This document shows positions 1-64,000 of a stretch of DNA of 64,000 nt, in pieces. The notes under the pieces are model-generated. The model had not been told where the DNA came from and made no database searches. It was given only the letters and a program-made list of their open reading frames with translations. The stretch covers positions 65,108-129,107 of the forward strand of contig JBMYRH010000002.1 of the NCBI GenBank assembly GCA_049602155.1, read 5' to 3'. Each line of letters opens with the position of its first letter. Position 1 is the stretch's first letter. Source of the stretch: Myxococcota bacterium. GTDB lineage: Bacteria; Myxococcota_A; UBA9042; PHBI01; JBMYRH01. The translations under genes were made by a program, and so were the position numbers.

Positions 1-282
1 TCCTCGACCGTGGAGCTCAGCAATGATGTGCTTGAGTTCGTGGACTGGGAGACCTTCGCGCCGCACGTGCAGTATCGAGACATCGACCGCACCGGCTACC
101 TGGCCCTCGATGTCAGCCGCGAGGGCACGGAGGCCGTGTGGCATCACATCGATAATGTCGCCGATATCGAGGCGGTCTCAGAGGTCGCCAAGTCGATGGC
201 CGTGTACGACGGGGTGCCGCACGTGGTGGAGCTAGAGGCCCACCGCGCACCTCGGGCGCTGGCGCCCCCGCTCGCGCCCTGA
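1..282 (+). CDS. C-terminal fragment (continues upstream of the window) of a probable PhoD-like phosphatase or another secreted protein
   Basis: The reading frame is open from base 1 to the TGA at 280-282. The tail ...RDIDRTGYLALDVSREGTEAVWHHIDNVADIEAV...VYDG resembles the C-terminal beta-sandwich of PhoD-family phosphatases. This is weak. Confidence 0.3.
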   Translation, partial: SSTVELSNDVLEFVDWETFAPHVQYRDIDRTGYLALDVSREGTEAVWHHIDNVADIEAVSEVAKSMAVYDGVPHVVELEAHRAPRALAPPLAP

Positions 283-283
283 C

Positions 284-892
284 TCAGGGGACGAGGACCT
301 CAACGCTCTCTATGATCACTGGCACTAACGGAACATCATCGCCGTCCGTGTCGCTCTCCGCGATGGCGTCGATGGTCTCCATGCCGCTCGTCACCACGCC
401 AAAGACGACGTAGCCAGGCTCGGCGTCGCTCACGTAGTCCAAGGCCGTGTTGTCGACGTGGTTGACGAAGAACTGGCTCGTCGCGCTGTCGGGATCGCTG
501 GTCCGGGCCATGGCGACTGAGCCGCGCACGTTGAGGAGCCCGTTGGGGCCCTCGTGAGCCACAGGATCGTGGTAGACGAGCTTCTTTTTGCCGTCTGTGC
601 GCATCCCGCCGCCTTGCACCATGAACCCGGCGATCACACGGTGGAATGTCGTCTTCGGCAGCCCATCACGTCCGTCGTAATGGCCTTCGTTCACGTAGCG
701 CGAGAAGTTCGCGACCGTCAGCGGGGCGGCCTCGGCGTTCAGCGCGAGAGTGAACTGACCAAGGGTCGTGGTGAACTGGACGCTTTGGACCAAGACGACG
801 CTCTCGTCACGCGTCGCAGGGGCCTCGTCGCACCCCGAGGCCGTCCAGAGCAGGAGCCCGATTAACGCACAGCAGAGCACCCTCATCTTCAC
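284..892 (-). CDS. Cyclophilin-type peptidyl-prolyl cis-trans isomerase, lipoprotein
   Basis: It has the cyclophilin core HRVIAGFMVQGGG...NGSQFFV-like segments (SQFFVNHVDN). The N-terminal lipobox signal is LLLWTASGCDE. It starts with GTG. Confidence 0.85.
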   Translation of the reverse strand: MKMRVLCCALIGLLLWTASGCDEAPATRDESVVLVQSVQFTTTLGQFTLALNAEAAPLTVANFSRYVNEGHYDGRDGLPKTTFHRVIAGFMVQGGGMRTDGKKKLVYHDPVAHEGPNGLLNVRGSVAMARTSDPDSATSQFFVNHVDNTALDYVSDAEPGYVVFGVVTSGMETIDAIAESDTDGDDVPLVPVIIESVEVLVP

Positions 893-969
893 TTCCTGAG
901 TCCACGGTCATGCACAGGCTAAAGTTCTCGTTGGCGGCGTCAACAGTGACGCGCCACGAGCGCCCCTTA

Positions 970-1347
970 TCACCCTGCGAGTCGCCCGATGCGGTCGCCC
1001 GCCCACACGGCGATAAGCCCCGCGACGTTGGTGACCGAGACGTAGACGAGCGCGGCACCCCAGCGCCCTTGGCTGATGAGCCCGAGGGCGTCGGCTCCGA
1101 AGCTTGAGAACGTCGTGAACCCACCGAGTCCCCCGACCACGATGGCGAGCCGGACCTCGTCGCGGCCCCACCAGGGTCCCGCGAGCAGGACACCGAGCAC
1201 GCCTATCAAGAGGCAGCCCACGACGTTGACCGTCAGAGTACCGAAGGGGAACCCTGGGCCGAGCTTGGCGCCCATCATCAGCGAGACACCGTAGCGCAAC
1301 ACGCTGCCCACTGCGCCACCAAGCATCACGCCGATCCAGACGCTCAC
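970..1347 (-). CDS. crcB: Fluoride ion channel CrcB/FluC
   Basis: The 125 aa protein has four TM segments and the CrcB signature GGxxGSxLRY...GTLxVNxxG...GGFTTFSSF. Its 4-nt end overlaps the downstream phosphatase gene. Confidence 0.85.
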   Translation of the reverse strand: MSVWIGVMLGGAVGSVLRYGVSLMMGAKLGPGFPFGTLTVNVVGCLLIGVLGVLLAGPWWGRDEVRLAIVVGGLGGFTTFSSFGADALGLISQGRWGAALVYVSVTNVAGLIAVWAGDRIGRLAG

Positions 1348-2825
1348 GCTGGCTCCTGGGTCAGCGTCGTCTCGAAGACGACCTCGCCGGTGGCTGCGTC
1401 GAGGAAGCGCACGTGCACCGTGTCCGCGACGGGATCAAAGGTGATGAAGGTCGCCTTACGGCTCGCGTCTGCGTACAGGAATTGGTCTCCTGGGAGATAC
1501 GCCTCGGCCTCCTCGGGCTGAAGCTCTGCGAGCCCGGGGATCGGGTTGCCGAATTGCGGCCCGCCGGGGCCGACCATGATCTCCCAGTTGCGCCGCATCG
1601 GCCCCTCGATATCGACACGGTTGACCGTCCCGACGTGCAGGTCACCCGCGATGAACCAGACATTGTCGAGGGGGGCGATCGCGTCGACGAGCTGCTGCCG
1701 TTGTGACCAGTAGCCCTTCCACCAGTCGCTGCCCGCCCCCCAGAGCTCTGGGAGGTTACTGAAGGGCACCGAGGTCATCACGGCCTTGAAGTGACACGGG
1801 CTCTCGGCGAGGGACTGGGTCAACCACGCGAGCTGCTCGCGTGAGATGTAGATGGCGTCGTCGGTCAGCCGCGTCTCTGGGATACGCTCAGTGCGACAGT
1901 CGAGGACAAAGAGCTCGACGCTGTCGCCCCACCGGTAGCTGTCCCAGAAGCGATCGCCATCTCGGGGGACGGCGAGGTGCTCGAACCAGGCGTCCCGGCC
2001 GGCGTCATAGTGCTCAGGGTCCATCTCGGAGCGCACCGCGTTGTTTGAGATCTCATGGTCGTCGAGGGTGGCGTAGAAGGCACCCCGCCGCATCACGGCT
2101 TGGTAGCCTGGGTCGCGCAGGGTGTCTCGCCACATCCCACGGTACCCTTCTCGCGTGGAGACGTCGTCGTAGTAGCCCATGTCGCCGAGCTGCAAGAAGG
2201 CGTCGTAGGGGTGCTCAGCGGTCCGCAGGAGCGCCTCGTAAGGCATGTGGACGTATTTGGTGCAGGCCGTGGCGGCGAAGGTCACAGGGCTCAGGTCCCC
2301 AGGTGCCCATGCGGTCGTGAAGGTCGCGATGGCCGAGCGGCCAGTCCACGATGCGTCGTCTCCCTCAAGGAGCGCCGCGCCGTAGTGGGTCCCGGGGCTA
2401 AGGCCCTCGATGACCGCCTTCATGTAACCATCCTCGGGGGTCAGCACCTCGTCGATCACGATGGTACGCGCGTCGAGGTCCTCGGGGCTCATCGTCTCCC
2501 AGACGCGCAGCCGCTTCGGGGCGTCGTCCGCTGTGAAGGTCGCGATGATGCCTTCATCGGCGCGCACGGCGCCCACATGGAGGCCCAGGCTAAAGGGCTC
2601 ATCGCGCTCCAGCAGTGCGGTAGGGGACCAGACAGCCTCGGCTGATGCGGCGTCGATAGCGCCGCCATCCAGGCTGCCGCCTGCGTCGAGGTCCGACTGA
2701 GGGGCGCTGCCCGCCGTGTCCTTGCAGCTCGCCATGAAGATGGGGACGCTCGCCAAGCCCATTTTGAGCAGCTGACGTCGGTTCCACATGCGAGGTCTTA
2801 GGCCTGTCTTCTCGTCCATGAACAC
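1344..2825 (-). CDS. PhoD-like alkaline phosphatase/phosphodiesterase (Tat-type signal)
   Basis: There is a twin-arginine-like motif MWNRRQLLKMG. The metallophosphatase/PhoD motifs FLQLGDMGYYDD and LDDHEISNN are present, as is a C-terminal PhoD-like beta domain. The true start may be Met13. Confidence 0.7.
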   Translation of the reverse strand: MFMDEKTGLRPRMWNRRQLLKMGLASVPIFMASCKDTAGSAPQSDLDAGGSLDGGAIDAASAEAVWSPTALLERDEPFSLGLHVGAVRADEGIIATFTADDAPKRLRVWETMSPEDLDARTIVIDEVLTPEDGYMKAVIEGLSPGTHYGAALLEGDDASWTGRSAIATFTTAWAPGDLSPVTFAATACTKYVHMPYEALLRTAEHPYDAFLQLGDMGYYDDVSTREGYRGMWRDTLRDPGYQAVMRRGAFYATLDDHEISNNAVRSEMDPEHYDAGRDAWFEHLAVPRDGDRFWDSYRWGDSVELFVLDCRTERIPETRLTDDAIYISREQLAWLTQSLAESPCHFKAVMTSVPFSNLPELWGAGSDWWKGYWSQRQQLVDAIAPLDNVWFIAGDLHVGTVNRVDIEGPMRRNWEIMVGPGGPQFGNPIPGLAELQPEEAEAYLPGDQFLYADASRKATFITFDPVADTVHVRFLDAATGEVVFETTLTQEPA

Positions 2826-2951
2826 CCCTCGATGACACCCGGCTGTATAGCCTTCGGCAGGCCTTGTGTCACGGGGACGTCGAGGTAGAGTTTCCTTGAC
2901 TCAGAGGGGTCTGAAGCGCACGGTGCAGCCGAACAAAGACTGGATGAATAC

Positions 2952-4436
2952 TTGAAATTTCAGGACATGAACCTTCCGGCGCCCCTGCTTCGCGCCGTTG
3001 AAGACCTCGGCTTCGAGACCCCCACAGCCATTCAAGCGAAAGCCCTCCCCGTACTCTTGGGGGGCAGCGACCTCGCCGGCCAGGCACAGACTGGTACCGG
3101 CAAGACAGCGTGCTTCCTCTTGGCGGCGATGACCCGCCTGACGGAGAGCAACCGCCCGAAAAACGGCGCACCCCGGTGTCTCATCGTGGCCCCAACGCGC
3201 GAGCTGGCGATTCAAATCGCCGAAGACGCCCGTGGCCTCAGCGTGCACAGCGACTTTGGTGTCGTGACCTGCTACGGCGGGACCGGCTGGGAGGCTCAGG
3301 CCCGCGCCGTACAGGCCGGCTGTGACATCGTCGTGGGCACGCCAGGCCGCCTCATCGATTACTGCCGAAAGGGCGTGTTGTCCCTTGATCGCATCGAGGT
3401 CTTCGTCCTCGACGAGGCCGACCGCATGTTCGACATGGGGTTCATCAAGGACATCAACTACCTCTTCAGCAAGGTGCCGCCGAAGGGACGCCGTCAAGCG
3501 CTCCTCTTCTCGGCCACGCTCAGTCAGTCCGTGATGCGCCTCGCTTGGCGTTACATGGTCGACCCTGTCGAGATCAACATCGAGCCCGACAAGGTCGCGC
3601 ACGAGAACATCGCGCAGTCGCTCTACCACGTGTCCAGCCGCGAGAAGTTGCCGCTGTTGCTCGGGTTGCTCGAGCGCGAGAAGCCGAGCCGTGCGATGCT
3701 CTTCGTGAACATGAAGCGCACCGGGGAAGAGCTGTGCTGGCGCCTCAACCAGAACGGGTATCAGGCGGTCTACATCTCTGGCGACATCTCGCAGAAGAAG
3801 CGCCAGCGCATCATTGAGGCCCTCAAAGAGGGGATCATTCAGTACCTGGTGGCGACCGATGTGGCGAGCCGCGGGATTCACTGTGATGACGTCAGCCATG
3901 TCTTCAACTGGGACATCCCAGAGGACGCGGAGGACTATGTTCACCGTATCGGCCGCACGGCGCGCGCGGGGGCTAGCGGCACCGCGATTACGCTCGCCTG
4001 TGAGAACTACGTCATCGGCCTCCCGGCCGTTGAGAAATACATGGGCCTGAAGATCCCCGTGGTGCACGTCGAGGACGAGCATATGGGGGTCGACAAGTCA
4101 GGGTACTTCCGCCGCCGCAGGGGCAACACCTACTGCGGTTGGCCGCTGGGTGCCGACATGAGTGAGCAGGACCGCTTCGACGTGGGCCCTGACGCCGGAC
4201 GTGATGATAACCGTGGCGGCGGTCGCGGACGCGGTCGCAGCGGTGGCGGTGGTCGCAGCGGTGGCGGTGGCCGAGGTCGCAGTGGCGGTGGTCGCGGCGG
4301 ACGCGATGATCGGCCTAACCGCAGCGATAGGCCCCGGCGCTCAGAGTCCAGTAAGCCGTCGTCGGCGCCCTCAAGCTCGGCCCCGAAGCCGAAGCGTAAG
4401 CGCGTCCGTCGTCGCATCGGCGAGGGCCAGGACTAG
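2952..4436 (+). CDS. rhlB: DEAD-box ATP-dependent RNA helicase, RhlB-like, with a C-terminal RGG/RS-rich tail
   Basis: The Q-motif and motif I read PTAIQ...AGQAQTGTGKT, which is the RhlB-type motif I. The motifs DEAD (VLDEADRMFDMGF), SAT and HRIGRTARAG are present. The C-terminal tail is GGGRGRGRSGGGGRSGGGGRGRSGGGRGG. It uses a TTG start; an ATG lies 5 codons downstream. Confidence 0.8.
   Translation: MKFQDMNLPAPLLRAVEDLGFETPTAIQAKALPVLLGGSDLAGQAQTGTGKTACFLLAAMTRLTESNRPKNGAPRCLIVAPTRELAIQIAEDARGLSVHSDFGVVTCYGGTGWEAQARAVQAGCDIVVGTPGRLIDYCRKGVLSLDRIEVFVLDEADRMFDMGFIKDINYLFSKVPPKGRRQALLFSATLSQSVMRLAWRYMVDPVEINIEPDKVAHENIAQSLYHVSSREKLPLLLGLLEREKPSRAMLFVNMKRTGEELCWRLNQNGYQAVYISGDISQKKRQRIIEALKEGIIQYLVATDVASRGIHCDDVSHVFNWDIPEDAEDYVHRIGRTARAGASGTAITLACENYVIGLPAVEKYMGLKIPVVHVEDEHMGVDKSGYFRRRRGNTYCGWPLGADMSEQDRFDVGPDAGRDDNRGGGRGRGRSGGGGRSGGGGRGRSGGGRGGRDDRPNRSDRPRRSESSKPSSAPSSSAPKPKRKRVRRRIGEGQD
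4212..4350 (+). repeat. Imperfect tandem short repeats encoding the RGG/GGRS low-complexity tail of the helicase
   Basis: The DNA shows ggtggcggtggtcgcagcggtggcggtggccgaggtcgcagtggcggtggtcgcggcgg-type reiteration. Confidence 0.5.
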
Positions 4437-4453
4437 CAGGGCGAGAGGCCACT

Positions 4454-5929
4454 TCAGCGGAGTACACGTCGACTCGGTAGAGCATCTGCGAGGCCGATAA
4501 GGAGCCCCGTCGCGATCAAGGGTCCGAGGGCCCCTGCGGCGACGAAGAGCGCCTCAAGGCCGCTGACGCTCTGGTGCAAATTCAGCGCCTGAGCCGTCGT
4601 GAGCAAGAAGTCTGCGCCAGTCGCCCCTGCGAGGAGCAAGGCGAGCGGTCTTGCACCGCGCTTGCCCCAATGCACGAGCGCCCCCAAGGCGGTGAGCGCG
4701 ACGACCATGGCGGTGTCAAACGCGACCCAGGCCGATTGAATGCTCGGGTCGCCGAACCAGCGCTCCCCGTCGGCGCTCGCCAGCAACAGCGTCCATGGCA
4801 CGAGCAGCGCTGCCAAGAGCCACAGCGTCGCCGACCAGCGTTGTGGTGGGACCTGCGCCCCCCAACGTCGGAGAGAGTCGAGCCCGAAGGCTAAAAGTCC
4901 CCCTCCAGAGAAGGCCTGAAGGACAGCGTGGATGGCCCCAACCTCTAACGGCTTAGGGCTGCTCACCAGGAGCTGCGTGCGCCATCGATCTGGCTTGAAG
5001 CGCGCCTTGAAGTCACGCACCCCCTGGAAGTTATAGAGGCCCCCTAAGTGGTCATGAGCCCACTTGAGCCCACGGCGCAGGCGGCGATGAGGCCCGGGCC
5101 CGGTGTCCACCTCGGCCAGGGGGGACAGCCCCAGGGTCACGAATTGGTCTCCTCGGCTCGCTGCGTCGCGCATGGCGGTGTCGATGAGGAGCTCGACGGT
5201 CCCGTTTGGGGCCTCGGGGACGCGGAGGACGTCCTCGAAGAACCAGCCGCTGCGTTGGTAGACAGGGATCGCGGAGAGGAACCCTACGGCGCGCCCGTTA
5301 TGCTCGGCGATGTAGTAGCGCCGCTCGGCAGCCTGGTGAAAGGGCTGGAGGTCCACCAGGAATGCCATGGCGCTCATCCTGCGGCTGGCCAGCCAGCGTT
5401 GAAGGACGGTCTCAATCTCTGCGCGCACTGGTCCAGGGGCGTGGGCGATCTCGTCCTCGCTCACGGTGCGCACCTCGACCCCCTTGTTGCGGGCTCGGTG
5501 GAGTTGGGCTCTGAGGCTCGCGCGGTCGGAGCCCTCGGTCGTGTAGCGAGCCGGGTCCCACTCGGGCTGTTCGCCGATCGCGACGCTGTCGACCGGAGGT
5601 GAACCCTCGCGGCGGGACAGCGCGTCGACGAAGTCTTGATCTGCGGAGAAGAAGAGGGTGCGTTGGCCGGCGGCGATCCCCTCGGCGATGAACCTGCCCG
5701 CCACGGCCGCCGTGGACTCTGGCGGCGCGATTGGGACCCCCGCCGCGACCCGGTATCGCCCGCACTCTCGATAAGCGACGACGGCGCCGGGCGACGGCAC
5801 CTCGGGGTCGAACCAGTACAGGTTGCCCTCTTCAAGGATCTGAAACGATGTGGGGTGCTCACCCCAGGCCTTCAGGGCCGCCAATACCCGCTCAGTCTCC
5901 TCACCCATCACTCGCACTGGATTTGCCAA
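4454..5929 (-). CDS. Membrane protein with an N-terminal DUF2156 (MprF/LysX C-terminal aminoacyl-phosphatidylglycerol synthase-like) domain and a C-terminal 4-TM domain
   Basis: The DUF2156 hallmarks are FFEDVLRVPEAPNGTVELLID...LGLSPL...GLYNFQGVRDFKARFKPDRW. These are followed by four hydrophobic helices. The domain order is reversed relative to MprF. Confidence 0.55.
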   Translation of the reverse strand: MANPVRVMGEETERVLAALKAWGEHPTSFQILEEGNLYWFDPEVPSPGAVVAYRECGRYRVAAGVPIAPPESTAAVAGRFIAEGIAAGQRTLFFSADQDFVDALSRREGSPPVDSVAIGEQPEWDPARYTTEGSDRASLRAQLHRARNKGVEVRTVSEDEIAHAPGPVRAEIETVLQRWLASRRMSAMAFLVDLQPFHQAAERRYYIAEHNGRAVGFLSAIPVYQRSGWFFEDVLRVPEAPNGTVELLIDTAMRDAASRGDQFVTLGLSPLAEVDTGPGPHRRLRRGLKWAHDHLGGLYNFQGVRDFKARFKPDRWRTQLLVSSPKPLEVGAIHAVLQAFSGGGLLAFGLDSLRRWGAQVPPQRWSATLWLLAALLVPWTLLLASADGERWFGDPSIQSAWVAFDTAMVVALTALGALVHWGKRGARPLALLLAGATGADFLLTTAQALNLHQSVSGLEALFVAAGALGPLIATGLLIGLADALPSRRVLR

Positions 5930-7086
5930 ATCGGGGGCTCTTTACCCTCGGAGACATGCCAGTAGCCGACCTCGTCGTAGGCGACCGCCTCTCCTTGTCC
6001 CTCATTGGCGACAGGGACGTTCTTGGTGGTCGCCCAAGGGAGCTCGGAGAGCGTCTCATCGGGCCCGAGCTGGTACTCGAATGCGGCCCCGTAGGTGCGC
6101 ACTAAGAGCCGATTCTTGGAGATGGAGAAGCTCGCCGCAGTGACCAGCGCCACGGTGCCGCCGACGTCTGAGATGTCATGTTCGCTGAGGAACTGCATCG
6201 GGACGAGCTCGGCTCCAGGGAGAAAGGGGCTGCCGTAGAGTCGAAAGACGGTGTCGCTCCACTCTTTACTCAGGAGGTAGACATAGCCATTGCTGTCCAC
6301 GATGAGCGCCTCACAGTCCCTCGGACCATCCGGATACACCACAGTCATCGTGTCGTAGTCCTCGCGGGCGACGGTGTGGTCACCGAGGCTCACGTCGGGC
6401 TCTGGGACGCGGTGAATCTTCAGGTAGGTGCGGGCCTTATTATTATCGCCGATATCACCCACGTAGAGGCAGCTTGATTCGGGAGCCCCCGCCTCGCACG
6501 GGCCTTGCGCCATGTCCTCCCAATCGTAAGCGTAGGTCTCCTCAAGCGTGACGGTGGCGAGCCGCTCTCCCGACGCCTCCAACGCGTAGATACGCGCCTT
6601 GTCACCTGAATCGTTGTGCAGCCAGAGGACCCCCGGCTGTGTCCGGCTGATGGCCATTCCCGAGGCCTCCGTCACCGTGGGGGGCAGGGTCCCGGTGACC
6701 TGAGGGCTACTGTAACTCTGGCAAGAGGGCGCCTCGGTGTCATCGAGCCCATCCTCAAGCGTTGTATCCGAGGGGCCGATGTCCTCTGAGGAGACCAGCG
6801 TGTCCTCACTGGATGTCGGGGCTCCATCGTCGTTGCCGCGACCGTGAGCAGCATCGTCGACCATCACGTCGATGGGGGGGGCGATCACCTCCGCGCTGTC
6901 GCGGGGCTCAGCCGCGGTGTCCGCGCTGACGTCTGGTGCAGGCTGAGCATTGTCACTGGCGACATCACTGGCGTCCGCGGTCTCGACATCAGGCTCTAGC
7001 GCGGTGCTTGAGCACCCACCAAGCACGAGCACCGCCAGCACCCATCGATGTCTCCCTATCGTGCTCACACGGTCCTTGAATGCCAC
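5908..7086 (-). CDS. Secreted lipoprotein, probable beta-propeller (phytase-like/SdiA-regulated-like) domain
   Basis: It has a lipobox (VLGGCSS) and an acidic low-complexity linker. Its propeller-like motifs are VLWLHNDSGD, YVGDIGDNN and GEAVAYDEVGYWHVSEG. Confidence 0.4.
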   Translation of the reverse strand: MAFKDRVSTIGRHRWVLAVLVLGGCSSTALEPDVETADASDVASDNAQPAPDVSADTAAEPRDSAEVIAPPIDVMVDDAAHGRGNDDGAPTSSEDTLVSSEDIGPSDTTLEDGLDDTEAPSCQSYSSPQVTGTLPPTVTEASGMAISRTQPGVLWLHNDSGDKARIYALEASGERLATVTLEETYAYDWEDMAQGPCEAGAPESSCLYVGDIGDNNKARTYLKIHRVPEPDVSLGDHTVAREDYDTMTVVYPDGPRDCEALIVDSNGYVYLLSKEWSDTVFRLYGSPFLPGAELVPMQFLSEHDISDVGGTVALVTAASFSISKNRLLVRTYGAAFEYQLGPDETLSELPWATTKNVPVANEGQGEAVAYDEVGYWHVSEGKEPPIWQIQCE

Positions 7087-7184
7087 TTAAGGCGCCACAG
7101 AGTGACTTAATTAGTCGGGACAGAGGCGCTCGTGTCAATGCGGGACAGGTGCGCTGGAGTTCAGCGCGCGGAGGCTACTGCGGG

Positions 7185-9470
7185 TCAGCTGGCGCTGAGC
7201 TCAGCCAAGTCGTCGGCGTCGGAGGGCTGCAAGGAGGTGAAGGTGAGCTCGGCGAGCCAGCGCTGCCCTACCTCAGCGGGCGGGGTGACCTGCCCGACGA
7301 TGGCGTAGGCGTCCGAGGAGAATCGGCCGCCACCCAAGTCCACCTGCAGCATGATCTTGGTCAACATGGGGAGCTCGACGTCGATCTCGATGGTGGCCCC
7401 TGTGGCGCCGAGGTCCAAGGTCATCGCCTCGATTGCGGTGGTCGCGATCTCGTAACCGTGGATCAGGTGGACCTTCACCGGGCGCTCGACGCGCTTGCGC
7501 CGACGGTGGAGCGCTTTGGGCACGTAAGAGGGCTCGGAGCCCGCCATCCCTTTGAGCTCGAAGACTGCCAGTGGACGAGAGATCCCCTTGACCCTCACGA
7601 GCCGCGGGCCAATGCAGTCGACATCGTCGCCGAGGAGGCTTCGCGTGCCCTCACTGATCAAGATTTGGCCGCCCGTGGTCAGGCCCTCCAGGCGCGCTGT
7701 CAGGTTCACGGCGGCTCCGATGACGCCATACTTCGCGGCGCGCTCGCTCCCGATATTGCCAGCGATGACCTCGCCGCTGTTGACGCCGATCCCCATCTCT
7801 AGGCGTGGATAGCCCAGGGCCGCGCTGCGGTCGTTAAACTCCACCATGGCCTGCTGCATCGCGATGGCACAGCGGACGGCGCGCTCGCTGTCATCCTCGT
7901 GCTTAAACGGTGCACCGAAGGCCACAAAGATCGCGTCGCCGATGAACTCGATGATCGTCCCGCCGAAGGTATGAATCACCTCGGTCATCGTTCCCAAGTA
8001 GCGGTTGAGCAGGGTGACCATCTCACCTGGTGAGAGGCGCTCACTGAGGATCGTGTAGCCCCTGAGGTCGCTCATGAGCAGGGTGACGCTCGAGAGCTGT
8101 CCCCCGAGGGCGAGGCTCTCGGGGTTCTCGATAAAGCGGCTCGCGAGCTCCGGGTTTACGTAGCGACCGAGCGCATCTCGGATGATGTTACGGTCCCTCA
8201 GGCCAGCGACCATCTCGGCCATAGCGCTGGTCAATTCACCGATCTCATCCGCGTACTCGCCCTCGTCAAAGGTGACGTCGAGGTCTCCCTCACGGACGCG
8301 GTGTGCGCTGTGCGCGAGGCGCCTGATTGGGCGCGCAATGCGGCGACTGACCCCGAAGGCCAAGAGGACGCCGATCAGCAGCACAAGCAGCGAGAGGATG
8401 AGGGCTTGTTGCGTGTTCTGAACGAAGTCACGCTCTAGGACTGTCTCATCGACGACCGCCATCGTGGTCCAGTTCAGACCATGCTCATCTTTGAACGGGG
8501 CGACATCGACCAGATAAGGGCGGTTGGAGGTGGTCATACGGAACCGCCGGGCCGTCTGGATCACGCGGAATGAGCCGAACCGCACCAAGACTTGCTCCGC
8601 GGCGTCGCGGATGATCGGGTTGCTGCTGCCGATCGCCTCCGTGCGCACGAGCTGACCGTGTTCGTCCACGAAGATGGCCTGTTTGTCCGATGAGGCCGCC
8701 ACCATGAGTCCATCGGCGTCGACGATGACCGCGGTCCCGAGCACCTGATCGACGGACTGGCGGAGGATGTCGTCTGCGCCCTTCAAGGCCACATCGGCGC
8801 CAATGACACCGCGCACTTGGCCCCCATCCGTCTTCACGGGCTTCACTGCGGTCATCAGCACCGCGCCTGGGACAGAGGCCGAGGCGTAGACCCCGGTCCA
8901 GCTCGCGTCTTTGGTGGCCATCGCCCGACGAAACCAGGGGCGCTTCGTGGGGTCATAGCCCTGCCTCACCCGCACGAGGTCGGTGCGCTTCCCGTCAGGA
9001 CGCCCTGCGTAGGTCATCACAGCGTCGCGCGTGCGCTCGTCCCGGATCAGGTAGAGGTCCCTCCCTTCGGGGTCTCGCGTCGCGCCGACGAAGCGGCCGT
9101 CGACGCTGCCGTAGGAGAGGTACCGGACGCTTCGATAGTGCTGAAGCCCGTTCCAGAAGACGAGGGCTGCGGCGTCGGCGTCCTTGTCATCTAGGACGCC
9201 GATGCGCAGGCTCAAGTCATAGGTCTCGAGGGCCTGCATCGGATCGTCGAAGTAGGTCCCGAGGCGTTCATGCAGGAGGGCTGTGGTGCTCGACGCATAG
9301 CGCTCGGACATGCTGCGCACGGTCGACTCGCCGAAGGTAAACGAGGTCCACAGCACCGCGACGCTCACCAGTACGGTGAGCAAGACGATAGAGCCCAAGA
9401 TGACGCTGCGAAAGGACGCGCGTCTCCGGCGGCGTATGACCGTCGGTGTGACAGGGGTCTCCCCGATCAT
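7185..9470 (-). CDS. Membrane-bound class III adenylate/guanylate cyclase with a periplasmic sensor, HAMP and a C-terminal PilZ-like domain
   Basis: There are two TM segments flanking a roughly 300 aa periplasmic region and a HAMP-like segment. The CHD cyclase domain reads LMSDLRGYT...FIGDAIFVAFGAP...GIGVNSGEVIAGNIGS. The C-terminal 120 aa carry RRRKRVER ... DLGATG, which resemble the PilZ RxxxR and DxSxxG motifs. Confidence 0.75.
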   Translation of the reverse strand: MIGETPVTPTVIRRRRRASFRSVILGSIVLLTVLVSVAVLWTSFTFGESTVRSMSERYASSTTALLHERLGTYFDDPMQALETYDLSLRIGVLDDKDADAAALVFWNGLQHYRSVRYLSYGSVDGRFVGATRDPEGRDLYLIRDERTRDAVMTYAGRPDGKRTDLVRVRQGYDPTKRPWFRRAMATKDASWTGVYASASVPGAVLMTAVKPVKTDGGQVRGVIGADVALKGADDILRQSVDQVLGTAVIVDADGLMVAASSDKQAIFVDEHGQLVRTEAIGSSNPIIRDAAEQVLVRFGSFRVIQTARRFRMTTSNRPYLVDVAPFKDEHGLNWTTMAVVDETVLERDFVQNTQQALILSLLVLLIGVLLAFGVSRRIARPIRRLAHSAHRVREGDLDVTFDEGEYADEIGELTSAMAEMVAGLRDRNIIRDALGRYVNPELASRFIENPESLALGGQLSSVTLLMSDLRGYTILSERLSPGEMVTLLNRYLGTMTEVIHTFGGTIIEFIGDAIFVAFGAPFKHEDDSERAVRCAIAMQQAMVEFNDRSAALGYPRLEMGIGVNSGEVIAGNIGSERAAKYGVIGAAVNLTARLEGLTTGGQILISEGTRSLLGDDVDCIGPRLVRVKGISRPLAVFELKGMAGSEPSYVPKALHRRRKRVERPVKVHLIHGYEIATTAIEAMTLDLGATGATIEIDVELPMLTKIMLQVDLGGGRFSSDAYAIVGQVTPPAEVGQRWLAELTFTSLQPSDADDLAELSAS

Positions 9471-9562
9471 GGTGGGCGGAGGATAACAGCTTCGACAGCC
9501 ACGAACAGGGCTAGCCCCTACTCAAATGAAATCGGCGTGCATTTTTCAACGCAGTACGTCGG

Positions 9563-11575
9563 TTATTGCGCCAATTCTGGGGTGCCGATGACCGGGTAGG
9601 GGTCGATGACTTCGGGCGCGGCGGTGGGCGATAGCTCCGGGTTGAGCCATGTGCTCATGAAGTGTCGGAGCTGGTGGATGGACTCGGGGCTGTACGTCAT
9701 GTTGTCGTGTTCCGCGGCCACGACGCCCTCGTCCGAGGTGACTCGGTCGAACTGAAACAGGGCGCCCGTGGTGGCCTGCTGGCTCGCGATGAGGTTGCCG
9801 TGGACGGGTTGGCCCAGGGCTGCCATCGGGGCGAGGCCCATGTCCTCGACCACGGGGTGCATCACTTCGACGCCGAGCCCTTGGGCGAGCGCTCGGGTCC
9901 CCTCGTTGGGCACGATCGCGTCGCCGACTGCCATCGTGACCAGGACGTGGGGGGCGTCTCCTGGGTTGAGTCGGTCCTTGATGACGTGGGGCGCGTAGGC
10001 CATCGGATCCCCTGGATCGATGGCGCCTTGGATCGCAGAGATCAGCTGCCAAGCGCCGACCTCGCTCCCGGCCAAGCCGCTCATCACCTCCATCATGATC
10101 GCCATGTTGGAGGCGTAGGTGAAGATCGAGGTCATGCGCGCCGCGGCGGTGATGAGGACGCCGACGTCTAGGCGCTCACTCAGCGCCAAGATCTCCGAGC
10201 CCATGATGCCACCGAGGCTGATCCCTACGTAGCCCATCCGCGCCTCGTCGACGTCATCCTGACCATCGCCATCCAGGTCACCGTCAGCGACGAGCAGCTC
10301 CAAGAGCTGCAAGCGATCGGCCGTCGATTGGCGCAGGTTGTCGCGCAGGATGCGCCCGTCCACGCGCAGGTTCTCCGCGTCGATGCCGAGGAATGACATC
10401 ATCCCCGTAAAGCCCTCGAGCTCTGCGTTGGTGGGGTGATCGCCATGGCCGATGGCGTCCACAGCGACGACCACGACGCCGAGGTCACTGAGCGCCTTGG
10501 CGACCCCGTGGCCCATGTTTCGGTTGGAGTTGATGCCGTGCCCCATCAGCAGAGTCGGGAAGGGGCCTTCGCCTTCCGCCGGCATCCACACCGAGACCAG
10601 GAGCTCCCAGGGGCTCATCGGCTCTGAGGTCATGAAGCCCTCGGCGTCTCGATAGTCATGCGCTGTGAAGTAGCGTTCACATCGCTTGAGCCCCTCGTCT
10701 TCGTTCACCTCACAGTCGGGCGCGTCACTCCAGCTGCGTGGTTGGGTCGTGATATGGGCCGCGACCGCCTCCGATAGATCGGTGGTGCGCTGGGTCGTGA
10801 AGGTGAGCCCGGCCGCGACCTCCTCGGGGAAGAGGCCGGCCGCGTTGATGAAGGACTGGAGGCGCTCAGAGGCGCGCGCCAGTGCAGGCTCGGCGCGCCC
10901 CCCCGTTAAGATGTCCACAAACGCAGGGCTTGCAGCCACGCACGCCCCGTGCTCATCCAGCTGCTTTGACGTGACCAGGAGGGCGTACTCGGTCGCGGGC
11001 TGAAGCACACCGAGGGGCCAAATGACCGCCGCCTTGTCGTGCTCGATAAGCTGGATCTCGTAGGGGTGCCGGGTCACGGTGTCGCCGTCGTCTCGGAGGA
11101 GCATGATGGCCTCACTCTCCGTGGACTCCTGCCAGCTGGGCAGGTCGCCGAGCGCGCCGGAGAAGCGGATCACGATAGGGGCGGTGATCCCCCAACCCTC
11201 GAGGCCCTCAAGGCTCTCGTAGATCGCAGAGACGGCCTCCTCTTGCTCGCCCAGCCAGACGTCATGCGCGGGGTCGAGGAGCACGCGGCGCCCCGTCCCG
11301 CTCGCAGTGTCGGCGACGGTGTGGACGTCGTCTGGTAGCGCGGTGATTCCATCGAGCCCGAGGGGGTCGTATTGCCACTCTGTCGCTCCGTCACAGCGCG
11401 CTGGTGGGGGCGTGATCGTGTCTGGGGTCTCTGCCCCCACGCCGGGCTCCGTCGCGCTTCGGTCGACAGGGTTCTCGCCCTCAGGGAGGTCCGAGGGGCC
11501 CGGCGCCGCCGTGTCGCCGCATGCAGCGAGGAGCGAGAGCGCGAGTAGCCATGTTAATGTGCGTGGAGAGACCAT
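9563..11575 (-). CDS. Secreted alpha/beta-hydrolase-fold lipoprotein (putative esterase/lipase)
   Basis: It has a lipobox signal (LALSLLAACGD). The pentapeptide GISLGGIMGS matches GxSxG. MGHGINSNRNMGHG resembles an HG oxyanion region. Confidence 0.55.
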   Translation of the reverse strand: MVSPRTLTWLLALSLLAACGDTAAPGPSDLPEGENPVDRSATEPGVGAETPDTITPPPARCDGATEWQYDPLGLDGITALPDDVHTVADTASGTGRRVLLDPAHDVWLGEQEEAVSAIYESLEGLEGWGITAPIVIRFSGALGDLPSWQESTESEAIMLLRDDGDTVTRHPYEIQLIEHDKAAVIWPLGVLQPATEYALLVTSKQLDEHGACVAASPAFVDILTGGRAEPALARASERLQSFINAAGLFPEEVAAGLTFTTQRTTDLSEAVAAHITTQPRSWSDAPDCEVNEDEGLKRCERYFTAHDYRDAEGFMTSEPMSPWELLVSVWMPAEGEGPFPTLLMGHGINSNRNMGHGVAKALSDLGVVVVAVDAIGHGDHPTNAELEGFTGMMSFLGIDAENLRVDGRILRDNLRQSTADRLQLLELLVADGDLDGDGQDDVDEARMGYVGISLGGIMGSEILALSERLDVGVLITAAARMTSIFTYASNMAIMMEVMSGLAGSEVGAWQLISAIQGAIDPGDPMAYAPHVIKDRLNPGDAPHVLVTMAVGDAIVPNEGTRALAQGLGVEVMHPVVEDMGLAPMAALGQPVHGNLIASQQATTGALFQFDRVTSDEGVVAAEHDNMTYSPESIHQLRHFMSTWLNPELSPTAAPEVIDPYPVIGTPELAQ

Positions 11576-11579
11576 GATG

Positions 11580-14500
11580 TCACGCTACCTCAGCGCCTCG
11601 CGCCGGTAAACTCGCGCGACAGCGCCACCGAGTGGCGGCAAAGAGCAGGAGGGCCAGCCAAAGAGCCCGTGATCCTCGGTGGCCCGAGCGACTTGCGCAC
11701 CCGTCATCCTCAGATGTCGTCGGCCCTGAAGGGGGGGCAGGCTCGGGCGCGGAGTCGAGCCCAGTGACCTCAACCTCAAAGGCCTCCAAGACTCGGGCGT
11801 CGACGGTCACGGTGACACGGAGTGTGTCGCTGGTCCCGTTCGACCGGATATCCCCCGTCAGCGTACCTGCGTCGGTGAGGACGAGCTCTCGGGCCCACTC
11901 TCCGCCCGACAGGATCACTTGGGGCCAAGTCGTCGCTCCCATCAGCTCGCCGTGCGTATTCATCACGCCGATCCGAAGGCGCGCCGTGTCAAAGCTCCAG
12001 GACCCGATGGTGGTCGCCGATATCGTGGCCCAAGAGCGCTCTAAAGCGACCGGCTCTGCCTGCCAATCCACGCTCTGAAAGCCGCAGGTGGCGCTCTGGC
12101 TGCCACTGCTGTTACGCACGGTCACGAGCCCAGGGCCCACGACATCTTCACCTTGGACACGGAAAAACATGTCCATCAAGCCGGCGAAGGTGATGACATC
12201 CGTGGTCATGTCCCCACCCTGAACCTCGACCTCAAGGTCGGAGGAGGGGACGAGCATCGGGTGACCTCCAGGCCCGAACGCGGTCACGAGCACACCGGAG
12301 GCGTCATGCCCGCCGGTGCGAAGCGTGGAACGCTGAAGCCCGCAGGAGAGCCCCTCGATGGTGTCCCCTTGAGCGCGCCCCTCGTCCGAGGCTGCGACCG
12401 GCAACTCCAGCGCAGGGCCCCCTTCTCGATCGCGCAGCCACACGCTGTCGACACCGACGAGGTCGGTCCAGTCGACCTCTAGGCTGACGCGCCGCATTGC
12501 GCCGTCCGTCGTGAGCGCGGCGATGGGGACCTCGGTGCCATCGCTTCGAGACAAGGTCAGCTTTGAGATCAGCTCCGGCTCATACACGCCAGGAGGCGTG
12601 TGTAAGTGAAGCACCCACCGGGTCCCTTCATCCATGGGAGGGGCAGGGCGGGTAGGGTAGAGATCGTAGACAGCTCGCTCGGCATCGACCAAGTAACCTA
12701 CGGAGGGCTGTGATGTGCTCAGGGTGTCCTGACCGCGCCGTAAGCCAAGGTTCAAGGCCCACGCGTCGCTCGCAACCGAGAGCTCCGCGCTCAGCTTGCG
12801 CGCCCCCTGGTCGACGTCGCTCCATGGTATCAGCCCGTCATCGAGGTAGAGCGAGAGCTCTTCGCCATCGAAGTCTTCAGGCGGTCCCACATGCAGCAGC
12901 TGAACCGTGACCTCTTCGCCGGGGCGCGCGAGGGAGGGGGTGGTGATCCACAGCCACGCGGTCTCCTTGGCTGGGAGCGCCATCTCAAGGTGGTCGTCCA
13001 GCTTGATGCGCGTCGCCGGCTGCTCGGCTGTGTCGACGACGCAGGGGCTCTCGCAGCAGGTCCAGGGGCCCTCGGTCGTCGCGGCACAGGCTTGCTGTGC
13101 TCCGGTCCCCTCCGGGTCCAAGAGGAGCCCACCATCGGCTTGCCTGACCGCCCACATGGGCTCGGTCGCGCTCACATGGGTCAGGGCGCGGTCGACGGTG
13201 AGGGCGCTGATGGCCCCGGAGGGCCAATGCACGCTCACGTTGACCACGTCATCGCCGCAGTCTGGGAACGCGAAGAAGAGGGTGGGTGAGGGGGGGGCCC
13301 CCATCTTGCCCCCACTGGTGAGGTGCCTGGTGAGGGACTGAGCGCCGCACTGGCCGATGGCATAGGTCCCTGTGGGTGGAGACCCGCTCACGGTCCCGAT
13401 GAGGTGCAGCCCGAAGTGCGGCGCCTCAGCAGGCACGCTCGTCGTGTTTTGCCAAAGCAGGACGTCGTCGGTACGGCCGTCGCGCGCGAGGTCTGGGCGC
13501 CCGTCTTGATCAACATCGCCGATGACAAAGTTGCGTCCGCCGCCGGCGTCGACCTCACTGGGCACTGCGGCCCGCGAAAACTTACCGTCGGCCCCTTGGG
13601 TGTAGAGCAGATCACTCGCCCAGGAGTACGTCGCCGTTGAGTTGGCGAAGCTCTCGGTGATGCCGTGCCTCACGACGATGTCCAAGCGCCCGTCGAGGTT
13701 GAGGTCCGCGAAGCTCGGCGACCATTGGATGCGTGCCCCGAGAGAGGACCATGCATGGTGGATCCCTCGCGCGGTGGTCTCATCGACGAAGACGCCTCCC
13801 CCTTGCCCCATCATTAAGAGATCCATCCCGATGGAGGTGTTGTAGAGGTCGAGGACACCGTCCTGGTCGAGATCTCCGACGGCCGCCCCCATCCCGTCTG
13901 TCCCTGGGTCCCATCGGTGCTCAGAGGGGACGAAGTGTGGCTCGGTGTCACCGAGCGCCGTGCGGTTGAACAGCAGTCGACTGGGGCCTGCGATGGTCGA
14001 GGCATCGACGCTCTCGATCGCGTCCAGCCATCCATCGCCATCGACATCGGCGAGGGTGACTCCGTTGGTGACCGAGTTGCGCTTCGGCGCGACCTCGATG
14101 GCCTCAAAGCGCCCATCGCCACGATTCATGAGCACGACGTCGGGGTGGCCCCTCAGGTTCAGGCGCTCTGGATAGGCAGTCCCAATCGCGAGGTAGATGT
14201 CCGGTCGGCCGTCGCGGTTCAAGTCACCGACAGCGGCGTCATTGATGCCACGGGTCCTCAGCGGCGGCAGCGGGATCACGCTTCGTGTGACCTCTGAGGG
14301 GCCACTCAGGCGCCAAAGATCAGTCCTCCGACCGACAGCGAGCAGCTCGTTCACACCGTCACCGTCGGCGTCGAGGGTTGCGAACACGAGGTCTTTCGTG
14401 TCGACGCCCGCCTGTTGGTCTGGCGCGAAGAGCGTCTCTTGGGCGCTTGGGCTGAGGCTGACAGGCTGGACACCGAGGGTGCCATCCGGAGACACCTGGA

Positions 14501-14723
14501 CGCGCTCGATGCCTTCGATGGCTGCGAAGAGCAGGTCTGGGTGGCCGTCCATCGTGACATCCCACCACAGCGGGAGGCGCTGCGCATTCGGAGCGAGGGC
14601 GGAATGATCGGGGCCAGACTGTGGAGGCGTCCAGGGCGTAAATGTTGGCTCAGCAGCCACGCTCCCAGCGCCAATGATGAGCAGACTGCATAGGGTCGCC
14701 AGCGCTCCGGCGCGCCTCTTCAT
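11580..14723 (-). CDS. FG-GAP/VCBS repeat (ASPIC/UnbV-like) surface protein with a MYXO-CTERM-like sorting tail
   Basis: The signal peptide is MKRRAGALATLCSLLIIGAG. Repeated Ca-binding FG-GAP motifs occur (DVDGDGWLD, GDLDQDGVLD, GDVDQDGRPD). The C-terminus is DDGCASRSGH...LWLALLLFAATRWRCRA (Cys, then hydrophobic, then basic). The ATG overlaps the upstream stop as ATGA. Confidence 0.7.
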   Translation of the reverse strand: MKRRAGALATLCSLLIIGAGSVAAEPTFTPWTPPQSGPDHSALAPNAQRLPLWWDVTMDGHPDLLFAAIEGIERVQVSPDGTLGVQPVSLSPSAQETLFAPDQQAGVDTKDLVFATLDADGDGVNELLAVGRRTDLWRLSGPSEVTRSVIPLPPLRTRGINDAAVGDLNRDGRPDIYLAIGTAYPERLNLRGHPDVVLMNRGDGRFEAIEVAPKRNSVTNGVTLADVDGDGWLDAIESVDASTIAGPSRLLFNRTALGDTEPHFVPSEHRWDPGTDGMGAAVGDLDQDGVLDLYNTSIGMDLLMMGQGGGVFVDETTARGIHHAWSSLGARIQWSPSFADLNLDGRLDIVVRHGITESFANSTATYSWASDLLYTQGADGKFSRAAVPSEVDAGGGRNFVIGDVDQDGRPDLARDGRTDDVLLWQNTTSVPAEAPHFGLHLIGTVSGSPPTGTYAIGQCGAQSLTRHLTSGGKMGAPPSPTLFFAFPDCGDDVVNVSVHWPSGAISALTVDRALTHVSATEPMWAVRQADGGLLLDPEGTGAQQACAATTEGPWTCCESPCVVDTAEQPATRIKLDDHLEMALPAKETAWLWITTPSLARPGEEVTVQLLHVGPPEDFDGEELSLYLDDGLIPWSDVDQGARKLSAELSVASDAWALNLGLRRGQDTLSTSQPSVGYLVDAERAVYDLYPTRPAPPMDEGTRWVLHLHTPPGVYEPELISKLTLSRSDGTEVPIAALTTDGAMRRVSLEVDWTDLVGVDSVWLRDREGGPALELPVAASDEGRAQGDTIEGLSCGLQRSTLRTGGHDASGVLVTAFGPGGHPMLVPSSDLEVEVQGGDMTTDVITFAGLMDMFFRVQGEDVVGPGLVTVRNSSGSQSATCGFQSVDWQAEPVALERSWATISATTIGSWSFDTARLRIGVMNTHGELMGATTWPQVILSGGEWARELVLTDAGTLTGDIRSNGTSDTLRVTVTVDARVLEAFEVEVTGLDSAPEPAPPSGPTTSEDDGCASRSGHRGSRALWLALLLFAATRWRCRASLPARGAEVA

Positions 14724-15638
14724 CGCGTGTCTGCGTAGCGGGCCCTGTTCTCTCGCGCTCTCGCGCGTCGAAAGGACCACAGTACGAGGAGGGCGAACCA
14801 CCCTAAGGGGTTCGCTGGCTGGGGAGCGCTCTCGCAACCGCTCGCTGAATCTTGGTCTGCCTCTGATGTCTTGAGTGTCACTGGGAGCGTGAAGGCTTCA
14901 ATCAAGGCGCCGGAATGCTCGACGATGATGGAGACCTGCGTGGCATCGGCCTCGGCGCTGATGTCGCCGGACAAGGCCCCTGATTGTGTCGGGAGGAGGG
15001 GGGGCGCCCATCTGCCACCGATGAGCTGAACCTCAGGAGGAGCGCTCTCGCCGATGAGCTCGCCAAAGGCTGAGACGATGCCGACACGGAGCCTCACATG
15101 CTCGGTCGCCGGGTCATTGATGACCTCTTGCGAAATGGTGGCCCAGCTCAACGCTGGGTCCGCGATCTCGGTCGGCGGTGTGGTGACCTGAAAGTCGCAG
15201 CGCGTGAGTTCCTTGCCTGTTGCGTCGTGCACAATCACCTGACCGGGGCCCACATCGGGGCCCGCTCGCACCATGAACATGAGGTCTTGCATGCCTGGGG
15301 TGATCGCCGCAGGCATACGCAGTGTACCGCCCTCTACGGAGATCTGATAGGCCTGTCGGCAAGCTTATGGGATGCCGGGTCAGCCCCAGGGTCTCGCTGT
15401 AGTCGACGCGCTCGAAGCCCGCCTCATAGCCGTACACAAGGTCGGGGTGACCGTCTAGGGTCACATCCCACCAGACAGGTGTCATATTGCCCACGGTGGC
15501 CTCAGCGCCGTTGATGGCGGGCCTCTCCTGTTGCGCTGTAGGCCAGAAGTCGAAGCTTGGCTCCGTTGCGAGACTGCGCTGACTGAGCCCGAGAAGGAGG
15601 GTGGCTATGGTCATTGCGACTGTGGCGATACGCCGCAT
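14720..15638 (-). pseudogene. Decayed paralog of the FG-GAP/MYXO-CTERM gene family, with an internal deletion and frameshift
   Basis: ORF 15114..15638 encodes only a signal peptide plus the conserved N-terminus (NMTPVWWDVTLDGHPDLVYGY...HPISLP). It then runs out of frame. ORF 14720..15316, in another frame, encodes only the last 200 aa, homologous to the C-termini of the flanking paralogs including the SGCES...LLVLWSFRRARAR sorting tail. About 2.2 kb is missing relative to the 3.1 kb intact copies. Confidence 0.7.
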
Positions 15639-15989
15639 TAGGCGAGCAGTGCGTCATTTGTGGGCTTCGGCGCAAAGGAGTAACCAGTCTCAGCAGTCAC
15701 GACAGCGTGACAGATATGAAATCATGAATCGTTGTGCTGCTAGCTCGTTGTCACAATCGATGAGCTGCCGCGGTGATTGCCAAGCGGCACACGACGGGCA
15801 CTACCGCGACTCTCTGGGCCCCTACGCGCGGTGTAAACTTTGTCTCCAACATGTTGAATTATTTCTCACTCGTAATGGGCCGTGTTGATGTATCGCTTTG
15901 ATAATACTAGTGTTGTAGTGTTGGAACACAACTTGCTCTCTGAAGAGTCGCCGCACTCTTTGTGACGAAGGGGCGCGCCCGGAGGACCT

Positions 15990-18900
15990 ATGCTGCGCTT
16001 ACGAGACATGACGACGATTACGTTCCTGACCTTGGCGCTGGTGGCGTGTGGGAAGGATGCCCCCATCAACGAACCCGAGGTCGAGAGCCACGGAGGGCCA
16101 CCCGACCAGAGTTCGTCGGTCAACGTCTCGGTGGATGAGGCTGGGATTACCGCGCGCTTTGACGCCGGAGGGGCCACGGTGGTGGTCCCTGTCGAGATCA
16201 CCGAGTTCGAGGGGGCTTCAGCCAACTTGAGCGTCTCCCTGACAGACCTCGACGGCACGATCCTGCATGAGGGGAGCGGCGACTTCGAGGTGGCCGACGG
16301 TCGAAACGCCGTCTCTGTGCGCCTCGACGACGCGACGGCTCCAGAGTCGCAAGTGGCACAAGCCGGTGTCTTGATCCGCTATCACGTCACCAGCGACGGG
16401 CTCTCCGCGAGCGGGACCCGAAGCTTGTATCACGCCATGGGCAAGCTCGGCCTGCGCATGTGGTCACCGTCACGCGTAGACGCTGGGACGCGCACCGCCG
16501 TCAGGGTGTGGGTGCGTGACCTCCTCAGCGGCGAGCTCCTTGAAGGCGCCGAGGTCGAGGTTGCCGGCCAGACAGGCACGACTGACGCCCAAGGTCAGAT
16601 CGCGCTCGATGTGGACATCCCAGAGGATGCTGTGGAGCTGGTGCTCGAGGCGATCGCCACGCATGACGGGCTCGAGGCCCGTGTGTCCCGGTACATCTCT
16701 GTGGTGCCGGCGGGGGCACCGAAGCTCATGGTCTCTACCGATAAGCCGCTCTACCGCCCCGGGCAGACGATCCACATCCGCGCGATGGCGTTGGCCGCGA
16801 AGGATCTGACGCCGGTGAGCGCCGAGGCGATCACGCTCGAGGTGCTGGACGGCAAGCAGAACAAGATCTTCAAGTCGGACGTCGAGACAGACGACTACGG
16901 CATCGCATCGTTGACCGCACCCCTGGCCATTCAGGTCAACACGGGGATGTATACGGTCCGCGCAATCACCGCCGAGATCACCCATGAGATCACCGTGGAG
17001 GTCTCCGAGGAGAAGCTCCCCAAGTTTGCGCTCACCGCGAGCTTTGACGCCCCTTACTTCAGCCCGGGCGAGACGATCACCGGTGCCCTCAGCGCCCAAT
17101 ACTTCTTCGGTAAATCGGTCGTGGGTGCAGACGTCAGCATCGACATCACAGGGGCGGGCGCCGATCGGCCCTCGAATTTCAGCGGGACGACCGATGGCGA
17201 AGGGCTGATGCCCTTTACGTTGCCCGGAGGCATCGCTGCGCCAGGCGTCACCCTCGCCGTCACAGTGACCGACACGGCGGGCTTCATCGTCACCAAGATC
17301 TTCGAGGCCAAGGTCGCCACGCCTCAAATTTACGTGTCACTTCAGCCGGAGAGCTCTCGTATCCCAGAGGGGACCTCGTTCCGCGCCTTCGTTCAGTCTC
17401 GCAACCCGCTCGGGGCCCTCGTCGACGCGACGTGCACCCTTGGAGAGGCGGACGGCGTCCCCTTCGAGACCACCGGCGGCCTCGCGGTGGTCGAGACGAC
17501 CTCGCAGCATCTCTATGTGAGCTGCCAAACTCCTGACGGGATTCAGGGGAGCGCCTCGATGTGGGTCTCGATGGTCTCAGCAGATAGCGGGCTGCTCTTG
17601 CGCTCTGATAAGGCGCTCTACGCCAAGGGCGATGACATCACGCTCAGCGTCATGGGGCCGGAGGACTTGGATGTCGCTTACGTCGACTGCATCCACCGAG
17701 GCCGCATCGTCGCCTCGCACACCCTCGAGATGGTGGATGGCGAAGGCGAAGTCACGCTGACCGCTGGTGACGGTAAGTCGGGCACATTGCACTTCACGGC
17801 CTACTTCATCCGAGACGACGAGGAGGTCGTGACCACTGATCGCGTCGCCTACCTCAGGCAGCCGGCGGCGCGCGTGTCGGTGTCGACCGACGCGGAGTCC
17901 TATTTGCCCGGCGCCGAGGCGTCCCTGACCTTTAAGCTCGAGGACGAGCAAGGGGCCGCCAAGGCCGGCGCGATCGGCGTCACCATCGCTGATGAGGCGG
18001 TCTTCGCGCTCGCCGGTGGGACCGGCGCTCAAGATGTGCAGCGGTTCTTTCAGCTCTCCGACGCGCCTTCGCAGATCCACCCCTACGCGCTCGCTGAGGA
18101 CCCAGAGGCCATGCAGATCGCGGCTGAGGCGGCCCTCGCGACCGTGAACTTAGGGGCCGAGGCCGACCTGGTGGGCTACACGACAGCGTCCTTTCAAGGG
18201 GCGGTCGTCAGCCTCGTCCAGGAGGCCCTGTATGAGATGCGCAATGAGGTCAGGAATGACTTCCAGGAGGCCAGCAACAGCGGGACCCTGACGCTGAATA
18301 ACGGTAAAGAGGCCGTCGAGAGCTTGAACCTCTTCGACTTTTGGGGGCAACGCGTGGTCTTGGAGGCCGAGGTCTTCGAAAGCTCCTGGTCGCCTCGGAT
18401 GCGCATTCACATGCACTCCTTTGGGCCCGATGAGCTCGCCGACACCTGGGACGACTGGAGCTCCTCGATCAACGTGTCCTTTCCCCGGGAAGACTCTGAT
18501 GACTTCGGAGCAGAAGCTGGCATGGCACAGGACGCAGGGGCGTCGTCGTCAGGAGATTATGGCTACGAGTCCGAGCCCCAGGATCCCAGCGGAGGCCCGG
18601 ACTCTGCAGAGGAGGCCCCGAAGAAGCGCGATGACTTCCCTGAGACGCTCTACGTGAACCCAGCGCTCATCATCGACCAGACCGGTGAGACCACGGTCAC
18701 GCTGCCCTTGGCGGACGCGATCACCAGCTGGCGTGTCTCGATGATCGGCAACACGATGGACGGCCTCGTCGGTGGCGGCATGGGCGGCATCACCGTCTTC
18801 CAAGAGTTCTTTGTCGACGTCGACCTGCCCCGCAAGCTCACACAGAATGACCGCATGGCCCTGCCTGTCGGCGTCTTCAACTTTGGCGACACCGAGCAAT

Positions 18901-20729
18901 CGGTCGAGGTGACGGTCACAGAGGCCGCTTGGTTTGAGCTCGGTAGCGCCGCATCACAGACCGTGACAGTGCCTGCTGGTGCGTCCATCGCGGTCCCCTT
19001 TGACGTGACGGTGCGCGACGCGGGCTACCACGAGCTTGAGGTCACCGCGTTGGCGAGCTCAGGCTCCGGAGATCAGATCGGCCGCACGGTGCAGGTCATC
19101 CCGGACGGCCAGCGCATTGACGTGGGCGTTAGCGGGCCCTTGGAGGGCACCGTGACCAACACGGTGACCTTCCCGGTCAACAGCATCGAGGGGGGTAATG
19201 ACGCCCTGCTTAAGCTCATGGGTGGCTCCAGCGCGCAGGTCGTTGACGGTGTCGAGGCGCTCCTCAAGACGCCTCGCGGCTGCTTCGAGCCGATGATGAA
19301 CAGCACGTGGATCAACGCCTTGATCTTGGACTACATGGGCTGGACCGACGCAGGGAGCCCGGACCTAGAGGCCACGGCCAGCGCGAACCTCGACGACGGG
19401 ATTCAGCAGTCGATCACCTTCGAGTGCACCGGCGGCGGCTTCACGTGGTTCGGTGACCCGGATCCGGCGCACCCCATCCTCACCGCGTTTGCGTTGCTGA
19501 TGTTCGAGGACATTCGGGTGAACAAGAACGTCGACGAGGGCTTGGTGAACCGCGCGCTCAGCTTCTTGGAGGGTCAACAGCAGCCTGACGGCTCCTGGGA
19601 CACGACTCAGCACACGAAGAACCAGGTCATCGAGTGGGATGCCCTGCGCACGACCTGCATCGTCGCCAATGGCCTTGCTGCGAACGGCACAGGGGACGCA
19701 GGTCGCTTGGGCAACGCAGTCGCATTCATCGACACGGCGATGAACCTCGAGCAGGCCGACAGCTACACCTTGGCGATGTGCGCCAACGCGCTGCTTGAGG
19801 CCGCGCCTGGTGAGGCGGTGACGGACGCGACGATCGCCGAGCTCCTCGCTCGCGCACAGACCGACGGCGATAAGGTCTACTGGGACAGCGACTTCCCCGG
19901 CGTCTCAAACGCGGGCGGCGAGGTCATCCTGGTCGAGACCACCGCGCTGGCCGCTCAAGCGATGTACAAGATGGAGCTCCCGCCGCAGCTCGCGGCTGGC
20001 GCCCTCAAGTTCTTGGCGAGCATGAAGTCCGCTGACGGCAACTTCCGCTCGACTCAGGGCACCATTCAGGCCATGCGCACCTTTGTCGCTGCGGCGAAGT
20101 TCGCAGCGGGAGAGACCGACGCAGACGTGGTCGTGCGAGCGGGCGACGAGGTCATCTTCGAGGCGCATATCGACAGCACGAACAGCGAGGTGGTGCACCT
20201 CGTGAGCTTGGCAGAGTACGCCGCTAGCGATGTCGACGTGACGGTCGAGGTCGTCGGCGAGGGCAAGCTCTACTACGCGCTGTCGAGCCGCTACTACGAG
20301 TCCTGGGACCCTGCGTCCCGTCGTGTCGGTCCGAACATGGACGTCGATGTCAGCTACAGCGTGACCGAGATGACGACTGAGGAGTCGACGGTGGCTCAGG
20401 TGACCGTCATCGGGACGGGCGCCGCTGTCGGCCCTGGGGATATGCCGATGGTCGATATCGGTGTGCCGCCCGGGTTTGAGCCTGACTTCTCGCAGCTCGA
20501 TCATCTCGTCGTCGCGGATGCCAACGTGGCGCGCTACGAGATCAAGGGTGACCGCGTGTGGATCTACTTGCATGAGCTCTCCCCCGAAGCAGGCTTCGAG
20601 GTGAACATCCCGATGAGCCCCCGCTTTGCGATGGAGATCAGCACCCCGCCAGCGCGCGCCTGGGAGTTCTTCAAGCCCGAGGCGTGGAGCGAGTCCTTGC
20701 CCGTTCAGCTTGTGGTCACTGACCCCTAG
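15990..20729 (+). CDS. Bacterial alpha-2-macroglobulin-family large lipoprotein whose thioester Gln is replaced
   Basis: It is 1579 aa with a lipobox (LALVACGKD) and MG-type beta-sandwich repeats. Its thioester region LLKTPRGCFEPMMNSTWINALILDYM aligns to the canonical P.GCGEQNM....A....LDYL but has Q replaced by P. A C-terminal receptor-binding-like domain follows. Confidence 0.75.
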   Translation: MLRLRDMTTITFLTLALVACGKDAPINEPEVESHGGPPDQSSSVNVSVDEAGITARFDAGGATVVVPVEITEFEGASANLSVSLTDLDGTILHEGSGDFEVADGRNAVSVRLDDATAPESQVAQAGVLIRYHVTSDGLSASGTRSLYHAMGKLGLRMWSPSRVDAGTRTAVRVWVRDLLSGELLEGAEVEVAGQTGTTDAQGQIALDVDIPEDAVELVLEAIATHDGLEARVSRYISVVPAGAPKLMVSTDKPLYRPGQTIHIRAMALAAKDLTPVSAEAITLEVLDGKQNKIFKSDVETDDYGIASLTAPLAIQVNTGMYTVRAITAEITHEITVEVSEEKLPKFALTASFDAPYFSPGETITGALSAQYFFGKSVVGADVSIDITGAGADRPSNFSGTTDGEGLMPFTLPGGIAAPGVTLAVTVTDTAGFIVTKIFEAKVATPQIYVSLQPESSRIPEGTSFRAFVQSRNPLGALVDATCTLGEADGVPFETTGGLAVVETTSQHLYVSCQTPDGIQGSASMWVSMVSADSGLLLRSDKALYAKGDDITLSVMGPEDLDVAYVDCIHRGRIVASHTLEMVDGEGEVTLTAGDGKSGTLHFTAYFIRDDEEVVTTDRVAYLRQPAARVSVSTDAESYLPGAEASLTFKLEDEQGAAKAGAIGVTIADEAVFALAGGTGAQDVQRFFQLSDAPSQIHPYALAEDPEAMQIAAEAALATVNLGAEADLVGYTTASFQGAVVSLVQEALYEMRNEVRNDFQEASNSGTLTLNNGKEAVESLNLFDFWGQRVVLEAEVFESSWSPRMRIHMHSFGPDELADTWDDWSSSINVSFPREDSDDFGAEAGMAQDAGASSSGDYGYESEPQDPSGGPDSAEEAPKKRDDFPETLYVNPALIIDQTGETTVTLPLADAITSWRVSMIGNTMDGLVGGGMGGITVFQEFFVDVDLPRKLTQNDRMALPVGVFNFGDTEQSVEVTVTEAAWFELGSAASQTVTVPAGASIAVPFDVTVRDAGYHELEVTALASSGSGDQIGRTVQVIPDGQRIDVGVSGPLEGTVTNTVTFPVNSIEGGNDALLKLMGGSSAQVVDGVEALLKTPRGCFEPMMNSTWINALILDYMGWTDAGSPDLEATASANLDDGIQQSITFECTGGGFTWFGDPDPAHPILTAFALLMFEDIRVNKNVDEGLVNRALSFLEGQQQPDGSWDTTQHTKNQVIEWDALRTTCIVANGLAANGTGDAGRLGNAVAFIDTAMNLEQADSYTLAMCANALLEAAPGEAVTDATIAELLARAQTDGDKVYWDSDFPGVSNAGGEVILVETTALAAQAMYKMELPPQLAAGALKFLASMKSADGNFRSTQGTIQAMRTFVAAAKFAAGETDADVVVRAGDEVIFEAHIDSTNSEVVHLVSLAEYAASDVDVTVEVVGEGKLYYALSSRYYESWDPASRRVGPNMDVDVSYSVTEMTTEESTVAQVTVIGTGAAVGPGDMPMVDIGVPPGFEPDFSQLDHLVVADANVARYEIKGDRVWIYLHELSPEAGFEVNIPMSPRFAMEISTPPARAWEFFKPEAWSESLPVQLVVTDP

Positions 20730-20767
20730 CGGGTCGCCGTGTTCGTGTGGGGTGCCTGGCGCGAGGG

Positions 20768-23700
20768 TCAGGCCCCCACCTTCTCCCGGAGGCGGCGCTG
20801 GCGCAGGGCCACAAGCCCGAGCAGCGCGAGGGGCCAGAGCCATGGCGTAGAGGAGGGCGAGTGACTTGCGCATCCGCTGTCCTCGGTGGGGGGCGGATCC
20901 TCTGGAGTGTCTGGGTCCTCAGGCGCGCTCGCGGTCCCCGAGACGCTCACGGTCAGGGTCTCTAAGACGCGCCCAGCGAGCGTGACGGTCACCGTGATGG
21001 TGTCGCCGGTGGGCTCAGGCGCGATGGTCCCGGCGTAGGTCCCCGCGTCGGTCATGGCCATCGGGTCCTCCCATACGCCGCCGACCAGCAGGACGGTGGG
21101 GATCGCCGCAGCGCCGAGGAGCTCGTCGTACTCGTTGATGAGCCCCACACGGAGCCGTGTTGTGGGGTCAGCGTCCGTACGGTCCACGCTCTCCTTCGAG
21201 AGCACCGCCCAGTGAGTGGTCACGGCTTCGCTTTGGTCGGCCCACTCGGAGGTCACGAATGCGCACTCTCCGAGCACGGTGCCGTCTAGGGTCTCGACAA
21301 TGACGCGGCCCGGGCCGGCCGCCTCGGACGGCGCGATGGCGAAGCCCAGGTCCCACAGCTCGCCCGCGCGACGGAGGTCCATCACGACCTCGCCGCCCTC
21401 GACGCGCAGGGCCAGCGATGATGCTGAGACGCCGAGGATGTTCCCCGCCGCATCCAAGGCCGCGAGCGCCCCGAAGCTGCGATCGCCCCCCACGCGCAAC
21501 CGCGCGTGACTGAGGCCGCAGACGACCCTGTCGATTTGGTCCACCAACGCCTCTTCATCAGGGGGCTGGTTCACAGGTAATTCGAGGGTCCATCCGCCGA
21601 GGTGATCGCGGACGAGGACCGTGTCAAGGCCGACCAGGTTCTCCCACGGCGCGGAGACCGTGAGGCGGTCGCGTCGGCCGAAGAGGAAGGCTTGCGTGCT
21701 CTCCACCTCATCGCCCTCAGGGGTGGTGAGGATCAGCTGACTGAGCACGTCGTTGTCCATCATCCCCGGCGGGGCGCAGAGGTGAACTTGCCACCCGAGG
21801 GGCTCCACAAGCATGTCGAAGGGCTTCGCTGGGTAGAGGTCGTACGTTCCATTGACGGGGTCTAAGCCGTAGCCGGCCGTGCGATTCCATACGCCGACCT
21901 CTGCGCCTGCCTCTCGCAACACCATGGTGATATCGGCCGCGTCTAGGGGGACATCGTAGCTCGCTACCAAGGCGCGGTGGGTGTCGTCTGTGCTGGACCA
22001 GGCGAGGTCTTGCCCCGCCACGTTTAGGGTCAGCGCGTCAGGCTTAAAGGACGCGTCTTCACCGACGTGCATGAGGCGGATGGTGACGGGATCGCCAGGG
22101 GTCGGGAGGTGTGGGCTCGTGGTGAGCAGCCAGGATGCCTCGCGGGCGGGCAGGGTCATCGGGGCGTGGGTGTCGAGGGTCACCAGGCCGGGCCCGGTCG
22201 CGGGGCGCTGAAGTTCGCAAGCAGCCTCACAGCAGGTCCACCCTCCTACGGTGTCGGCGACGCAGGCTTGTGCAGCCCCAGCGCCCTCAGGGTCGAGGGT
22301 GACGGTGTCTCCAGGGCCGAGGGTGAACCACTGAGGTTCCTCCGCTACCGACACCGTGGCGTCCGAGGGGATGTCATGAGCGCTGATGGCGCCTGAGGGC
22401 CACGTGACGGTCAGGGCGACAGGCTGATTGGCGCACCCCGGCCACGCGAAGTGGGCCTCATAGGCCGCGGAGGCGCCGATCTTGCCCCCCGAGGTGACAT
22501 GACGCGTGAGCGCGGCACCACCGCACGTCGCGGTCACGATGGCGCCGGTGGCGGGTGAGCCGCTCACGGTCGGCTTAGGGCGCACGGTCAGCAGACGTGT
22601 GGTCGCCGGCACCTCGGTGGTGTTCGCCCAGTAGATGGTGCCCCCAGGCTGTGCGTCACGCCCCGCGTCCGGGATGCCATCACCCTCTAGGTCGCCCACG
22701 GCGAAGCAGATACCGTCGTCGGTGGCGTCCACAAACGGGGTCCACACGCGCGTCATCGCGCCGTCCTCCTCTTGGACGTAGGCCAAATCCGGAGCGTTGG
22801 TCACCGTGGTACGCGTGTTGATGATGCTGCGGACGCCATGACGGATCAGCAGGTCCATCCGCCCATCGACGTTGAGGTCCACGAAGGTTGGGGACCATTG
22901 AGAGCGTCGGCCCAGGGACGACCAGAAGTGGTAGAGGCCGCGAGGGAGCGTCTCGTCGACGAAGCGCCCTGTGCCATCGCCTGTCATCAAGAGGTCGAAG
23001 CCGATAGAGGTGTTGAAGAGGTCGAGGTGACCGTCTCCGTTTAGGTCCCCCAAGGCGGCCCCCATACCGTCTGTGCCGATGTCCCACTGATGCTCTGAGG
23101 GCTCGAAGCTTGGGACGCTGTCGCCGGGGGTCGTGCGGTTGATGAGTAGGCGACTGTGACCGCTGATCCACGAGGCGTCGACGCTCTCCAAGACGTCGAG
23201 CCATCCATCGCCGTCGACGTCAGCGAGCGTGACGCTCGTGGTCAACACCGAGCGCTCCGGTTCCAGCTCTATCGCCTCGAAGCGCCCTGCGCCGCGGTTC
23301 ATGAGCACGACATCGGGGTGCCCTGTTTGTCGGTACGCCTCGTTATGAAAGCAGCCCATCGACAGGTAGATGTCGACGAGGCCGTCTCGGTTCAGGTCGC
23401 CAGAGGCGCTGTCGTAGAGGCAGTTCAATGCGACAGAAGGGAGTGGGAGGACCCCGAGGTCGATCCCAGCCGGGGTCGACCGGTACACGGTGATGACATC
23501 GGTGAAGGCGAGCATCTCATCGTGACCATCACCGTCGATGTCGACTACCGCCAGAATGACCCTTGCGTCCTTATAGGTCTTGCTCGCTTCACTGGTAGAG
23601 GGCAGGGCGGTGAGCCCGAGCTCGCCGCTCTCTGGGTCACGCTCAAATTGCTCGAGGCCGAACCAGGACCAGAAGACGAGCTCGGGGTGGCCGTCTTGCG

Positions 23701-23872
23701 TGACGTCCCACCACACGGGAGTCCGCAGCTTGAAGTACGGGCTCTCCATGTTCGTGACGGTCCCGGCTCCGTCTGTTCGCCACGCTTGAAACGACGCTGG
23801 AACCACGGCAGCCATCGCCTGCGACGAAAGCGCGAGGAGGGCACACACAAGGAGGGAAAGACGAGTCAGCAT
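20768..23872 (-). CDS. FG-GAP/VCBS repeat (ASPIC/UnbV-like) surface protein with a MYXO-CTERM-like tail (paralog of 11580..14723)
   Basis: It has the same architecture: TPVWWDVTQDGHPELVF, then DVDGDGWLD, GDLNGDGHLD, GDLEGDGIPD. The C-terminal tail is DSGCASHSPSSTPWLWPLALLGLVALRQRRLREK. The start could be 23908 (MHRSE...) or 23872 (MLTRLSLLVCALLAL). Confidence 0.7.
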   Translation of the reverse strand: MLTRLSLLVCALLALSSQAMAAVVPASFQAWRTDGAGTVTNMESPYFKLRTPVWWDVTQDGHPELVFWSWFGLEQFERDPESGELGLTALPSTSEASKTYKDARVILAVVDIDGDGHDEMLAFTDVITVYRSTPAGIDLGVLPLPSVALNCLYDSASGDLNRDGLVDIYLSMGCFHNEAYRQTGHPDVVLMNRGAGRFEAIELEPERSVLTTSVTLADVDGDGWLDVLESVDASWISGHSRLLINRTTPGDSVPSFEPSEHQWDIGTDGMGAALGDLNGDGHLDLFNTSIGFDLLMTGDGTGRFVDETLPRGLYHFWSSLGRRSQWSPTFVDLNVDGRMDLLIRHGVRSIINTRTTVTNAPDLAYVQEEDGAMTRVWTPFVDATDDGICFAVGDLEGDGIPDAGRDAQPGGTIYWANTTEVPATTRLLTVRPKPTVSGSPATGAIVTATCGGAALTRHVTSGGKIGASAAYEAHFAWPGCANQPVALTVTWPSGAISAHDIPSDATVSVAEEPQWFTLGPGDTVTLDPEGAGAAQACVADTVGGWTCCEAACELQRPATGPGLVTLDTHAPMTLPAREASWLLTTSPHLPTPGDPVTIRLMHVGEDASFKPDALTLNVAGQDLAWSSTDDTHRALVASYDVPLDAADITMVLREAGAEVGVWNRTAGYGLDPVNGTYDLYPAKPFDMLVEPLGWQVHLCAPPGMMDNDVLSQLILTTPEGDEVESTQAFLFGRRDRLTVSAPWENLVGLDTVLVRDHLGGWTLELPVNQPPDEEALVDQIDRVVCGLSHARLRVGGDRSFGALAALDAAGNILGVSASSLALRVEGGEVVMDLRRAGELWDLGFAIAPSEAAGPGRVIVETLDGTVLGECAFVTSEWADQSEAVTTHWAVLSKESVDRTDADPTTRLRVGLINEYDELLGAAAIPTVLLVGGVWEDPMAMTDAGTYAGTIAPEPTGDTITVTVTLAGRVLETLTVSVSGTASAPEDPDTPEDPPPTEDSGCASHSPSSTPWLWPLALLGLVALRQRRLREKVGA

Positions 23873-23973
23873 TCTTACGAAGGATGATAGGGACTCACTG
23901 CGATGCACTCAACCGTGAGGGGGCGTTTCTGCGCGCTGAAGCGTCGCTAACTCGTCCCCGTTTCCCGCTGCCG

Positions 23974-26598
23974 ATGGGGGTTGGCGGTCGCGATCGCGGC
24001 TGCTATACACGCGCCGTGAAATCTCTAAGCCTCTTATTGACCGCCTCCCTTTTGCTCGCTTGCGGGTCCGATTCGGCCACCAACGCTGATGACGACTCAG
24101 GGCCCCCTTCAGACGCTCAGTCCGCCACGGACGTGATCGAGGAGGCGCCGGACACCTCAATCGCTGACGACAGCGCTGTGGGATTAGATGGGACGGGCAT
24201 CGAGGACGTCGCTCAGGCGCCGGCTCTCCCGGGGACTCGCTTTCAACTCAACGGGGCGGGGACAGGGTTCACGCTGACGCATGACGGTGTCGTCCGCTTG
24301 GTCCTCCCGCTCGCGGCGATGACCCTCGGGAGCGTGCCAGCCATCGATGAGACCCTGAATTACGACCCTTACTACTTGGAACCTGGTGACGATTTCGAGG
24401 CGCTCTATGATCCGCCCGCGGGGTTGACCTGGCATGCGGTGACGGCGGCGGCCACAGTGGTATCGGACGACGGCACGACCGACTTTTTGCTGACCCTCGC
24501 GGACGAACGGACCGCGGGGCTCAGCGTTACGCACCCTGCCGAGGGGCGGGCGCGACTGCATTGGACACCCCCGTCGGACGGGGACCCCGTGGTGTTCTTC
24601 CGGCTCTCACCGACGATCGACACTGACGAGGGGCTTTACGGGTTAGGCGAGGTCTTTGATCACGTGAATCACCGGGGGCGGGTACGCGCCATGCAGATTG
24701 AGCTCGCGGAACTCGAGAGCGGCTATAACGAAGTCCACGTCCCGGTGCCGGTGTTGACAGGGACGACCGGCTGGGGGCTCTTCGTCGAGTCCATGCGGCC
24801 GGGTGTCTTTGCCTGTGCCACGGACGCGGAGGACACGGTGCGCGTGACCTTTGGTCTGCGCGAAGCTGCTCAGGAGGGGCTCGTCGTGCACCTCTTCAGC
24901 GCCGATCATCCGCTTGACATCATGGACAGCTACTATGACGTGACGGGGCGTCCTGGGCCGATCGCGGAGTGGGCGATGGGCCCCTGGATTTGGCGTGATG
25001 AGGTTGCCGGCCAAACCGCGGTAGAGGCGGATTTGACGACGATCCGAGAGCTAGATCTCGCCACCACGGGCTACTGGATCGATCGCCCCTTTGCCAGCGC
25101 GGTGAACAGCTTTGACTTCGAGCCAAGCACCTACGATGACCCGGCGGTCATGATGGGGGTTGCTGAGCGCGCGGGCTTCGCTATGGCGCTTTGGCACACG
25201 CCCTACACCGATCCAGACGAACCGATGAGCGCGCCCCTCTACGAGGAAGCTGCGGAGAAAGGCTACTTCGCGCCGCTCGGCACGACGAGCCTCGCGAAGT
25301 GGGGGCCACCTCTGGACTTCACCAACCCGGAGGCGATGGCTTGGTGGCAGGGCCTACTCGGCTATTACGCAGACCTCGGCTTCGTCGGCTACAAGCTCGA
25401 TTATGGCGAGGAGGTCGTCGTGGGTGGGCTGGGGACACGCTTGCCCTGGCTCTTTTACGACGGCTCGAACGAGCTGACGATGCACCGTGGGTACCAGCTT
25501 GCGTACCACGCGGCGTATGCTGCGCTTCTCCCTGAGACGGGGGGCTTCTTGTTGTGTCGCGCCGCGACCTACGGAGATCAGGCCCAAGGGGCGATCATCT
25601 GGCCGGGTGACATTGACGCGACCTTGTCTCTCCACGGAGAGGTCGTCTTCAAGGACGACGGCACCAGCTATGTGTCGGTAGGCGGGCTCCATGCGGCCGT
25701 CGTCGCTGGCTCCTCTCTTGGGGCCTCTGGGTTCCCCTTCTTCGGCTCAGACACCGGGGGCTACCGTAACGCTCCGCCGGACAGAGAGACTTACATTCGA
25801 TGGTTCCAGCACACTGCGCTGTCGCCGATCATGCAGGTCGGCACGAACGCCAACGATCTCCCTTGGTCCTTTGGCGCCGACAAGGTCTTGGACCAGGAGA
25901 TGCTGGCGCTGTACCGAGACTTTGCGCGCCTTCACTTGCGCCTCCACCCCTACCTCTGGACTCACGCTCAAGCCCTACAGACCACGGGCCGCGCGATTCA
26001 ACGCCCGCTGGGCTTGGCTCACCCTGAGCTGGGCTGGCATGGGGATGACATTTACCTTCTCGGTGATGATCTACTCGTCGCGCCTGTCACCCGGCCCGGC
26101 GTCGTGACCCGAGACATCCCGCTGCCGGAAGGAGATTGGGTTGACTGGTGGACTGGCGAGGTGATCCCCGGCGGCAGCACTGTGACGCGCCCCGCCCCCC
26201 TTGAGACGCTCCCGTTCCTCGTGAGGGCAGGGGCGCTCGTGCCGCTGCTTCAGCCGGACGTGGACACCCTCTTACCCGTGACCGATGAGTTCTCGGATGT
26301 GGTGGCTCTCACCCCTGACGCGCCAGGCGCCTTGCACGTGCGGCTCAGCCCCGGACCGGCGTCGCGCTTCACCCTCTACGATGGCACCGAATTGGCTCAG
26401 TCTCCCTCCGAGGAAGGGATGACCCTGGAGCGCACACCTGGGGCACGCTTTGCCGGGGTCGTTGTGTTTGAGGTCTTCGGCGTCCCGGGTGAGCCGACGA
26501 TGATCAACGGTGGCAGCTGGACCTGGAGCGAAGAGGCTGGGGGGACGTTACGCATCACGCTGGAGGCTGATGAGTCTCAAGTGTTTGTAACTATCTAG
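23974..26598 (+). CDS. Glycoside hydrolase family 31-like (alpha-glucosidase/alpha-xylosidase) lipoprotein
   Basis: It has a lipobox (LLLACGSD). GYWIDRPF is nucleophile-region-like. IWPGDIDAT and SGFPFFGSDTGGY match the GH31 acid/base motif G.D..GF. The ORF track starts at 23884, but the signal peptide begins near Met at 23974. Confidence 0.6.
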   Translation: MGVGGRDRGCYTRAVKSLSLLLTASLLLACGSDSATNADDDSGPPSDAQSATDVIEEAPDTSIADDSAVGLDGTGIEDVAQAPALPGTRFQLNGAGTGFTLTHDGVVRLVLPLAAMTLGSVPAIDETLNYDPYYLEPGDDFEALYDPPAGLTWHAVTAAATVVSDDGTTDFLLTLADERTAGLSVTHPAEGRARLHWTPPSDGDPVVFFRLSPTIDTDEGLYGLGEVFDHVNHRGRVRAMQIELAELESGYNEVHVPVPVLTGTTGWGLFVESMRPGVFACATDAEDTVRVTFGLREAAQEGLVVHLFSADHPLDIMDSYYDVTGRPGPIAEWAMGPWIWRDEVAGQTAVEADLTTIRELDLATTGYWIDRPFASAVNSFDFEPSTYDDPAVMMGVAERAGFAMALWHTPYTDPDEPMSAPLYEEAAEKGYFAPLGTTSLAKWGPPLDFTNPEAMAWWQGLLGYYADLGFVGYKLDYGEEVVVGGLGTRLPWLFYDGSNELTMHRGYQLAYHAAYAALLPETGGFLLCRAATYGDQAQGAIIWPGDIDATLSLHGEVVFKDDGTSYVSVGGLHAAVVAGSSLGASGFPFFGSDTGGYRNAPPDRETYIRWFQHTALSPIMQVGTNANDLPWSFGADKVLDQEMLALYRDFARLHLRLHPYLWTHAQALQTTGRAIQRPLGLAHPELGWHGDDIYLLGDDLLVAPVTRPGVVTRDIPLPEGDWVDWWTGEVIPGGSTVTRPAPLETLPFLVRAGALVPLLQPDVDTLLPVTDEFSDVVALTPDAPGALHVRLSPGPASRFTLYDGTELAQSPSEEGMTLERTPGARFAGVVVFEVFGVPGEPTMINGGSWTWSEEAGGTLRITLEADESQVFVTI

Positions 26599-26691
26599 GG
26601 TTTCTTCGCTTTGCTCGCACTTGTGTGAAGCGCTTCGTCCGAGGCCCAGGCCTGTGCTACTGTGTGACCTCTAACGTGCCATGGAGCGACC

Positions 26692-27564
26692 GTGCCTCTA
26701 GAGAGCCAAGAGATTCAGGACCTCCTCAGTCCCGTCCCTTGTGTGACGGTGACCCCTGACGCAGTGGTCTCCCAGGCGGTCGCTTTGATGAGTGAGGAGC
26801 ACCTCTCCAGCACGATGGTGGTAGAGGATGGGGTGCTGGTCGGCATCTTTACCGAGCGTGACTTCTTGAATCGCGTCGCCGCGTCGGGGCTGTCCCCGGT
26901 GACGACGTCGGTGCGTGACGTCATGACGGCGTCACCCAAGGCGCTCAAGGCGACGGACAGCGTCGGCGCCGCGATCGACCTGATGGCGGTTCGAGGCTTC
27001 AGAAACGTCCCAATCGTCGACGACGCCCGGCGCCCCGTAGGGGTCTTGAGGGTGCGCGAAGTTATCGCCCACCTGGCGTTTCAGCTCCGCCGCGTCGACT
27101 CCTCGGAGGAGTCCGAGTTTGATAGCGAGAGCCGCGCTGCTTTGCAGGCCCTCGGGAACGTCCCTGTTGAGCAATTGGCCAAGGGCAAGGGCGAGCCGAT
27201 TCGTGTCTACCAAACGGACCCGATCCGTGATGCGTTGGCGTTGATGCGTGATCGCCATGTCGGCGCCGTAGTCGTCGAGGACAGCCAGTCAGACATCTGC
27301 GGCATCTTCACCGAGCGCGACGTCGTGGTGCGCCTCGCGAGCGAGGACATGAGCCTCGAGGCCCCCGTGATGACCGTGATGACTCGGGATCCGATCCGCC
27401 TGTTGACCTCGTTCACTGTCTCAGCCGCGCTCAGCTGCATGCATGCGGGGCGCTTCCGGCACCTCCCCCTCGCCGATGACAGCGGTCGGCCCGGTGGTTT
27501 GATCTCGATCCGAGATATTCTGGGCCTGGTGGCCTCTCGAGGCGAGCAGGACACACCTGCGTAA
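26692..27564 (+). CDS. Tandem CBS-pair (4 x CBS) domain protein
   Basis: Two CBS pairs are visible (VTVTPDAVVSQAVALMSEEHLSSTMVVEDG..., and VYQTDPIRDALALMRDRHVGAVVVEDSQ...GIFTERD twice). No other domain is present. Confidence 0.7.
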   Translation: MPLESQEIQDLLSPVPCVTVTPDAVVSQAVALMSEEHLSSTMVVEDGVLVGIFTERDFLNRVAASGLSPVTTSVRDVMTASPKALKATDSVGAAIDLMAVRGFRNVPIVDDARRPVGVLRVREVIAHLAFQLRRVDSSEESEFDSESRAALQALGNVPVEQLAKGKGEPIRVYQTDPIRDALALMRDRHVGAVVVEDSQSDICGIFTERDVVVRLASEDMSLEAPVMTVMTRDPIRLLTSFTVSAALSCMHAGRFRHLPLADDSGRPGGLISIRDILGLVASRGEQDTPA

Positions 27565-27707
27565 GGCGCTAGAGCGCAGACTCCGTTTCACCGACCTTAA
27601 AAAACTCGACTTCGGGGCTATCGCCGACTTGCCCTGATGCCTATGCTCGCCATCGGATCCCTGCCAATCCGCGGTCATCTCGTGCCCGCGCGCGAAGGAA
27701 AGACGCC

Positions 27708-30700
27708 ATGCTGCATCGTCACCTCACCCTCTCCTGGCTCCTATGCTCTGCGCTAGGCACGTTGGGCGCGTTATCGGTCGCGGCCTGCGGCTCGATCGAC
27801 ATCCCGACCTCGACGGGGGGCTGTCAGACTGACTCTGACTGTGGCCAAGGGGCGGTCTGTGTCGAGGAGGTCTGCACGACCAGCAGCGAAGACACGGACC
27901 AGGATGGCCTGACCAACGGTATGGAGATGAACCTGGGCACAAACCCTGCCCTCGCTGACACCGATGGCGACGGTATCGATGACAAGGCAGAGATCTCCGA
28001 TCTCTCCGATCCGGCCGACAGTGATGGCGATGGTGTCATCGACGCCCTGGAGAGCAATGGGGGAGACAAAGACGAGGACTGCATTGCCGACCAGTTTGAT
28101 GCGAATGACGCCAGCGATACAGCCGTCGTCAAGAAGCTCGAGCTGTGCGCCCTTGAAGGGGTGTGCGCTGGTGACGTTCAGCCCAAGGCCGAGTGCGCCC
28201 CTGCGGCAGCCGCGGGGGATGAGCCGACATGGTTCTGCAGCTACGGGGGCGTCGTGGGCTACAACCCAGGACCGGACAATATGTGCGACGGCTTGGACAA
28301 TGACTGCGATGGCGTGGCCGACGAAGACTTTGTAGGGGCGGAGACAGAGTGCGGCGAAGGCGCTTGCGGTGCGACGGGGGCGATGACCTGTGTCGACGGT
28401 GTGGAGGTCGACGGGTGTGAGCCTTTGGCCGCAGAGTACCTCAACGATAAGACGTGCGACGGTATCGACGAAGACTGCGATGGTGAGACCGACGAGGAGT
28501 ACGTCGGACCAGACGGGTTCTGCGGCACCGGGGCGTGCACGAGGTCAGGGTCAAGCGTCTGCTTCAACGGCGTGCCGACCCTCGATTGCATCGAGGGGGC
28601 GCCAGCCGCGAATGATGAGACCTGCGACGGTGTCGACGATGACTGTGACGAGCTCATCGACGAGGACTTCGACGGCGCGACGACAACCTGTGGTTCAGGT
28701 GGCTGTCTGACGACGGGGAAGTACCAATGTCAGGACGGCGTTGAGATCGACGATTGCGTGGCGGGCACGGGGCTGCCGACGGACGCGACCTGCGACGGTG
28801 TCGATGATGACTGTGATGGCGAGACGGACGAGGAGTATGTGTCTGACTCCGGGCCGACCAGCTGTGGGGTGGGGGCCTGCGCCTCTGAGGGGACCTTGGT
28901 CTGCGTCGGTGGTGACGTTCAGGACACGTGTATCGTCGGGACACCAGGGGAGTCCGACACCTCTTGTGACAACGTGGACAACGACTGCAACGGTGAGACC
29001 GATGAAGGTTATGTCGCCCAGGAGACGAGTTGCGGTACCGGGAGCTGTCAGGCCTCGGGGCTGACGGCCTGCGCAGAGGGGATCATCCTTGATAACTGCG
29101 TGGCGCTCTCCCCGGAGACGGACCTCGATACGACGTGCGATGGCGTGGATGACAACTGCAACGGTGAGACCGATGAGGACTTCGAAGCGGGGGTGACCTC
29201 TTGCGGAAAGGGTGTCTGCGCCTCTGAGGGAGATCAGACGTGCCAGGCCGGGGTCATTGTGGACACGTGCAAGGTCGGAGAGGTCCTCGATGGTGAATTC
29301 GATGCCTCGTGCGACGGCGCTGATCAGGACTGTGATGGCAAGGTCGATGAAGGTTTTGTCTCCGAGGACACGAGCTGTGGAGAGGGCGTGTGCCTCGGCC
29401 TTGGGACCTCAACCTGTGTGGACGGGGTGCCTGGGGATACATGCATCGTCGGTGCGCCGGTCGGTCAGGTGGACGGCGAGTGCGACGATCAAGATCAAGA
29501 CTGTGATGGCCTCGTCGATGAAGACTTCGCCCCCGCCATTGTCGCTTGCGGCGCAGGGGTGTGCGCGGGCAGCGGAGTGACGAGCTGCAATGGTGGCGAG
29601 GTCGTCGACAGTTGCAGTGAGGGCGAAGGGCTCGCGATCGACGCGTCTTGTGACGGCGAAGACAATGACTGCGACGACGCCTTTGATGAAGACTACGCCT
29701 CCGTCGAGGTCACGTGTGGGCTCGGGGTGTGCGCCAAGACCGTGATGACGAGCTGCGTCCAGGGCAGCGAGATCTCGGACTGCGCTCCCTCCGCCCCGGC
29801 TGGCGCGGATGACTCGTGCAATGGCCTTGATGACGACTGCGACGGCGCGACCGATGAGGGCTTCTCCGTGGAGTCGGTGACCTGTGGCGTCGGTGCTTGC
29901 CAGTCGGTTGGCAACATTGTGTGCGTGGATGGGGTCGAGGAGAACACCTGCGAAGTTGGGTTCCCTGGACCGAATGATGCGAGCTGTAACGGCGTCGACA
30001 ACGACTGCGATGACGCCGTTGATGAGGACTTCCTGGTCACCGCGACCGCTTGCGGCGTCGGCGTGTGTGCAGCTGCGGGAGAGCGCGTCTGCAAGGAAGG
30101 GCAAGTCGCGGACACCTGTGCGCCGCTTGAGGCCACAGGCCCGGACATCACTTGCGACGGCCTTGATGACGACTGCGATGGCACGACCGACGAGGACTAC
30201 GTGACGTCTCAATCGATGTGCGGCGATGGCGCTTGTGCTTCCATCGGTCAGAGGACCTGTATCGGCGGGGTGGAGAATGACACGTGCGAGGCGGGGCAGC
30301 CGGCCTTGGCTGACGCGACCTGCGATGGGGTCGATGACGATTGCGATGGCACGGCAGACCAGGACTATGTGGCCTTCGAGACGACCTGCGGTGTCGGGGC
30401 CTGCGAGAGTTCAGGGACGATGGCGTGTGTCGATGGCACCCCCGTCAACAGCTGTGAGCCTGCGACGGCGGCCCCCTCCGACGTGACCTGCGATGGCGTG
30501 GACGACAACTGTAACGGTCAGACCGATGAAGAGTTCTCGACCGAGTCGATCACCTGCGGGACGGGAGCGTGCCTCGCGAACGGGACGCGGACGTGCTCAA
30601 ACGGTGCAACGGTTGATAACTGTGTGGAGGGGACAGCGGCCGCAAGTGACGCGACCTGTGACGGGGTTGACGATGACTGCAGCGGTGCCACCGATGAAGA

Positions 30701-33700
30701 CTACGTAGAGACGGTCACCTCTTGTGGTGACGGCGCCTGCGCGGCGGCGGGGGCGCTGATCTGCGTGGCCGGCGAGGAGACGAGCACCTGCGTTGAAGTC
30801 GAGCCAAATGCCACTGACGATGACTGTGACGGTGTCGACGATGACTGCAATGGGGAGACCGACGAGGGCTATGTCCCCCAAGACTTCCCATGCGGCGTTG
30901 GAGAGTGCGCCCGAGTTGGACAGACGTTCTGTCAGGGGGGCAACGAGCTGAATGATTGCAGCCCTGGAGCACCGGCTCCTGACGACTCTGACGACTGTGA
31001 TGGTAAGGACAACGACTGCAATGGAGACACCGACGAGGATTACGTCAGTCAGACGACGTCCTGCGGAGACGGTGTCTGCCAGAGTTCCGGGGTCACCTCC
31101 TGTGTCTCGGGACAGGTGCAGGACTCGTGTCAGGCTCCGACAGCCCCGGCGGGCGACACTGACAGTGATTGCAATGGCCTCGACAGCGACTGCGATGGTG
31201 AGATCGATGAGGGCTACGTCAGCGTCGAGGTCACCTGCGGGGCTGGAGTCTGTCAAAACACGGGACAGAAGGTCTGTCAGGGGGCTCCATCGTACGAGGT
31301 GAACACGTGCGAGCCGCTCACCACCACGTCGACCGCGGATTACGTCTGCAACGGCCTTGACGATGATTGTGATGGCGAGACCGATGAGGACTACGTGTCG
31401 GTGCAAACCGAGTGCGGAAAGGGGGTGTGTGCGACGACCTCGATGTCGGTCTGCGAGCCGTCTGCGACGGGCGGGCCGGCTGCGGGGCCTTCGGACAATT
31501 GTGTCCCACCGGAGCCCTCGACGACCGAGCAAGATGCGAGCTGTAACGCTGCCGACGATGACTGCGATGGCGAGACAGATGAAGGGTTCGTGGCGTCGAA
31601 CACCACCTGCGGTCTTGGTATTTGTAACAGCCAGGGGGTGACAAGCTGTGGCTCCGGTGGCGTGCAGCAAGACAGCTGCCAGCCCGGTAGCCCGACCTTG
31701 GCCGTCGACGGCACCATCGCGCTCGATGAGTGCGGGGGAGGGGACAGTGACTGCGACGGTGAGACCGATGAGGACTTCTTCCCGACGCAGCTGACTTGCG
31801 GTACGGGGACCTGCGCGATGACGGTGACGACCTCCTGCAGCTCGACAGGTCAGGTCAACGACTCATGCACGCCGTCGGGTGAGCCCTCGTGCGAAAACAA
31901 AGCGTGCGGAGATGATGGGTGTGGTGGCTCTTGTGGTGACTGCGCCGCGAATGAACTCTGTACCGCCAACTTTACCTGCCAGTGTGTCCCCAGTTGCCTG
32001 AACAAGGGGTGTGGAAGTGATGGGTGTGGTGGCACCTGCGGCGATTGCCCGAACCCCGATCCCTGTCAGGTGGGGGTGTGCAACTCTTCGGGGACCTGCT
32101 CGTTTACGAACCTCGAGGACTGGACGAGCTGCGATGATGGCTCGGATGAGACCATCGGAGACTTCTGTGCGTCAGGGACCTGCGTCGGCTACGTCTACAG
32201 GGACTTCCAGCCAGCAATCGTCGACAACGTGATTCAGTCAGAGCAGTTCGTCGACGCGAGCCGTCGGCTGGGTGGTGGCGTCCACGCGGTCTACACGAGC
32301 CGCGGCGGTAACCCCTTCACTGGAGAGACGTCGGCCGCCGTGATGCAATCTTGTATCGGAGGGCTCTCTTGTAGCACCCACGTACTCGGTCATGCGGGTG
32401 AAGCTCAAGCCGTCAGTCCGGTTTTCCAGCACGTGGGTGGGCAGAACAATGTCAGTGACGGCAAGACGCTCAGCCGCACCGTGAACTCGGGCTATGCGTT
32501 TGAAGGGAACCCGCTGCAAGAGGTCTGGCTTAACCAGTGGGACGAGGTCCCTAACATCACCGCGATCGCCGGCAAGGGGGATGAATGGGTCGCGGCGGCG
32601 TATATGACGGCAGATGGGAAGCTCGCTCCTTATCTCTGTACGGTTCAGTCGTGCGCCCTGAACAGCCCCCCCGCCGAGGTAAAGTATAGTGCGCCGGTCA
32701 GGATGCGTAACGTCGCGGGTGAGCCGGTCCTCGCGGTGAACCCTGAAAGCGAGAAGCCGATCCTGCTCGCCCATTCGGCATCCGCCGGCTGGCAGATTAC
32801 GCACCAGCTCGACACGGTGGCTCAGGTCTATGACTTTACCACTATCGTCGACTCCAACGGTTCGGAGTACCACATTGGCGTCGGACGTCTGGGCCTCCTC
32901 TTCTGGGGCTGGAAGGGCTCTACTGGGCTCATCACAGTCGATGACGGTTCCAACGATGGCTTTGGGCAGACGAAGATCTCGTTCTTCTCCGTCTCACGGT
33001 TTGGTGACTGGCTCGTCGCCTTTGGGCTCCATACGAGCGGTCAGTATGTGGTGGCGTATGCACCTTGGAGTTCAAAGGCGCAGGACGGCAATCAGTGGGC
33101 TATTCGTGGGACTAAGATATTCAACAAGGAGCCCATTCAGGCCTCTCGGATGCAGTCAGATAACGACGGGATCTACGTCTTCGGCACGGTGCCCTATGAG
33201 AGCGTGGATCAGCGCGCGATGTATTACGCCGGCGCTTACCCGGACTTCGTCGTCATCAATGAGAGCTTCAATTCGAGCTTCGCGCTGGCCTTCTGGGAGT
33301 CCTTTGTCAGTTGCTCTGAGACCGAATGGTCTTCGGAAGACAGCGCGGCGACCTTGAGTGGAGGCTGCTCCGATCCAGACTCGATTGAAGAGGAGCTGGA
33401 GCTCCCAGGCGCGTTACTTTGGAGGCCAATCGATACAGGGGAGCAGTTCACCCTGACCGTGACCGCGCGTGCCGACGACGATGACGGGTATGGTGTCACG
33501 TATGCGACGATGGACGAGAAGAACCACTACCGCGTCCGGCTGGACAAGCAGCGCGGCTCTGTGCGACTTGAACGGGTCTATGAGGGAGAGGTGGTGCTCC
33601 TCGCCGAGCGCACAGACGTCGATATCCCCATCAACGTGAACACCGAGATCATGGTAGAGCGCATCGGTCCCCTGCATATCGTGAGCCTCGACGGTCAGGT

Positions 33701-33815
33701 GATGTTCCAGGCGCAAGACAACCTCCTCGCGAGCGGCGGCGTGGGTTTCTTTGCGTGGGCGATGGAGTCGGTCAGCTTCCTCGACATTCACGTCACGCGG
33801 CCTACGGCGCCGTAG
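27708..33815 (+). CDS. Giant (2035 aa) secreted lipoprotein with TSP3-like Ca repeats, about 21 tandem MopE/LDL-receptor-A-like Cys-rich modules and a Cys-poor C-terminal domain
   Basis: The signal/lipobox is SVAACGS. The N-terminal thrombospondin-type-3-like repeats read DTDGDGIDD...DSDGDGVID. Roughly 21 copies of a 45-50 aa module follow, of the form CDG(V/L)D(D/N)DC(D/N)GxTDE(D/G)(Y/F)V...TCG.G.C...G...C..G...D.C. A CG(D/S)DGCGG(S/T)CGDC segment and then a 650 aa domain with few Cys follow. Confidence 0.8.
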   Translation: MLHRHLTLSWLLCSALGTLGALSVAACGSIDIPTSTGGCQTDSDCGQGAVCVEEVCTTSSEDTDQDGLTNGMEMNLGTNPALADTDGDGIDDKAEISDLSDPADSDGDGVIDALESNGGDKDEDCIADQFDANDASDTAVVKKLELCALEGVCAGDVQPKAECAPAAAAGDEPTWFCSYGGVVGYNPGPDNMCDGLDNDCDGVADEDFVGAETECGEGACGATGAMTCVDGVEVDGCEPLAAEYLNDKTCDGIDEDCDGETDEEYVGPDGFCGTGACTRSGSSVCFNGVPTLDCIEGAPAANDETCDGVDDDCDELIDEDFDGATTTCGSGGCLTTGKYQCQDGVEIDDCVAGTGLPTDATCDGVDDDCDGETDEEYVSDSGPTSCGVGACASEGTLVCVGGDVQDTCIVGTPGESDTSCDNVDNDCNGETDEGYVAQETSCGTGSCQASGLTACAEGIILDNCVALSPETDLDTTCDGVDDNCNGETDEDFEAGVTSCGKGVCASEGDQTCQAGVIVDTCKVGEVLDGEFDASCDGADQDCDGKVDEGFVSEDTSCGEGVCLGLGTSTCVDGVPGDTCIVGAPVGQVDGECDDQDQDCDGLVDEDFAPAIVACGAGVCAGSGVTSCNGGEVVDSCSEGEGLAIDASCDGEDNDCDDAFDEDYASVEVTCGLGVCAKTVMTSCVQGSEISDCAPSAPAGADDSCNGLDDDCDGATDEGFSVESVTCGVGACQSVGNIVCVDGVEENTCEVGFPGPNDASCNGVDNDCDDAVDEDFLVTATACGVGVCAAAGERVCKEGQVADTCAPLEATGPDITCDGLDDDCDGTTDEDYVTSQSMCGDGACASIGQRTCIGGVENDTCEAGQPALADATCDGVDDDCDGTADQDYVAFETTCGVGACESSGTMACVDGTPVNSCEPATAAPSDVTCDGVDDNCNGQTDEEFSTESITCGTGACLANGTRTCSNGATVDNCVEGTAAASDATCDGVDDDCSGATDEDYVETVTSCGDGACAAAGALICVAGEETSTCVEVEPNATDDDCDGVDDDCNGETDEGYVPQDFPCGVGECARVGQTFCQGGNELNDCSPGAPAPDDSDDCDGKDNDCNGDTDEDYVSQTTSCGDGVCQSSGVTSCVSGQVQDSCQAPTAPAGDTDSDCNGLDSDCDGEIDEGYVSVEVTCGAGVCQNTGQKVCQGAPSYEVNTCEPLTTTSTADYVCNGLDDDCDGETDEDYVSVQTECGKGVCATTSMSVCEPSATGGPAAGPSDNCVPPEPSTTEQDASCNAADDDCDGETDEGFVASNTTCGLGICNSQGVTSCGSGGVQQDSCQPGSPTLAVDGTIALDECGGGDSDCDGETDEDFFPTQLTCGTGTCAMTVTTSCSSTGQVNDSCTPSGEPSCENKACGDDGCGGSCGDCAANELCTANFTCQCVPSCLNKGCGSDGCGGTCGDCPNPDPCQVGVCNSSGTCSFTNLEDWTSCDDGSDETIGDFCASGTCVGYVYRDFQPAIVDNVIQSEQFVDASRRLGGGVHAVYTSRGGNPFTGETSAAVMQSCIGGLSCSTHVLGHAGEAQAVSPVFQHVGGQNNVSDGKTLSRTVNSGYAFEGNPLQEVWLNQWDEVPNITAIAGKGDEWVAAAYMTADGKLAPYLCTVQSCALNSPPAEVKYSAPVRMRNVAGEPVLAVNPESEKPILLAHSASAGWQITHQLDTVAQVYDFTTIVDSNGSEYHIGVGRLGLLFWGWKGSTGLITVDDGSNDGFGQTKISFFSVSRFGDWLVAFGLHTSGQYVVAYAPWSSKAQDGNQWAIRGTKIFNKEPIQASRMQSDNDGIYVFGTVPYESVDQRAMYYAGAYPDFVVINESFNSSFALAFWESFVSCSETEWSSEDSAATLSGGCSDPDSIEEELELPGALLWRPIDTGEQFTLTVTARADDDDGYGVTYATMDEKNHYRVRLDKQRGSVRLERVYEGEVVLLAERTDVDIPINVNTEIMVERIGPLHIVSLDGQVMFQAQDNLLASGGVGFFAWAMESVSFLDIHVTRPTAP
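28280..31850 (+). repeat. Array of about 21 tandem approximately 140-150 nt coding repeats (Cys-rich CDGxDxDCDGxTDE modules)
   Basis: The CDG(V/L)DDDCDGETDE(D/E)(Y/F) motif reiterates throughout the translation. The DNA is divergent enough to be ancient duplications. Confidence 0.8.
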
Positions 33816-34361
33816 GTGGCCGCCGGGACGACGATTGTTCGCTTCGACATCACGCTCTCTGATGTCGACCGGGGCGTCTACGACACGCTCGAGCTCCGCG
33901 TGGCTCAGCACCCCTCGGAGAGCGATAACTACCTGCTCACGCGTGTCCTCGCCTACGCGCTCGAGTTCGAGGACGACCTGAGCTTCTCCAAAGGGCTCAG
34001 CACCCCGGATGAGCCTGCCCTTTGGTCGCACGATCCGACCGGGGCCCTCACCCGCTGGATCGAGGTTGGGAACCCGAAGCCCGATCGGATCCACCGGGCA
34101 TCCAAGGCCTCACCCACGGTGCGCATCTACACCTACAAAGACCTGGACGTGTTGCGGCGGTCCATCGCCGGTAACCACATCCACCGCATCGATGAGATCG
34201 ACGTCGTCACCCTACCGGATGACGTCTTGGCACCGCTCGCCGCCAACCTTGGGCGCGCGAACACGTGGACGCTCCTGCGCTCTGACGGCGAACTCTACGT
34301 GACTGTGGGCGACGTCAACGTCTCCTGCCCTGTCCTCCCAGTGCCCTTGAGCGGTGACTGA
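33816..34361 (+). CDS. yaeQ: YaeQ family protein
   Basis: It matches YaeQ end to end: RFDITLSDVDRGVYDTLELRVAQHPSESDNYLLTRVLAYALEF...FSKGLSTPDEPALW...LTRWIEVG. It uses a GTG start directly after the upstream stop. Confidence 0.8.
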   Translation: MAAGTTIVRFDITLSDVDRGVYDTLELRVAQHPSESDNYLLTRVLAYALEFEDDLSFSKGLSTPDEPALWSHDPTGALTRWIEVGNPKPDRIHRASKASPTVRIYTYKDLDVLRRSIAGNHIHRIDEIDVVTLPDDVLAPLAANLGRANTWTLLRSDGELYVTVGDVNVSCPVLPVPLSGD

Positions 34362-34445
34362 GGGGTGCGACGCAGAACGCTCAACCTTGACAGGGCGCCC
34401 CGAATTCAGTCCGCTGTTGTTGGCTCCAAACGACGTGAGGTGGTC

Positions 34446-35858
34446 ATGAGTAAGAGAGCAGTTGGACGACACGCGTGGCGCTGGGCGGCTGTAGCCCTCC
34501 TCGCGCTCGGGGCTGTCGCCTGCGGAGACGACGGCGCTGGTGACGGCGTGAATGGTGATGGCACCGAAGCGGTGGACGGTAATGCGACCTCCGAGCCGAC
34601 TGGCGAGGGGCTGACAGGCGCCGTGGCGTTGGCCTCATGCGATTGCGGTGATGCCAGCTGTGGACTCACTGCCTGCGGTGAGACCTGCGGGCTGTGCACC
34701 GATGATGCGTCGCCGCTCTGCTGGGCTGGTCAGTGCACTAACCCCGAGGGGTGTGACATCGTCGGGTTCACCGACCCTATCGCCTGTGACAACGACACGT
34801 ACTGCACGCCCGGGCAGCAGCCTTACGCGCAGGCCGCGACGACCCCCTCGGTCGGTGGTGGTTTCAAGGTGAAGTATGCGGCGACGGTCGACGACTACTC
34901 CTTAGAGCTCGACCCAGTCATCGACGCGGATGCGCTGGCGGATGGGCGGCCTATCGCGAAGAAGAAGATCTATTTGGAGCTCAACCACGTCGGTCAAGCC
35001 GAGGCGGGGCGACCGCTCACAGGCACCTTCCAGCTCGGCACTGATGACGCTCGAGACGACTGCACCTACTGCGTCCGCGCAGGTACATACTGCAGCGACA
35101 AGGGCTGCGGCACGGACTACGTCGCCACCGAGGGCACCCTCGAGATCACGTCCTCAGGTGAGCCCGGTACACCGCTCGTCGCCACCTTGAGGGATGTACG
35201 GTTCACACAGGTCTATCTGCACCAAATCAAAGATGACGGCACCTACAAGGTGGCGGGCCAGAGCGCCAAGGTGTGGTGCTTGGGTGACTTCCCCATCGCG
35301 TACGATGTCCCCGAGCCGACTCAGCCAGTGAGCGACTGCGTGACCGAGGGCACTGGCGTGCTTCTCGGCGACAACATCAAGGACTACACGATTCAGAATT
35401 GCCTGGGAGATGAAATCACGCTGCACAGCAGGTGCGGTCGAACCAAGGCGGTCTGGGTAGTGGCCGTCGCTGGCTGGTGAGGGGCTTGCAACTCCTTCGT
35501 TCCGAAGGTCGCTAAAGCAAGTGAAGAAGCTGGACTCAACGACGAGTTCGAGTACGCCAACCTGGACTACATGATCGTCATCAGTGAAGACGGCGGAGGC
35601 AACGTGCCGACCCTGGCCTACTGCAAGCAGTATGCCGCGAGCCACAGCGCAGATATGGCCAAGACGTTTATCGACAAGACAGGTGGCATCACCTGGGGCG
35701 CCACGTTCGACGCGATGGACAACTACGCATCAGGAGGCATGGGGGTCCCCTGGAGTGGTCTGCTTGATGGTCGCTCTATGGAGTACATCATGAACGACTA
35801 CGCGGGTGAGGGATCGATGGACTCCAACATCCAGAAGCTCTTGGAAGAGCCCCTCTAG
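34446..35858 (+). CDS. Candidate selenoprotein: a lipoprotein whose N-terminal Cys-rich domain is fused to a TlpA/ResA-like thioredoxin-fold domain with active site W-U-G-A-C (in-frame TGA at 35478-35480)
   Basis: ORFs 34365..35480 and 35571..35858 share one frame and are separated only by a TGA. Read through it, the translation is ...DYTIQNCLGDEITLHSRCGRTKAVWVVAVAGW[U]GACNSFVPKVAKASEEAG...DYMIVISEDGG...AKTFIDKTGGITWGATFDAM...GVPWSGLLDGRSMEYIMND.... This aligns with TlpA/ResA (f.l.d..G..v.L....GK.v.vnFWAsWC.pC ... cis-Pro ... G.iv) across the stop. A SECIS-like hairpin follows. The start ATG at 34446 has a GAGGTGG RBS and a signal/lipobox of AVALLALGAVACGDD. Confidence 0.6.
35484..35522 (+). 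other. Putative bacterial SECIS-like RNA hairpin downstream of the in-frame UGA
   Basis: The RNA is UGA-GGG-GCUUGC-AACU-CCUUCG-UUC-CGAAGG-UCGCUAAA-GCAAGU. The lower stem pairs 35484-35489 with 35517-35522 (CUUGC/GCAAG plus a G-U pair). The upper 6-bp stem pairs 35494-35499 with 35503-35508, with a U-rich apical loop containing GU. The apical loop sits about 20 nt after the UGA. Confidence 0.45.
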
Positions 35859-35906
35859 GGGCCCTTGAGCTGTGCGCATCACTCGGTGAGAGGGGAGGGC
35901 GGCCTG

Positions 35907-38900
35907 CTACTGGCATCCCTCTTCATCGGTCTCACCATCGCAGTCATTGTCGAGGGCGTCGTCGCAGGTCTCGATGCTGTGCTCCGGGGCGGAGCCGTCT
36001 GGGTTGGTTGAGCACGTCCCGACGTTGGCGATTCCACACTCGACGATGCCCGCGCCGCAGACCCCGAGCCCCTCGCAGGCCTCGCCAACTGGCAGCCCCT
36101 GGTAGTTGATCCCGTTGTCGATGACGCCGTCACAGTCATCATCCACGCCGTTACACAGCTCTACCTCTGCTGGACCTTGCTCATTGGTGCAGACCAGCCA
36201 GAGCCCTGTAGGGCCGCAGCTCCACGACCCTGTCTGACACTGGTCGAGGTCAGGCCCGTCGCATGGAGCGCCCTTGAGGGGCAGATGCTCATCGGTGTTG
36301 CCATCACAGTCATTGTCTAGCTCATCACACATATCTTCGCTGCTCTGCCACCCCTCCAAGAGCTCGTAGTTGCACATCCAGCTGCCGTTCTCACAGGTGG
36401 TCACGTCGTTGACCCCCGTGCATACGCCGACCGCTGAGCACCCGGCGTCCTCGAGGTTCAACTCGGACAGCTCATCAGTCTCTCCATCGCAGTCGTCGTC
36501 GAGCGCGTTACAGGTCTCTGGCGAGGCCTGGTCACTGCTCCCGCCCTCCCCAGAAGAGCACCCTGGGGTCCCGTCAGGCAGACATTCGACTACCCCGGCT
36601 CCGCAGACGCCCACCGGGGGGCACGTCGCGCCGATCGGCAAATCGTTGAAGGCGAAGCCCTCGTCCGTCAGGCCGTCGCAGTCGTCGTCTACAGCGTTGC
36701 ATGACTCAGCGACGCTCTCGTCGTTGGCTCCACCGGGCCCCGTCGAGCACATCAGGCTGCCGTCACTGGGGTGACATTGGACCACTCCGGGGCCACAGGC
36801 TCCCTCACCGTCGCACGCTGCCCCGAGGGAGTGGCCGTCGAGGGTCAGGGCTTCGTCGGTTAACCCGTCGCAGTCGTTGTCTTGACCGTCGCACGCGAGC
36901 TCCACGATCTGGTGGTCGGGCACCGCGCTGTAGTCACAGACGATCCCTTCACCGTCGCAGAGCACGAGGATGCTCTCTGTTTGGCTACAGACGCCCTCCT
37001 GGAGACACCCTGCGTCGAGAGGAGAGATGTCGAGCTCGTCGGTGACGCCGTCGCAGTCGTCGTCGATGGCGTTGCAGGTCTCTACGAGGTCGGTGCTCGT
37101 CTCGTTCGCGCAGGTCGTCCCGCTGCCATCCGCGAGGCACGTCCATGTCCCCAAGGCACACGAGTCGGTGTCGTCTCCGTCGCAGGCTTCGCCGACGAGC
37201 CACCCCTCATCGGTGACCCCGTCACAGTCGTTGTCGAGCCCGTCGCAGAGGGTCTCTTCAAGCTGCCACTGTGGGACTGAGTCGAAGTAGCATAACCATT
37301 CACCAGCCTTGCACTCCGCGGCCCCATCGCTGCCCAAGCACACGCCCTGCTGACCGCAGAGGCTATCATTGATCCCCAGTCCTTCGTCGACGTGGCCATC
37401 ACAGTCGTTGTCTGAGCCGTCACACAACTCGGGGCTGGCTTGGTCGTCGACGCCCCCGGGATGGGTAGAGCAGATGGTGTCGTCGATGCCCCAGCACTGC
37501 ACGACGCCGAGTCCACAGGCTCCAATCCCTTCACAGGGTTGGCCAACGGGGAGGCCTTGATAGAAGAAGTTCTCGTCGACCGCCCCATCACAGTCATCGT
37601 CGCCACTGTTGCAGGTCTCGGGTACGGCCTGCGAGAAGGCCCCATCGGCGTGGGTCGAGCAGGTCGTCGCGCCGATGGCGTTGCACTGTACGATGCCTGC
37701 GCCGCAGAGCCCCTCGCCCTCGCAGACGTTGCCGAGCCCGATGCCCTTGTAGTGCACGCCCTCATCGGTCGCGCCGTCGCAGTCGTTATCCAAGGTGTCG
37801 CAGATCTCCGGCACCGAGGTCGGTGACTCGGGGCCGCAGACGAGGCCAGTCCCATCGGCGTTACAGACCATCACCCCAAATTCGCATTGATCACTGTCTG
37901 GTCCATCACAGGGCATGCCGAGGTCGAAGAAGACCTCGTCGATCTCCCCATCACAGTCGTCATCAAGGCCGTTACAGACCTCCTCTGCTTGGAACTTGTC
38001 GTTGATGCACAGCACCTGGACCGTCGAGGTCGCGCTGTCATGCACACACACCCACTCGCCTGGCGCGCACTCGGGGACGTCAGGCCCACAGCTGCCGATC
38101 TGCCCTGTCGGGTTGCCCTCGTCGATCTGACCGTCACAGTCCTCGTCGATATAATTACAGGCCTCTTTGGCCCACGGGTTCACCGTGTGATTCGTGTCGT
38201 TGCAGTCGACCCCCGTATGGAAGCCGTCACCGTCGTTGTCAGACACCGTCTCACAGGGCAAATCACCGCCGATGCAGTCTTGGTCGATGCCGTCGCTGCA
38301 CTTCTCAACCGCCCCAGGGTACGTGTGCGGGTCGGTGTCGTCGCAATCTCCTTGCCCCTCGGTGTAGCCGTCAGCGTCCAAGTCTGTCAGCGCACACGGC
38401 ATGACGATGCCGTCACAGTTGAGGTCGCAGAGTGTGGCACCCGCGGCCCCTAGCGCAGGGTCGCAGCACGGCTCAGGCGCGCCGGGATAGCGGGCAGCAT
38501 CTGTGTCGTCGCAGTCCCCTTCGTCAGCCGTCAGCCCGTCAGCGTCGAGGTCATAGAGTGGGCAAACGAACTCATCGGTGGCGCCGTTGCAGTCGTCATC
38601 GATGCCGTTGCAGGTCTCGTACAGGTTGGTCACCGTCTCATCGCTGCAGACCGTGCCGCTCCCATCGCCCAAGCAGACCCGGGTGCCGTTCGCGCACAGG
38701 TCCATGTCCGGGCCGTCACAGGCTTCTCCTAGTCCAGTGAAGGGCTCATCGATGCCGCCACTGCAGTCGTTGTCGATGCCATCGCACCGCTCGGGCTCGT
38801 AGAGGATCGCCCCCTGGCAGTGAATCGCCGCTCCGAATTGGTAATGCGTACAGACCATCTGACCGGACTGGCAGTACGCGTCACCCGTGCCACACGGCTG

Positions 38901-40562
38901 GCCAGCCTGGGGGTTGCCCTCGTCCGTGAGGCCATCGCAGTCGTTGTCCAAGTTATCGCAGAGCTCGGGCGCCCCCGGGTGGACCGAAGGGTTGCCCTCA
39001 TTGCAGTCCGCGGGAGGGATCCAGTCGTCATTATCCTTGTCGACGGCTGGGTTACAGACGATGTCGCCCCCTTGGCAGTCTTGATCGACACCATCGCCGC
39101 ACTTCTCCGGCGCGCCCGGGTAAATCGTGGCGTCGAGGTCGTTGCAGTCCTCAGGCGGGCAGCTTCCGTCGCCGTCCACGTCACAGCCGGCGCAGGCGAG
39201 GGCGGCGCCATCACAGTTCAAGTCGCAGCTGTCGAGGGACGCGTTAGCTGGGCAGCACGGCTCGGGTGCACCCTGATAGCTCGCGCTATCTGTCGGTGAG
39301 CAGTCGAGGTCATTAGGGACGCCATCACCGTCCCAGTCTAAGGAGTCGCAGTCCTCGTTGACCTGACCGTCGCAGTCGTTGTCCACGTTGTCCGCGCAGG
39401 TCTCGGCAGTCGCCAAGCCCAGCGTCGAACAAGTCGCTGTCCCGTCGGCGTTGCAGATAACCTCGCCGCCTTCACACTGGCCAACCCCGCAGAGTGAACC
39501 AAAGGCCAGCTGTTTGCCGTTCTCGATGTAGTAGGGCTGCTCGTCGATGAAGCCGTCGCAGTCGTTGTCGATGCCATCGCACAGCTCTGCAGTCGGGGGA
39601 TTGGCGCTGCACTTGGACCAGCCATCGAGCTGGCAGATCATGACGCCCGTGCACAGTCCGTCTGGGCCCTGGTTTTCACAGCCCAACGTGGCCCCCAAGA
39701 GGCCCTCGGAGCAGCTGCAGGACTGGGTCCACGGCATGCACTGGCCGTCATCCCCACAGTCAAAGCCCGTCGGGCAGTCACTGTTGCCGCCGCACGGGGC
39801 CCCGCAGAAGCGCTCTCCTTGTGCGTTCTCAAGGCACGCGGCGCCGAGGGTCGGGCAGTCAGCGTCTTGAGTGCAGGGGGTGCAGACACCTTCAGGGAAG
39901 TTGGCGCAGGCCGCACTCCCGTCGCCTTGTGGGAGGCAGATGAGCCCTGGTGCACATACGCCCGTACATGGGTCGTTCAGTTCAGGGAACTCCGACGCCA
40001 CAGCGTCTGCATCATCGGCGCTCTCGGTGTCCTCGACGTCCACCGCTACTTCGTCAGCGTCCGAGGTTCCCTCGTCGGTCGCATCGATGTCACCGGGGTC
40101 GTCCTCGACCTCTGTGTCGAGCGCCACATCGTCATCGGTCGACGCACTGTCAGAGTCCGCGTCGACATCGGCGGTGGCCGTGACGTCGTCGGTGACGTCC
40201 TGCGCCTCAACGTCTGATCCCATGTCACCGTCGACCGGCTGAAGAGTGTCCTCGGGTGCATCCGCGATGTCCGTCGCGGTCGTGATGTCCGCTGGGCTCC
40301 AGACTTCGGTCTGCGTGTCTGGGCTCTCTACATCCTGGGTGGTCGTCTCGGTGTCGCCCTCAGCCGATGCGTCGAAGTCGGCGCCCTCGCTGCTTTGACA
40401 GAGACCTGCCACACAGAGCAATGGCGGCGTGCATTGCTCATCGCTGATGCACGCCTCCCCCTGACCGACTTGGTTCATCGTGATGCGTGTACAGCTGCTC
40501 AGCCCCATCAGGAGGACGAGTGACAGCGACGGGGTTAGGGCCAAAAGCCTTCGTGAGAGCAT
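35907..40562 (-). CDS. Giant (1551 aa) secreted lipoprotein with an acidic N-terminal region and about 18 tandem MopE/LDL-receptor-A-like Cys-rich modules
   Basis: The signal/lipobox is LLMGLSSCTR. An acidic D/E/T-rich linker follows. The repeated modules are CDG(I/L)DNDCDGxxDE ... C..G.C......C. A 10-nt gap separates it from the upstream gene 40573..43788, which is probably co-transcribed. Confidence 0.8.
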   Translation of the reverse strand: MLSRRLLALTPSLSLVLLMGLSSCTRITMNQVGQGEACISDEQCTPPLLCVAGLCQSSEGADFDASAEGDTETTTQDVESPDTQTEVWSPADITTATDIADAPEDTLQPVDGDMGSDVEAQDVTDDVTATADVDADSDSASTDDDVALDTEVEDDPGDIDATDEGTSDADEVAVDVEDTESADDADAVASEFPELNDPCTGVCAPGLICLPQGDGSAACANFPEGVCTPCTQDADCPTLGAACLENAQGERFCGAPCGGNSDCPTGFDCGDDGQCMPWTQSCSCSEGLLGATLGCENQGPDGLCTGVMICQLDGWSKCSANPPTAELCDGIDNDCDGFIDEQPYYIENGKQLAFGSLCGVGQCEGGEVICNADGTATCSTLGLATAETCADNVDNDCDGQVNEDCDSLDWDGDGVPNDLDCSPTDSASYQGAPEPCCPANASLDSCDLNCDGAALACAGCDVDGDGSCPPEDCNDLDATIYPGAPEKCGDGVDQDCQGGDIVCNPAVDKDNDDWIPPADCNEGNPSVHPGAPELCDNLDNDCDGLTDEGNPQAGQPCGTGDAYCQSGQMVCTHYQFGAAIHCQGAILYEPERCDGIDNDCSGGIDEPFTGLGEACDGPDMDLCANGTRVCLGDGSGTVCSDETVTNLYETCNGIDDDCNGATDEFVCPLYDLDADGLTADEGDCDDTDAARYPGAPEPCCDPALGAAGATLCDLNCDGIVMPCALTDLDADGYTEGQGDCDDTDPHTYPGAVEKCSDGIDQDCIGGDLPCETVSDNDGDGFHTGVDCNDTNHTVNPWAKEACNYIDEDCDGQIDEGNPTGQIGSCGPDVPECAPGEWVCVHDSATSTVQVLCINDKFQAEEVCNGLDDDCDGEIDEVFFDLGMPCDGPDSDQCEFGVMVCNADGTGLVCGPESPTSVPEICDTLDNDCDGATDEGVHYKGIGLGNVCEGEGLCGAGIVQCNAIGATTCSTHADGAFSQAVPETCNSGDDDCDGAVDENFFYQGLPVGQPCEGIGACGLGVVQCWGIDDTICSTHPGGVDDQASPELCDGSDNDCDGHVDEGLGINDSLCGQQGVCLGSDGAAECKAGEWLCYFDSVPQWQLEETLCDGLDNDCDGVTDEGWLVGEACDGDDTDSCALGTWTCLADGSGTTCANETSTDLVETCNAIDDDCDGVTDELDISPLDAGCLQEGVCSQTESILVLCDGEGIVCDYSAVPDHQIVELACDGQDNDCDGLTDEALTLDGHSLGAACDGEGACGPGVVQCHPSDGSLMCSTGPGGANDESVAESCNAVDDDCDGLTDEGFAFNDLPIGATCPPVGVCGAGVVECLPDGTPGCSSGEGGSSDQASPETCNALDDDCDGETDELSELNLEDAGCSAVGVCTGVNDVTTCENGSWMCNYELLEGWQSSEDMCDELDNDCDGNTDEHLPLKGAPCDGPDLDQCQTGSWSCGPTGLWLVCTNEQGPAEVELCNGVDDDCDGVIDNGINYQGLPVGEACEGLGVCGAGIVECGIANVGTCSTNPDGSAPEHSIETCDDALDNDCDGETDEEGCQ
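35930..39600 (-). repeat. Array of about 18 tandem coding repeats (CDGxDNDCDGxTDE modules)
   Basis: Motif reiteration is visible in the translation. Confidence 0.75.
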
Positions 40563-40572
40563 TAACAGCGCG

Positions 40573-43500
40573 CTACTCGCAGTCTTCGATCGGTTGTGTC
40601 ATGCAACTCCCGACCACACACACGCCATCGAGGCAGGGGTCGTCTGTTGCACAGGGGTAGTTGGCCAGCACTTCGATGTCATCCAGGCGGATGTCGACCG
40701 CGCTCGCAGTCTCGGCCGCGAGGGACGCTTCGAACTGAGCGATCACAGGCCCGGCTTGGGGGGTCATGGGCAAGTCGAACTGTGTCCAATCTGCGGTCGA
40801 TTCACAGGCCACGGTCAACAGCGTTTGCCCGACGGTCACGGTCAACGTGTCATCGTCACAGCCCTCGTCTCCCACGGCCATGGAGAGCATAAAGCGGAGC
40901 GTCGCGCCGTCCGCAGGGATGTGGAACTCGGGGGTCTTCAAGCGCAAGACAACGGGCTCATCGACCCAGTCACTGGGGCCGGTAATGGCGACCGCGCTAG
41001 GGGCGGAGCTCGAGGAGGCCGTGTTGGCAGACCATGACCAGGCCGGGGCGCTCGTCTCTTGTGTCCAGCCCGGCGGGATGCCGAGGGACGTGATCCCATC
41101 AAAGTCGTCTCCGATGAGGACCTGCCCGTCATGCAGAGGCTCCGCCCAACACTCGCCCTCTTGGCACATGCCCATGGCGCAAGGGTTGCCTGTGTCGCAG
41201 ACCTTGGGTGTCCCCGTGCAGACCCCTTCGCTGCAGGCATCGTCGACCGTGCATAGGTCGCCGTCATCGCAGGCTTCGTTGTGAGCCGGGAACTGACAAC
41301 CGACCTCGCTGTTGCAGAGGTCGGAGGTGCAAGGATCGTCGTCATGGCACACCAGCGCTTGACCGACGCAGACGCCCTCGGAGCATTGGCCATCGGTGCT
41401 GCATGCATCACCGGTGTCACACGCCCCCTCGATGAAGATGGCCTCGCAGATACCGTCAACACATGAGGGCACTGCGCAGGGACCTAGGTAAGGGCAGTCG
41501 GATGCGATGTCACAGACGCAGACGTCTTGCGGGATGTTCACGCACCCCGTGTCGGGGGAGCACGCGTCCGCCGTGCAGGGGTCATCGTCGTCGCAGGCTA
41601 CCTCGGCCAGTTCGCATGAACCCTCTTGGCAGGTCTCGCCAGTGGTACAGATGTCGCTGTCGATGCACGAGAAGAGCGCGTCGATCTCGACGGCGTCGAT
41701 GGCCGCTCCGAACCCTCCGTTTTGCGTGTCATTCGCGATGAATCGGAAGGCGAGTTGCACGCGCAGGTTTCGGTAGGCAGAGAGGTCGACCACTTGGTCT
41801 GTCCACTCCGTCTGAGTCTGACAGACGAGCTGGAGCGGGGTGAAGATCCCGTAGGCCTGAATGCCCACCTGCAGTGCATCGGTGCCGCAGCCTGACTGGG
41901 CGAGGGCGGTGCGGACCTTGTAGCGCAGCTCAAGCTGCTCTCCGTAGACATGGAACCACGGGGAGCGGAGCCACGCCTCGACCGGGCCGTCGTAGTTGCC
42001 ATTGGGGCCTGTGACGACCATCCCGAGTCCGCCCTCTCCAGCGGCATACGCGCCACTGGGCTCCCAGATGATGTCCGGGTTGTCAGTCTCTGTGGTCCAG
42101 CCCTCCGGGTAGCCTTGATCGAAGGTGGCCTCCAAGAGCTGCTCACCTTCATCGAGCAGCTTGGTATAACAGCCGGTGTCCGTGCAGAGGTTGGCGGTGC
42201 ACGGGTTGCCGTCTTCGCAATCGACCGGGGTCGTCGCGCAGCTTCCATCGAAGCAGAAGCCGTCCACAGAGCATGGATCATCGTCGTCGCATTGGAGTCC
42301 ATCTTGCTGCTCCACCAGCGCGCATTCGCCCGTCTCTGAGACACAGATGTTCTGCATGCATGGGTGTCCGCTCTCTTCGCACGCGGGTACGCTCGTCATG
42401 TCGGGCGTACAGACGATTGGGAACACATCCACGCCGCAGTAGTAGTCTGGCGAGCACGGGTCATCGTTGTTGTAGGCCGCGCAGTCATCATCAACCTCGC
42501 ACTCACAGATGGAGGGCCCAGCTGTACATGCCCCACTCAGGCAGAAGTCAGCGTCAGTGCAGGGGTCCTCTAAGCTGCAGGGGCTTAGGTCGAGCACGGC
42601 CACAGACGCACACTTACCTGTGCTGCTCACGCACTGGTCGTCGGTGCAGGCGTTGTCGTCATTGCAGTCTTTCGGGGTCCCCGTGCACACACCTTCGACG
42701 CAGGCGTCGTCGATGGTGCATGGCTGCAAGTCGTTGCAGGTGCCCTCGACGGGTGCAAACACACACCCGCCTGTCTCGGCATCGCAGGTCCCCTCAGTGC
42801 ACGTATTGTCATCGACGCAGCTCACAGGGGTGCCAAAGCAAGAGCCATCCGCGAGGCAGGCGTCGCCCGTGGTGCACGCATCAGCATCGTCGCATGATGC
42901 ACCTTGGTCGACCTCGTGGACGCAGCCCCCGGCGTCTCGATCGCAGCTGTCGATCGTGCATGGATCGCCGTCATCACAGTCGATCTCGGGCCCGAGACAG
43001 GCGCCAGCGTCATCGCATTGCCCGGCGTCAACACAAGGATCGTCGGCGGCTGTACAGTCGGCGCCGTTGTTGATGGGCGCCGCGAGACACTCTCCACTCT
43101 CAGGGATGCATTCACCGACGGTGCAGTCTGAGTTTAATGCGTCGGGGCAGATGACGGTCTTCGTGACATCGAAGGCACAGGTGTAGTCGCCTTGGCATGC
43201 GAAGAGGCCCTCGCAACGGTCCTCCGGGTTGAGCCCCTCACAGTCGTCATCAGCGGTGCACTCACAGGCGTCGGTGGGGGCACCGACGCACAGTCCGGTC
43301 GCATCGCAGCTGTCCTCTTCCGTGCAGCCAAGGCCGTCATCGCAGGAGTTCCCCACCGCGATAGGGTAGTCACAGGCCCCTGTCTCCGGGACACAGAGGT
43401 CTGCCGTGCAGGGGTCTTCGTCGTCGCAGTCTCGCGCGACACCGCTGCAGCCGCCGTTGTTGCAGACGTCACCCGTCGTGCAGAGCAGACCATCGTCACA

Positions 43501-43788
43501 GGTGGCGCCATTGAAGCTCGCGCCATCGTAGCGGCATTGCCCCTCTGTACAGCTAATGGTGAGGCATTCCCCTGCCAAGTAATCGTAGTCGCTTAGCTTA
43601 TCCACACAGTCTTGTTGAGCCGTGCACTCATCGACGGCGACTTGGTTATTGGAGGCGCCCGAGCCGTTGCCCCACCCGGGGTCCTGGGTAGGCTCGTCTG
43701 CGCCACAGCCGGCGAAGAGCACGGTCAAGACCGCAACCCTGGCCAGGGTTGATGCGGTGTGGCTCAATACCCGCCGGACGCTGAACAT
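40573..43788 (-). CDS. Giant (about 1070 aa) secreted lipoprotein with CTxDxC-type cysteine-rich repeats and two MAM/galactose-binding-like beta-sandwich inserts
   Basis: The lipobox is VLFAGCGADE. Dozens of motifs like CDDGDPCTIDSCD..GGC, CNDDNACTDDQC and DDDPCTADAC occur. There are two Cys-poor inserts of about 140 aa, EGWTTETDNPDIIWEPS...LRYKV... and PGWTQETSAPAWSWS...LRFML.... The ORF track starts at 43872; the signal peptide begins at Met near 43788. Confidence 0.7.
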   Translation of the reverse strand: MFSVRRVLSHTASTLARVAVLTVLFAGCGADEPTQDPGWGNGSGASNNQVAVDECTAQQDCVDKLSDYDYLAGECLTISCTEGQCRYDGASFNGATCDDGLLCTTGDVCNNGGCSGVARDCDDEDPCTADLCVPETGACDYPIAVGNSCDDGLGCTEEDSCDATGLCVGAPTDACECTADDDCEGLNPEDRCEGLFACQGDYTCAFDVTKTVICPDALNSDCTVGECIPESGECLAAPINNGADCTAADDPCVDAGQCDDAGACLGPEIDCDDGDPCTIDSCDRDAGGCVHEVDQGASCDDADACTTGDACLADGSCFGTPVSCVDDNTCTEGTCDAETGGCVFAPVEGTCNDLQPCTIDDACVEGVCTGTPKDCNDDNACTDDQCVSSTGKCASVAVLDLSPCSLEDPCTDADFCLSGACTAGPSICECEVDDDCAAYNNDDPCSPDYYCGVDVFPIVCTPDMTSVPACEESGHPCMQNICVSETGECALVEQQDGLQCDDDDPCSVDGFCFDGSCATTPVDCEDGNPCTANLCTDTGCYTKLLDEGEQLLEATFDQGYPEGWTTETDNPDIIWEPSGAYAAGEGGLGMVVTGPNGNYDGPVEAWLRSPWFHVYGEQLELRYKVRTALAQSGCGTDALQVGIQAYGIFTPLQLVCQTQTEWTDQVVDLSAYRNLRVQLAFRFIANDTQNGGFGAAIDAVEIDALFSCIDSDICTTGETCQEGSCELAEVACDDDDPCTADACSPDTGCVNIPQDVCVCDIASDCPYLGPCAVPSCVDGICEAIFIEGACDTGDACSTDGQCSEGVCVGQALVCHDDDPCTSDLCNSEVGCQFPAHNEACDDGDLCTVDDACSEGVCTGTPKVCDTGNPCAMGMCQEGECWAEPLHDGQVLIGDDFDGITSLGIPPGWTQETSAPAWSWSANTASSSSAPSAVAITGPSDWVDEPVVLRLKTPEFHIPADGATLRFMLSMAVGDEGCDDDTLTVTVGQTLLTVACESTADWTQFDLPMTPQAGPVIAQFEASLAAETASAVDIRLDDIEVLANYPCATDDPCLDGVCVVGSCMTQPIEDCE

Positions 43789-43857
43789 CCCTGGTGGCGA
43801 GCTTAAATGGAGAGATCTGTCCGACGTTTCACTCATAGCTTGAGTGTACCCAGCCGC

Positions 43858-44985
43858 ATGAAAACCGGTCAAAGGGTCATCGCTTACGACGCAACTCTAA
43901 TGCTGTGGTTGTGCGTCTCGCTGTGCCTCGGTGGATGCGCGCCATCGCCTGTAGCACCCGAGATTCCAGGTCAGGCGTTGGCGCCGCTGAGCCTCGGAAC
44001 AGCTGCACTGCTTCCCTCTGCAGCGGTCTCGGAGCCGCCGGCGATGCGGACGGAAGAGGGGGCGCTCGATCAGACAAAGAGTTTCTCGCTCGGGACGACC
44101 TCACACGGTCGATTGATGCACGGGATCCCGCTGCCTGAGGATCACCCGTCGCTTCGCCCGCGCCCCGTCTCGCAGCGCCGAAGGGCGGTCCACGGCACCC
44201 GTGACCTGATCCGGGTCCTCGAGCGGGTCGCGACCCGCGTGGCGAGAGACTGGCCCGGGAGCCTGCTCTTCGCTGGTGATGTCAGCGCCGAGGAGGGGGG
44301 CGATATCCCACACCACGTCAGCCACAACTCAGGGCGAGATGTGGACCTCGCGTTCTACATGCGGGGCGCAGGTGGACGGATTCAGGACAGCGCCGCGTTC
44401 CTGAGGGTCGCCGCCGATGGTCGGGCGACGAACGGGCAGGCGATCTTTGATGTGCCGCGCAACTGGGCGTTGGTCGAAGGCCTCGTGAGGGATCCACACG
44501 TCCAGGTCCAGTGGATCTTCGTGGCACAGCACCTGAAGGACCGCCTCATTGAGCACGGCCTTCAGCGTGGCGCCGACGCTCTCGTGGTCGACCGGGCGCG
44601 GCGGGTGCTTCTTCAGCCCAGGGGGGCAGCCCCTCATGATGATCACTTCCACGTCCGCATCTACTGCAGTGAGCATGAGCGCCTACAGGGCTGCTTGAAT
44701 AATGGATCGATTCATCACTGGGTCGACGCTTTCGACAAGGCCTTAGCGACCCGAATTGGCCACGTGCTGCCCTTCTTAGAGAGCCCGAGTCGAGAGGAGA
44801 TCACCTACGCCATTACGCAGATCGTTCGGGTCCGCGCACGCCAAGCGGCGCCTCATATTGAGCCGCTAAAACGGCATAACGACCCCGCCATCGCGCAGCT
44901 GGCGACGGACGCCTACAGCTTCCTCACCGGAGCGAGTACGCCACCGCAGTGGTCGCACCTCACCGAAGAGGATGTGTGGGAGTAG
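43858..44985 (+). CDS. mepA: MepA-like penicillin-insensitive murein endopeptidase (peptidase M74) lipoprotein
   Basis: Zn-ligand-like motifs HHVSHNSGRDVDLAF and HDDHFHVRIYC (DHxHV) are present, with a signal peptide and lipobox (LCLGGCAPS). It is divergent from the giant Cys-rich operon. Confidence 0.6.
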   Translation: MKTGQRVIAYDATLMLWLCVSLCLGGCAPSPVAPEIPGQALAPLSLGTAALLPSAAVSEPPAMRTEEGALDQTKSFSLGTTSHGRLMHGIPLPEDHPSLRPRPVSQRRRAVHGTRDLIRVLERVATRVARDWPGSLLFAGDVSAEEGGDIPHHVSHNSGRDVDLAFYMRGAGGRIQDSAAFLRVAADGRATNGQAIFDVPRNWALVEGLVRDPHVQVQWIFVAQHLKDRLIEHGLQRGADALVVDRARRVLLQPRGAAPHDDHFHVRIYCSEHERLQGCLNNGSIHHWVDAFDKALATRIGHVLPFLESPSREEITYAITQIVRVRARQAAPHIEPLKRHNDPAIAQLATDAYSFLTGASTPPQWSHLTEEDVWE

Positions 44986-45019
44986 GGAGTCGGGTGGCGC
45001 GACGCCACCCAGCCCAGCG

Positions 45020-46222
45020 CTACTTCTTCTCCGCAGCGGGACCACAGTCACGCTTGGCGATCTCTTCCTGCTTCGTCTTCCACCACTCAGCGTGCTCGCC
45101 CCGGGTCAAGACCTCTTGTGCCGCTTGGAAGTCCGCAGAGGTCTTGATGCGGTTGCGCATCAGGAGCATCTCGAAGTTCTCGTGGCTTGAGGCCGCCTGG
45201 AGGGTCGGCAGCTCGTGGAGCTTCATCAAGCAGTGGATATCGCCCATTGCGTTGGCGAAGTTCTCTTTGATGGTCTCAGGCTTTGGCACCAAGTCCAGCC
45301 CGGACCAGTCGATGATTCGGTTACCAGGTCCAATGCGTTGCCAGTTGTCTTGGCGCCACGTCTTCTTCTGGGGGTGGTAACCCTCGCGGGTGAACTCCAG
45401 CTCGTACTCGTAGCTGTAGACCTTGTTGACCGAGCCATTCTCGCCTTTCTCGGCCTCAAAGATGGGGAGGTTCAAGAGCGGGAGTCGCTCAATGGTCTGC
45501 CCCTCAGTGAGCTTGGCGGTCTCGTTAGGCATGTCCTTGCGGCCGACCTCTTTGCGGTCTGCCAACTCCTTGCGCCAAGACTCACCCTCTTGGAAGTAAG
45601 TGACCTGGGAGACCTTCACCGTCGAATCCGCGGGGAAGTACGTCAGGGTGACGTCGCCGTAGATGTTCCGCGCTCGACGATCCTCGTCGCGCCACTGCTT
45701 CTTCAAGCGGAGGACCTCTGCGGTCTTGTACTCGACGATGTTGCCATCGACGAACGCCTGAAGCTCTTGGGAGCGGCTCTCGCTCGCCCCGATCAGGAGC
45801 AGGTGACCGAGAATACCGACCACGGCGACGGTCATCACCATGAGCGCGATCTTGTTATGACCGGTGCCACCGTAGGGTGCCTCAGGCTCCCAGTTAGCGA
45901 TCTCTTTCTCGTCGACCGGGTGTCCCTCGAAGATGCCCTCAGCGTGGGGGCTGATCCAGACGACGGGCTCGCCCTCGTCCTTGGACTTACCTTTCGAGCG
46001 TGGCGGTGCGGGGGCGGCGGGTGCCTCCTCCACAGCGGTCTCTTCGGCAGGTGCAGCCTCGGCTTCTTCGGCAGGTGCAGCTTCGGCTTCTTCGGCAGGT
46101 GCTGCCTCGACCTCAGGTGCGTCAGCGACGGTAGCGTCGTCGTCTTCCGTTTCGATGAAGTCGGGGAGGGCCTCGTCTTCGGAGCCCGTGTTGGTCCCGT
46201 CGTTCTTGTCGTCTGTGGACAT
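45020..46222 (-). CDS. Hypothetical membrane-anchored protein with an acidic AEEAEAAP repeat region
   Basis: The acidic N-terminus has 3x AEEAEAAP, then a single TM (IALMVMTVAVVGILGHLLLIG), then a 270 aa domain of unknown function. The start may be 46279 or 46222. Confidence 0.4.
   Translation of the reverse strand: MSTDDKNDGTNTGSEDEALPDFIETEDDDATVADAPEVEAAPAEEAEAAPAEEAEAAPAEETAVEEAPAAPAPPRSKGKSKDEGEPVVWISPHAEGIFEGHPVDEKEIANWEPEAPYGGTGHNKIALMVMTVAVVGILGHLLLIGASESRSQELQAFVDGNIVEYKTAEVLRLKKQWRDEDRRARNIYGDVTLTYFPADSTVKVSQVTYFQEGESWRKELADRKEVGRKDMPNETAKLTEGQTIERLPLLNLPIFEAEKGENGSVNKVYSYEYELEFTREGYHPQKKTWRQDNWQRIGPGNRIIDWSGLDLVPKPETIKENFANAMGDIHCLMKLHELPTLQAASSHENFEMLLMRNRIKTSADFQAAQEVLTRGEHAEWWKTKQEEIAKRDCGPAAEKK
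46042..46113 (-). repeat. 3 x 24-bp tandem repeat (encodes AEEAEAAP x3)
   Basis: The plus strand reads cttcggcaggtgcagcctcggctt / cttcggcaggtgcagcttcggctt / cttcggcaggtgctgcctcgacct. Confidence 0.8.
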
Positions 46223-46338
46223 GGAAATCCTCGGAATTGCAGGGTGTCCCGGCGTTCGGAGGCGGATAATAGTGGGCACGCAATGCCAGCGTCAAGGAGA
46301 CACTGGACCATGGGAGGTTGAATGAACCGCCTTTGGGC

Positions 46339-47871
46339 TCAATCGAGCCAGCCATGGAGGAACCATCGCCCATCATGACGCGCCCGAAAGAGCCATAATG
46401 CATAGCCTTCCTGGGTGCTGACCCAATAGTAATCGCGGTCATATAGATCGCTCCACCAGTGACCAGAAAGACGCTCGGGGCCGTGCCAATCTGTGAGGTG
46501 AACGCGCCGGCCCTCAAACGTCAGATGATCCGGACGATCCTGTGTGTGGTGAAGCGGTCGGGGCTTAGGCAAGAGTCGGAGGCACGCCGATAAAGGAGCG
46601 ACGTCGTTCTCTATGCTCGCAGACTGCGCGAGATCGGTCAGCGGCTCCCAAGCCCCCGACGCCTCTGGGCGCTGTTCATCACAGACGGTGGCCACCCGTA
46701 CAGCATCCTTGCCGAGGCGACTCACGAGTCGAATGAGCGCCCCTTCGGCCTGGATCTCAGTGCGCTCTGACTGTCGAAATAGATCGGCTTGGCGCGCGCG
46801 CTGGGGCGCGAGCCGCAAGGCCTCTAGGGTGAGGGTGACGATCGGGCCCCGCTGCGCGCTTGAGGGTAAGGTCTCCGTGAGGCGAAGGCGGAGGAGCTCC
46901 ATCAGGAGACGTGCGTCAGAGACGGCCCGTGATGGTGTGATGGTGACATGATGCGAGTCCCCCCAAGCGTGCGCGAGGGTGAGTTCCAGGTGCCCGACAG
47001 AGCGCCCTTGCGCAGCCTGCCCTTGGACGAGCTCCTCGAGGGCCGGTCGGAGCACAAAGAGCAAGGGTTCGACCTCTCGACATCCCTCTAAGAGCGGGAT
47101 GACGAGGCGTGTCGTGGCGTCAGGCGTGTGGCTCCTGGGTCTCCTGGGGTCGTCCCCCTGGCTGAGGTTCCATGCACGTCGCCCCTCCGGACCGAGGCGA
47201 GTCTCCAGGGCTTGAGCGGACATTGATTGAAGCTCACCGACCCTCCGCAGGCCGAGATCATTGAGGAGCCTCATCGCGCGTAGGCTCAGAGGGAGCGCGT
47301 GTATCGGCAGGGTGGCGAGGTAAGCGCGATCTTCACCTGGTGGGACTCGCGTGACGGTTCGCCCCCCATCACGGGTCGCAGCGGCGGCCGCGGTCGGTCC
47401 ATCTGCGATCCCGACGCGAGGTCCGAGGAACCCGTGCGTGACGACGCTCTGGACCACGCGCTCTGCGAAGTCGACCTCCATCGCGCGAGGCACTGTGTCT
47501 AGATCGAGCTGCTGCGCTGCGGGCTCAAGCCACCATTGACCGGGGCCCAGGAGGGTCCGACGTGGACTTAAGAGCTCAAGAGCCCGATTCAAGGTCTCCG
47601 TCGCCTCCTCTTCAAGGGCTTCAGCTGTGGGATCCCAGGCCCGAAGCTGCAGGTGGGCGACCAGTGCGCGCGCACGGCTGGGCCTCATCCCCGGGGTCAG
47701 CCCCAGCGCTCGCCCGGCGGGATCGATCAGGGTGACGCGTGAGTGAACCCCTTGCCCCTGAACGATCGCGACTGGCGACCCCTTCGCGAGGTGGCCGGCG
47801 CGGCGGAGCACGTCGATCTGGAACCACGGGAGACGGAGGCAAGCGACGCGGGTGCAGACGCTCCTGGACAT
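46339..47871 (-). CDS. imuB: ImuB, Y-family DNA polymerase-like subunit of the SOS mutagenesis cassette
   Basis: The N-terminus VACLRLPWFQIDVL...PVAIV..VHSRVTLIDPAGRALGLTPGMRPSRARAL matches the UmuC/ImuB N-terminal fold without the catalytic acidic triad context. It lies immediately downstream of an ImuA-like gene. Confidence 0.7.
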   Translation of the reverse strand: MSRSVCTRVACLRLPWFQIDVLRRAGHLAKGSPVAIVQGQGVHSRVTLIDPAGRALGLTPGMRPSRARALVAHLQLRAWDPTAEALEEEATETLNRALELLSPRRTLLGPGQWWLEPAAQQLDLDTVPRAMEVDFAERVVQSVVTHGFLGPRVGIADGPTAAAAATRDGGRTVTRVPPGEDRAYLATLPIHALPLSLRAMRLLNDLGLRRVGELQSMSAQALETRLGPEGRRAWNLSQGDDPRRPRSHTPDATTRLVIPLLEGCREVEPLLFVLRPALEELVQGQAAQGRSVGHLELTLAHAWGDSHHVTITPSRAVSDARLLMELLRLRLTETLPSSAQRGPIVTLTLEALRLAPQRARQADLFRQSERTEIQAEGALIRLVSRLGKDAVRVATVCDEQRPEASGAWEPLTDLAQSASIENDVAPLSACLRLLPKPRPLHHTQDRPDHLTFEGRRVHLTDWHGPERLSGHWWSDLYDRDYYWVSTQEGYALWLFRARHDGRWFLHGWLD

Positions 47872-48511
47872 CGAAGCTCACCTCCTCGGCAGCTGGCGGG
47901 CCACCACGTGTGCGCTGCACGCGAACCGTCCAGCGCCCGGTTGAGATGTTGAGTCCCCCAGGGCTGACGCGAAGCCCCCAAGCGGCTGTGAGCGCGGAGG
48001 GAGGGGTGGTGTCTAGGATCACCAGCGCAGTGTCCCCCGCGCGGGCGGCTTGCCGGAGTCGCGCGGCCCAGCCTTCACCGATGCGACGTGTGGCGTGACA
48101 AGGGGCGACCGCGACCAGGGCAAAGGCGCCTGACTCAGCCATGCTCTCCGCAGCCCATAGGGCCTCTCGGCGGAGCTCCGTTTGGATGACCCAAGCCTCA
48201 CCCTGAGGTGTGAGCCAGTCGGGGGCATGGAGCGTCCCAGCACCGTCGATGATGCCGACCCGCTCACCCGACGATAAGGCGCGCTGAATGCCGGGGCGCA
48301 ACAGTGAGGCTAGGCCAGCACCTGATGGACCCGTAAAGGCCGTCAATCGGCCTCGCGAAAAGCCCCCCTCAAGCAAACGATCAAGCTCGGCGATGCCGGT
48401 CAATAAGCGATCGTGGTTGTCCGCCATCGAGGGGCGCGTACGGGGCCCAACCTCCTCGAGTTGGGCCCGAAGCGTTGCGATCGTCTCAGCACGTTGAAGA
48501 TTCCCAGCCAT
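47621..48511 (-). CDS. imuA: ImuA (RecA/SulA-like) SOS mutagenesis protein; the C-terminal about 80 aa of the ORF are probably out of frame or overlap imuB
   Basis: LTGIAELDRLLEGGFSRGRLTAFTGPSGAGLASL is RecA-like P-loop-less ImuA core. The ORF has no stop until 47621, so it overlaps the imuB start (47871) by about 250 nt, with a Pro/Arg-rich junk-like tail. The start could be ATG 48511 or ATG 48427 (the ORF track gives TTG 48520). Confidence 0.6.
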   Translation of the reverse strand: MAGNLQRAETIATLRAQLEEVGPRTRPSMADNHDRLLTGIAELDRLLEGGFSRGRLTAFTGPSGAGLASLLRPGIQRALSSGERVGIIDGAGTLHAPDWLTPQGEAWVIQTELRREALWAAESMAESGAFALVAVAPCHATRRIGEGWAARLRQAARAGDTALVILDTTPPSALTAAWGLRVSPGGLNISTGRWTVRVQRTRGGPPAAEEVSFDVQERLHPRRLPPSPVVPDRRAPPRRPPREGVASRDRSGARGSLTRHPDRSRRASAGADPGDEAQPCARTGRPPAASGLGSHS

Positions 48512-48512
48512 A

Positions 48513-48528
48513 CTGAACAAGCGTACAG
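48513..48528 (-). promoter_or_regulatory. LexA-box-like palindrome (delta-proteobacterial/Myxococcus type) immediately upstream of imuA
   Basis: The minus-strand sequence CTGTACGCTTGTTCAG(T) matches the reported Myxococcus/deltaproteobacterial LexA consensus CTRHAMRYBYGTTCAGS at 16 of 17 positions. Confidence 0.5.
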
Positions 48529-48564
48529 TTCCCAGGGCGGGTATGCCAACATAATTGAGCGCGC

Positions 48565-49023
48565 TTAGAAGGCTTTGTTTGAGTCGAGCAGTAAGGTCAC
48601 GGGGCCGTCGTTGATAAGGCTGACCTGCATGTGCGTGCGAAATCGGCCTGTCTCGACGTGGACACCTATGGCGCGAAGCTGCGCTACGAATTCATCGACC
48701 AGGGCCTCGGCGCCAACGGGCTCCATGGCATGCACGAAGGATGGGCGCCGACCCTTTCGGCAGTCTCCATAGAGGGTGAACTGGCTCACGACTAGGACGC
48801 TCCCACCGATCTCGTTCACGGACAGGTTCATGCGGCCCTCATCATCTTCAAAGATGCGGAGCCCTGCGATCTTCTTCGCGAGGTAGCTGACGTCGTTGGC
48901 ACCGTCACCGTCCCCGGCGGCCAAAAGGACCATCAGCCCGGGCTTCCCAGGGCGCACCTCTCCGACTCGCTCGTCCTCGACATCGACGTGTGCGCGACTG
49001 ACGCGTTGTACAACTGCCCTCAT
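48565..49023 (-). CDS. dtd: D-aminoacyl-tRNA deacylase
   Basis: It matches Dtd end to end: MRAVVQRV...GLMVLL...SQFTLYGD...GRRPSF. Confidence 0.85.
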
Positions 49024-49070
49024 CATGACCTCCGACCGTCGGTTGACAGCGACCGCTCCGAGCGGCTTCG

Positions 49071-50537
49071 ATGGACGCGCTTATACACCGCGCTTTCGGA
49101 GAGGACAGCATGCCCGTCGAGGTCCTGCAGGCCGTTCGCGATCTCCTTGCCCGTGACTCACGGCCAGGGCAGTCGCTGGGCGCCACCATCGATTACCTGA
49201 TGGATCGCCTCTTCTACGGTGAGTTTCAGATCTTCGAGCAGGTGAGCTCCAACCGTTACAACGACTATGTCAGCCTGATTGGTCTGAAAGATCCCGGGAC
49301 CCAAGAGGCTCCGCTTTGGCTGGTGGGCCATCTAGGGAGCGGGGCCGAGCCTGTTCCTAGCGATTGGGAGGCGACGAACGGGGCACCGCTGACGCCCAAG
49401 ATCGACACGCACGGGGGCTTGCTCTACGGCTTAGGCGCCGCCAACGCGAAGGTTGATCTTTTGCTGAAGCTCCTCGTCACTGCACGCCTTGATACTGAGC
49501 GCTTAAAGCGCCCGGTCTGTCTGATCGGACTCAGCGGTGATGAGTCCAATAGCCCTGGTCTCGCCGACCTCCTCGACGGCCGGTTTCCTCTCCCAGGGGC
49601 GGCCTTTATCGGCGCCCCGACCAACCTTGAGTTGTGGACGGGGCACCCGGGCAGCGTCACGGTGCGCCTGACCGCGCGGCGGACGTTACGGCATCGCCGC
49701 ATGCCGCCGTGTCGAGGCATGGTGGCGGTCACAGTCTCGGGGCGCTCGGCGCACCCGCAAGCCCCCAATGTGGGCTCAGATGCCCTGACCCTGGGGTTGC
49801 AGACGCTGCGCACGCTGCGCACCCACGGTGACCTCCGCGTCCTCTCGTTCTCTGCAGGGGAGGGGAGTCATCGCACCGCGGGTCGCTGTCACATGCAGCT
49901 CGCGACCAGCTTCGAAGCACTCCCCGACCTGCCACCTTATGTGGAGGTGGACCACCTCCAGGATGGTGCGGCGGTTCCTCTCCCGATCGACAAGATGATG
50001 GCAGGGTGGCTAAAGGCGCACGATGCCGGCATCGCGGCTGCGAGATCGCTGCTCAAGGGGGGCAGTTGTCAGCCAGCCTCACGCCCGAGGGTCGATGTAC
50101 ACACGGGCTGGATGCAAAGCGATCGCGACAGCTTGGTCGGCGAAGTCACGCTGTGGACCGGACCCGATGCGGATCAACGCGTCATGCTTGAAGCCTTTGC
50201 AGAGGCGGCGCATGCACAGGTCGGTGGACGCGACGAGAGCGAAATTGAGGTCGAGGTCGTTCAAGAGCGACCGGCGTTTGATGGCCGAGGGGCTGCCGGT
50301 GAACTCTTGCTCGCAGGGCAGGGGGCCCTTAGGAGCGCTGGCTTAGCGCCCGTCGTGTCCTCCGGCCGCTACGTCAGCGACGCCGCGTGTTTCGAGGAGC
50401 GAGGGATACCTGCGTTGCTCTTCGGACCCGGTCGAGGACTGGGGGACCTCTATCAAGACAACGAGCGGATCCCGCTCGTACATCTGGACGCCGCGTACCG
50501 TGTCTACGAGGCGCTCATCACCCAGTGGTGTTGCTGA
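49071..50537 (+). CDS. M20-family (ArgE/DapE-like) metallopeptidase homolog, possibly with degenerate metal ligands
   Basis: [10 protein letters not shown]...[16 protein letters not shown]...[11 protein letters not shown] follows M20 spacing, and a dimerisation-domain-like middle region is present. Some canonical ligands (HxD, DEE) are altered. Confidence 0.45.
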
Positions 50538-50550
50538 GCGCAGTGGCTAT

Positions 50551-51078
50551 CTAGGCGGCCGTCTCCGTCTCCTCAGGGAGCGGCTCGGCGTCGGCGAACA
50601 TCTCCTCGATCTCGGTCTCGATCGCGTCTTCGTTGCTCTCTTTGGCGATTGAGAGTTCCTTCACGAGGAGCTGCCGCGCCGTGTCGAGCATCTTTCGCTC
50701 TCCAAACGAGAGGTTCTTGTCGTACTTCAAGAGGTAGAGATCCCGGAGGACCTCGGCGACGTCGTAGACTGACCCTGTTTTGATCTTCTCAAGGTAGCGT
50801 CGGTAGCGTCGGTTCCAGGTTTGCTGATCGAACTTCACGGGGCGCTCGCGGAGGATCTCGTAGACCTCTTCTACCTCTTCGCCCTGGATGACCGATCGTA
50901 GACCGACCGCGTTGACCTTGTTGATGGGGATCCGGATCTTCTTGTCCGTATCGAGCACACGCAGGACGTAGAAGTTCTGCTGCATGCCCGAGATCTCCAT
51001 GCTCTCGATCCCCATGATCTCCGTCACCCCTTGTGCGGGGTAGACAGTCTTGTCACCGATCTTGAAGGTAGGCTGCAT
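50551..51078 (-). CDS. cdnL: CarD/CdnL-family RNA-polymerase-binding transcription factor
   Basis: MQPTFKIGDKTVYPAQGVTEI...NFYVLRVLDTDKKIRIPINKV is a CarD_CdnL_TRCF N-domain. A C-terminal helical domain follows. Confidence 0.85.
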   Translation of the reverse strand: MQPTFKIGDKTVYPAQGVTEIMGIESMEISGMQQNFYVLRVLDTDKKIRIPINKVNAVGLRSVIQGEEVEEVYEILRERPVKFDQQTWNRRYRRYLEKIKTGSVYDVAEVLRDLYLLKYDKNLSFGERKMLDTARQLLVKELSIAKESNEDAIETEIEEMFADAEPLPEETETAA

Positions 51079-51381
51079 CGACTCTCCTTATCGCTCTAAT
51101 CGCGCGTCATTCGCGATGAGCGTGCCCGCCAATCAGGCCTCGCCTGACCGGGGGCTCAGGACGAGCGGGATGCACATGATCCACATCGAGTGGCGAACAC
51201 CAATCGCACCCGTCTAACCCTCTAAGTAGACCAAAATACGGCGACACTGTCAACGGGGCACATCGCCACCAATCAGCGATCCACTGCCCTGCGTTATCAC
51301 ACACAACCCGTGCGCTAACGTCCGTATTCCGGGCCAAGTTCCCAGCTGAACTCACTCAGCTAGGGAGCCCGATGATCCACG

Positions 51382-51720
51382 CTAGCCCTTTGCGGCTGGG
51401 CCCGTCGTCGACAGTTGGCGGTGGTGATCGAGGAGGCGCTTCACAGTGTAGCCCTCCATCTTCTCACGCCAGCCGTCGTTGGCCTTTCCTGACGGGAACT
51501 GCAACGTCGTGATGGCGTCGATCAAGCCACTCTTACCGCCGAAGGTGTCTTGGACCTTCTTGGCGACTTCGTGGATGCGAAGGAGCTTCTTGTTGGTCGT
51601 ACCAGACAGTTTACGGCGGGTGTCGCCGTCGTCTCCGACGAGGGACACAATCGCGCTGACCAGGTCGGCGCGGGTGCCGAACTTCGACTCAACTTGTTGC
51701 TTTGGGGTGGGCTTAGACAT
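51382..51720 (-). CDS. Small conserved hypothetical protein (112 aa)
   Basis: The ORF has good coding potential and no recognisable motif. Confidence 0.35.
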   Translation of the reverse strand: MSKPTPKQQVESKFGTRADLVSAIVSLVGDDGDTRRKLSGTTNKKLLRIHEVAKKVQDTFGGKSGLIDAITTLQFPSGKANDGWREKMEGYTVKRLLDHHRQLSTTGPAAKG

Positions 51721-51743
51721 GAGTGCTCTCCTTTAGTGATGCC

Positions 51744-52616
51744 TTACTCGGAGGATTCCGTTTTAGGGGGGGTGACTGCCTTTCGAATGTCTTCGAGGCG
51801 CGCTTTGGCCTCAAGAATATGAGGGCCATCTGGGAAACTCGTGATGTACATCGCGTAGGCTTGGGCCGCGTCGGCCTGCTCTTCTGCGGTGTCATAGGCT
51901 GAGGCCATGCGCCACACAAGCGCGGGCGTCTTAGCCGCTGCTGGGTAGGTCTCAAGCGCATGCTTGAGTCGCCACGCAACAGCCCGCGGCTTGTCGCGCG
52001 ATTCATAGAAATCCGCAACGTAAATTTGATGAGCTAGGAGCATTTCCTGAGCGCCGATGAGCATCGTGCGCGCCTCAGTCGAGAACTGACTTGTCGGGAA
52101 TGCCGCGATAAATCGTCGCAGCTCACGCACGGCAGAGCGGGTTGCGGTTTGATCGCGCTCGAAGTCCGGGGGCTCGATGAACAACCCAGAAGGGACGCGC
52201 TGGTAATAGCAGGAGGCGACCCGAAACCGCGCATAGGGGATGTTGGGGTCGCTCCCGTGCTGCGCGATAAATGAGCGGTACGCTTCGGCAGACTCTTCGA
52301 AGCGCCTATCATTGTAGTACGCGTCGCCAATGCGGATCTTGGCCAGCGCAGCGTGCCGAATGTAGCGTGGGCTGCGGGCGACCGTAGAAAAGATCTTCAC
52401 CGCTTGGTTATTATTACCAGCGACCAGTTCCTCCATACCCCGGAGGTAAGCCCGTCGTGCGGTGGCCGCGGGGGTCTCACCGTCTTTCTCGACTGGGCGG
52501 CCGTCCAAGCTCATGCCATCGGACGCACACGCTGACGTCGCGAGCGCAGCAGCGAAAAACGCCGCGGCGAGTCCCCACGTTCTCAGAGTTGTGCGCAGTG
52601 GTCGTACCAACATCAC
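51744..52616 (-). CDS. bamD: BamD/YfiO-like TPR outer-membrane-assembly lipoprotein
   Basis: It has a lipobox (ALATSAC) and TPR-like helices. The IGDAYYNDRRFEESAEAYRSFI...YARFRVASCYY... pattern is typical of BamD. Confidence 0.55.
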   Translation of the reverse strand: MMLVRPLRTTLRTWGLAAAFFAAALATSACASDGMSLDGRPVEKDGETPAATARRAYLRGMEELVAGNNNQAVKIFSTVARSPRYIRHAALAKIRIGDAYYNDRRFEESAEAYRSFIAQHGSDPNIPYARFRVASCYYQRVPSGLFIEPPDFERDQTATRSAVRELRRFIAAFPTSQFSTEARTMLIGAQEMLLAHQIYVADFYESRDKPRAVAWRLKHALETYPAAAKTPALVWRMASAYDTAEEQADAAQAYAMYITSFPDGPHILEAKARLEDIRKAVTPPKTESSE

Positions 52617-52678
52617 CGCGCCAGTTAGCAGTGCCTCGACGGACTGTCAACGCTCTGCCCCATCCATTCGCCTGTGAT

Positions 52679-53821
52679 TTAGGCTTTCTCGACCAGCACT
52701 TGGGCGGCTCGCAGGAGCCGCTCTTCAAAGCGATATCCGTTCCGCACGACCTCAGCCACTTGACCCGGGGCGACTTTCCCGGTGGTCACTTGCTGGAAGG
52801 CCTCGTGGACGTTCGGATCAAAGACCTCGCCCAAGGGGGCGATGAGCTCGAGGCCCAGGAGGCCGAGATCGGTCTTGAGCTGTTTGTGGACGAGCTCGAT
52901 CCCTTTGGTGAGCTGATCGGTCTCCGCGGACGCACCCTCGGCCGACTTAAGCGCCATCTCCATCGCGTCCATGATCGGCATCAGCGCCTTGAACACGTCT
53001 TCGCGCCCCTTGCCGCGCGCCGCCTTCGCGCTGTCCTCAAGTCGCCTGCGGTACGACTCGGTCTCCGAGGTCATCGCCTTGACCTTCTTGCGGAGCTCAT
53101 CGACGGCCTTGGACTCTTGAGAGGGCTCGTCGCTGCGATGCCGCTCGGGGGCTTTGGGCTTCTCTGGTTTGCGCCACTGGGTGGAGATAGGGGGCTTCCC
53201 TGGGGGGGCTCCAAGGTCCGAGGGGCCCATGCCCATCGGCGCTTTGACCGGGGGCCTAACTGGGGCCTTGGCCTGCGGCGGTGGTTGGGCCGGTGCGGGT
53301 TTGGAGGCCGGGGAGATGCCCGCAGCTTCACCCATCGTCCGTTGCAGAAGGGCCTCGAAGTCATCCAGCCCATCGAGATCGACTTTGAAGACGTTGCCTG
53401 CAGTTGAGTCGGCGCTCTCAGGGGCGCCTTTCAGTGTCGGAGGGGCTTGTGGGGCCGCTTGGGGGGGCGCTTGTGGGGGCGCTTTGGGGGGTGGAGTGGC
53501 CGCTTGGGGCGCCGGAGGGGCGCTCGCTGCAGGCTTTTGGGGAGCGTCGCCGTAGATCAATGCACTGACCGCGTCATCGAAGTCGCCTGCCCCACCTGTG
53601 CCGCTCTCGAGGCTGGAGGCGAGGGACTGCGCAGCGGCTTCGATAGCCGATTGTCGGAGTGAAGACACTTGGCCGCTTGAGCCAGCGCTTGGCTGAGCCG
53701 CGGTGGCTGGTCCCGTGGAGGCTGAGTCGTCCTCTAAGAGACTCGCAAGGTCCACGACCTGCTCTTCATCGATTCGGAAGACTGGGATCGAGTCGTCCGG
53801 CTGACCGTCTCGCGACGTCAT
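52679..53821 (-). CDS. grpE: GrpE nucleotide-exchange factor with an approximately 200-aa Pro/Ala/Gln-rich N-terminal extension
   Basis: The C-terminal 170 aa align with GrpE (SYRRRLED...LMPIMDAMEMAL...EVFDPNVHEAF..VAPGQV..NGYRFEERLLRAAQVLVEKA). The N-terminal half is low complexity (PPQAPPQAAPQAPP). Confidence 0.8.
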   Translation of the reverse strand: MTSRDGQPDDSIPVFRIDEEQVVDLASLLEDDSASTGPATAAQPSAGSSGQVSSLRQSAIEAAAQSLASSLESGTGGAGDFDDAVSALIYGDAPQKPAASAPPAPQAATPPPKAPPQAPPQAAPQAPPTLKGAPESADSTAGNVFKVDLDGLDDFEALLQRTMGEAAGISPASKPAPAQPPPQAKAPVRPPVKAPMGMGPSDLGAPPGKPPISTQWRKPEKPKAPERHRSDEPSQESKAVDELRKKVKAMTSETESYRRRLEDSAKAARGKGREDVFKALMPIMDAMEMALKSAEGASAETDQLTKGIELVHKQLKTDLGLLGLELIAPLGEVFDPNVHEAFQQVTTGKVAPGQVAEVVRNGYRFEERLLRAAQVLVEKA

Positions 53822-54035
53822 AGCTGATGTGCCCCCACAACCTTGATTTGTGGTCGCCGAGGCGACCTGAATCGTCAGTATCCCGAAAAGAAGAGAACGG
53901 GTCCACCGCGTAATGCAGTTCCGAGTGGTTAGTGCGACTCGTGGGCGGGAGCCGCACCGTGCAAAGAACGTTCATTGCGTCTCATAGCTCGGGTGCCAGG
54001 CGCGGACATTATACGCGCCGTCCGTCACGATGGAG

Positions 54036-55007
54036 TCAGGACGCGACCCGATTTCGCCCCGACCGCTTCGCGTCGTAAAGGCGTTCATCCGCGGCTCGTA
54101 TGAGATCGATGGAGCCGTTCATGGTGTCCGCGTTTAGGATCGCGACTCCGAGGCTGATTGTGATGCGGATCGTGTTGCCCTCAAAGCAGAAGGGGTGGGT
54201 CTCGACCAAGCCGCGTAACGACTCGGCGTAGCGCACTGCGCCTTCAATGCTGGTCTCGGGAAGCACCAGCGCGAATTCCTCACCACCGTAGCGGGCAAAG
54301 AGCTCTTCACGCCGCACGCGGCGGCTACAGATTTGAGCCATCTCGCGAAGCACATAGTCGCCCGTCAGGTGGCCGAGCTCGTCGTTGACCCGCTTAAAGT
54401 AGTCGATGTCCATCATGACCAACGCCAGGCTACGGCCGTAGCGCCGCGAGCGCGCGATCTCACGATCTAAAAACTCGTTCAGCGCCCGCACATTGGCGAC
54501 CGCAGTGAGCCCGTCCGAGATCGTCATACGGTAGATCTCTTCGTGGTAGGCCGCCTCGACGTTCCGTCCACACAAGTACTTACAGATGACATCACCGATG
54601 CGGACGAGGTCGCCACTACGTAGCACCGATCGCTGCACAGGGTGATCGTTGAGGTAGGTGCCGTTGGTTGACCCCAGGTCTTCGACGAGGCGCTCTTCGC
54701 CCTCTCTCACGATCCGCGCATGACCTCGGCTGACGCTGTCGACATCAAGGACCACGTGATTGGCAGGATCGCGCCCGATGCTTACCTCATCACTGTCGAT
54801 GTCGATCTTGCGCCCGATGGAGGCACCATAAAGGACTACGAGACACTCCGGACCGCGTCCCTCAGGCTTTGGCGTCATCTTCGGTACAGAGACGCGCGTC
54901 GACTCTCCGACGCGGTGCTCGAAGCCGCTCTCCGCCATCGAGGCCGATGGATCGGTCTCAGATTGGTTCTTTCGATTGGTCACAGTGTCCGCTCCGGCTG
55001 CAGACAA
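54036..55007 (-). CDS. FHA-domain / GGDEF diguanylate cyclase
   Basis: The FHA region is SIGRDPANHVVLDVDSVSRGHARI...GSTNGTYLND. The GGDEF domain has the intact signature RYGGEEF. Confidence 0.8.
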   Translation of the reverse strand: MSAAGADTVTNRKNQSETDPSASMAESGFEHRVGESTRVSVPKMTPKPEGRGPECLVVLYGASIGRKIDIDSDEVSIGRDPANHVVLDVDSVSRGHARIVREGEERLVEDLGSTNGTYLNDHPVQRSVLRSGDLVRIGDVICKYLCGRNVEAAYHEEIYRMTISDGLTAVANVRALNEFLDREIARSRRYGRSLALVMMDIDYFKRVNDELGHLTGDYVLREMAQICSRRVRREELFARYGGEEFALVLPETSIEGAVRYAESLRGLVETHPFCFEGNTIRITISLGVAILNADTMNGSIDLIRAADERLYDAKRSGRNRVAS

Positions 55008-55126
55008 GATGCACCAAGTCTAAGGTTGGTCTGTGTCTGCTTCAAGCGCCCGGGCGCACAACAGAGGTTTGGGCTCGGGTTTTTTCACAGGGGCAACCGG
55101 GAGGTGTGTACACTCGGCGAGCCTTT

Positions 55127-55976
55127 GGAGGAGGACATGATGCGAACGCCTTTGGTGTGGATGGCTACCTTGGCCCTGATCGTGACGTCGGCTGCGTCTG
55201 CGCACGCGTACGATGACGGTCTCTATTTCAGCTTCGGGTTCGGTTACGCCAACGAGTCTGGTGAGCGTGGCCTCGACACGGTGAGCGGCGGGTGCCCCGT
55301 CGCTCAAGGTTTTGGTCCGTCTTCAGCGCCTTTCCTTTGGCCCGAGGAGGGAGCTTGCATCTACGTGCCTGGGCCGAACCAGCTCGCGGACGACTTGACC
55401 GTCGACGCTGCCATGCAGGCCAGGCATGAGGAGATCGTCCGGGCAGACACTGGCGATATGATCGCGATTCAGCTGCGCTTTGGATACAACATCCTCGGCT
55501 ACGCGTCGGTCGAGGTAGACCTCGCCGGGGCGGGCTCTACCTCCATCACGGACGGCATGGCGCACGTCGGCTTTCAGGGGCGGCTGCACCCCGCCCAGTT
55601 CGCCATCCCGCATGACGATCGCGATTGGGACGTATCCCTCTTTGTAGGAGGGGGGTATTCGATCGCGGGCTACAAGCCCATCTATGATGCGGCGCTTCAT
55701 GGTGGCGACCCGGACAACCCGGAGCTCAACCGCAACGCCGTCTTCGATAGCAAGGGGTGGACTGGCGCGCACATTGGCTTCGGCGCCGGGTTTGATTACC
55801 AGTTCTCCGACTCCGGCTCAGTGGGGCTGGACCTCAAGTTTATTCGGCCTCTCTACGCCACCTGGATCGCGAACTTCGAGGTCCCTTATGAGGCGCCGCC
55901 GATCGAGACGCCTGATACGTGGGTCGTGACGCCCACGGTGCGGTTGACTTGGCTGATCTGGTCTCCCGAGCCCTGA
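55127..55976 (+). CDS. Secreted hypothetical protein (signal peptide)
   Basis: An RBS GGAGGAGG lies 3 nt before the ATG, and the signal peptide is MMRTPLVWMATLALIVTSAASAHA. The ORF track's longer form (54720) is an upstream read-through. The 3' end overlaps the convergent hydrolase gene by about 90 nt. Confidence 0.5.
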
Positions 55977-57073
55977 GCGCTTGGGTTGGCGACGGCCGGG
56001 GCGGGCTTATCAAGCCAGCCGACCACGTGCGGGTGGACGTCGTAGACCGCGCTTGGTGCGAGCAAGATGTCTGCGTGCCGATAGTTGCGCGTCGCTCCGT
56101 GTGCTTTACCGATGACGACGAGGGCCTTGTCTCCTGAACCGAGGCGCTCATAGGCATCGCTGACGGAGGCGCCAGGAACCAGACCGTCTCCTTCGACACG
56201 GATGACCAAGGTGGGCGTCTGGACACGCTCTAGGTCACGCTCGCGGTCACGGCCATCGGCAGCCACGAAGCGGCCGGTCGTGATCCACCGCATGAGCTGC
56301 GCGAGGTCACCGCCGCTGAGATCTTCGATGCCGTGCTTCAACCACGCGCGCCGCTGACGATGCGTCAGGGTGCGGAGCCTCAGGTGATTGTTCATCGCGA
56401 CCGCGTGAGGCAGTGGGCCCGGCATGCGCGCCGCACGATCGATCCCGATGCCTCGCAGGCGCTTTGCGACCGGAGCGAGCAAGCGGGTTGGGTGATGCAT
56501 GATCCTGGCTGCGAGGCCGAAGAACTTCTCGAAGGAGGCGGGTGAGGCAAGCGTCACCAGCCGCCCGACGCGGTCTGATCCGGGGCCAGCACAGAAACAG
56601 TAACCGAAGACACCGCCGAGGCTGTGGCCCACGAGATCGACGCGCTCGGCTTGAGTCTCCCGCAAGACGACATCGATGGCCGCGGGGAGGTCGAAATCAA
56701 GCTTCCGGTCGAGGTTGATGACGGGGTTGCCGGTGCGCAGATAGGTGCTTGAACGAGAGCCGCGGAAGTCTAAAATCCAGACGTCACGGCCCGCCGCATT
56801 GAGCGAGGCGGGCAGGGTGAGCCCGTCCACGACTCCGAAGGTGAAGCGATTGCTGTTTGCCCCAGGCAAAAGCAACACAGGGCGCCTATCCAGGGTCAGC
56901 GAGGCGACCGTAGGGCGGCTTCGATAGAGCATCAACTCAAAGCCGTCATCAGTCCTGACAGGGTAGGCTTCGTAGTTGATGGGCTCTGCAATCTCGGTAG
57001 AGGGGCGCATCCCCCCCGAAATACGACGTGATACGTCATTGGGCAAGGAAAAGTCGGCCACCTCAGAAGCCAA
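55886..57073 (-). CDS. Alpha/beta-hydrolase fold protein
   Basis: The nucleophile elbow GHSLGG and a lipase/esterase-like N-terminal beta-strand region are present. Confidence 0.55.
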   Translation of the reverse strand: MASEVADFSLPNDVSRRISGGMRPSTEIAEPINYEAYPVRTDDGFELMLYRSRPTVASLTLDRRPVLLLPGANSNRFTFGVVDGLTLPASLNAAGRDVWILDFRGSRSSTYLRTGNPVINLDRKLDFDLPAAIDVVLRETQAERVDLVGHSLGGVFGYCFCAGPGSDRVGRLVTLASPASFEKFFGLAARIMHHPTRLLAPVAKRLRGIGIDRAARMPGPLPHAVAMNNHLRLRTLTHRQRRAWLKHGIEDLSGGDLAQLMRWITTGRFVAADGRDRERDLERVQTPTLVIRVEGDGLVPGASVSDAYERLGSGDKALVVIGKAHGATRNYRHADILLAPSAVYDVHPHVVGWLDKPAPAVANPSAQGSGDQISQVNRTVGVTTHVSGVSIGGAS

Positions 57074-57617
57074 AGCTGCTCCACTTGACCATCAGCCCGA
57101 CCGTGTGATGCCCCTTGACCACCCCCGCCTCCTGGACGCGGAAGCCGGGGCGCGCGAAGGGCATGATGCTGATACTTCCCCCTCCGTCTTCGGGCCGGGC
57201 CGACCAGATTGGGATCGGGAGTCCGAGGAGCATATGCAGGGTCACCGCGGTCTCTGGGACGTCTGAGGCGTGGTCACCGAGGAAGGGGGACACGCTGAGC
57301 CCGACGCCGACGAGCGCGACATACCAGAGCGAGAGCTCTGCGAGCGGCTGCAGTCTGACGCCTGTGCGTTCGACAAAGGTGGTGAGCGAGAGGTGGGCGC
57401 CAAAGACGCCGTGCAAGTAGCTGAGGTCTACGCCTCCTGCGACCCCTGTCGTGAACCGCTCGCCGCTGTCACCGAATGCCACCCCGCCGTTCAGGCCGAC
57501 GGCGATGTCGTGGTGTGGGAGTCTGCTCGTGAGTGGCCAGTCAAACTCAGCGGCTGCGCTGTGGGGGAGGCCAGCGATGAGCACGAGCGCCAAGGCAAGG
57601 GCCCGTATCCTCCTCAC
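57063..57617 (-). CDS. Small secreted beta-barrel-like outer-membrane protein (hypothetical)
   Basis: It has a signal peptide and alternating hydrophobic beta-strand pattern. It ends with the aromatic ...WSSFGF, as OMP C-termini do. Confidence 0.4.
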   Translation of the reverse strand: MRRIRALALALVLIAGLPHSAAAEFDWPLTSRLPHHDIAVGLNGGVAFGDSGERFTTGVAGGVDLSYLHGVFGAHLSLTTFVERTGVRLQPLAELSLWYVALVGVGLSVSPFLGDHASDVPETAVTLHMLLGLPIPIWSARPEDGGGSISIMPFARPGFRVQEAGVVKGHHTVGLMVKWSSFGF

Positions 57618-60349
57618 GAGGTGGACACCTCAACGCCATGTCGTCGCCTCAGCTCGCTGGCGCTGGAGCGCGCTTCGGAAGCAGCAACTCTGTCCTGTTG
57701 CGCGTCGAGGAAGGTGGCCAAGTGGTCGAGGCTGATGGCAGCTTCAAGGTCGTAGCCTGCGTCACGAAAGCCATTCGCTGAGCGTTGGAAGGCCTCAATG
57801 GCTCGCTTCTCGGCTCCGTCGGCGAGGTCTCCTTTTGTTTGAGTTTTGCCAGCCTCAAGGTCACCGAAAGAGCGCTCCACATGGGCAATGAGCTGGGCGA
57901 GGCCTAGGCGCTTGGCGGCCTCTTGCGCTTGTGTGAGGGCTTCCGCCGCCTCTTTCCACGCAGCATTGGCGACGTGCAAGACCCCCATATTGCGGAGCGC
58001 GTCGACTTGGGTCCGCGCGATGTCTGCATCTCGGGAGAGCGAGATCGCCCGCTCCAAGTGCGGCTTCGCTGTCTCGTACTCCTTCTCGGCGACGAGCACT
58101 TCGCCCAGGTTGTTGGCGAGGGTGGATTGAGCCGGGATATCCCCGAGCTCGATGGCCAACAAGTTTCCCTCTTCCCAGGCCTCCAGTGCGCCAGCGTTGT
58201 CGCTCCGCGTGAAGCGAAGGACGCCGAGGTTGCTCAACGTTCGGACGATACCCCGCCGATCATCGATGCGACGCCGCAGATCCAGGGCGTCCTCGAGGTA
58301 CTCGGTGGCGAGGTCGAGGTCACCGCGGTCGAGGTGAAGGGCGCCGATGTAGTGCACGGCATTACCGAGCCCCCGTCGATCGCGCACGCTCCGGGAGAGC
58401 TGCTCTGCGCGCTGATACACCCGCAGGGCTTGCTCAAAGTCAGCGCGGATCCACAAGAGCCGCCCAAGCTCGATGCAGGTGTGCGCGGCACCGTGTGCAT
58501 CGTCAACGGCGTCAAAGAGTCGGAGGCTCCTCAGCAGGTGGCCGTACGCCTTGTCGAGGTTGCCGCGGTCTCGCTCGACGCAGCCGATGCGCGTGAGCGC
58601 TGCCGCGCCAGCCCGTCTGTGTCGCATTCGCCACGCGATATTAAGGGCGCCTTGGAAGCACTCTAGCGCCGCCTCTTGGTCACCCGCGACGGCCAAGACT
58701 TCACCCAGCTGGGAGTCGATGGAGAGGCGACTCGCGAGATCCTCTTCGTCGACCAGCGCTTTGGCGGACTCCAACATGTCACGCTGCTCTGCCCAGCGAT
58801 GCTCTCGGTGCATGACGCCCGCTGCTGCGAGGAGGTATTTCGCCGCCTCGCCTTGGTCTCCTGCGGCCTCGGCGTGTCGCGCGAGATCGGATAGGTGAGC
58901 CTCTGTGTCGTCGCCCAGGCGGACGAGTAACCATTGGAGGAGGAAGCGGTGGAAGCGCTCTTGTGTCGTGGCTGGGAGGATCCCTCGCGCGACGTTCCAG
59001 TGGACACCGGAGCGGAACCCGAAGGCCTCTTCGCCGGCCAGGCTCGTGTGACGGCTCTCGATAAACCGCAGCTGTGTGAGGCGCTCGAGGTTTTGACGGA
59101 TCTGCTCGGGAGCTTGGTCCCGCTGGATGACACCGGGCTCGGAGGCATCGTCTGCGCTCATGCGCTGCAGCGCGACCAGGGCGCTGAGCCAAAACTCGCT
59201 GCCGATGACGGCGGCCCGGGCCAGGGTGGTGCGCTCCGAGGGCGTCAGGATGCCAATCTGAGCCAGCACGACGCCCTCGAGGGTCTCGGGCATGTCCAGA
59301 TCCCAGGCGACCGACTCATCGATCTCCCAGGTACGCCGGCGGAGGCGAATCCCTCCGGCCTCTCGGAGGTAGCGCACGAGGGATTTCAGCGCGTAGGGGT
59401 TGCCCTTTCCTTGGCCAAGGATGCGCTGCATCAAGTCCTTGGGGACCTCCTTGATGCCCGTGAAGTAGAGGCGCAGCATCTTCTCCGATTCACTGCGACT
59501 CAACGGTGTCAGCTGCGTACAAGGGTAGAGGTCCCACCCCGGCAAGATCTCTTGAAGCTCCGGGGAGCCACTGAGCAGCATCATCATCGGGCGATTCTTG
59601 AGCGTGGCCTCGACGGCGCCGGCTAAGGCGAGGCTGCGGGCGCTCGCGCGGTTCGCGTTGTCGACGATGATGAGCAGGGGCTGCTGAATCGACATCGCCG
59701 CGAAGAGGCGAATTAACGCTGCAGTCCCTCGTCCGTTGAGGGCCTCATCGTCGATCCCTGGGCCGCGGCGTGGTCGCGAATCGACCTCCCAATCGAGGAG
59801 GTGCGCGATTGGTCCTGCGATCTCTAGCGCTTCATCTGGGAGCGCCTCCTCGACGGTCGCCACCAAACGTGCACCCGCCTCTACAGCGTCGCCCGAGGCG
59901 GGGACGTCACAGGCGGCGCGGAGCAGGGCATCCCACATCCGGAAAGGGCCCCCTGAGGCCGGGCAGCGCGCTCGAATGACCCTCGTGTCGGCGTGGCGCT
60001 TCTGAGCGGCGTCGACCAGGGCCTTGGCGACCCGCGCCTTGCCCATCCCGTATTCACTGACGAGCAAGTGTATGCGTGAGGTCCAGGTGTCGACGACGGC
60101 GTCAAAGCCTGCGCCGAGTTTCTTGATGGCCCGTTCGCGGCCGATGACTGGAGCAGCTAGCTTCCGCGGGTTCCATGGAAACGGAGGCCACGTCGCCAGA
60201 TCATCGGCGTCGAAGGCGCCTGGCGCGGCGCGATCCAGATCGAATCCACCTGCACCTGAGGTTCCAGGTCGCACTGGGAGCAGGGTCAAACACTGCTCGC
60301 AAAACGGGAAGTCGGTGAGGTTCTGATGCTTACAAGACGGACACTTCAT
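57614..60349 (-). CDS. Zinc-ribbon / AAA+ (STAND-like) NTPase / TPR-repeat regulatory protein
   Basis: The N-terminal zinc ribbon is CPSC..(13)..CEQC. The P-loop-like motif SEYGMGKAR and the following NTPase region are about 350 aa. The C-terminal half is TPR repeats. The start ATG is at 60349 (MKCPSCKH); the ORF track's 60403 start adds 18 aa. Confidence 0.6.
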   Translation of the reverse strand: MKCPSCKHQNLTDFPFCEQCLTLLPVRPGTSGAGGFDLDRAAPGAFDADDLATWPPFPWNPRKLAAPVIGRERAIKKLGAGFDAVVDTWTSRIHLLVSEYGMGKARVAKALVDAAQKRHADTRVIRARCPASGGPFRMWDALLRAACDVPASGDAVEAGARLVATVEEALPDEALEIAGPIAHLLDWEVDSRPRRGPGIDDEALNGRGTAALIRLFAAMSIQQPLLIIVDNANRASARSLALAGAVEATLKNRPMMMLLSGSPELQEILPGWDLYPCTQLTPLSRSESEKMLRLYFTGIKEVPKDLMQRILGQGKGNPYALKSLVRYLREAGGIRLRRRTWEIDESVAWDLDMPETLEGVVLAQIGILTPSERTTLARAAVIGSEFWLSALVALQRMSADDASEPGVIQRDQAPEQIRQNLERLTQLRFIESRHTSLAGEEAFGFRSGVHWNVARGILPATTQERFHRFLLQWLLVRLGDDTEAHLSDLARHAEAAGDQGEAAKYLLAAAGVMHREHRWAEQRDMLESAKALVDEEDLASRLSIDSQLGEVLAVAGDQEAALECFQGALNIAWRMRHRRAGAAALTRIGCVERDRGNLDKAYGHLLRSLRLFDAVDDAHGAAHTCIELGRLLWIRADFEQALRVYQRAEQLSRSVRDRRGLGNAVHYIGALHLDRGDLDLATEYLEDALDLRRRIDDRRGIVRTLSNLGVLRFTRSDNAGALEAWEEGNLLAIELGDIPAQSTLANNLGEVLVAEKEYETAKPHLERAISLSRDADIARTQVDALRNMGVLHVANAAWKEAAEALTQAQEAAKRLGLAQLIAHVERSFGDLEAGKTQTKGDLADGAEKRAIEAFQRSANGFRDAGYDLEAAISLDHLATFLDAQQDRVAASEARSSASELRRRHGVEVSTS

Positions 60350-60478
60350 GACGCGGATGCCCCCTATTGCGAGGCTGATAACGTGTCCTATGCCGCGACG
60401 CAAATTGCATCTTCACGGTCCGCGATACCGAACGGTTTCTGCGCACACCTCCTCGGGCTGCTGCATGGCCGAAGCCCG

Positions 60479-61444
60479 CTACATCAGGGCGAACAGCACC
60501 AATGTGACCAATCCTGTCGCGATCGCCAAGGGGAGTGCGGCGTCACGGGGTAACCACCCGGTCGGGCTGCGGCGCACAGAGCCCTGGACGGCGTCGATGT
60601 ATGTCGTCGCACCGCGCCGGATGTGGTTGCGCTGGCTGACAGGCTCGAGTTTGACGACCGCTTCGGTCAGCAGAGTCTCAGTGGTGCTCTCAGCCGAGGG
60701 CATCTCCGGAGTGGTGACCGCGACGCTCTCAGGGGTCGGATATGGGGGGCTCGCGCTGGGGGCGTAGGTCACAGAGTGAGAGGCCATCACGGGGCGAGAG
60801 GGCGCCTTTGATACCTCAGGGGTCCCGAGCAAGGTCTCGGCGATGGGGGACGCTGACCAGTCATGGACGACCCCGACGACGGGGGCCGGGAGTGGAGACT
60901 CCTCCTCCGTACAGTCGCTCTCGGGGGCGCTCGGGTCCGTGCCGATGATCACTGCCGGCTCGACACGCATCGCTTTGGTCGGTGTCCAACCCACAGGATC
61001 CGCCGTACGGCGCTCCGGGACCTCGACCATCAGTGGGCTCAGCAGGTCCTCATCGTCAGGGCTGTTGTCGGCCTTGGAGGTCGGGTGGAACACGGCCTCA
61101 AGCACGGCGGCGCCGAGATCCATCGTCGCTTGGGCGGTGGGGCCGGTCTCCTCAACTGCCTCGGAAACGTCGCGGTAGGGACGCCAGGTGTGGTGACCCA
61201 CCCCTGGCTCGGTGCGCGCACGTCGCTTGATCGTGGCCGCGTCACGCTGTGCCTGTCGCTCACCGACACCGGTGGGCGCGTCTAGCGGCACTCCGTCGCG
61301 ATAGAAGTCGTAATCACGCTGTAGATCACTGGTGAGATCGAAGCCACAAGAGGGGCATTGACTGAGCGACACCGCGTTGGCGTCACCACATCGGATGCAG
61401 ACGCGCTGTAGCGTCTTAGGTTGAGGCGCGTTCGTCTCGAGCAT
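60479..61444 (-). CDS. Zinc-ribbon protein with a C-terminal transmembrane anchor (hypothetical)
   Basis: The N-terminal motif CIRCG...CPSCGFDL is followed by a long polar region and a single C-terminal TM (LPLAIATGLVTLVLFALM). Confidence 0.45.
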   Translation of the reverse strand: MLETNAPQPKTLQRVCIRCGDANAVSLSQCPSCGFDLTSDLQRDYDFYRDGVPLDAPTGVGERQAQRDAATIKRRARTEPGVGHHTWRPYRDVSEAVEETGPTAQATMDLGAAVLEAVFHPTSKADNSPDDEDLLSPLMVEVPERRTADPVGWTPTKAMRVEPAVIIGTDPSAPESDCTEEESPLPAPVVGVVHDWSASPIAETLLGTPEVSKAPSRPVMASHSVTYAPSASPPYPTPESVAVTTPEMPSAESTTETLLTEAVVKLEPVSQRNHIRRGATTYIDAVQGSVRRSPTGWLPRDAALPLAIATGLVTLVLFALM

Positions 61445-61476
61445 ATCGGTTCCTCGGTGGCGCAGAAGCGCTAAGT

Positions 61477-62364
61477 TCAGTACGTCCGGACGATGACTTC
61501 ACGCACAGGACGACGATTCGAGGCCTTGCGCGAGATAAGGCGCGGCGCCATGACGATGTCGATTCGGAAGTCTTTGTAGAGGCTCTGAATCAGTGGCGTA
61601 TCGCTGTTGGAGAGCATGCAATGCACGCCTCGATTGGCGAGATCCGTCACCGTGTCAGCGAGGCGCGCTTGGTCTTCTTCATCGAAGGAGCCCGAGGTGT
61701 AGCTCGTGAAGTTGGCCGTCTTGCTCAGGGGCTGGTAGGGCGGATCGAAGTACACGAAGTCTCCCGATTTTGGAGCTGTCATCGTGTCGTCGAAGCCTGC
61801 GTGGGTGAGCGCGGCGCGCGAGAGCGCTTCGGAGGCTCTCTGGAGCTTCGCTTCGTCGCAGATCACGGGGTTACTGTAGCGCCCCATCGGCACGTTGAAC
61901 TGACCACGCCGGTTGACTCGGTAGAGGCCATTGAAGCAGGTCCGGTTCAGGTAGAGCGTGCGGGCCGCGCGCTCGACGTCCGTGAGCGTCTCTGGATCGC
62001 GGCTTCGCATCCAGTAGTAGTGCTCTTTTTCGTACGGGTGGTGCTGGAGCTCAGCGACCAACGCCGGGAGCGCGTCCCGGACGCAGCGATAGAGCAGCAC
62101 CAGCTCGTAGTTCACGTCACTGAGGAACGCCCTGTCAGGCTGAAGGGCGTAGAAGAGCGCGCCGCCCCCGAAGAAGGGCTCAAAATAGCGCTCATACTGC
62201 GCCGGGAGGCGCGAGATGAGGTCGTCTAGGAGTCGGGTCTTTCCGCCGGCCCATTTCACGATGGGTCGGGCCCGAGTTGCCTTTGAAAGCCTTGGCGTTG
62301 GAGACAGGTGGGCCTGAGCCTCAGTCTCCACGAGCGGCCCTGGGGAAGGGGCGAGCTGCGTCAT
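61477..62364 (-). CDS. dam: Dam-like N6-adenine DNA methyltransferase (no adjacent restriction enzyme)
   Basis: KWAGGK..L (motif X) ... FFGGGA (motif I, FxGxG) ... DPPY (motif IV) is the Dam/MT-A70 alpha-class order. It is preceded by a 40 aa N-terminal extension. Confidence 0.75.
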   Translation of the reverse strand: MTQLAPSPGPLVETEAQAHLSPTPRLSKATRARPIVKWAGGKTRLLDDLISRLPAQYERYFEPFFGGGALFYALQPDRAFLSDVNYELVLLYRCVRDALPALVAELQHHPYEKEHYYWMRSRDPETLTDVERAARTLYLNRTCFNGLYRVNRRGQFNVPMGRYSNPVICDEAKLQRASEALSRAALTHAGFDDTMTAPKSGDFVYFDPPYQPLSKTANFTSYTSGSFDEEDQARLADTVTDLANRGVHCMLSNSDTPLIQSLYKDFRIDIVMAPRLISRKASNRRPVREVIVRTY

Positions 62365-62569
62365 GGATAAAGCCTCGAATACACGTCACCGGCGCGGGAA
62401 TCGACGCGGGTCGAGCCTGCCGGGCGATGGGGTCATGAAGGGGAGGAAATCCGACGACGCATCCGGGATATTTGGAGGCGCTGTCGTGACGTCCAAAGGG
62501 TCGACCGGGATCGGGCCAGCGTCAAAAAAACTACTGGCAAGAGTCGCTAAAACTCGCCCTCACTGGGGT

Positions 62570-63277
62570 CTAGGATTCCATCCCGAACATTGAGAAGCGG
62601 GCGCTGCCTGATTCACTGGCAAACATGGTGCCGACGTGCAGCAGCAGTTCGCTTGAGAGCGGCAGCCCTTCGAGGTCTGCGTGCGCCTCAGACCAGGCGC
62701 TCATGCACCCGTTCGAGCAGAAGAGCGGCGAGAGCTCGCAGACGTCTGCCAAAGCGCGCGTGCCGTCCCAGTTGCTCTGGAAGGCCGCCGCTCCATTGGG
62801 CGTGATCTCGACGATGGCGCCTGAGGCCATCGTGAAGGAGACCGGCGCATCGCATTGGCCGCAGGGAGATGTCCCGTCTACGGTGCGAAGGAGGAGGCTG
62901 TGGAGGCTCATCAGTTCGAAGCCCCCGAGGGTGAAGACGTTGACGCCCCCCTCAAGGTGCCCCCGATGAGGGGTCCGCGAACCGCTCACTGTCCCGAGGA
63001 CAGTGATGATTTGTTCACCCGCTCCGTCGAGCGTGAGGAGGCGCTTAAACACGAGCGCTGTGATCGCCGCTTGAGTCGCGGTCACCGATTCGCCTCGGGT
63101 CTCCAAGCCCGTGATCAGATCGGAGACCGATGGGAGCCACCCGCGCTCGGACAGGCCGCGCATGAGGTGATTGAGCACCAGTTGCTCGTCAGCGCTCAGC
63201 GACTCTGCCATCTGCTTGAAGAACCCAATCAAGGTCATCTCGCCGGCTGGCGATACGTTGATTAGCGTTGCAGACAC
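62570..63277 (-). CDS. MerB (organomercurial lyase)-family homolog lacking the first catalytic cysteine
   Basis: [13 protein letters not shown] and [21 protein letters not shown] align with MerB SHCAATGAPVSLT and SFCCHVHFFAS...GLEGL. The position of MerB Cys96 (YAWCALD) reads FTLGGFE. Confidence 0.45.
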
Positions 63278-63389
63278 GTCGAAGCTCCCGGGCTGCCGAG
63301 GGACAGCTTGGGTTTCTACAAGGGGACCGAGGTCGTCGCAACTACAAGCGCCCTTGTGTCGGAGAATGGGTCTGGGTGACTGTAGCGTG

Positions 63390-64000
63390 GTGACAACGCG
63401 ACGTTTCGAGATCTGCTCCGAGTACGAGCCCGCTGGCGATCAGCCAAGCGCTATCAGCGCCTTGGTCGAGGGCGTTGAAGCTGGGTTGGCCAAGCAAGTG
63501 CTCTTGGGCGCTACAGGGACGGGTAAAACCTACACCATCGCGAAGCTCATCGAGGCGGTGCAGCGCCCCGCGCTGGTGTTGGCGCCGAACAAGACCTTGG
63601 CGGCTCAGCTCTTCACAGAGTTTCAGCGCTTCTTTCCGGACAACGCTGTCTCGTACTTCGTCAGTTATTACGACTATTACCAGCCTGAGGCTTACGTCCC
63701 CTCGACCGACACGTTCATTGAGAAGGACGCGATGATCAATGACACGATCGACCAGATGCGGCATGCCGCGACACGGTCGGTCATCGCGCGCCCTGACACG
63801 CTCATCATAGCCAGTGTGTCGTGCATCTACGGTATCGGGCATCGGTCGATGTACGAGGGGATGCTGATTCACTTGGACCAAGGGACGACCGTACGCAGGG
63901 ATCGCCTGCTTCGGGCGCTCGTTGATGCGCAGTATCAACGCAACGACTTCGACTTTCACCGGAGCACATTTCGGGTGCGTGGTGATGTCGTCGAGGTCTT
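63390..64000 (+). CDS. uvrB: Excinuclease ABC subunit B (N-terminal part; continues beyond the window)
   Basis: [50 protein letters not shown]...NKTLAAQLF is a canonical UvrB N-terminus. It uses a GTG start. Confidence 0.85.

Follow-up and report, generated by a model that had tools for sequence, protein, structure and literature searches.

A predicted selenocysteine redoxin lipoprotein of a widespread Myxococcota family, encoded beside giant Cys-rich lipoproteins in one clade

Among the genes of three giant Cys-rich lipoproteins (G1, G2, and G3), our 64-kb window (the whole stretch of Myxococcota DNA analyzed here) encodes a lipoprotein redoxin with a ResA/DsbE-type thioredoxin fold, in which selenocysteine (Sec) is predicted to occupy the nucleophilic position. 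The first-pass annotation of this DNA had proposed that the redoxin is a substrate-dedicated isomerase or reductase for the folding of the giants. We instead lean, by a modest degree of confidence, toward a broad-specificity extracytoplasmic disulfide reductase or isomerase that serves as a housekeeping enzyme of the lineage and not as a dedicated partner of the giants, with adjacency to them reflecting synteny within the Sec-containing clade. Such a redoxin would be lipid-anchored outside the cytoplasm, where (i) its exposed first active-site residue, Sec here, would attack substrate disulfides and (ii) the second Cys would resolve the resulting selenenylsulfide; it would act as a disulfide reductase or isomerase whose specificity is broad or unspecified and whose redox direction and substrates are presumed.

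The redoxin gene (34446 to 35858, + strand) encodes 470 aa counting Sec. The lipobox (LGAVAC) is followed by an acidic linker, a Cys-knot, a β-sandwich, and lastly a thioredoxin fold like that of ResA/TlpA. In public databases the gene is broken into ORFs of 344 and 95 aa at an in-frame UGA (35478 to 35480, + strand), which lies within the active-site motif W-U-G-A-C and aligns with the first Cys of the WCGAC found in Cys homologues. Nine homologue clusters terminate exactly at ...AVAGW and three read on as AGWCGAC..FVP, with further Sec and Cys forms turning up beyond those clusters in homologue searches. The frame after the UGA is open and conserved through the end of the thioredoxin fold, and its product shares 75% identity with the corresponding C-terminal part at a related locus (L012). 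Moreover, a SECIS-like hairpin (CCUUCG-UUC-CGAAGG; 35494 to 35508, + strand) begins 13 nt past the UGA; its nucleotides are unchanged in 8 distinct Sec loci, where flanking synonymous sites vary, and it is absent from most Cys forms. A reassignment of the genetic code was rejected, because TGA is the ordinary stop of 15 of 33 window genes. An in-frame UGA that corresponds to Cys in homologues, followed by a conserved downstream frame, is a mark of bacterial selenoproteins that the redoxin gene bears, and from sequence we predict that its UGA is read as Sec.

If the UGA were a true stop, or the gene a pseudogene, translation would yield a Cys-rich lipoprotein of 344 aa that lacks a functional thioredoxin fold. 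This is where the public gene calls end, and the candidate SECIS has a 6-bp stem in which no covariation is possible, a local fold energy no better than that of shuffled sequence (z = 0.30), and no Rfam match; nor does the window hold any Rfam family, SECIS included, or any tRNA gene, tRNA-Sec included. Against these points stand the many independent clusters that are truncated precisely at the catalytic Cys, the open and conserved downstream frame, and the invariance of the hairpin; conservation is not expected for a thioredoxin fold that breaks off after strand one. We consider a true stop extremely improbable.

Scanned separately, the two halves of the redoxin have no match in Pfam or NCBIfam, and the fused protein (U replaced by C) scores 16.7 to 20 bits, below the Redoxin/AhpC-TSA cut-offs of 23.5 to 26.6 in Pfam. 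Its homologues reach 19 to 36 bits in NCBIfam for ResA (cut-off 170) and 18 to 19 bits for TlpA (cut-off 230). Because these scores fall under the curated family cut-offs, the redoxin is best classed, on sequence, as a member of the TlpA/ResA superfamily and not as a ResA or TlpA equivalog. In an AF2 model of a homologue that is 44% identical to the redoxin (P0010; pLDDT 84), a Foldseek search ranked ResA first (E = 4e-8, TM 0.80), with DsbE among the best of the other structural neighbors, which also include TlpA and Sco proteins. A conserved [VIL]PW near the C-terminus lies at the position expected of the cis-Pro, an identity assigned by sequence position only. These findings bear out the earlier description of an embedded TlpA-like Sec lipoprotein, in its lipobox, its thioredoxin fold, and the Sec predicted at the nucleophilic position.

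At E ≤ 1e-3 the redoxin family numbers 390 clusters, and 182 remain at E ≤ 1e-10; almost all carry lipoprotein signals, and about one quarter of the top 150 clusters stop at the UGA position. Its architecture is fixed, consisting of a lipobox, a linker, a Cys-knot of ~35 aa, a β-sandwich, and a ResA/TlpA/DsbE-like fold with WCxxC or WUxxC. Among the genome-derived matches, 4 of 5 are titled Myxococcota or Myxococcales MAGs. The family is widespread in Myxococcota and switches frequently between Sec and Cys. One correction to current annotation follows, in that gene callers divide members of this family into two ORFs at the Sec codon. The data also define a two-domain family for which neither Pfam nor NCBIfam has a curated model.

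Among known redox systems, the closest are the membrane-anchored extracytoplasmic thiol-disulfide reductases ResA, TlpA, and CcmG (DsbE; cd02966), against which the redoxin scores ~20 to 36 bits, with cut-offs of 170 to 230. Those proteins are held by a transmembrane helix, whereas the redoxin has a lipid anchor, an additional conserved N-terminal Cys-knot and β-sandwich of ~250 aa, and, in about one quarter of family clusters, Sec. It also differs in its surroundings: no gene of cytochrome c or cox maturation (ccs/res/ccdA) and no CcdA/DsbD gene occurs among the Pfam-scanned ORFs of the window, a set that leaves out several smaller ORFs, or near the homologues at the annotated loci (including L001, L005, L007, L010, L026, L027, and L028). 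The redoxin is therefore not the standard ResA of cytochrome c maturation, an identity that the first-pass annotation had named as an example of what would undo its own proposal. No electron donor (DsbD/CcdA) was found near redoxin loci that would point to a direction of catalysis, which counts against the broad-specificity reading. The NCBIfam ResA-like selenoprotein NF041054 ("ResA-like WAxxUGC motif-containing protein") is of similar length (354 aa); membership was rejected, with homologues at 18.8 to 25 bits against a cut-off of 300 and a motif that is AGW-U-G-A-C, not WAxxUGC. The best PDB sequence match of the redoxin is human TXNDC12 (ERp18/19; E = 0.0035), a PDI-family protein with the same W-C-G-A-C motif, but TXNDC12 is a eukaryotic ER protein and the likeness is limited to ~40 residues around the active site.

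A second possibility, unlikely yet deserving some weight, is that the redoxin belongs to an extracytoplasmic antioxidant or repair system, either passing electrons to a surface methionine sulfoxide reductase or reducing peroxides or hydroperoxides as a Prx-like enzyme, and has no role in folding. The pneumococcal lipoproteins Etrx1 and Etrx2 are electron donors to such a surface reductase. Like SdbA of Streptococcus gordonii, Etrx1 and Etrx2 of Streptococcus pneumoniae are surface oxidoreductases with a TlpA fold; however, these are Gram-positive Cys enzymes that lack the N-terminal domain, and their partners MsrAB2 and CcdA are not seen near the redoxin. The weak AhpC-TSA/Redoxin matches in Pfam fit an antioxidant role, as do two distant relatives that pass the AhpC-TSA cut-off of 26 bits (P0016 at 30.5 and P0026 at 42.1), hsp20 stress genes nearby at two loci (L027 and L028), and the existence of marine UxxC "Prx-like" selenoprotein families (PMC2398784). 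Like the redoxin, those families have a marine origin, a UxxC motif, weak similarity to pfam00578/pfam08534, and numerous Cys homologues; they also have a SECIS directly past the UGA, where the redoxin gene has a candidate one. The redoxin may belong to one of them, although its two-domain lipoprotein architecture does not figure in the passages compared. Contrary to an antioxidant role, WUxxC or WCxxC sits at a helix N-terminus as in ResA/TlpA and is not the PxxxTxxC of peroxiredoxins, the top structural matches are ResA and DsbE, and none of the neighborhoods examined showed an msr gene.

The giants occupy two probable transcription units, G1 and G3-G2, on either side of yaeQ and the redoxin. 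G1 (27708 to 33815, + strand) encodes a 2035-aa acidic lipoprotein with N-terminal TSP3_bac repeats, ~21 MopE-motif modules, two Cys-knot modules, and a repeat-free C-terminal region of ~550 aa. G2 (35907 to 40562, − strand) encodes a 1551-aa acidic lipoprotein with MopE-motif modules, and G3 (40573 to 43788, − strand) a 1071-aa lipoprotein in which Dicty_CTDC-type Cys repeats are interrupted by two choice-of-anchor J domains; the G3 ORF is open further upstream to a TTG at 43872, and its signal peptide starts at the ATG at 43788. Together they amount to 4657 aa (2035 + 1551 + 1071) and 422 Cys (162 + 147 + 113, or 8.0%, 9.5%, and 10.6% of residues), and all three are acidic (19 to 22% D+E, 1 to 3% K+R). 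In the translations, an N-terminal basic and then hydrophobic stretch leads to lipoboxes ending in LSVAAC (G1), GLSSC (G2), and LFAGC (G3), so that these proteins and the redoxin are predicted, at the level of the pattern [LVI..][ASTVI][GAS]C, to be lipoproteins. The three Cys-rich giant genes reported by the first-pass annotation are thus confirmed.

G3 lies upstream of G2, and only 10 nt separate its stop from the G2 start; the two probably form one operon, as had been suggested. On the opposite strand, the GTG start of yaeQ (33816 to 34361, + strand; 181 aa, no signal peptide, PF07152 at 179 bits) directly abuts the G1 stop codon, and the redoxin gene follows yaeQ after a gap of 84 nt. Co-transcription of these three plus-strand genes is probable in this lineage, so that co-expression of the redoxin with G1 is likely; co-expression does not, however, establish an enzyme-substrate relation. 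A scan of the window for promoters and terminators returned numbers at or below shuffle expectation.

Among ~38 GC3-supported genes of the window, only G1, G2, G3, and the redoxin contain at least 4% Cys, and all four lie within 16 kb. Further, all six reading frames of the window together contain three copies of the motif CGx3CGx2CGxC, two of them in G1 (31905 to 31943 and 32010 to 32048, + strand) and one in the redoxin (CGLTACGETCGLC; 34659 to 34697, + strand). Because Cys-rich genes are confined to the giants and the redoxin, and this motif to G1 and the redoxin, the clustering exceeds chance. The Cys-rich N-terminal segment of the redoxin aligns with the CGDDGCGGSCGDC segment of G1 at an hhalign probability of 95% (E = 1.7e-8), and the G1 copies are homologues of the N-terminal module that the redoxin family carries, a closer relation than the likeness of style noted earlier. 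No protein besides G1 and the redoxin showed this module across the 64-kb window and 262 kb of related loci, and it matches nothing in Pfam or the PDB.

The possibility that the Sec redoxin is a dedicated isomerase or reductase for the neighboring giants, at least in the Sec clade, with the Cys-knot perhaps joining enzyme and substrate, draws on this clustering and on the shared module, as well as on the probable G1-yaeQ-redoxin operon, the retention of that block at three loci (L001, L010, and L021), and the Cys-rich TSP3 protein that adjoins the redoxin at three others (L005, L011, and L015). The clustering within 16 kb, the G1-yaeQ-redoxin linkage, the TSP3 neighbor, and the common Cys-knot likewise count against a housekeeping role. 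A concept of this kind has a precedent in the DsbL/DsbI pair, which is dedicated to the arylsulfate sulfotransferase AssT in uropathogenic E. coli; there, an oxidoreductase is encoded beside its specific substrate, as was first proposed for the redoxin. Systems of the DsbL/DsbI type are defined by adjacency, whereas the redoxin adjoins Cys-rich giants in only 3 of 10 contexts.

This count comes from 10 independent genomic contexts, scored positive when a Cys-rich giant lay within two genes, in a neighbor table guided by GC3, as antisense ORFs in high-GC DNA mislead longest-ORF picking. Seven contexts have no such giant (L007, L014/L022, L016/L018, L017, L026, L027, and L028), and the three positives do not differ significantly from a background of ~19%, a rough estimate from few loci (binomial P = 0.29). 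Adjacency to Cys-rich genes is not conserved across lineages, and the most frequent setting is a block of housekeeping genes made up of a pncA-like isochorismatase, the redoxin, lgt, hsp20, ABC-F, and rhomboid genes. The G1-yaeQ-redoxin order is kept only in the Sec clade, where it persists at 67 to 81% redoxin identity (L010 and L021). In L010 the block is still followed by G2, although a gene has been inserted. At L005, L011, and L015, which carry 42%-identical Cys forms, the protein immediately upstream is a different Cys-rich TSP3 protein of 1032 aa.

Proximity to Cys-rich giants is therefore not a property of the redoxin family, and the proposal of a substrate-dedicated enzyme fails outside the immediate clade. 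A dedicated folding system is unsupported because the redoxin's relatives in other Myxococcota mostly lie among housekeeping genes. Moreover, a divergent Sec form (L026) has no adjoining giants, the Cys-knot is family-wide and present also where G1 is not nearby, a cytoplasmic-type yaeQ gene is interposed, and the conserved block may be mere inherited synteny among fairly close relatives. We accordingly consider a dedicated enzyme improbable. Conservation of the block may stem from inherited synteny or from a functional link specific to the lineage; in the latter case, marine Myxococcota of the Sec clade would have a functional G1-yaeQ-redoxin operon, with a lipid-anchored selenoenzyme isomerase specialized for the giants' hundreds of disulfides and the Cys-knot as a docking or co-assembly element, a scenario that we doubt. 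Were dedication real, the redoxin would be a rare selenoenzyme devoted to extracytoplasmic folding. It would also be the first selenoprotein in a bacterial envelope to catalyze the folding of substrates linked to it, and would open a way to study how proteins with >60 disulfides are folded in bacteria.

The giants themselves appear less unusual. The earlier tally of ~21 and ~18 modules holds, with ~21 in G1, each 56 aa long and containing exactly 6 Cys, and 16 to 18 of the CDGxDNDCDGxxDE type in G2; both proteins match PF11617 (Cu-binding_MopE) in Pfam, at 112 and 297 bits against a cut-off of 27. With an even number of Cys (6) and many Asp, the modules resemble disulfide-stabilized calcium-binding repeats, so that they may bind calcium and form disulfides; binding of copper is putative. 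No DNA-level tandem repeats were found in the giants. G3 matches PF00526 (Dicty_CTDC; 44.7 bits, cut-off 27) and, in two stretches, NF038128 (choice-of-anchor J; 65.2 bits, cut-off 30). A search with the repeat-free C-terminus of G1 returned zero homologues, and its very end has a weak CBM66/LamG-like match.

TlpA reduces ScoI and CoxB for copper insertion, and by analogy the redoxin might keep the Cys ligands of the MopE-motif giants reduced for the capture of copper or another metal. The PF11617 matches of G1 and G2, the alignment of a G2 segment with the MopE N-terminus (PDB 2VOV residues 5 to 47), and TlpA and Sco proteins among the structural neighbors are in keeping with this idea, but the PF11617 name denotes a putative motif only, 6 Cys with many Asp are more typical of calcium-binding disulfide repeats, copper genes (sco, copA, and cox) are absent from the window and related loci, and a family-wide association with giants is missing; we judge metal handling very unlikely. 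MopE of Methylococcus capsulatus, from which that structure comes, shares the motif with G1 and G2 but has a single one, whereas they have ~20 each. TraA of Myxococcus xanthus (PMC3325183), like G1 and G2, is a cell-surface protein of myxobacterial type with a stalk of Cys-rich repeats; it carries a PA14/variable recognition domain that G1 and G2 lack. G1, G2, and G3 are MopE-motif and CTDC-type surface proteins of a kind found in Myxococcota and ordinary for the phylum, and their role is probably adhesin- or lectin-like.

The TlpA/ResA-like redoxin of the window, which lies between yaeQ and the second of three giant Cys-rich repeat lipoproteins (G1, G2, and G3), is encoded by a plus-strand frame that opens at 34446, reads through an in-frame TGA at 35478-35480 (...VAVAGW-U-GACNSFVPKV..., where U is selenocysteine, Sec), and ends at a TAG at 35856-35858. 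A homologue search of 5.8 billion proteins returned 12 relatives, nine of which terminate exactly at ...AVAGW; the other three (41-44% identical) read AGW-C-GAC..FVP.. and continue for 115-120 more residues that align with the window's downstream frame. Genomes and metagenomes yielded additional Sec and Cys forms, and in the part following the UGA the window redoxin is 75% identical to the homologue at locus L012, for which overall identity is only 52%. Moreover, a hairpin (CCUUCG-UUC-CGAAGG) situated 13 nt 3' of the UGA is identical at every nucleotide in all eight distinct Sec loci, where it includes a GTT valine codon (GTG or GTC in most Cys forms); synonymous positions flanking it vary, and most Cys forms are unable to form it. 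The hairpin showed no covariation, its folding energy was no better than that of shuffles, and Rfam gave no match in the window, where no tRNA was detected either. The Cys form at L005 retains a version (CCUUUG-UCC-CGAAGG) ∼45 nt after its active-site TGC, where the Sec forms have this SECIS-like element; it may have been left behind when Sec was recently exchanged for Cys. Reassignment of the genetic code was ruled out, since TGA otherwise serves as a normal stop codon and is the one used most often (15 of 33 genes). The first-pass annotation's candidate selenoprotein is thus upheld by (i) the Cys-aligned in-frame UGA, (ii) the conserved downstream frame, and (iii) the invariant hairpin; reading of the UGA as Sec is well supported by these comparisons, and it is extremely unlikely that the UGA is a true stop or the gene a pseudogene. 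In public gene calls the gene is broken in two: a "hypothetical protein" of 344 aa ending at the UGA, and a second ORF of 95 aa (95-105 aa across the loci split in this way) that holds the rest of the thioredoxin fold. The same pattern occurs in L001 (6343-7377 and 7468-7755), L002-L004, L010, and L012, and this splitting is a systematic annotation artefact of the family.

When a profile of the redoxin family was run exhaustively against 1.84 billion cluster representatives, 390 clusters reached E <= 1e-3, of which 182 also reached E <= 1e-10. Nearly all members start with a lipoprotein signal; the earlier description of the redoxin as a lipoprotein is supported. Of five members traced to genomes, four belong to records that name Myxococcota or Myxococcales MAGs in their titles. 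Among the 150 best clusters, roughly one in four stop at ...GW and were therefore counted as Sec forms, the remainder carrying AGWCxxC; a divergent Sec form at L026 (9999-11450) has W-U-P-G-C instead of W-U-G-A-C, with an open frame through the full thioredoxin domain. Matches of the redoxin and its homologues to Thioredoxin_9, Redoxin, Thioredoxin, and ResA all fell under curated thresholds, so that equivalence to ResA or TlpA was rejected, as was equivalence to the NCBIfam WAxxUGC selenoprotein. The best PDB sequence match was TXNDC12/ERp18, whose WCGAC motif is the same as that of the Cys homologues. An AlphaFold model of one of these, P0010 (44% identical; pLDDT 84, 42 sequences), comprises a linker without ordered structure, then a compact Cys-rich unit together with a beta-sandwich (residues ∼50-225), and a thioredoxin fold, and the label "TlpA-like" is accordingly right at the level of fold. 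Marine UxxC "Prx-like/Trx-like" and "thiol-disulfide isomerase-like (cd02966)" selenoproteins have already been catalogued (PMC2398784; PMC13188914), so that, going by these catalogue entries, a Sec TlpA-like protein is of a known kind. Here the Sec/Cys TlpA-like domain is joined to a conserved N-terminal domain; we found no curated model for this domain or for the two-domain lipoprotein architecture.

We lean towards a lipid-anchored thiol-disulfide oxidoreductase of general or unspecified specificity. The lipid would hold the redoxin outside the cytoplasm, the exposed Sec would attack, and the next Cys would resolve the intermediate; we infer this localisation, as well as the redox direction and substrates of what would be a reductase or isomerase working as ResA or TlpA does. 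It is rather unlikely that the redoxin serves in antioxidant defence or repair, like Etrx or Prx proteins; the AhpC-TSA threshold was passed by two distant relatives.

The giant ORFs were found where the first-pass annotation had placed them: G1 at 27708-33815 (plus strand; 2035 aa), G2 at 35907-40562 (minus strand; 1551 aa), and G3 at 40573-43788 (minus strand; 1071 aa from the ATG preceding its signal peptide), with only 10 nt from the stop codon of G3 to the start codon of G2. The G3 ORF remains open to a TTG at 43872; this longest version overlaps the divergent plus-strand gene of a Peptidase_M74 (MepA-like murein endopeptidase; 43807-44985; arranged alike in L001), and the version from the ATG at 43788 does not. 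The giants contain 162 (8.0%), 147 (9.5%), and 113 (10.6%) Cys, respectively, are strongly acidic (D+E 19-22%, K+R 1-3%), and have, at the level of patterns in the translations, lipobox signals with a basic and hydrophobic N-terminus (LSVAAC, GLSSC, and LFAGC). The window has ∼38 genes with GC3 support, and a Cys content above 4% is confined to the giants and the redoxin, so the cluster is real and not a genome-wide background. G1 consists of ∼21 modules of 56 aa with exactly six Cys in each, and also has TSP3_bac repeats; in G3, Dicty_CTDC repeats are combined with a pair of choice-of-anchor J domains. In Pfam, G1 and G2 match PF11617 "Cu-binding_MopE" (112 and 297 bits; cut-off 27), and the MopE N-terminus (PDB 2VOV) aligns with one G2 segment; a metal-handling link of the redoxin through this motif is very unlikely. 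The C-terminal ∼110 residues of G1 (∼1910-2020; window 33440-33780) weakly resemble the levanase CBM66 fructan-binding module (PDB 4AZZ/4B1L, E = 0.007), which suggests a lectin-like tip. No DNA-level tandem repeats were found in the giants, and their repeats are old. Most simply, the giants would act at the surface as adhesin- or lectin-like proteins, with disulfides and probably calcium giving them stability; the nearest studied myxobacterial Cys-rich-repeat surface receptor is TraA of Myxococcus (PMC3325183).

The first-pass annotation suggested that the redoxin is an isomerase or reductase dedicated to the adjoining giants, and a local link is favoured by three observations. First, yaeQ (33816-34361, plus strand; PF07152, 179 bits) starts at the base directly after the G1 stop and is followed, after 84 nt and a GAGGTGG ribosome-binding site, by the redoxin, so that G1-yaeQ-redoxin looks like one transcription unit; the redoxin would be co-expressed with G1 in this lineage through operon position. 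Second, this order recurs in L001, L010, L012, and L021, surviving 67% redoxin identity, 38% identity of the G1 C-terminus, and one insertion. Third, a homologous Cys-knot module (CGx3CGx2CGxC) is common to both proteins: a six-frame reading of the window has it only in G1 (twice) and the redoxin, and across 262 kb of related loci it is confined to homologues of the redoxin and orthologues of G1. The G1 segment matched the redoxin family profile in hhalign (95% probability, E = 1.7e-8, 43 columns) and a divergent family member in BLASTP (2e-7), values that Cys/Gly composition may inflate. The likeness noted earlier as one of style thus stands, as homology and not mere style. The module, which had no Pfam or PDB counterpart, is however also kept in redoxins without G1 nearby; it is therefore a family feature, and sharing it does not demonstrate an enzyme-substrate relationship.

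We grouped the loci by identity and synteny into 10 independent contexts and scored each for a Cys-rich giant no more than two genes away; L012 was left unscored because of its short length. Three had one: the Sec clade of the window (L001, L021, and L010; 92, 81, and 67% identical), which keeps G1-yaeQ-redoxin and in L010 has an unrelated 869-aa gene inserted ahead of the G2 orthologue; the Cys forms L005/L011/L015 (∼42%), with a 1032-aa TSP3 protein (7.7% Cys) immediately upstream and without yaeQ; and the Cys form L013, with a 5% Cys ORF two genes off. The other seven, six with Cys forms (L007, L014/L022, L016/L018, L017, L027, and L028) and one with the divergent Sec form of L026, whose neighbours encode a two-component system and a protein of the DAO/Pyr_redox type, had none. 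As a rough estimate, Cys-rich giants make up ∼5% of flanking genes, giving a ∼19% chance of at least one in four slots, against which three of 10 contexts yield P = 0.29; membership of the redoxin family does not, then, go together with Cys-rich giants. Judged by the co-occurrence criterion that the first-pass annotation itself had set, the dedicated reading is refuted for the family as a whole, a dedicated oxidative-folding system finds no support beyond clade-level synteny, and a clade-specific isomerase for the giants is improbable.

Nor is the redoxin a cytochrome-c-maturation ResA: no cytochrome-c maturation or CcdA/DsbD gene turned up among the window ORFs scanned against Pfam or in the Pfam-annotated neighbourhoods. 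Several of the contexts without a giant share a set of housekeeping neighbours. A divergent pncA-like isochorismatase is near the redoxin in L016, L017, L018 (upstream in these three), L027, and L028; lgt (prolipoprotein diacylglyceryl transferase) in L007, L027, and L028; hsp20 and rhomboid genes in L027 and L028; and ABC-F in L027, L028, and L005. The recurring block, which surrounds Cys-form homologues, runs from the isochorismatase and redoxin to lgt, two hsp20 genes, ABC-F, and rhomboid (L027 9191-16110; L028 9269-12663; L007 6351-7193), and a lipoprotein redoxin is thus repeatedly close to lgt. The yaeQ family is usually regarded as cytoplasmic; the window's yaeQ lacks a signal peptide and is wedged between two lipoprotein genes, without a single nucleotide separating it from G1. 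The region abounds in secreted proteins that are very large and of varied type, and it also encodes a 1579-aa alpha-2-macroglobulin-type lipoprotein (15990-20729, plus strand) with the full set of MG2, A2M_BRD, A2M, TED, and receptor-binding domains, as well as two low-Cys FG-GAP/ASPIC-UnbV repeat proteins of ∼1050 aa (11580-14837 and 20768-23908, both minus strand).

What the first reader, a model, noticed from the sequence alone, without database searches (positions are those of the whole stretch)
34446..35858. In-frame TGA at the first active-site Cys of a TlpA/ResA-like redoxin, followed by a SECIS-like hairpin: candidate selenocysteine lipoprotein (W-U-G-A-C)
Two adjacent ORFs (34365..35480 and 35571..35858) share one reading frame and are separated only by a TGA at 35478-35480. 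Neither half makes sense alone, but translated across the TGA they form a complete thioredoxin fold. The beta1 strand AVWVVAVAGW precedes the TGA. It is followed by GAC, then the helix NSFVPKVAKASEE, a central beta strand YMIVISEDGG, a cis-Pro segment GVPWSGLLDG and the final strand. The TGA therefore sits exactly where TlpA/ResA/DsbE have the first Cys of WCxxC. Immediately downstream (35484-35522) the mRNA can form a two-tier hairpin, with a lower stem CUUGC/GCAAG and an upper stem CCUUCG/CGAAGG topped by a GU-containing apical loop. The apical loop lies about 20 nt from the UGA, which is the geometry of bacterial SECIS elements. UxxC/CxxU thioredoxin-fold selenoproteins are established in delta-proteobacteria. 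This fusion is distinctive: a lipoprotein signal, a 340-aa Cys-rich N-domain and a Sec-redoxin, sitting between giant Cys-rich surface-protein genes. An ORF caller would mis-annotate it as two truncated genes.
Basis: partly seen in the sequence, partly recalled or inferred. Interest (0 to 1): 0.85.

Follow-up and report, generated by a model that had tools for sequence, protein, structure and literature searches.

The report
Selenocysteine lipoprotein redoxin, split by annotation
Two adjacent "hypothetical" genes of a marine Myxococcota genome are almost certainly one gene for a membrane-anchored, thioredoxin-like enzyme whose catalytic residue is selenocysteine encoded by UGA; this is a real but fairly ordinary example of a well-known kind of marine selenoprotein.

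Summary
ORFs 34446..35480 and 35571..35858 share a frame and are separated only by TGA 35478-35480. Read through, they give a 470-aa lipoprotein with the motif AGW-U-GAC.

- **TGA conservation:** thirteen further metagenome loci of the same ortholog group (52-95% aa identity, dS 0.5-3) keep TGA at this codon.
- **Downstream coding:** they keep the frame open downstream. The 30 "intergenic" codons are under purifying selection (dN/dS 0.05-0.25).
- **Cys homologs:** three metagenome proteins and 17 Myxococcota/Bradymonadia genome loci have TGT/TGC there. All 97 full-length family representatives have W-C-x-x-C.
- **SECIS:** the predicted hairpin (35484-35522) exists. Its upper stem-loop is nucleotide-invariant and covers the longest run of frozen synonymous sites in the gene. 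Three other Sec lineages have different hairpins with G-containing loops.
- **Weak points:** hairpin energy is unremarkable, no compensatory changes were seen, and Rfam gives no hit.
- **Not testable:** selA, selB, selD and tRNA-Sec, because only 64 kb of the MAG is visible.

UxxC Trx-fold selenoproteins are well known from marine metagenomes, so this is a new member of a known kind.

The parts
34437..34443 (+). Shine-Dalgarno-like GAGGTGG, 2 nt upstream of the ATG start
   Evidence: Read directly from the sequence. NCBI's 344-aa model starts at the same ATG.
34446..35858 (+). Complete recoded CDS: 470 codons (Sec at codon 345) plus TAG stop. Encodes a lipoprotein with an N-terminal Cys-rich beta domain and a C-terminal TlpA/ResA-like redoxin domain.
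   Evidence: Translation. Orthologs keep the same frame and the same C-terminus. dN/dS is well below 1 on both sides of the TGA.
34446..34523 (+). Signal peptide with lipobox (…LGAVA-C26); Cys26 codon at 34521-34523
   Evidence: The Cys is invariant in alignment A2 and present in 100 of 111 family members. A lipobox-like motif occurs in 86 of 111 members.
34620..35303 (+). Cys-rich, all-beta N-terminal domain of unknown function (approximate borders)
   Evidence: No Pfam or NCBIfam hit. The AF2 model of homolog P0010 shows a confident all-beta domain at residues 61-221. Borders were mapped to the window through alignment A2.
35337..35855 (+). TlpA/ResA/DsbE-like thioredoxin-fold domain, which spans the TGA (approximate start)
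35478..35480 (+). In-frame TGA, proposed selenocysteine codon (U345), at the first position of W-U-G-A-C
   Evidence: TGA is conserved in 14 loci of the ortholog group. TGT/TGC is found at this codon in 20 Cys-form loci.
35487..35489 (+). TGC, resolving Cys348 of the UxxC motif
   Evidence: Invariant in alignment A2 and in 97 of 97 full-length family members.
35484..35522 (+). SECIS-like two-tier hairpin. Lower stem GCUUGC/GCAAGU; upper stem CCUUCG/CGAAGG; loop containing GUU, 18 nt after the UGA.
   Evidence: RNAalifold consensus. TCC TTC GTT CCG AAG G is nucleotide-invariant in the 10 Sec loci aligned (in L054 only the first base, outside the stem, differs). It overlaps the longest run of codon-invariant columns in the gene. 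Cys homologs use other codons there.
35748..35750 (+). Codon of the conserved Pro in G-V-P-W, the presumed cis-Pro loop of the thioredoxin fold
   Evidence: Pro is present in 97 of 97 full-length family members. The cis conformation itself is inferred.
35571..35858 (+). The '95-aa ORF' annotated as a separate gene (ACPGU1_02175). It is in fact the C-terminal part of the same CDS and starts at an internal Met.
   Evidence: The 30 codons between the TGA and this ATG contain no in-frame ATG, GTG or TTG and have dN/dS 0.05-0.25.

Best explanation
Window 34446-35858 is a single gene for an extracytoplasmic lipoprotein thiol-disulfide oxidoreductase. Its nucleophilic active-site residue is selenocysteine (motif W-U-G-A-C).

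**Shown:**
- The UGA at 35478 is conserved, and Cys occupies this position in homologs.
- The sequence downstream of the UGA is translated in the same frame.
- The C-terminal domain has the ResA/TlpA/DsbE fold.
- A conserved lipobox is present.

**Inferred:**
- During translation, SelB carrying Sec-tRNA(Sec) binds the hairpin at 35484-35522 and delivers Sec to the UGA.
- The protein is then exported and lipid-anchored.
- Its UxxC pair reduces or isomerises disulfides of envelope or surface proteins, with Sec345 attacking and Cys348 resolving.
- The three giant Cys-rich (8-10% Cys) proteins encoded around it are plausible clients.

The gene belongs to a family of at least 600 clusters. Genomic members were found only in Myxococcota/Bradymonadia MAGs and unclassified MAGs. 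About a tenth of the closest clusters appear to be Sec forms, and these are scattered among Cys forms on the tree.
For: 1. **TGA conservation.** TGA sits at the same codon in the window and in L001-L008 and L013, and in L035, L037, L054 and L055. These cover 52-95% aa identity and come from independent JGI, ENA/TARA, NCBI and Logan samples.
2. **Downstream translation.** The downstream frame stays open to a conserved C-terminus. dN/dS is 0.05-0.25 for the 30 codons between the TGA and the next ATG, at dS 0.5-3. This is comparable to the flanking coding parts. That stretch has no in-frame start codon.
3. **Sec/Cys pairing.** P0010-P0012 and 17 genome loci have AGW-C-GAC encoded by TGT/TGC. All 97 full-length representatives have WCxxC.
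4. **TGA is a normal stop here.** It ends 8 of 17 well-supported genes of the window, so the code is not reassigned.
6. **Hairpin.** A consensus two-tier structure is predicted. Its upper stem-loop is invariant at all synonymous sites. Only 20% of aa-invariant degenerate codons are codon-invariant gene-wide, and the longest run (6) lies at +3..+9.
7. **Other Sec lineages.** Three other Sec lineages of the family have different hairpins with small G-containing loops 15-26 nt after the UGA: L041 (GGU), L048 (AGUU) and L060 (GGU).
8. **Candidate Sec clusters.** 16 of the 150 best family representatives end exactly at the W before the catalytic residue. Orphan C-terminal fragments P0163 and P0178 also exist.
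9. **Sec trait in the phylum.** Sec decoding is documented in Myxococcota: Anaeromyxobacter dehalogenans has 11 selenoproteins (PMC1794560).
Against: - No selA, selB, selD or tRNA-Sec lies in the 64-kb window. The rest of the MAG could not be inspected.
- The hairpin is not thermodynamically unusual (z -0.46).
- No compensatory base changes are seen within the ortholog group.
- No Rfam family matches.
- Loose SECIS-like criteria are also met by 6 of 18 Cys forms (Fisher p about 0.03).
- The thioredoxin domain scores below the Pfam and NCBIfam curated cut-offs.
- The structure was modelled on a Cys homolog with 44-48% identity, not on the window protein itself.
- There is no experimental evidence of Se incorporation.
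Confidence: 0.85

Rival explanations
1. Non-Sec recoding. The conserved UGA is read through by a near-cognate or suppressor tRNA that inserts Trp, Cys or Gly. The full-length protein is made but contains no selenium.
For: Readthrough and translation of the downstream part are shown, but the identity of the inserted residue is not. The Sec machinery is unverified. The hairpin statistics are weak.
Against: - The position is the catalytic Cys in all 97 full-length homologs. This is the classic Sec/Cys signature used to define bacterial selenoproteins (PMC1088965).
- Trp or Gly would inactivate the motif.
- Every Sec lineage examined has a hairpin with a G-containing loop just downstream.
- TGA works as an ordinary stop elsewhere in the window.
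- Sec use is known in the phylum (PMC1794560).
Confidence: 0.07
2. Two real polypeptides. Translation stops at the UGA to give a 344-aa lipoprotein. A separate C-terminal fragment is made from ATG 35571, either by a split gene or by re-initiation, and the two fragments may assemble.
For: Gene callers and PGAP annotate it this way. Sec insertion is usually inefficient, so a truncated by-product is likely to exist as well (general knowledge).
Against: - The 30 codons between the TGA and the ATG, including the resolving Cys and helix alpha-1, have no in-frame start codon.
- They are under purifying selection comparable to the rest of the gene.
- In homologs they are continuous with both halves.
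- Without them, neither fragment would carry a complete active site or fold.
Confidence: 0.04
3. Pseudogene, nonsense mutation, or sequencing or assembly error in this MAG.
For: It is a single MAG-derived window. In-frame stops are common artefacts.
Against: The same TGA occurs in 13 other independently assembled loci from different projects, at synonymous divergence up to saturation. The downstream frame is intact and constrained.
Confidence: 0.01
4. Genome-wide reassignment of UGA (translation table 4 or 25).
For: None beyond the in-frame TGA itself.
Against: 8 of 17 Pfam-supported genes in the window end in TGA at the expected protein length. A scan of the window found no other credible in-frame TGA within a real gene.
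Confidence: 0.01

Closest known systems
[quoted passage not shown] 2005 PMC1088965; Zhang & Gladyshev 2008 PMC2398784; Table 1 of PMC13188914)
   Same: - Sec replaces the N-terminal Cys of CxxC in a TlpA/redoxin-like fold.
- The source is marine.
- Abundant Cys homologs exist.
- A SECIS-like hairpin with a G in the loop follows the UGA.
- Fusions to unknown Cys-rich domains were already noted in GOS.
- One GOS selenoprotein read (JCVI_READ_1091139219293...AADWUGAC...) matches this family's profile (hhalign 99%, E 5e-18).
   Different: - This lineage is a full-length lipoprotein with a roughly 230-residue all-beta Cys-rich N-domain.
- Genomic members were found only in Myxococcota/Bradymonadia MAGs and unclassified MAGs.
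- No curated NCBIfam selenoprotein model hits it.
- GenBank still splits it into two hypothetical proteins.
- Whether it equals one of the named GOS families could not be decided, because the stored supplement is truncated.
ResA / TlpA / DsbE(CcmG) extracytoplasmic thiol-disulfide oxidoreductases
   Same: - The W-C-x-x-C position at the N-terminus of helix alpha-1 matches.
- The Pro loop is conserved.
- The protein is membrane-tethered and extracytoplasmic.
   Different: - Sec replaces the first Cys.
- An extra N-terminal beta domain is present.
- The anchor is a lipid rather than a transmembrane helix.
- Sequence similarity is below the family cut-offs.
- No link to cytochrome c maturation genes is seen in the window.
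Etrx1/Etrx2, surface-exposed lipoprotein thioredoxins of Streptococcus pneumoniae (PDB 2yp6, 4hqz)
   Same: It is a lipoprotein-anchored TlpA-like redoxin facing outward. It is hit by both the sequence profile (E 0.009-0.011) and by structure.
   Different: Etrx proteins are Gram-positive, Cys-based and single-domain, and they are paired with MsrAB. None of these features is seen here.
Bacterial SECIS elements (E. coli fdhF type; bSECIS consensus)
   Same: It is a hairpin inside the coding region immediately 3' of the UGA, with a small apical loop containing G(U) about 18 nt downstream.
   Different: There is no sequence similarity to known elements and no Rfam hit. SelB binding is untested.

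Membership tests
Bacterial selenoprotein gene (criteria of Zhang et al. 2005, PMC1088965) | In-frame TGA conserved in at least two different sequences | tested here: met
   14 loci of the ortholog group carry it, as do three further lineages: L041, L048 and L060.
Bacterial selenoprotein gene (criteria of Zhang et al. 2005, PMC1088965) | At least two homologs with Cys aligned to the TGA, with conserved flanks | tested here: met
   P0010-P0012, plus 17 genome loci with TGT/TGC. 97 of 97 full-length representatives have WCxxC.
Bacterial selenoprotein gene (criteria of Zhang et al. 2005, PMC1088965) | Sequence downstream of the TGA is coding in the same frame | tested here: met
   The frame stays open to a conserved C-terminus. 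dN/dS is 0.05-0.25 immediately after the TGA.
Bacterial selenoprotein gene (criteria of Zhang et al. 2005, PMC1088965) | SECIS: a stem-loop immediately 3' of the UGA with a small apical loop containing G | tested here: inconclusive
   The structure is present and is the alifold consensus. Its upper stem-loop has frozen synonymous sites, and analogous hairpins occur in 3 other Sec lineages. Against this, there are no compensatory changes, the energy is ordinary, 6 of 18 Cys forms pass similar criteria, and Rfam gives no hit.
Bacterial selenoprotein gene (criteria of Zhang et al. 2005, PMC1088965) | The genome encodes selA, selB, selD and tRNA-Sec | not testable with these tools
   None lies in the 64-kb window. 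The trait exists in the phylum (PMC1794560).
Bacterial selenoprotein gene (criteria of Zhang et al. 2005, PMC1088965) | Selenium shown in the protein (75Se labelling or MS) | not testable with these tools
   This requires an experiment.
TlpA/ResA/DsbE-like thioredoxin-fold oxidoreductases (cd02966; Pfam Redoxin/AhpC-TSA clan) | Thioredoxin fold with N-terminal beta-hairpin and central insert | tested here: met
   [not shown]
TlpA/ResA/DsbE-like thioredoxin-fold oxidoreductases (cd02966; Pfam Redoxin/AhpC-TSA clan) | W-C-x-x-C active site at the start of helix alpha-1 | tested here: met
   W-U-G-A-C aligns to the WCGVC of 2ls5_A and the WCGPC of 2yp6_A. Here Sec stands in place of the first Cys.
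TlpA/ResA/DsbE-like thioredoxin-fold oxidoreductases (cd02966; Pfam Redoxin/AhpC-TSA clan) | Conserved cis-Pro loop facing the active site | tested here: inconclusive
   The Pro of G-[LIV]-P-W is invariant in 97 of 97 members and precedes beta-4 in the model. Its cis geometry and contact with the active site were not measured.
TlpA/ResA/DsbE-like thioredoxin-fold oxidoreductases (cd02966; Pfam Redoxin/AhpC-TSA clan) | Score above the curated family threshold (Pfam or NCBIfam) | tested here: not met
   Thioredoxin_9 scores 18.2 bits (cut-off 25), Redoxin 16.7 (26.6) and Thioredoxin 15.6 (23.5). ResA NF002854 scores 19.8 bits against a cut-off of 170. It is therefore a structural relative and a divergent family of its own.
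Bacterial lipoprotein | Signal peptide ending in a lipobox with invariant Cys | tested here: met
   The window has ...LLALGAVA-C26-GDDG. The Cys is invariant in A2 and present in 100 of 111 family members, and a lipobox-like motif occurs in 86 of 111. No dedicated predictor was run.

The most novel reading that the evidence does not exclude
The W-[U/C]-x-x-C lipoproteins would be a redoxin family specific to Myxococcota and Bradymonadia. They would be dedicated to keeping the disulfide-rich giant surface proteins of these bacteria folded; here, three genes with 8-10% Cys flank the redoxin gene. The N-terminal beta domain would serve as the client-binding module. Selenocysteine would have been gained or lost many times within the family as an adaptation to working outside the cell in oxic sea water. 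That would make this an extracellular selenoenzyme system with identifiable substrates.
Probability: 0.15. Interest if true: 0.55.

Novelty: new member of a known kind. Interest (0 to 1): 0.4.

Why it matters
**Annotation.** Two "hypothetical proteins" (ACPGU1_02170 and ACPGU1_02175), and at least 16 protein clusters truncated in the same way in public databases, should be merged into single Sec-containing genes. No curated model currently does this.

**Biology.**
- It adds a lipid-anchored, two-domain redoxin to the list of exported bacterial selenoproteins.
- It indicates Sec use in uncultured marine Myxococcota.
- It offers a family in which Sec and Cys forms alternate on a fine phylogenetic scale. 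That is useful for asking when selenium pays off.

The genomic neighbourhood gives a testable guess at substrates. None of this changes current understanding of Sec decoding.

Tried and rejected
- **Rfam scan.** A permissive scan of 35300-35700 gave only two chance lncRNA hits and no SECIS family.
- **Single-sequence folding.** The hairpin is not more stable than in shuffles.
- **Energy or feature discrimination of Sec versus Cys forms.** The first script was too crude. The refined one gave only 4/4 versus 6/18.
- **Sec machinery.** ARAGORN found no tRNA in the window or in 24 loci. A Pfam scan of 20 large ORFs found no SelA, SelB or SelD. An attempt to walk beyond the window through the Dam-methylase gene failed because the exact protein is not on record. 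I did not run a SelD, SelA or SelB search of the protein database. A distant (E. coli) query would fill the 8000-candidate limit with close relatives and would not reach this MAG.
- **Other selenoproteins in the window.** A scan for further in-frame TGA genes returned 64 open-frame pairs, typical of 64% GC DNA. None but this one had a redox motif inside a real gene.
- **Structure.**
  - A 13-sequence alignment gave a poor model with pLDDT 55.
  - A 111-sequence alignment worked.
  - The afdb50 library was unavailable, so the N-terminal domain fold remains unclassified.
- **GOS supplement.** I searched it for this family's motif. There was no exact match in the truncated file, and only one related read.
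- **Genome scan.** The genome-collection scan found only Cys forms at 26-41% identity. One of its two search patterns required a Cys codon, and the window's own species is apparently not among the representatives.
Full report
**1. The observation**

- An ORF ends with TGA at 35478-35480. A second ORF (35571..35858) lies in the same frame.
- Translation of 34446-35858 gives a 470-codon product with a single internal stop, in the context ...RTKAVWVVAVAGW*GACNSFVPKVAKASEE...
- The likely start is ATG 34446, preceded by GAGGTGG. It is not the upstream GTG at 34365.
- An exact-sequence look-up shows the window comes from a GenBank MAG named 'Myxococcota bacterium', on a contig of 388,036 bp. The two pieces are annotated there as separate hypothetical proteins: ACPGU1_02170 (MGB0588462.1, 344 aa) and ACPGU1_02175 (MGB0588463.1, 95 aa).

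**2. Is the TGA real and conserved?**

A database search with the readthrough protein returned two kinds of hit.
- Nine clusters (P0001-P0009, 52-95% identity) all end ...AVWVVAVAGW.
- Three longer proteins (P0010-P0012, 41-44% identity) continue through AGW-C-GAC into a full C-terminal half.

I fetched the DNA behind the truncated clusters. Every locus (L001-L008, L013) has TGA at this codon. In each, the same frame stays open to a conserved C-terminus, or to the end of the contig.

A pattern scan of JGI metagenomes for V-A-G-W-TGA-G-A-C added four more loci of the same ortholog group (L035, L037, L054, L055). It also found two divergent family members that carry TGA, L041 and L048.

The Cys-form homologs use TGT or TGC at this codon.

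**3. Is the downstream part translated?**

The 30 codons between the TGA and the next ATG are what gene callers treat as intergenic.
- They contain no in-frame ATG, GTG or TTG.
- Their dN/dS is 0.05-0.25 at dS 0.5-3, comparable to the segments upstream and downstream.

Even the closest relative (92% aa identity) differs at about 0.65-0.7 synonymous substitutions per site. The TGA has therefore been kept over long evolutionary distances. This rules out a pseudogene, a sequencing error and a simple two-gene arrangement.

TGA terminates 8 of 17 well-supported genes in the window, so the genetic code is standard.

**4. What is the protein?**

- *Sequence models.* These give only sub-threshold thioredoxin, redoxin and ResA hits around the site.
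- *PDB profile search.* A profile of the family finds TlpA-like PDB chains, with the best E-value 0.003. The alignment has the typical pattern G..DftL....G..v.L....G..vv...A.WCG.C...P, which places the TGA on the first Cys.
- *Structure model.* The readthrough sequence could not be submitted for modelling, so I modelled the natural Cys homolog P0010. A shallow alignment gave a poor model.
- *Exhaustive profile search.* This found 605 family representatives, 111 of them with E <= 1e-30.
- *Better model.* With 111 of these sequences the model reached pLDDT 90.2 and pTM 0.81.
- *N-terminal domain.* The N-terminal region of about 170 modelled residues is a confident all-beta domain with no sequence-family match.
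- *Conserved residues.* The lipobox Cys occurs in 100 of 111 members. Both active-site positions, the Pro of G-[LIV]-P-W and a further Cys (AYCKQY) are essentially invariant.

The protein is therefore a lipid-anchored, extracytoplasmic, two-domain TlpA-like redoxin.

**5. The SECIS question**

Evidence for function:
- *Frozen nucleotides.* The stretch TCC TTC GTT CCG AAG G is identical at the nucleotide level in the 10 Sec loci aligned. In L054 only its first base differs, and that base lies outside the stem. The neighbouring codons vary synonymously.
- *Gene-wide comparison.* Only 20% of amino-acid-invariant degenerate codons are codon-invariant. The longest such run, six codons, lies at +3..+9 after the TGA.
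- *Cys homologs.* They encode the same FVP(K/Q)V peptide with other codons.
- *Other Sec lineages.* Three independent Sec lineages with different peptide sequences each have their own hairpin with a small G-containing loop. These are L041 (GGU, 23 nt after the UGA), L048 (AGUU, 15 nt) and L060 (GGU, 26 nt).

Evidence that limits the claim:
- No compensatory substitutions are seen.
- The stability is ordinary.
- Rfam gives no hit.
- One third of the Cys forms also pass loose criteria.

I regard the element as a probable SECIS, not a demonstrated one.

**6. Family picture**

- *Truncated clusters.* Among the 150 best 50%-identity representatives, 16 end exactly at the W before the catalytic residue.
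- *DNA checks.* One of the 16, P0154, was checked at the DNA level in locus L060. It shows TGA, then P-G-C, and 121 further conserved codons. Another, P0166, ends on almost the same sequence as the Sec locus L041.
- *Orphan fragments.* Orphan C-terminal fragments such as P0163 and P0178 fit the same split by gene callers.
- *Tree.* In a neighbour-joining tree, the 14 truncated forms included in the alignment are scattered among Cys forms in one half of the family. The tree has no support values. The pattern suggests repeated Sec/Cys exchange, as described for other redox selenoproteins (PMC1794560).
- *Taxonomy.* All 17 genomic hits are MAGs. Most are labelled Myxococcota, Myxococcales or Bradymonadia, and the rest carry no finer classification. 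All 17 are Cys forms.

**7. Context**

The gene follows a YaeQ gene in the Sec-ortholog loci where the upstream gene could be identified (an upstream ORF of similar length is present).

In the window it lies inside a block of three giant secreted or lipoprotein genes with 8-10% Cys, carrying MopE, TSP3 and Dicty_CTDC repeats. Giant genes farther away are Cys-poor.

Large Cys-rich ORFs lie within 7 kb of family members in 9 of 21 loci. There is no background control for this count.

This suggests, but does not show, that the redoxin services these disulfide-rich proteins.

**8. What could not be done**

- The Sec machinery could not be checked, because only 64 kb is visible. It holds no tRNA and no SelA, SelB or SelD.
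- The one attempt to extend the view failed.
- Sec decoding does exist in the phylum: Anaeromyxobacter has 11 selenoproteins (PMC1794560).

**9. Comparison with what is known**

UxxC selenoproteins with thioredoxin, Prx-like, redoxin or TlpA-like folds are among the most abundant selenoproteins of marine metagenomes. Fusions with unknown Cys-containing domains were already reported (PMC1088965, PMC2398784; catalogue in PMC13188914).

One GOS selenoprotein read (…AADWUGAC…) matches this family's profile. No curated NCBIfam selenoprotein model covers the family, and GenBank mis-annotates it.

**10. Verdict**

- The finding is real and correctly interpreted.
- It is a new member of a known kind.
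- It has moderate interest as an annotation fix, as an exported selenoprotein in marine Myxococcota and as a Sec/Cys-switching family.
- It has no mechanistic novelty.

Noticed in passing
window 27708-43872: The redoxin gene sits in a block of three giant Cys-rich (8-10% Cys) secreted or lipoprotein genes. These are 27708..33815 (+, MopE and TSP3_bac), 35907..40562 (-, 9 MopE repeats) and 40573..43872 (-, Dicty_CTDC). Giant genes at 9.5-23.9 kb have only 0.5-1.3% Cys. They are possible clients of the redoxin.
   Followed up: partly
window 33816-34361; L001-L004: A YaeQ-family gene lies directly upstream of the selenoprotein gene, here and in the ortholog loci where Pfam data exist. An upstream ORF of similar length is also seen in L005, L006 and L008. 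Its GTG start abuts the stop of the 2035-aa giant gene, which suggests co-transcription.
   Followed up: partly
window 35442-35477: Codon-level invariance also occurs upstream of the UGA in the Sec orthologs. There are runs at -12..-10 and -6..-4, and a rare GTA Val codon at -7 is kept in most loci. This could be mRNA context for recoding, or it could be chance.
   Followed up: no
L041 (TGA at 1092 of the reverse-complemented contig), L048 (TGA at 2655), L060 3240-3242: Three further, divergent family members carry in-frame TGA at the catalytic position: UGACDSEV..., UGACSASS... and UPGCAQYV... Each has its own downstream hairpin. In addition, 16 database clusters are truncated at the same W.
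   Followed up: partly
L048 N-terminal region; window about 32.0-32.2 kb (within gene 27708..33815): The short N-domain of the L048 Sec form contains CEDKTCGDDGCGGSCGAC. The same motif occurs in the C-terminal part of the 2035-aa giant protein of the window (CENKACGDDGCGGSCGDC). The window redoxin has a related segment, CGLTACGETCGLC.
   Followed up: no
L011 about 4414-4470: L011, one of the closest Cys-form homologs, keeps an almost identical hairpin (CCUUU-GUCCC-GAAGG) after its TGC codon. This fits either a recent Sec-to-Cys change or a pre-existing structure that could be co-opted.
   Followed up: no
window 35619-35621 (Cys393, in AYCKQY): A third Cys inside the thioredoxin domain is conserved in 96 of 97 full-length family members. 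The Cys of 'NCLG' before the beta-hairpin is conserved in 108 of 111. These may form a structural or regulatory disulfide.
   Followed up: no
window 7185-9470, 54036-55007, 61477-62364: Unrelated genes noted in passing: a dCache-HAMP adenylate/guanylate cyclase, an FHA-GGDEF diguanylate cyclase and a Dam-type N6-adenine methyltransferase.
   Followed up: no
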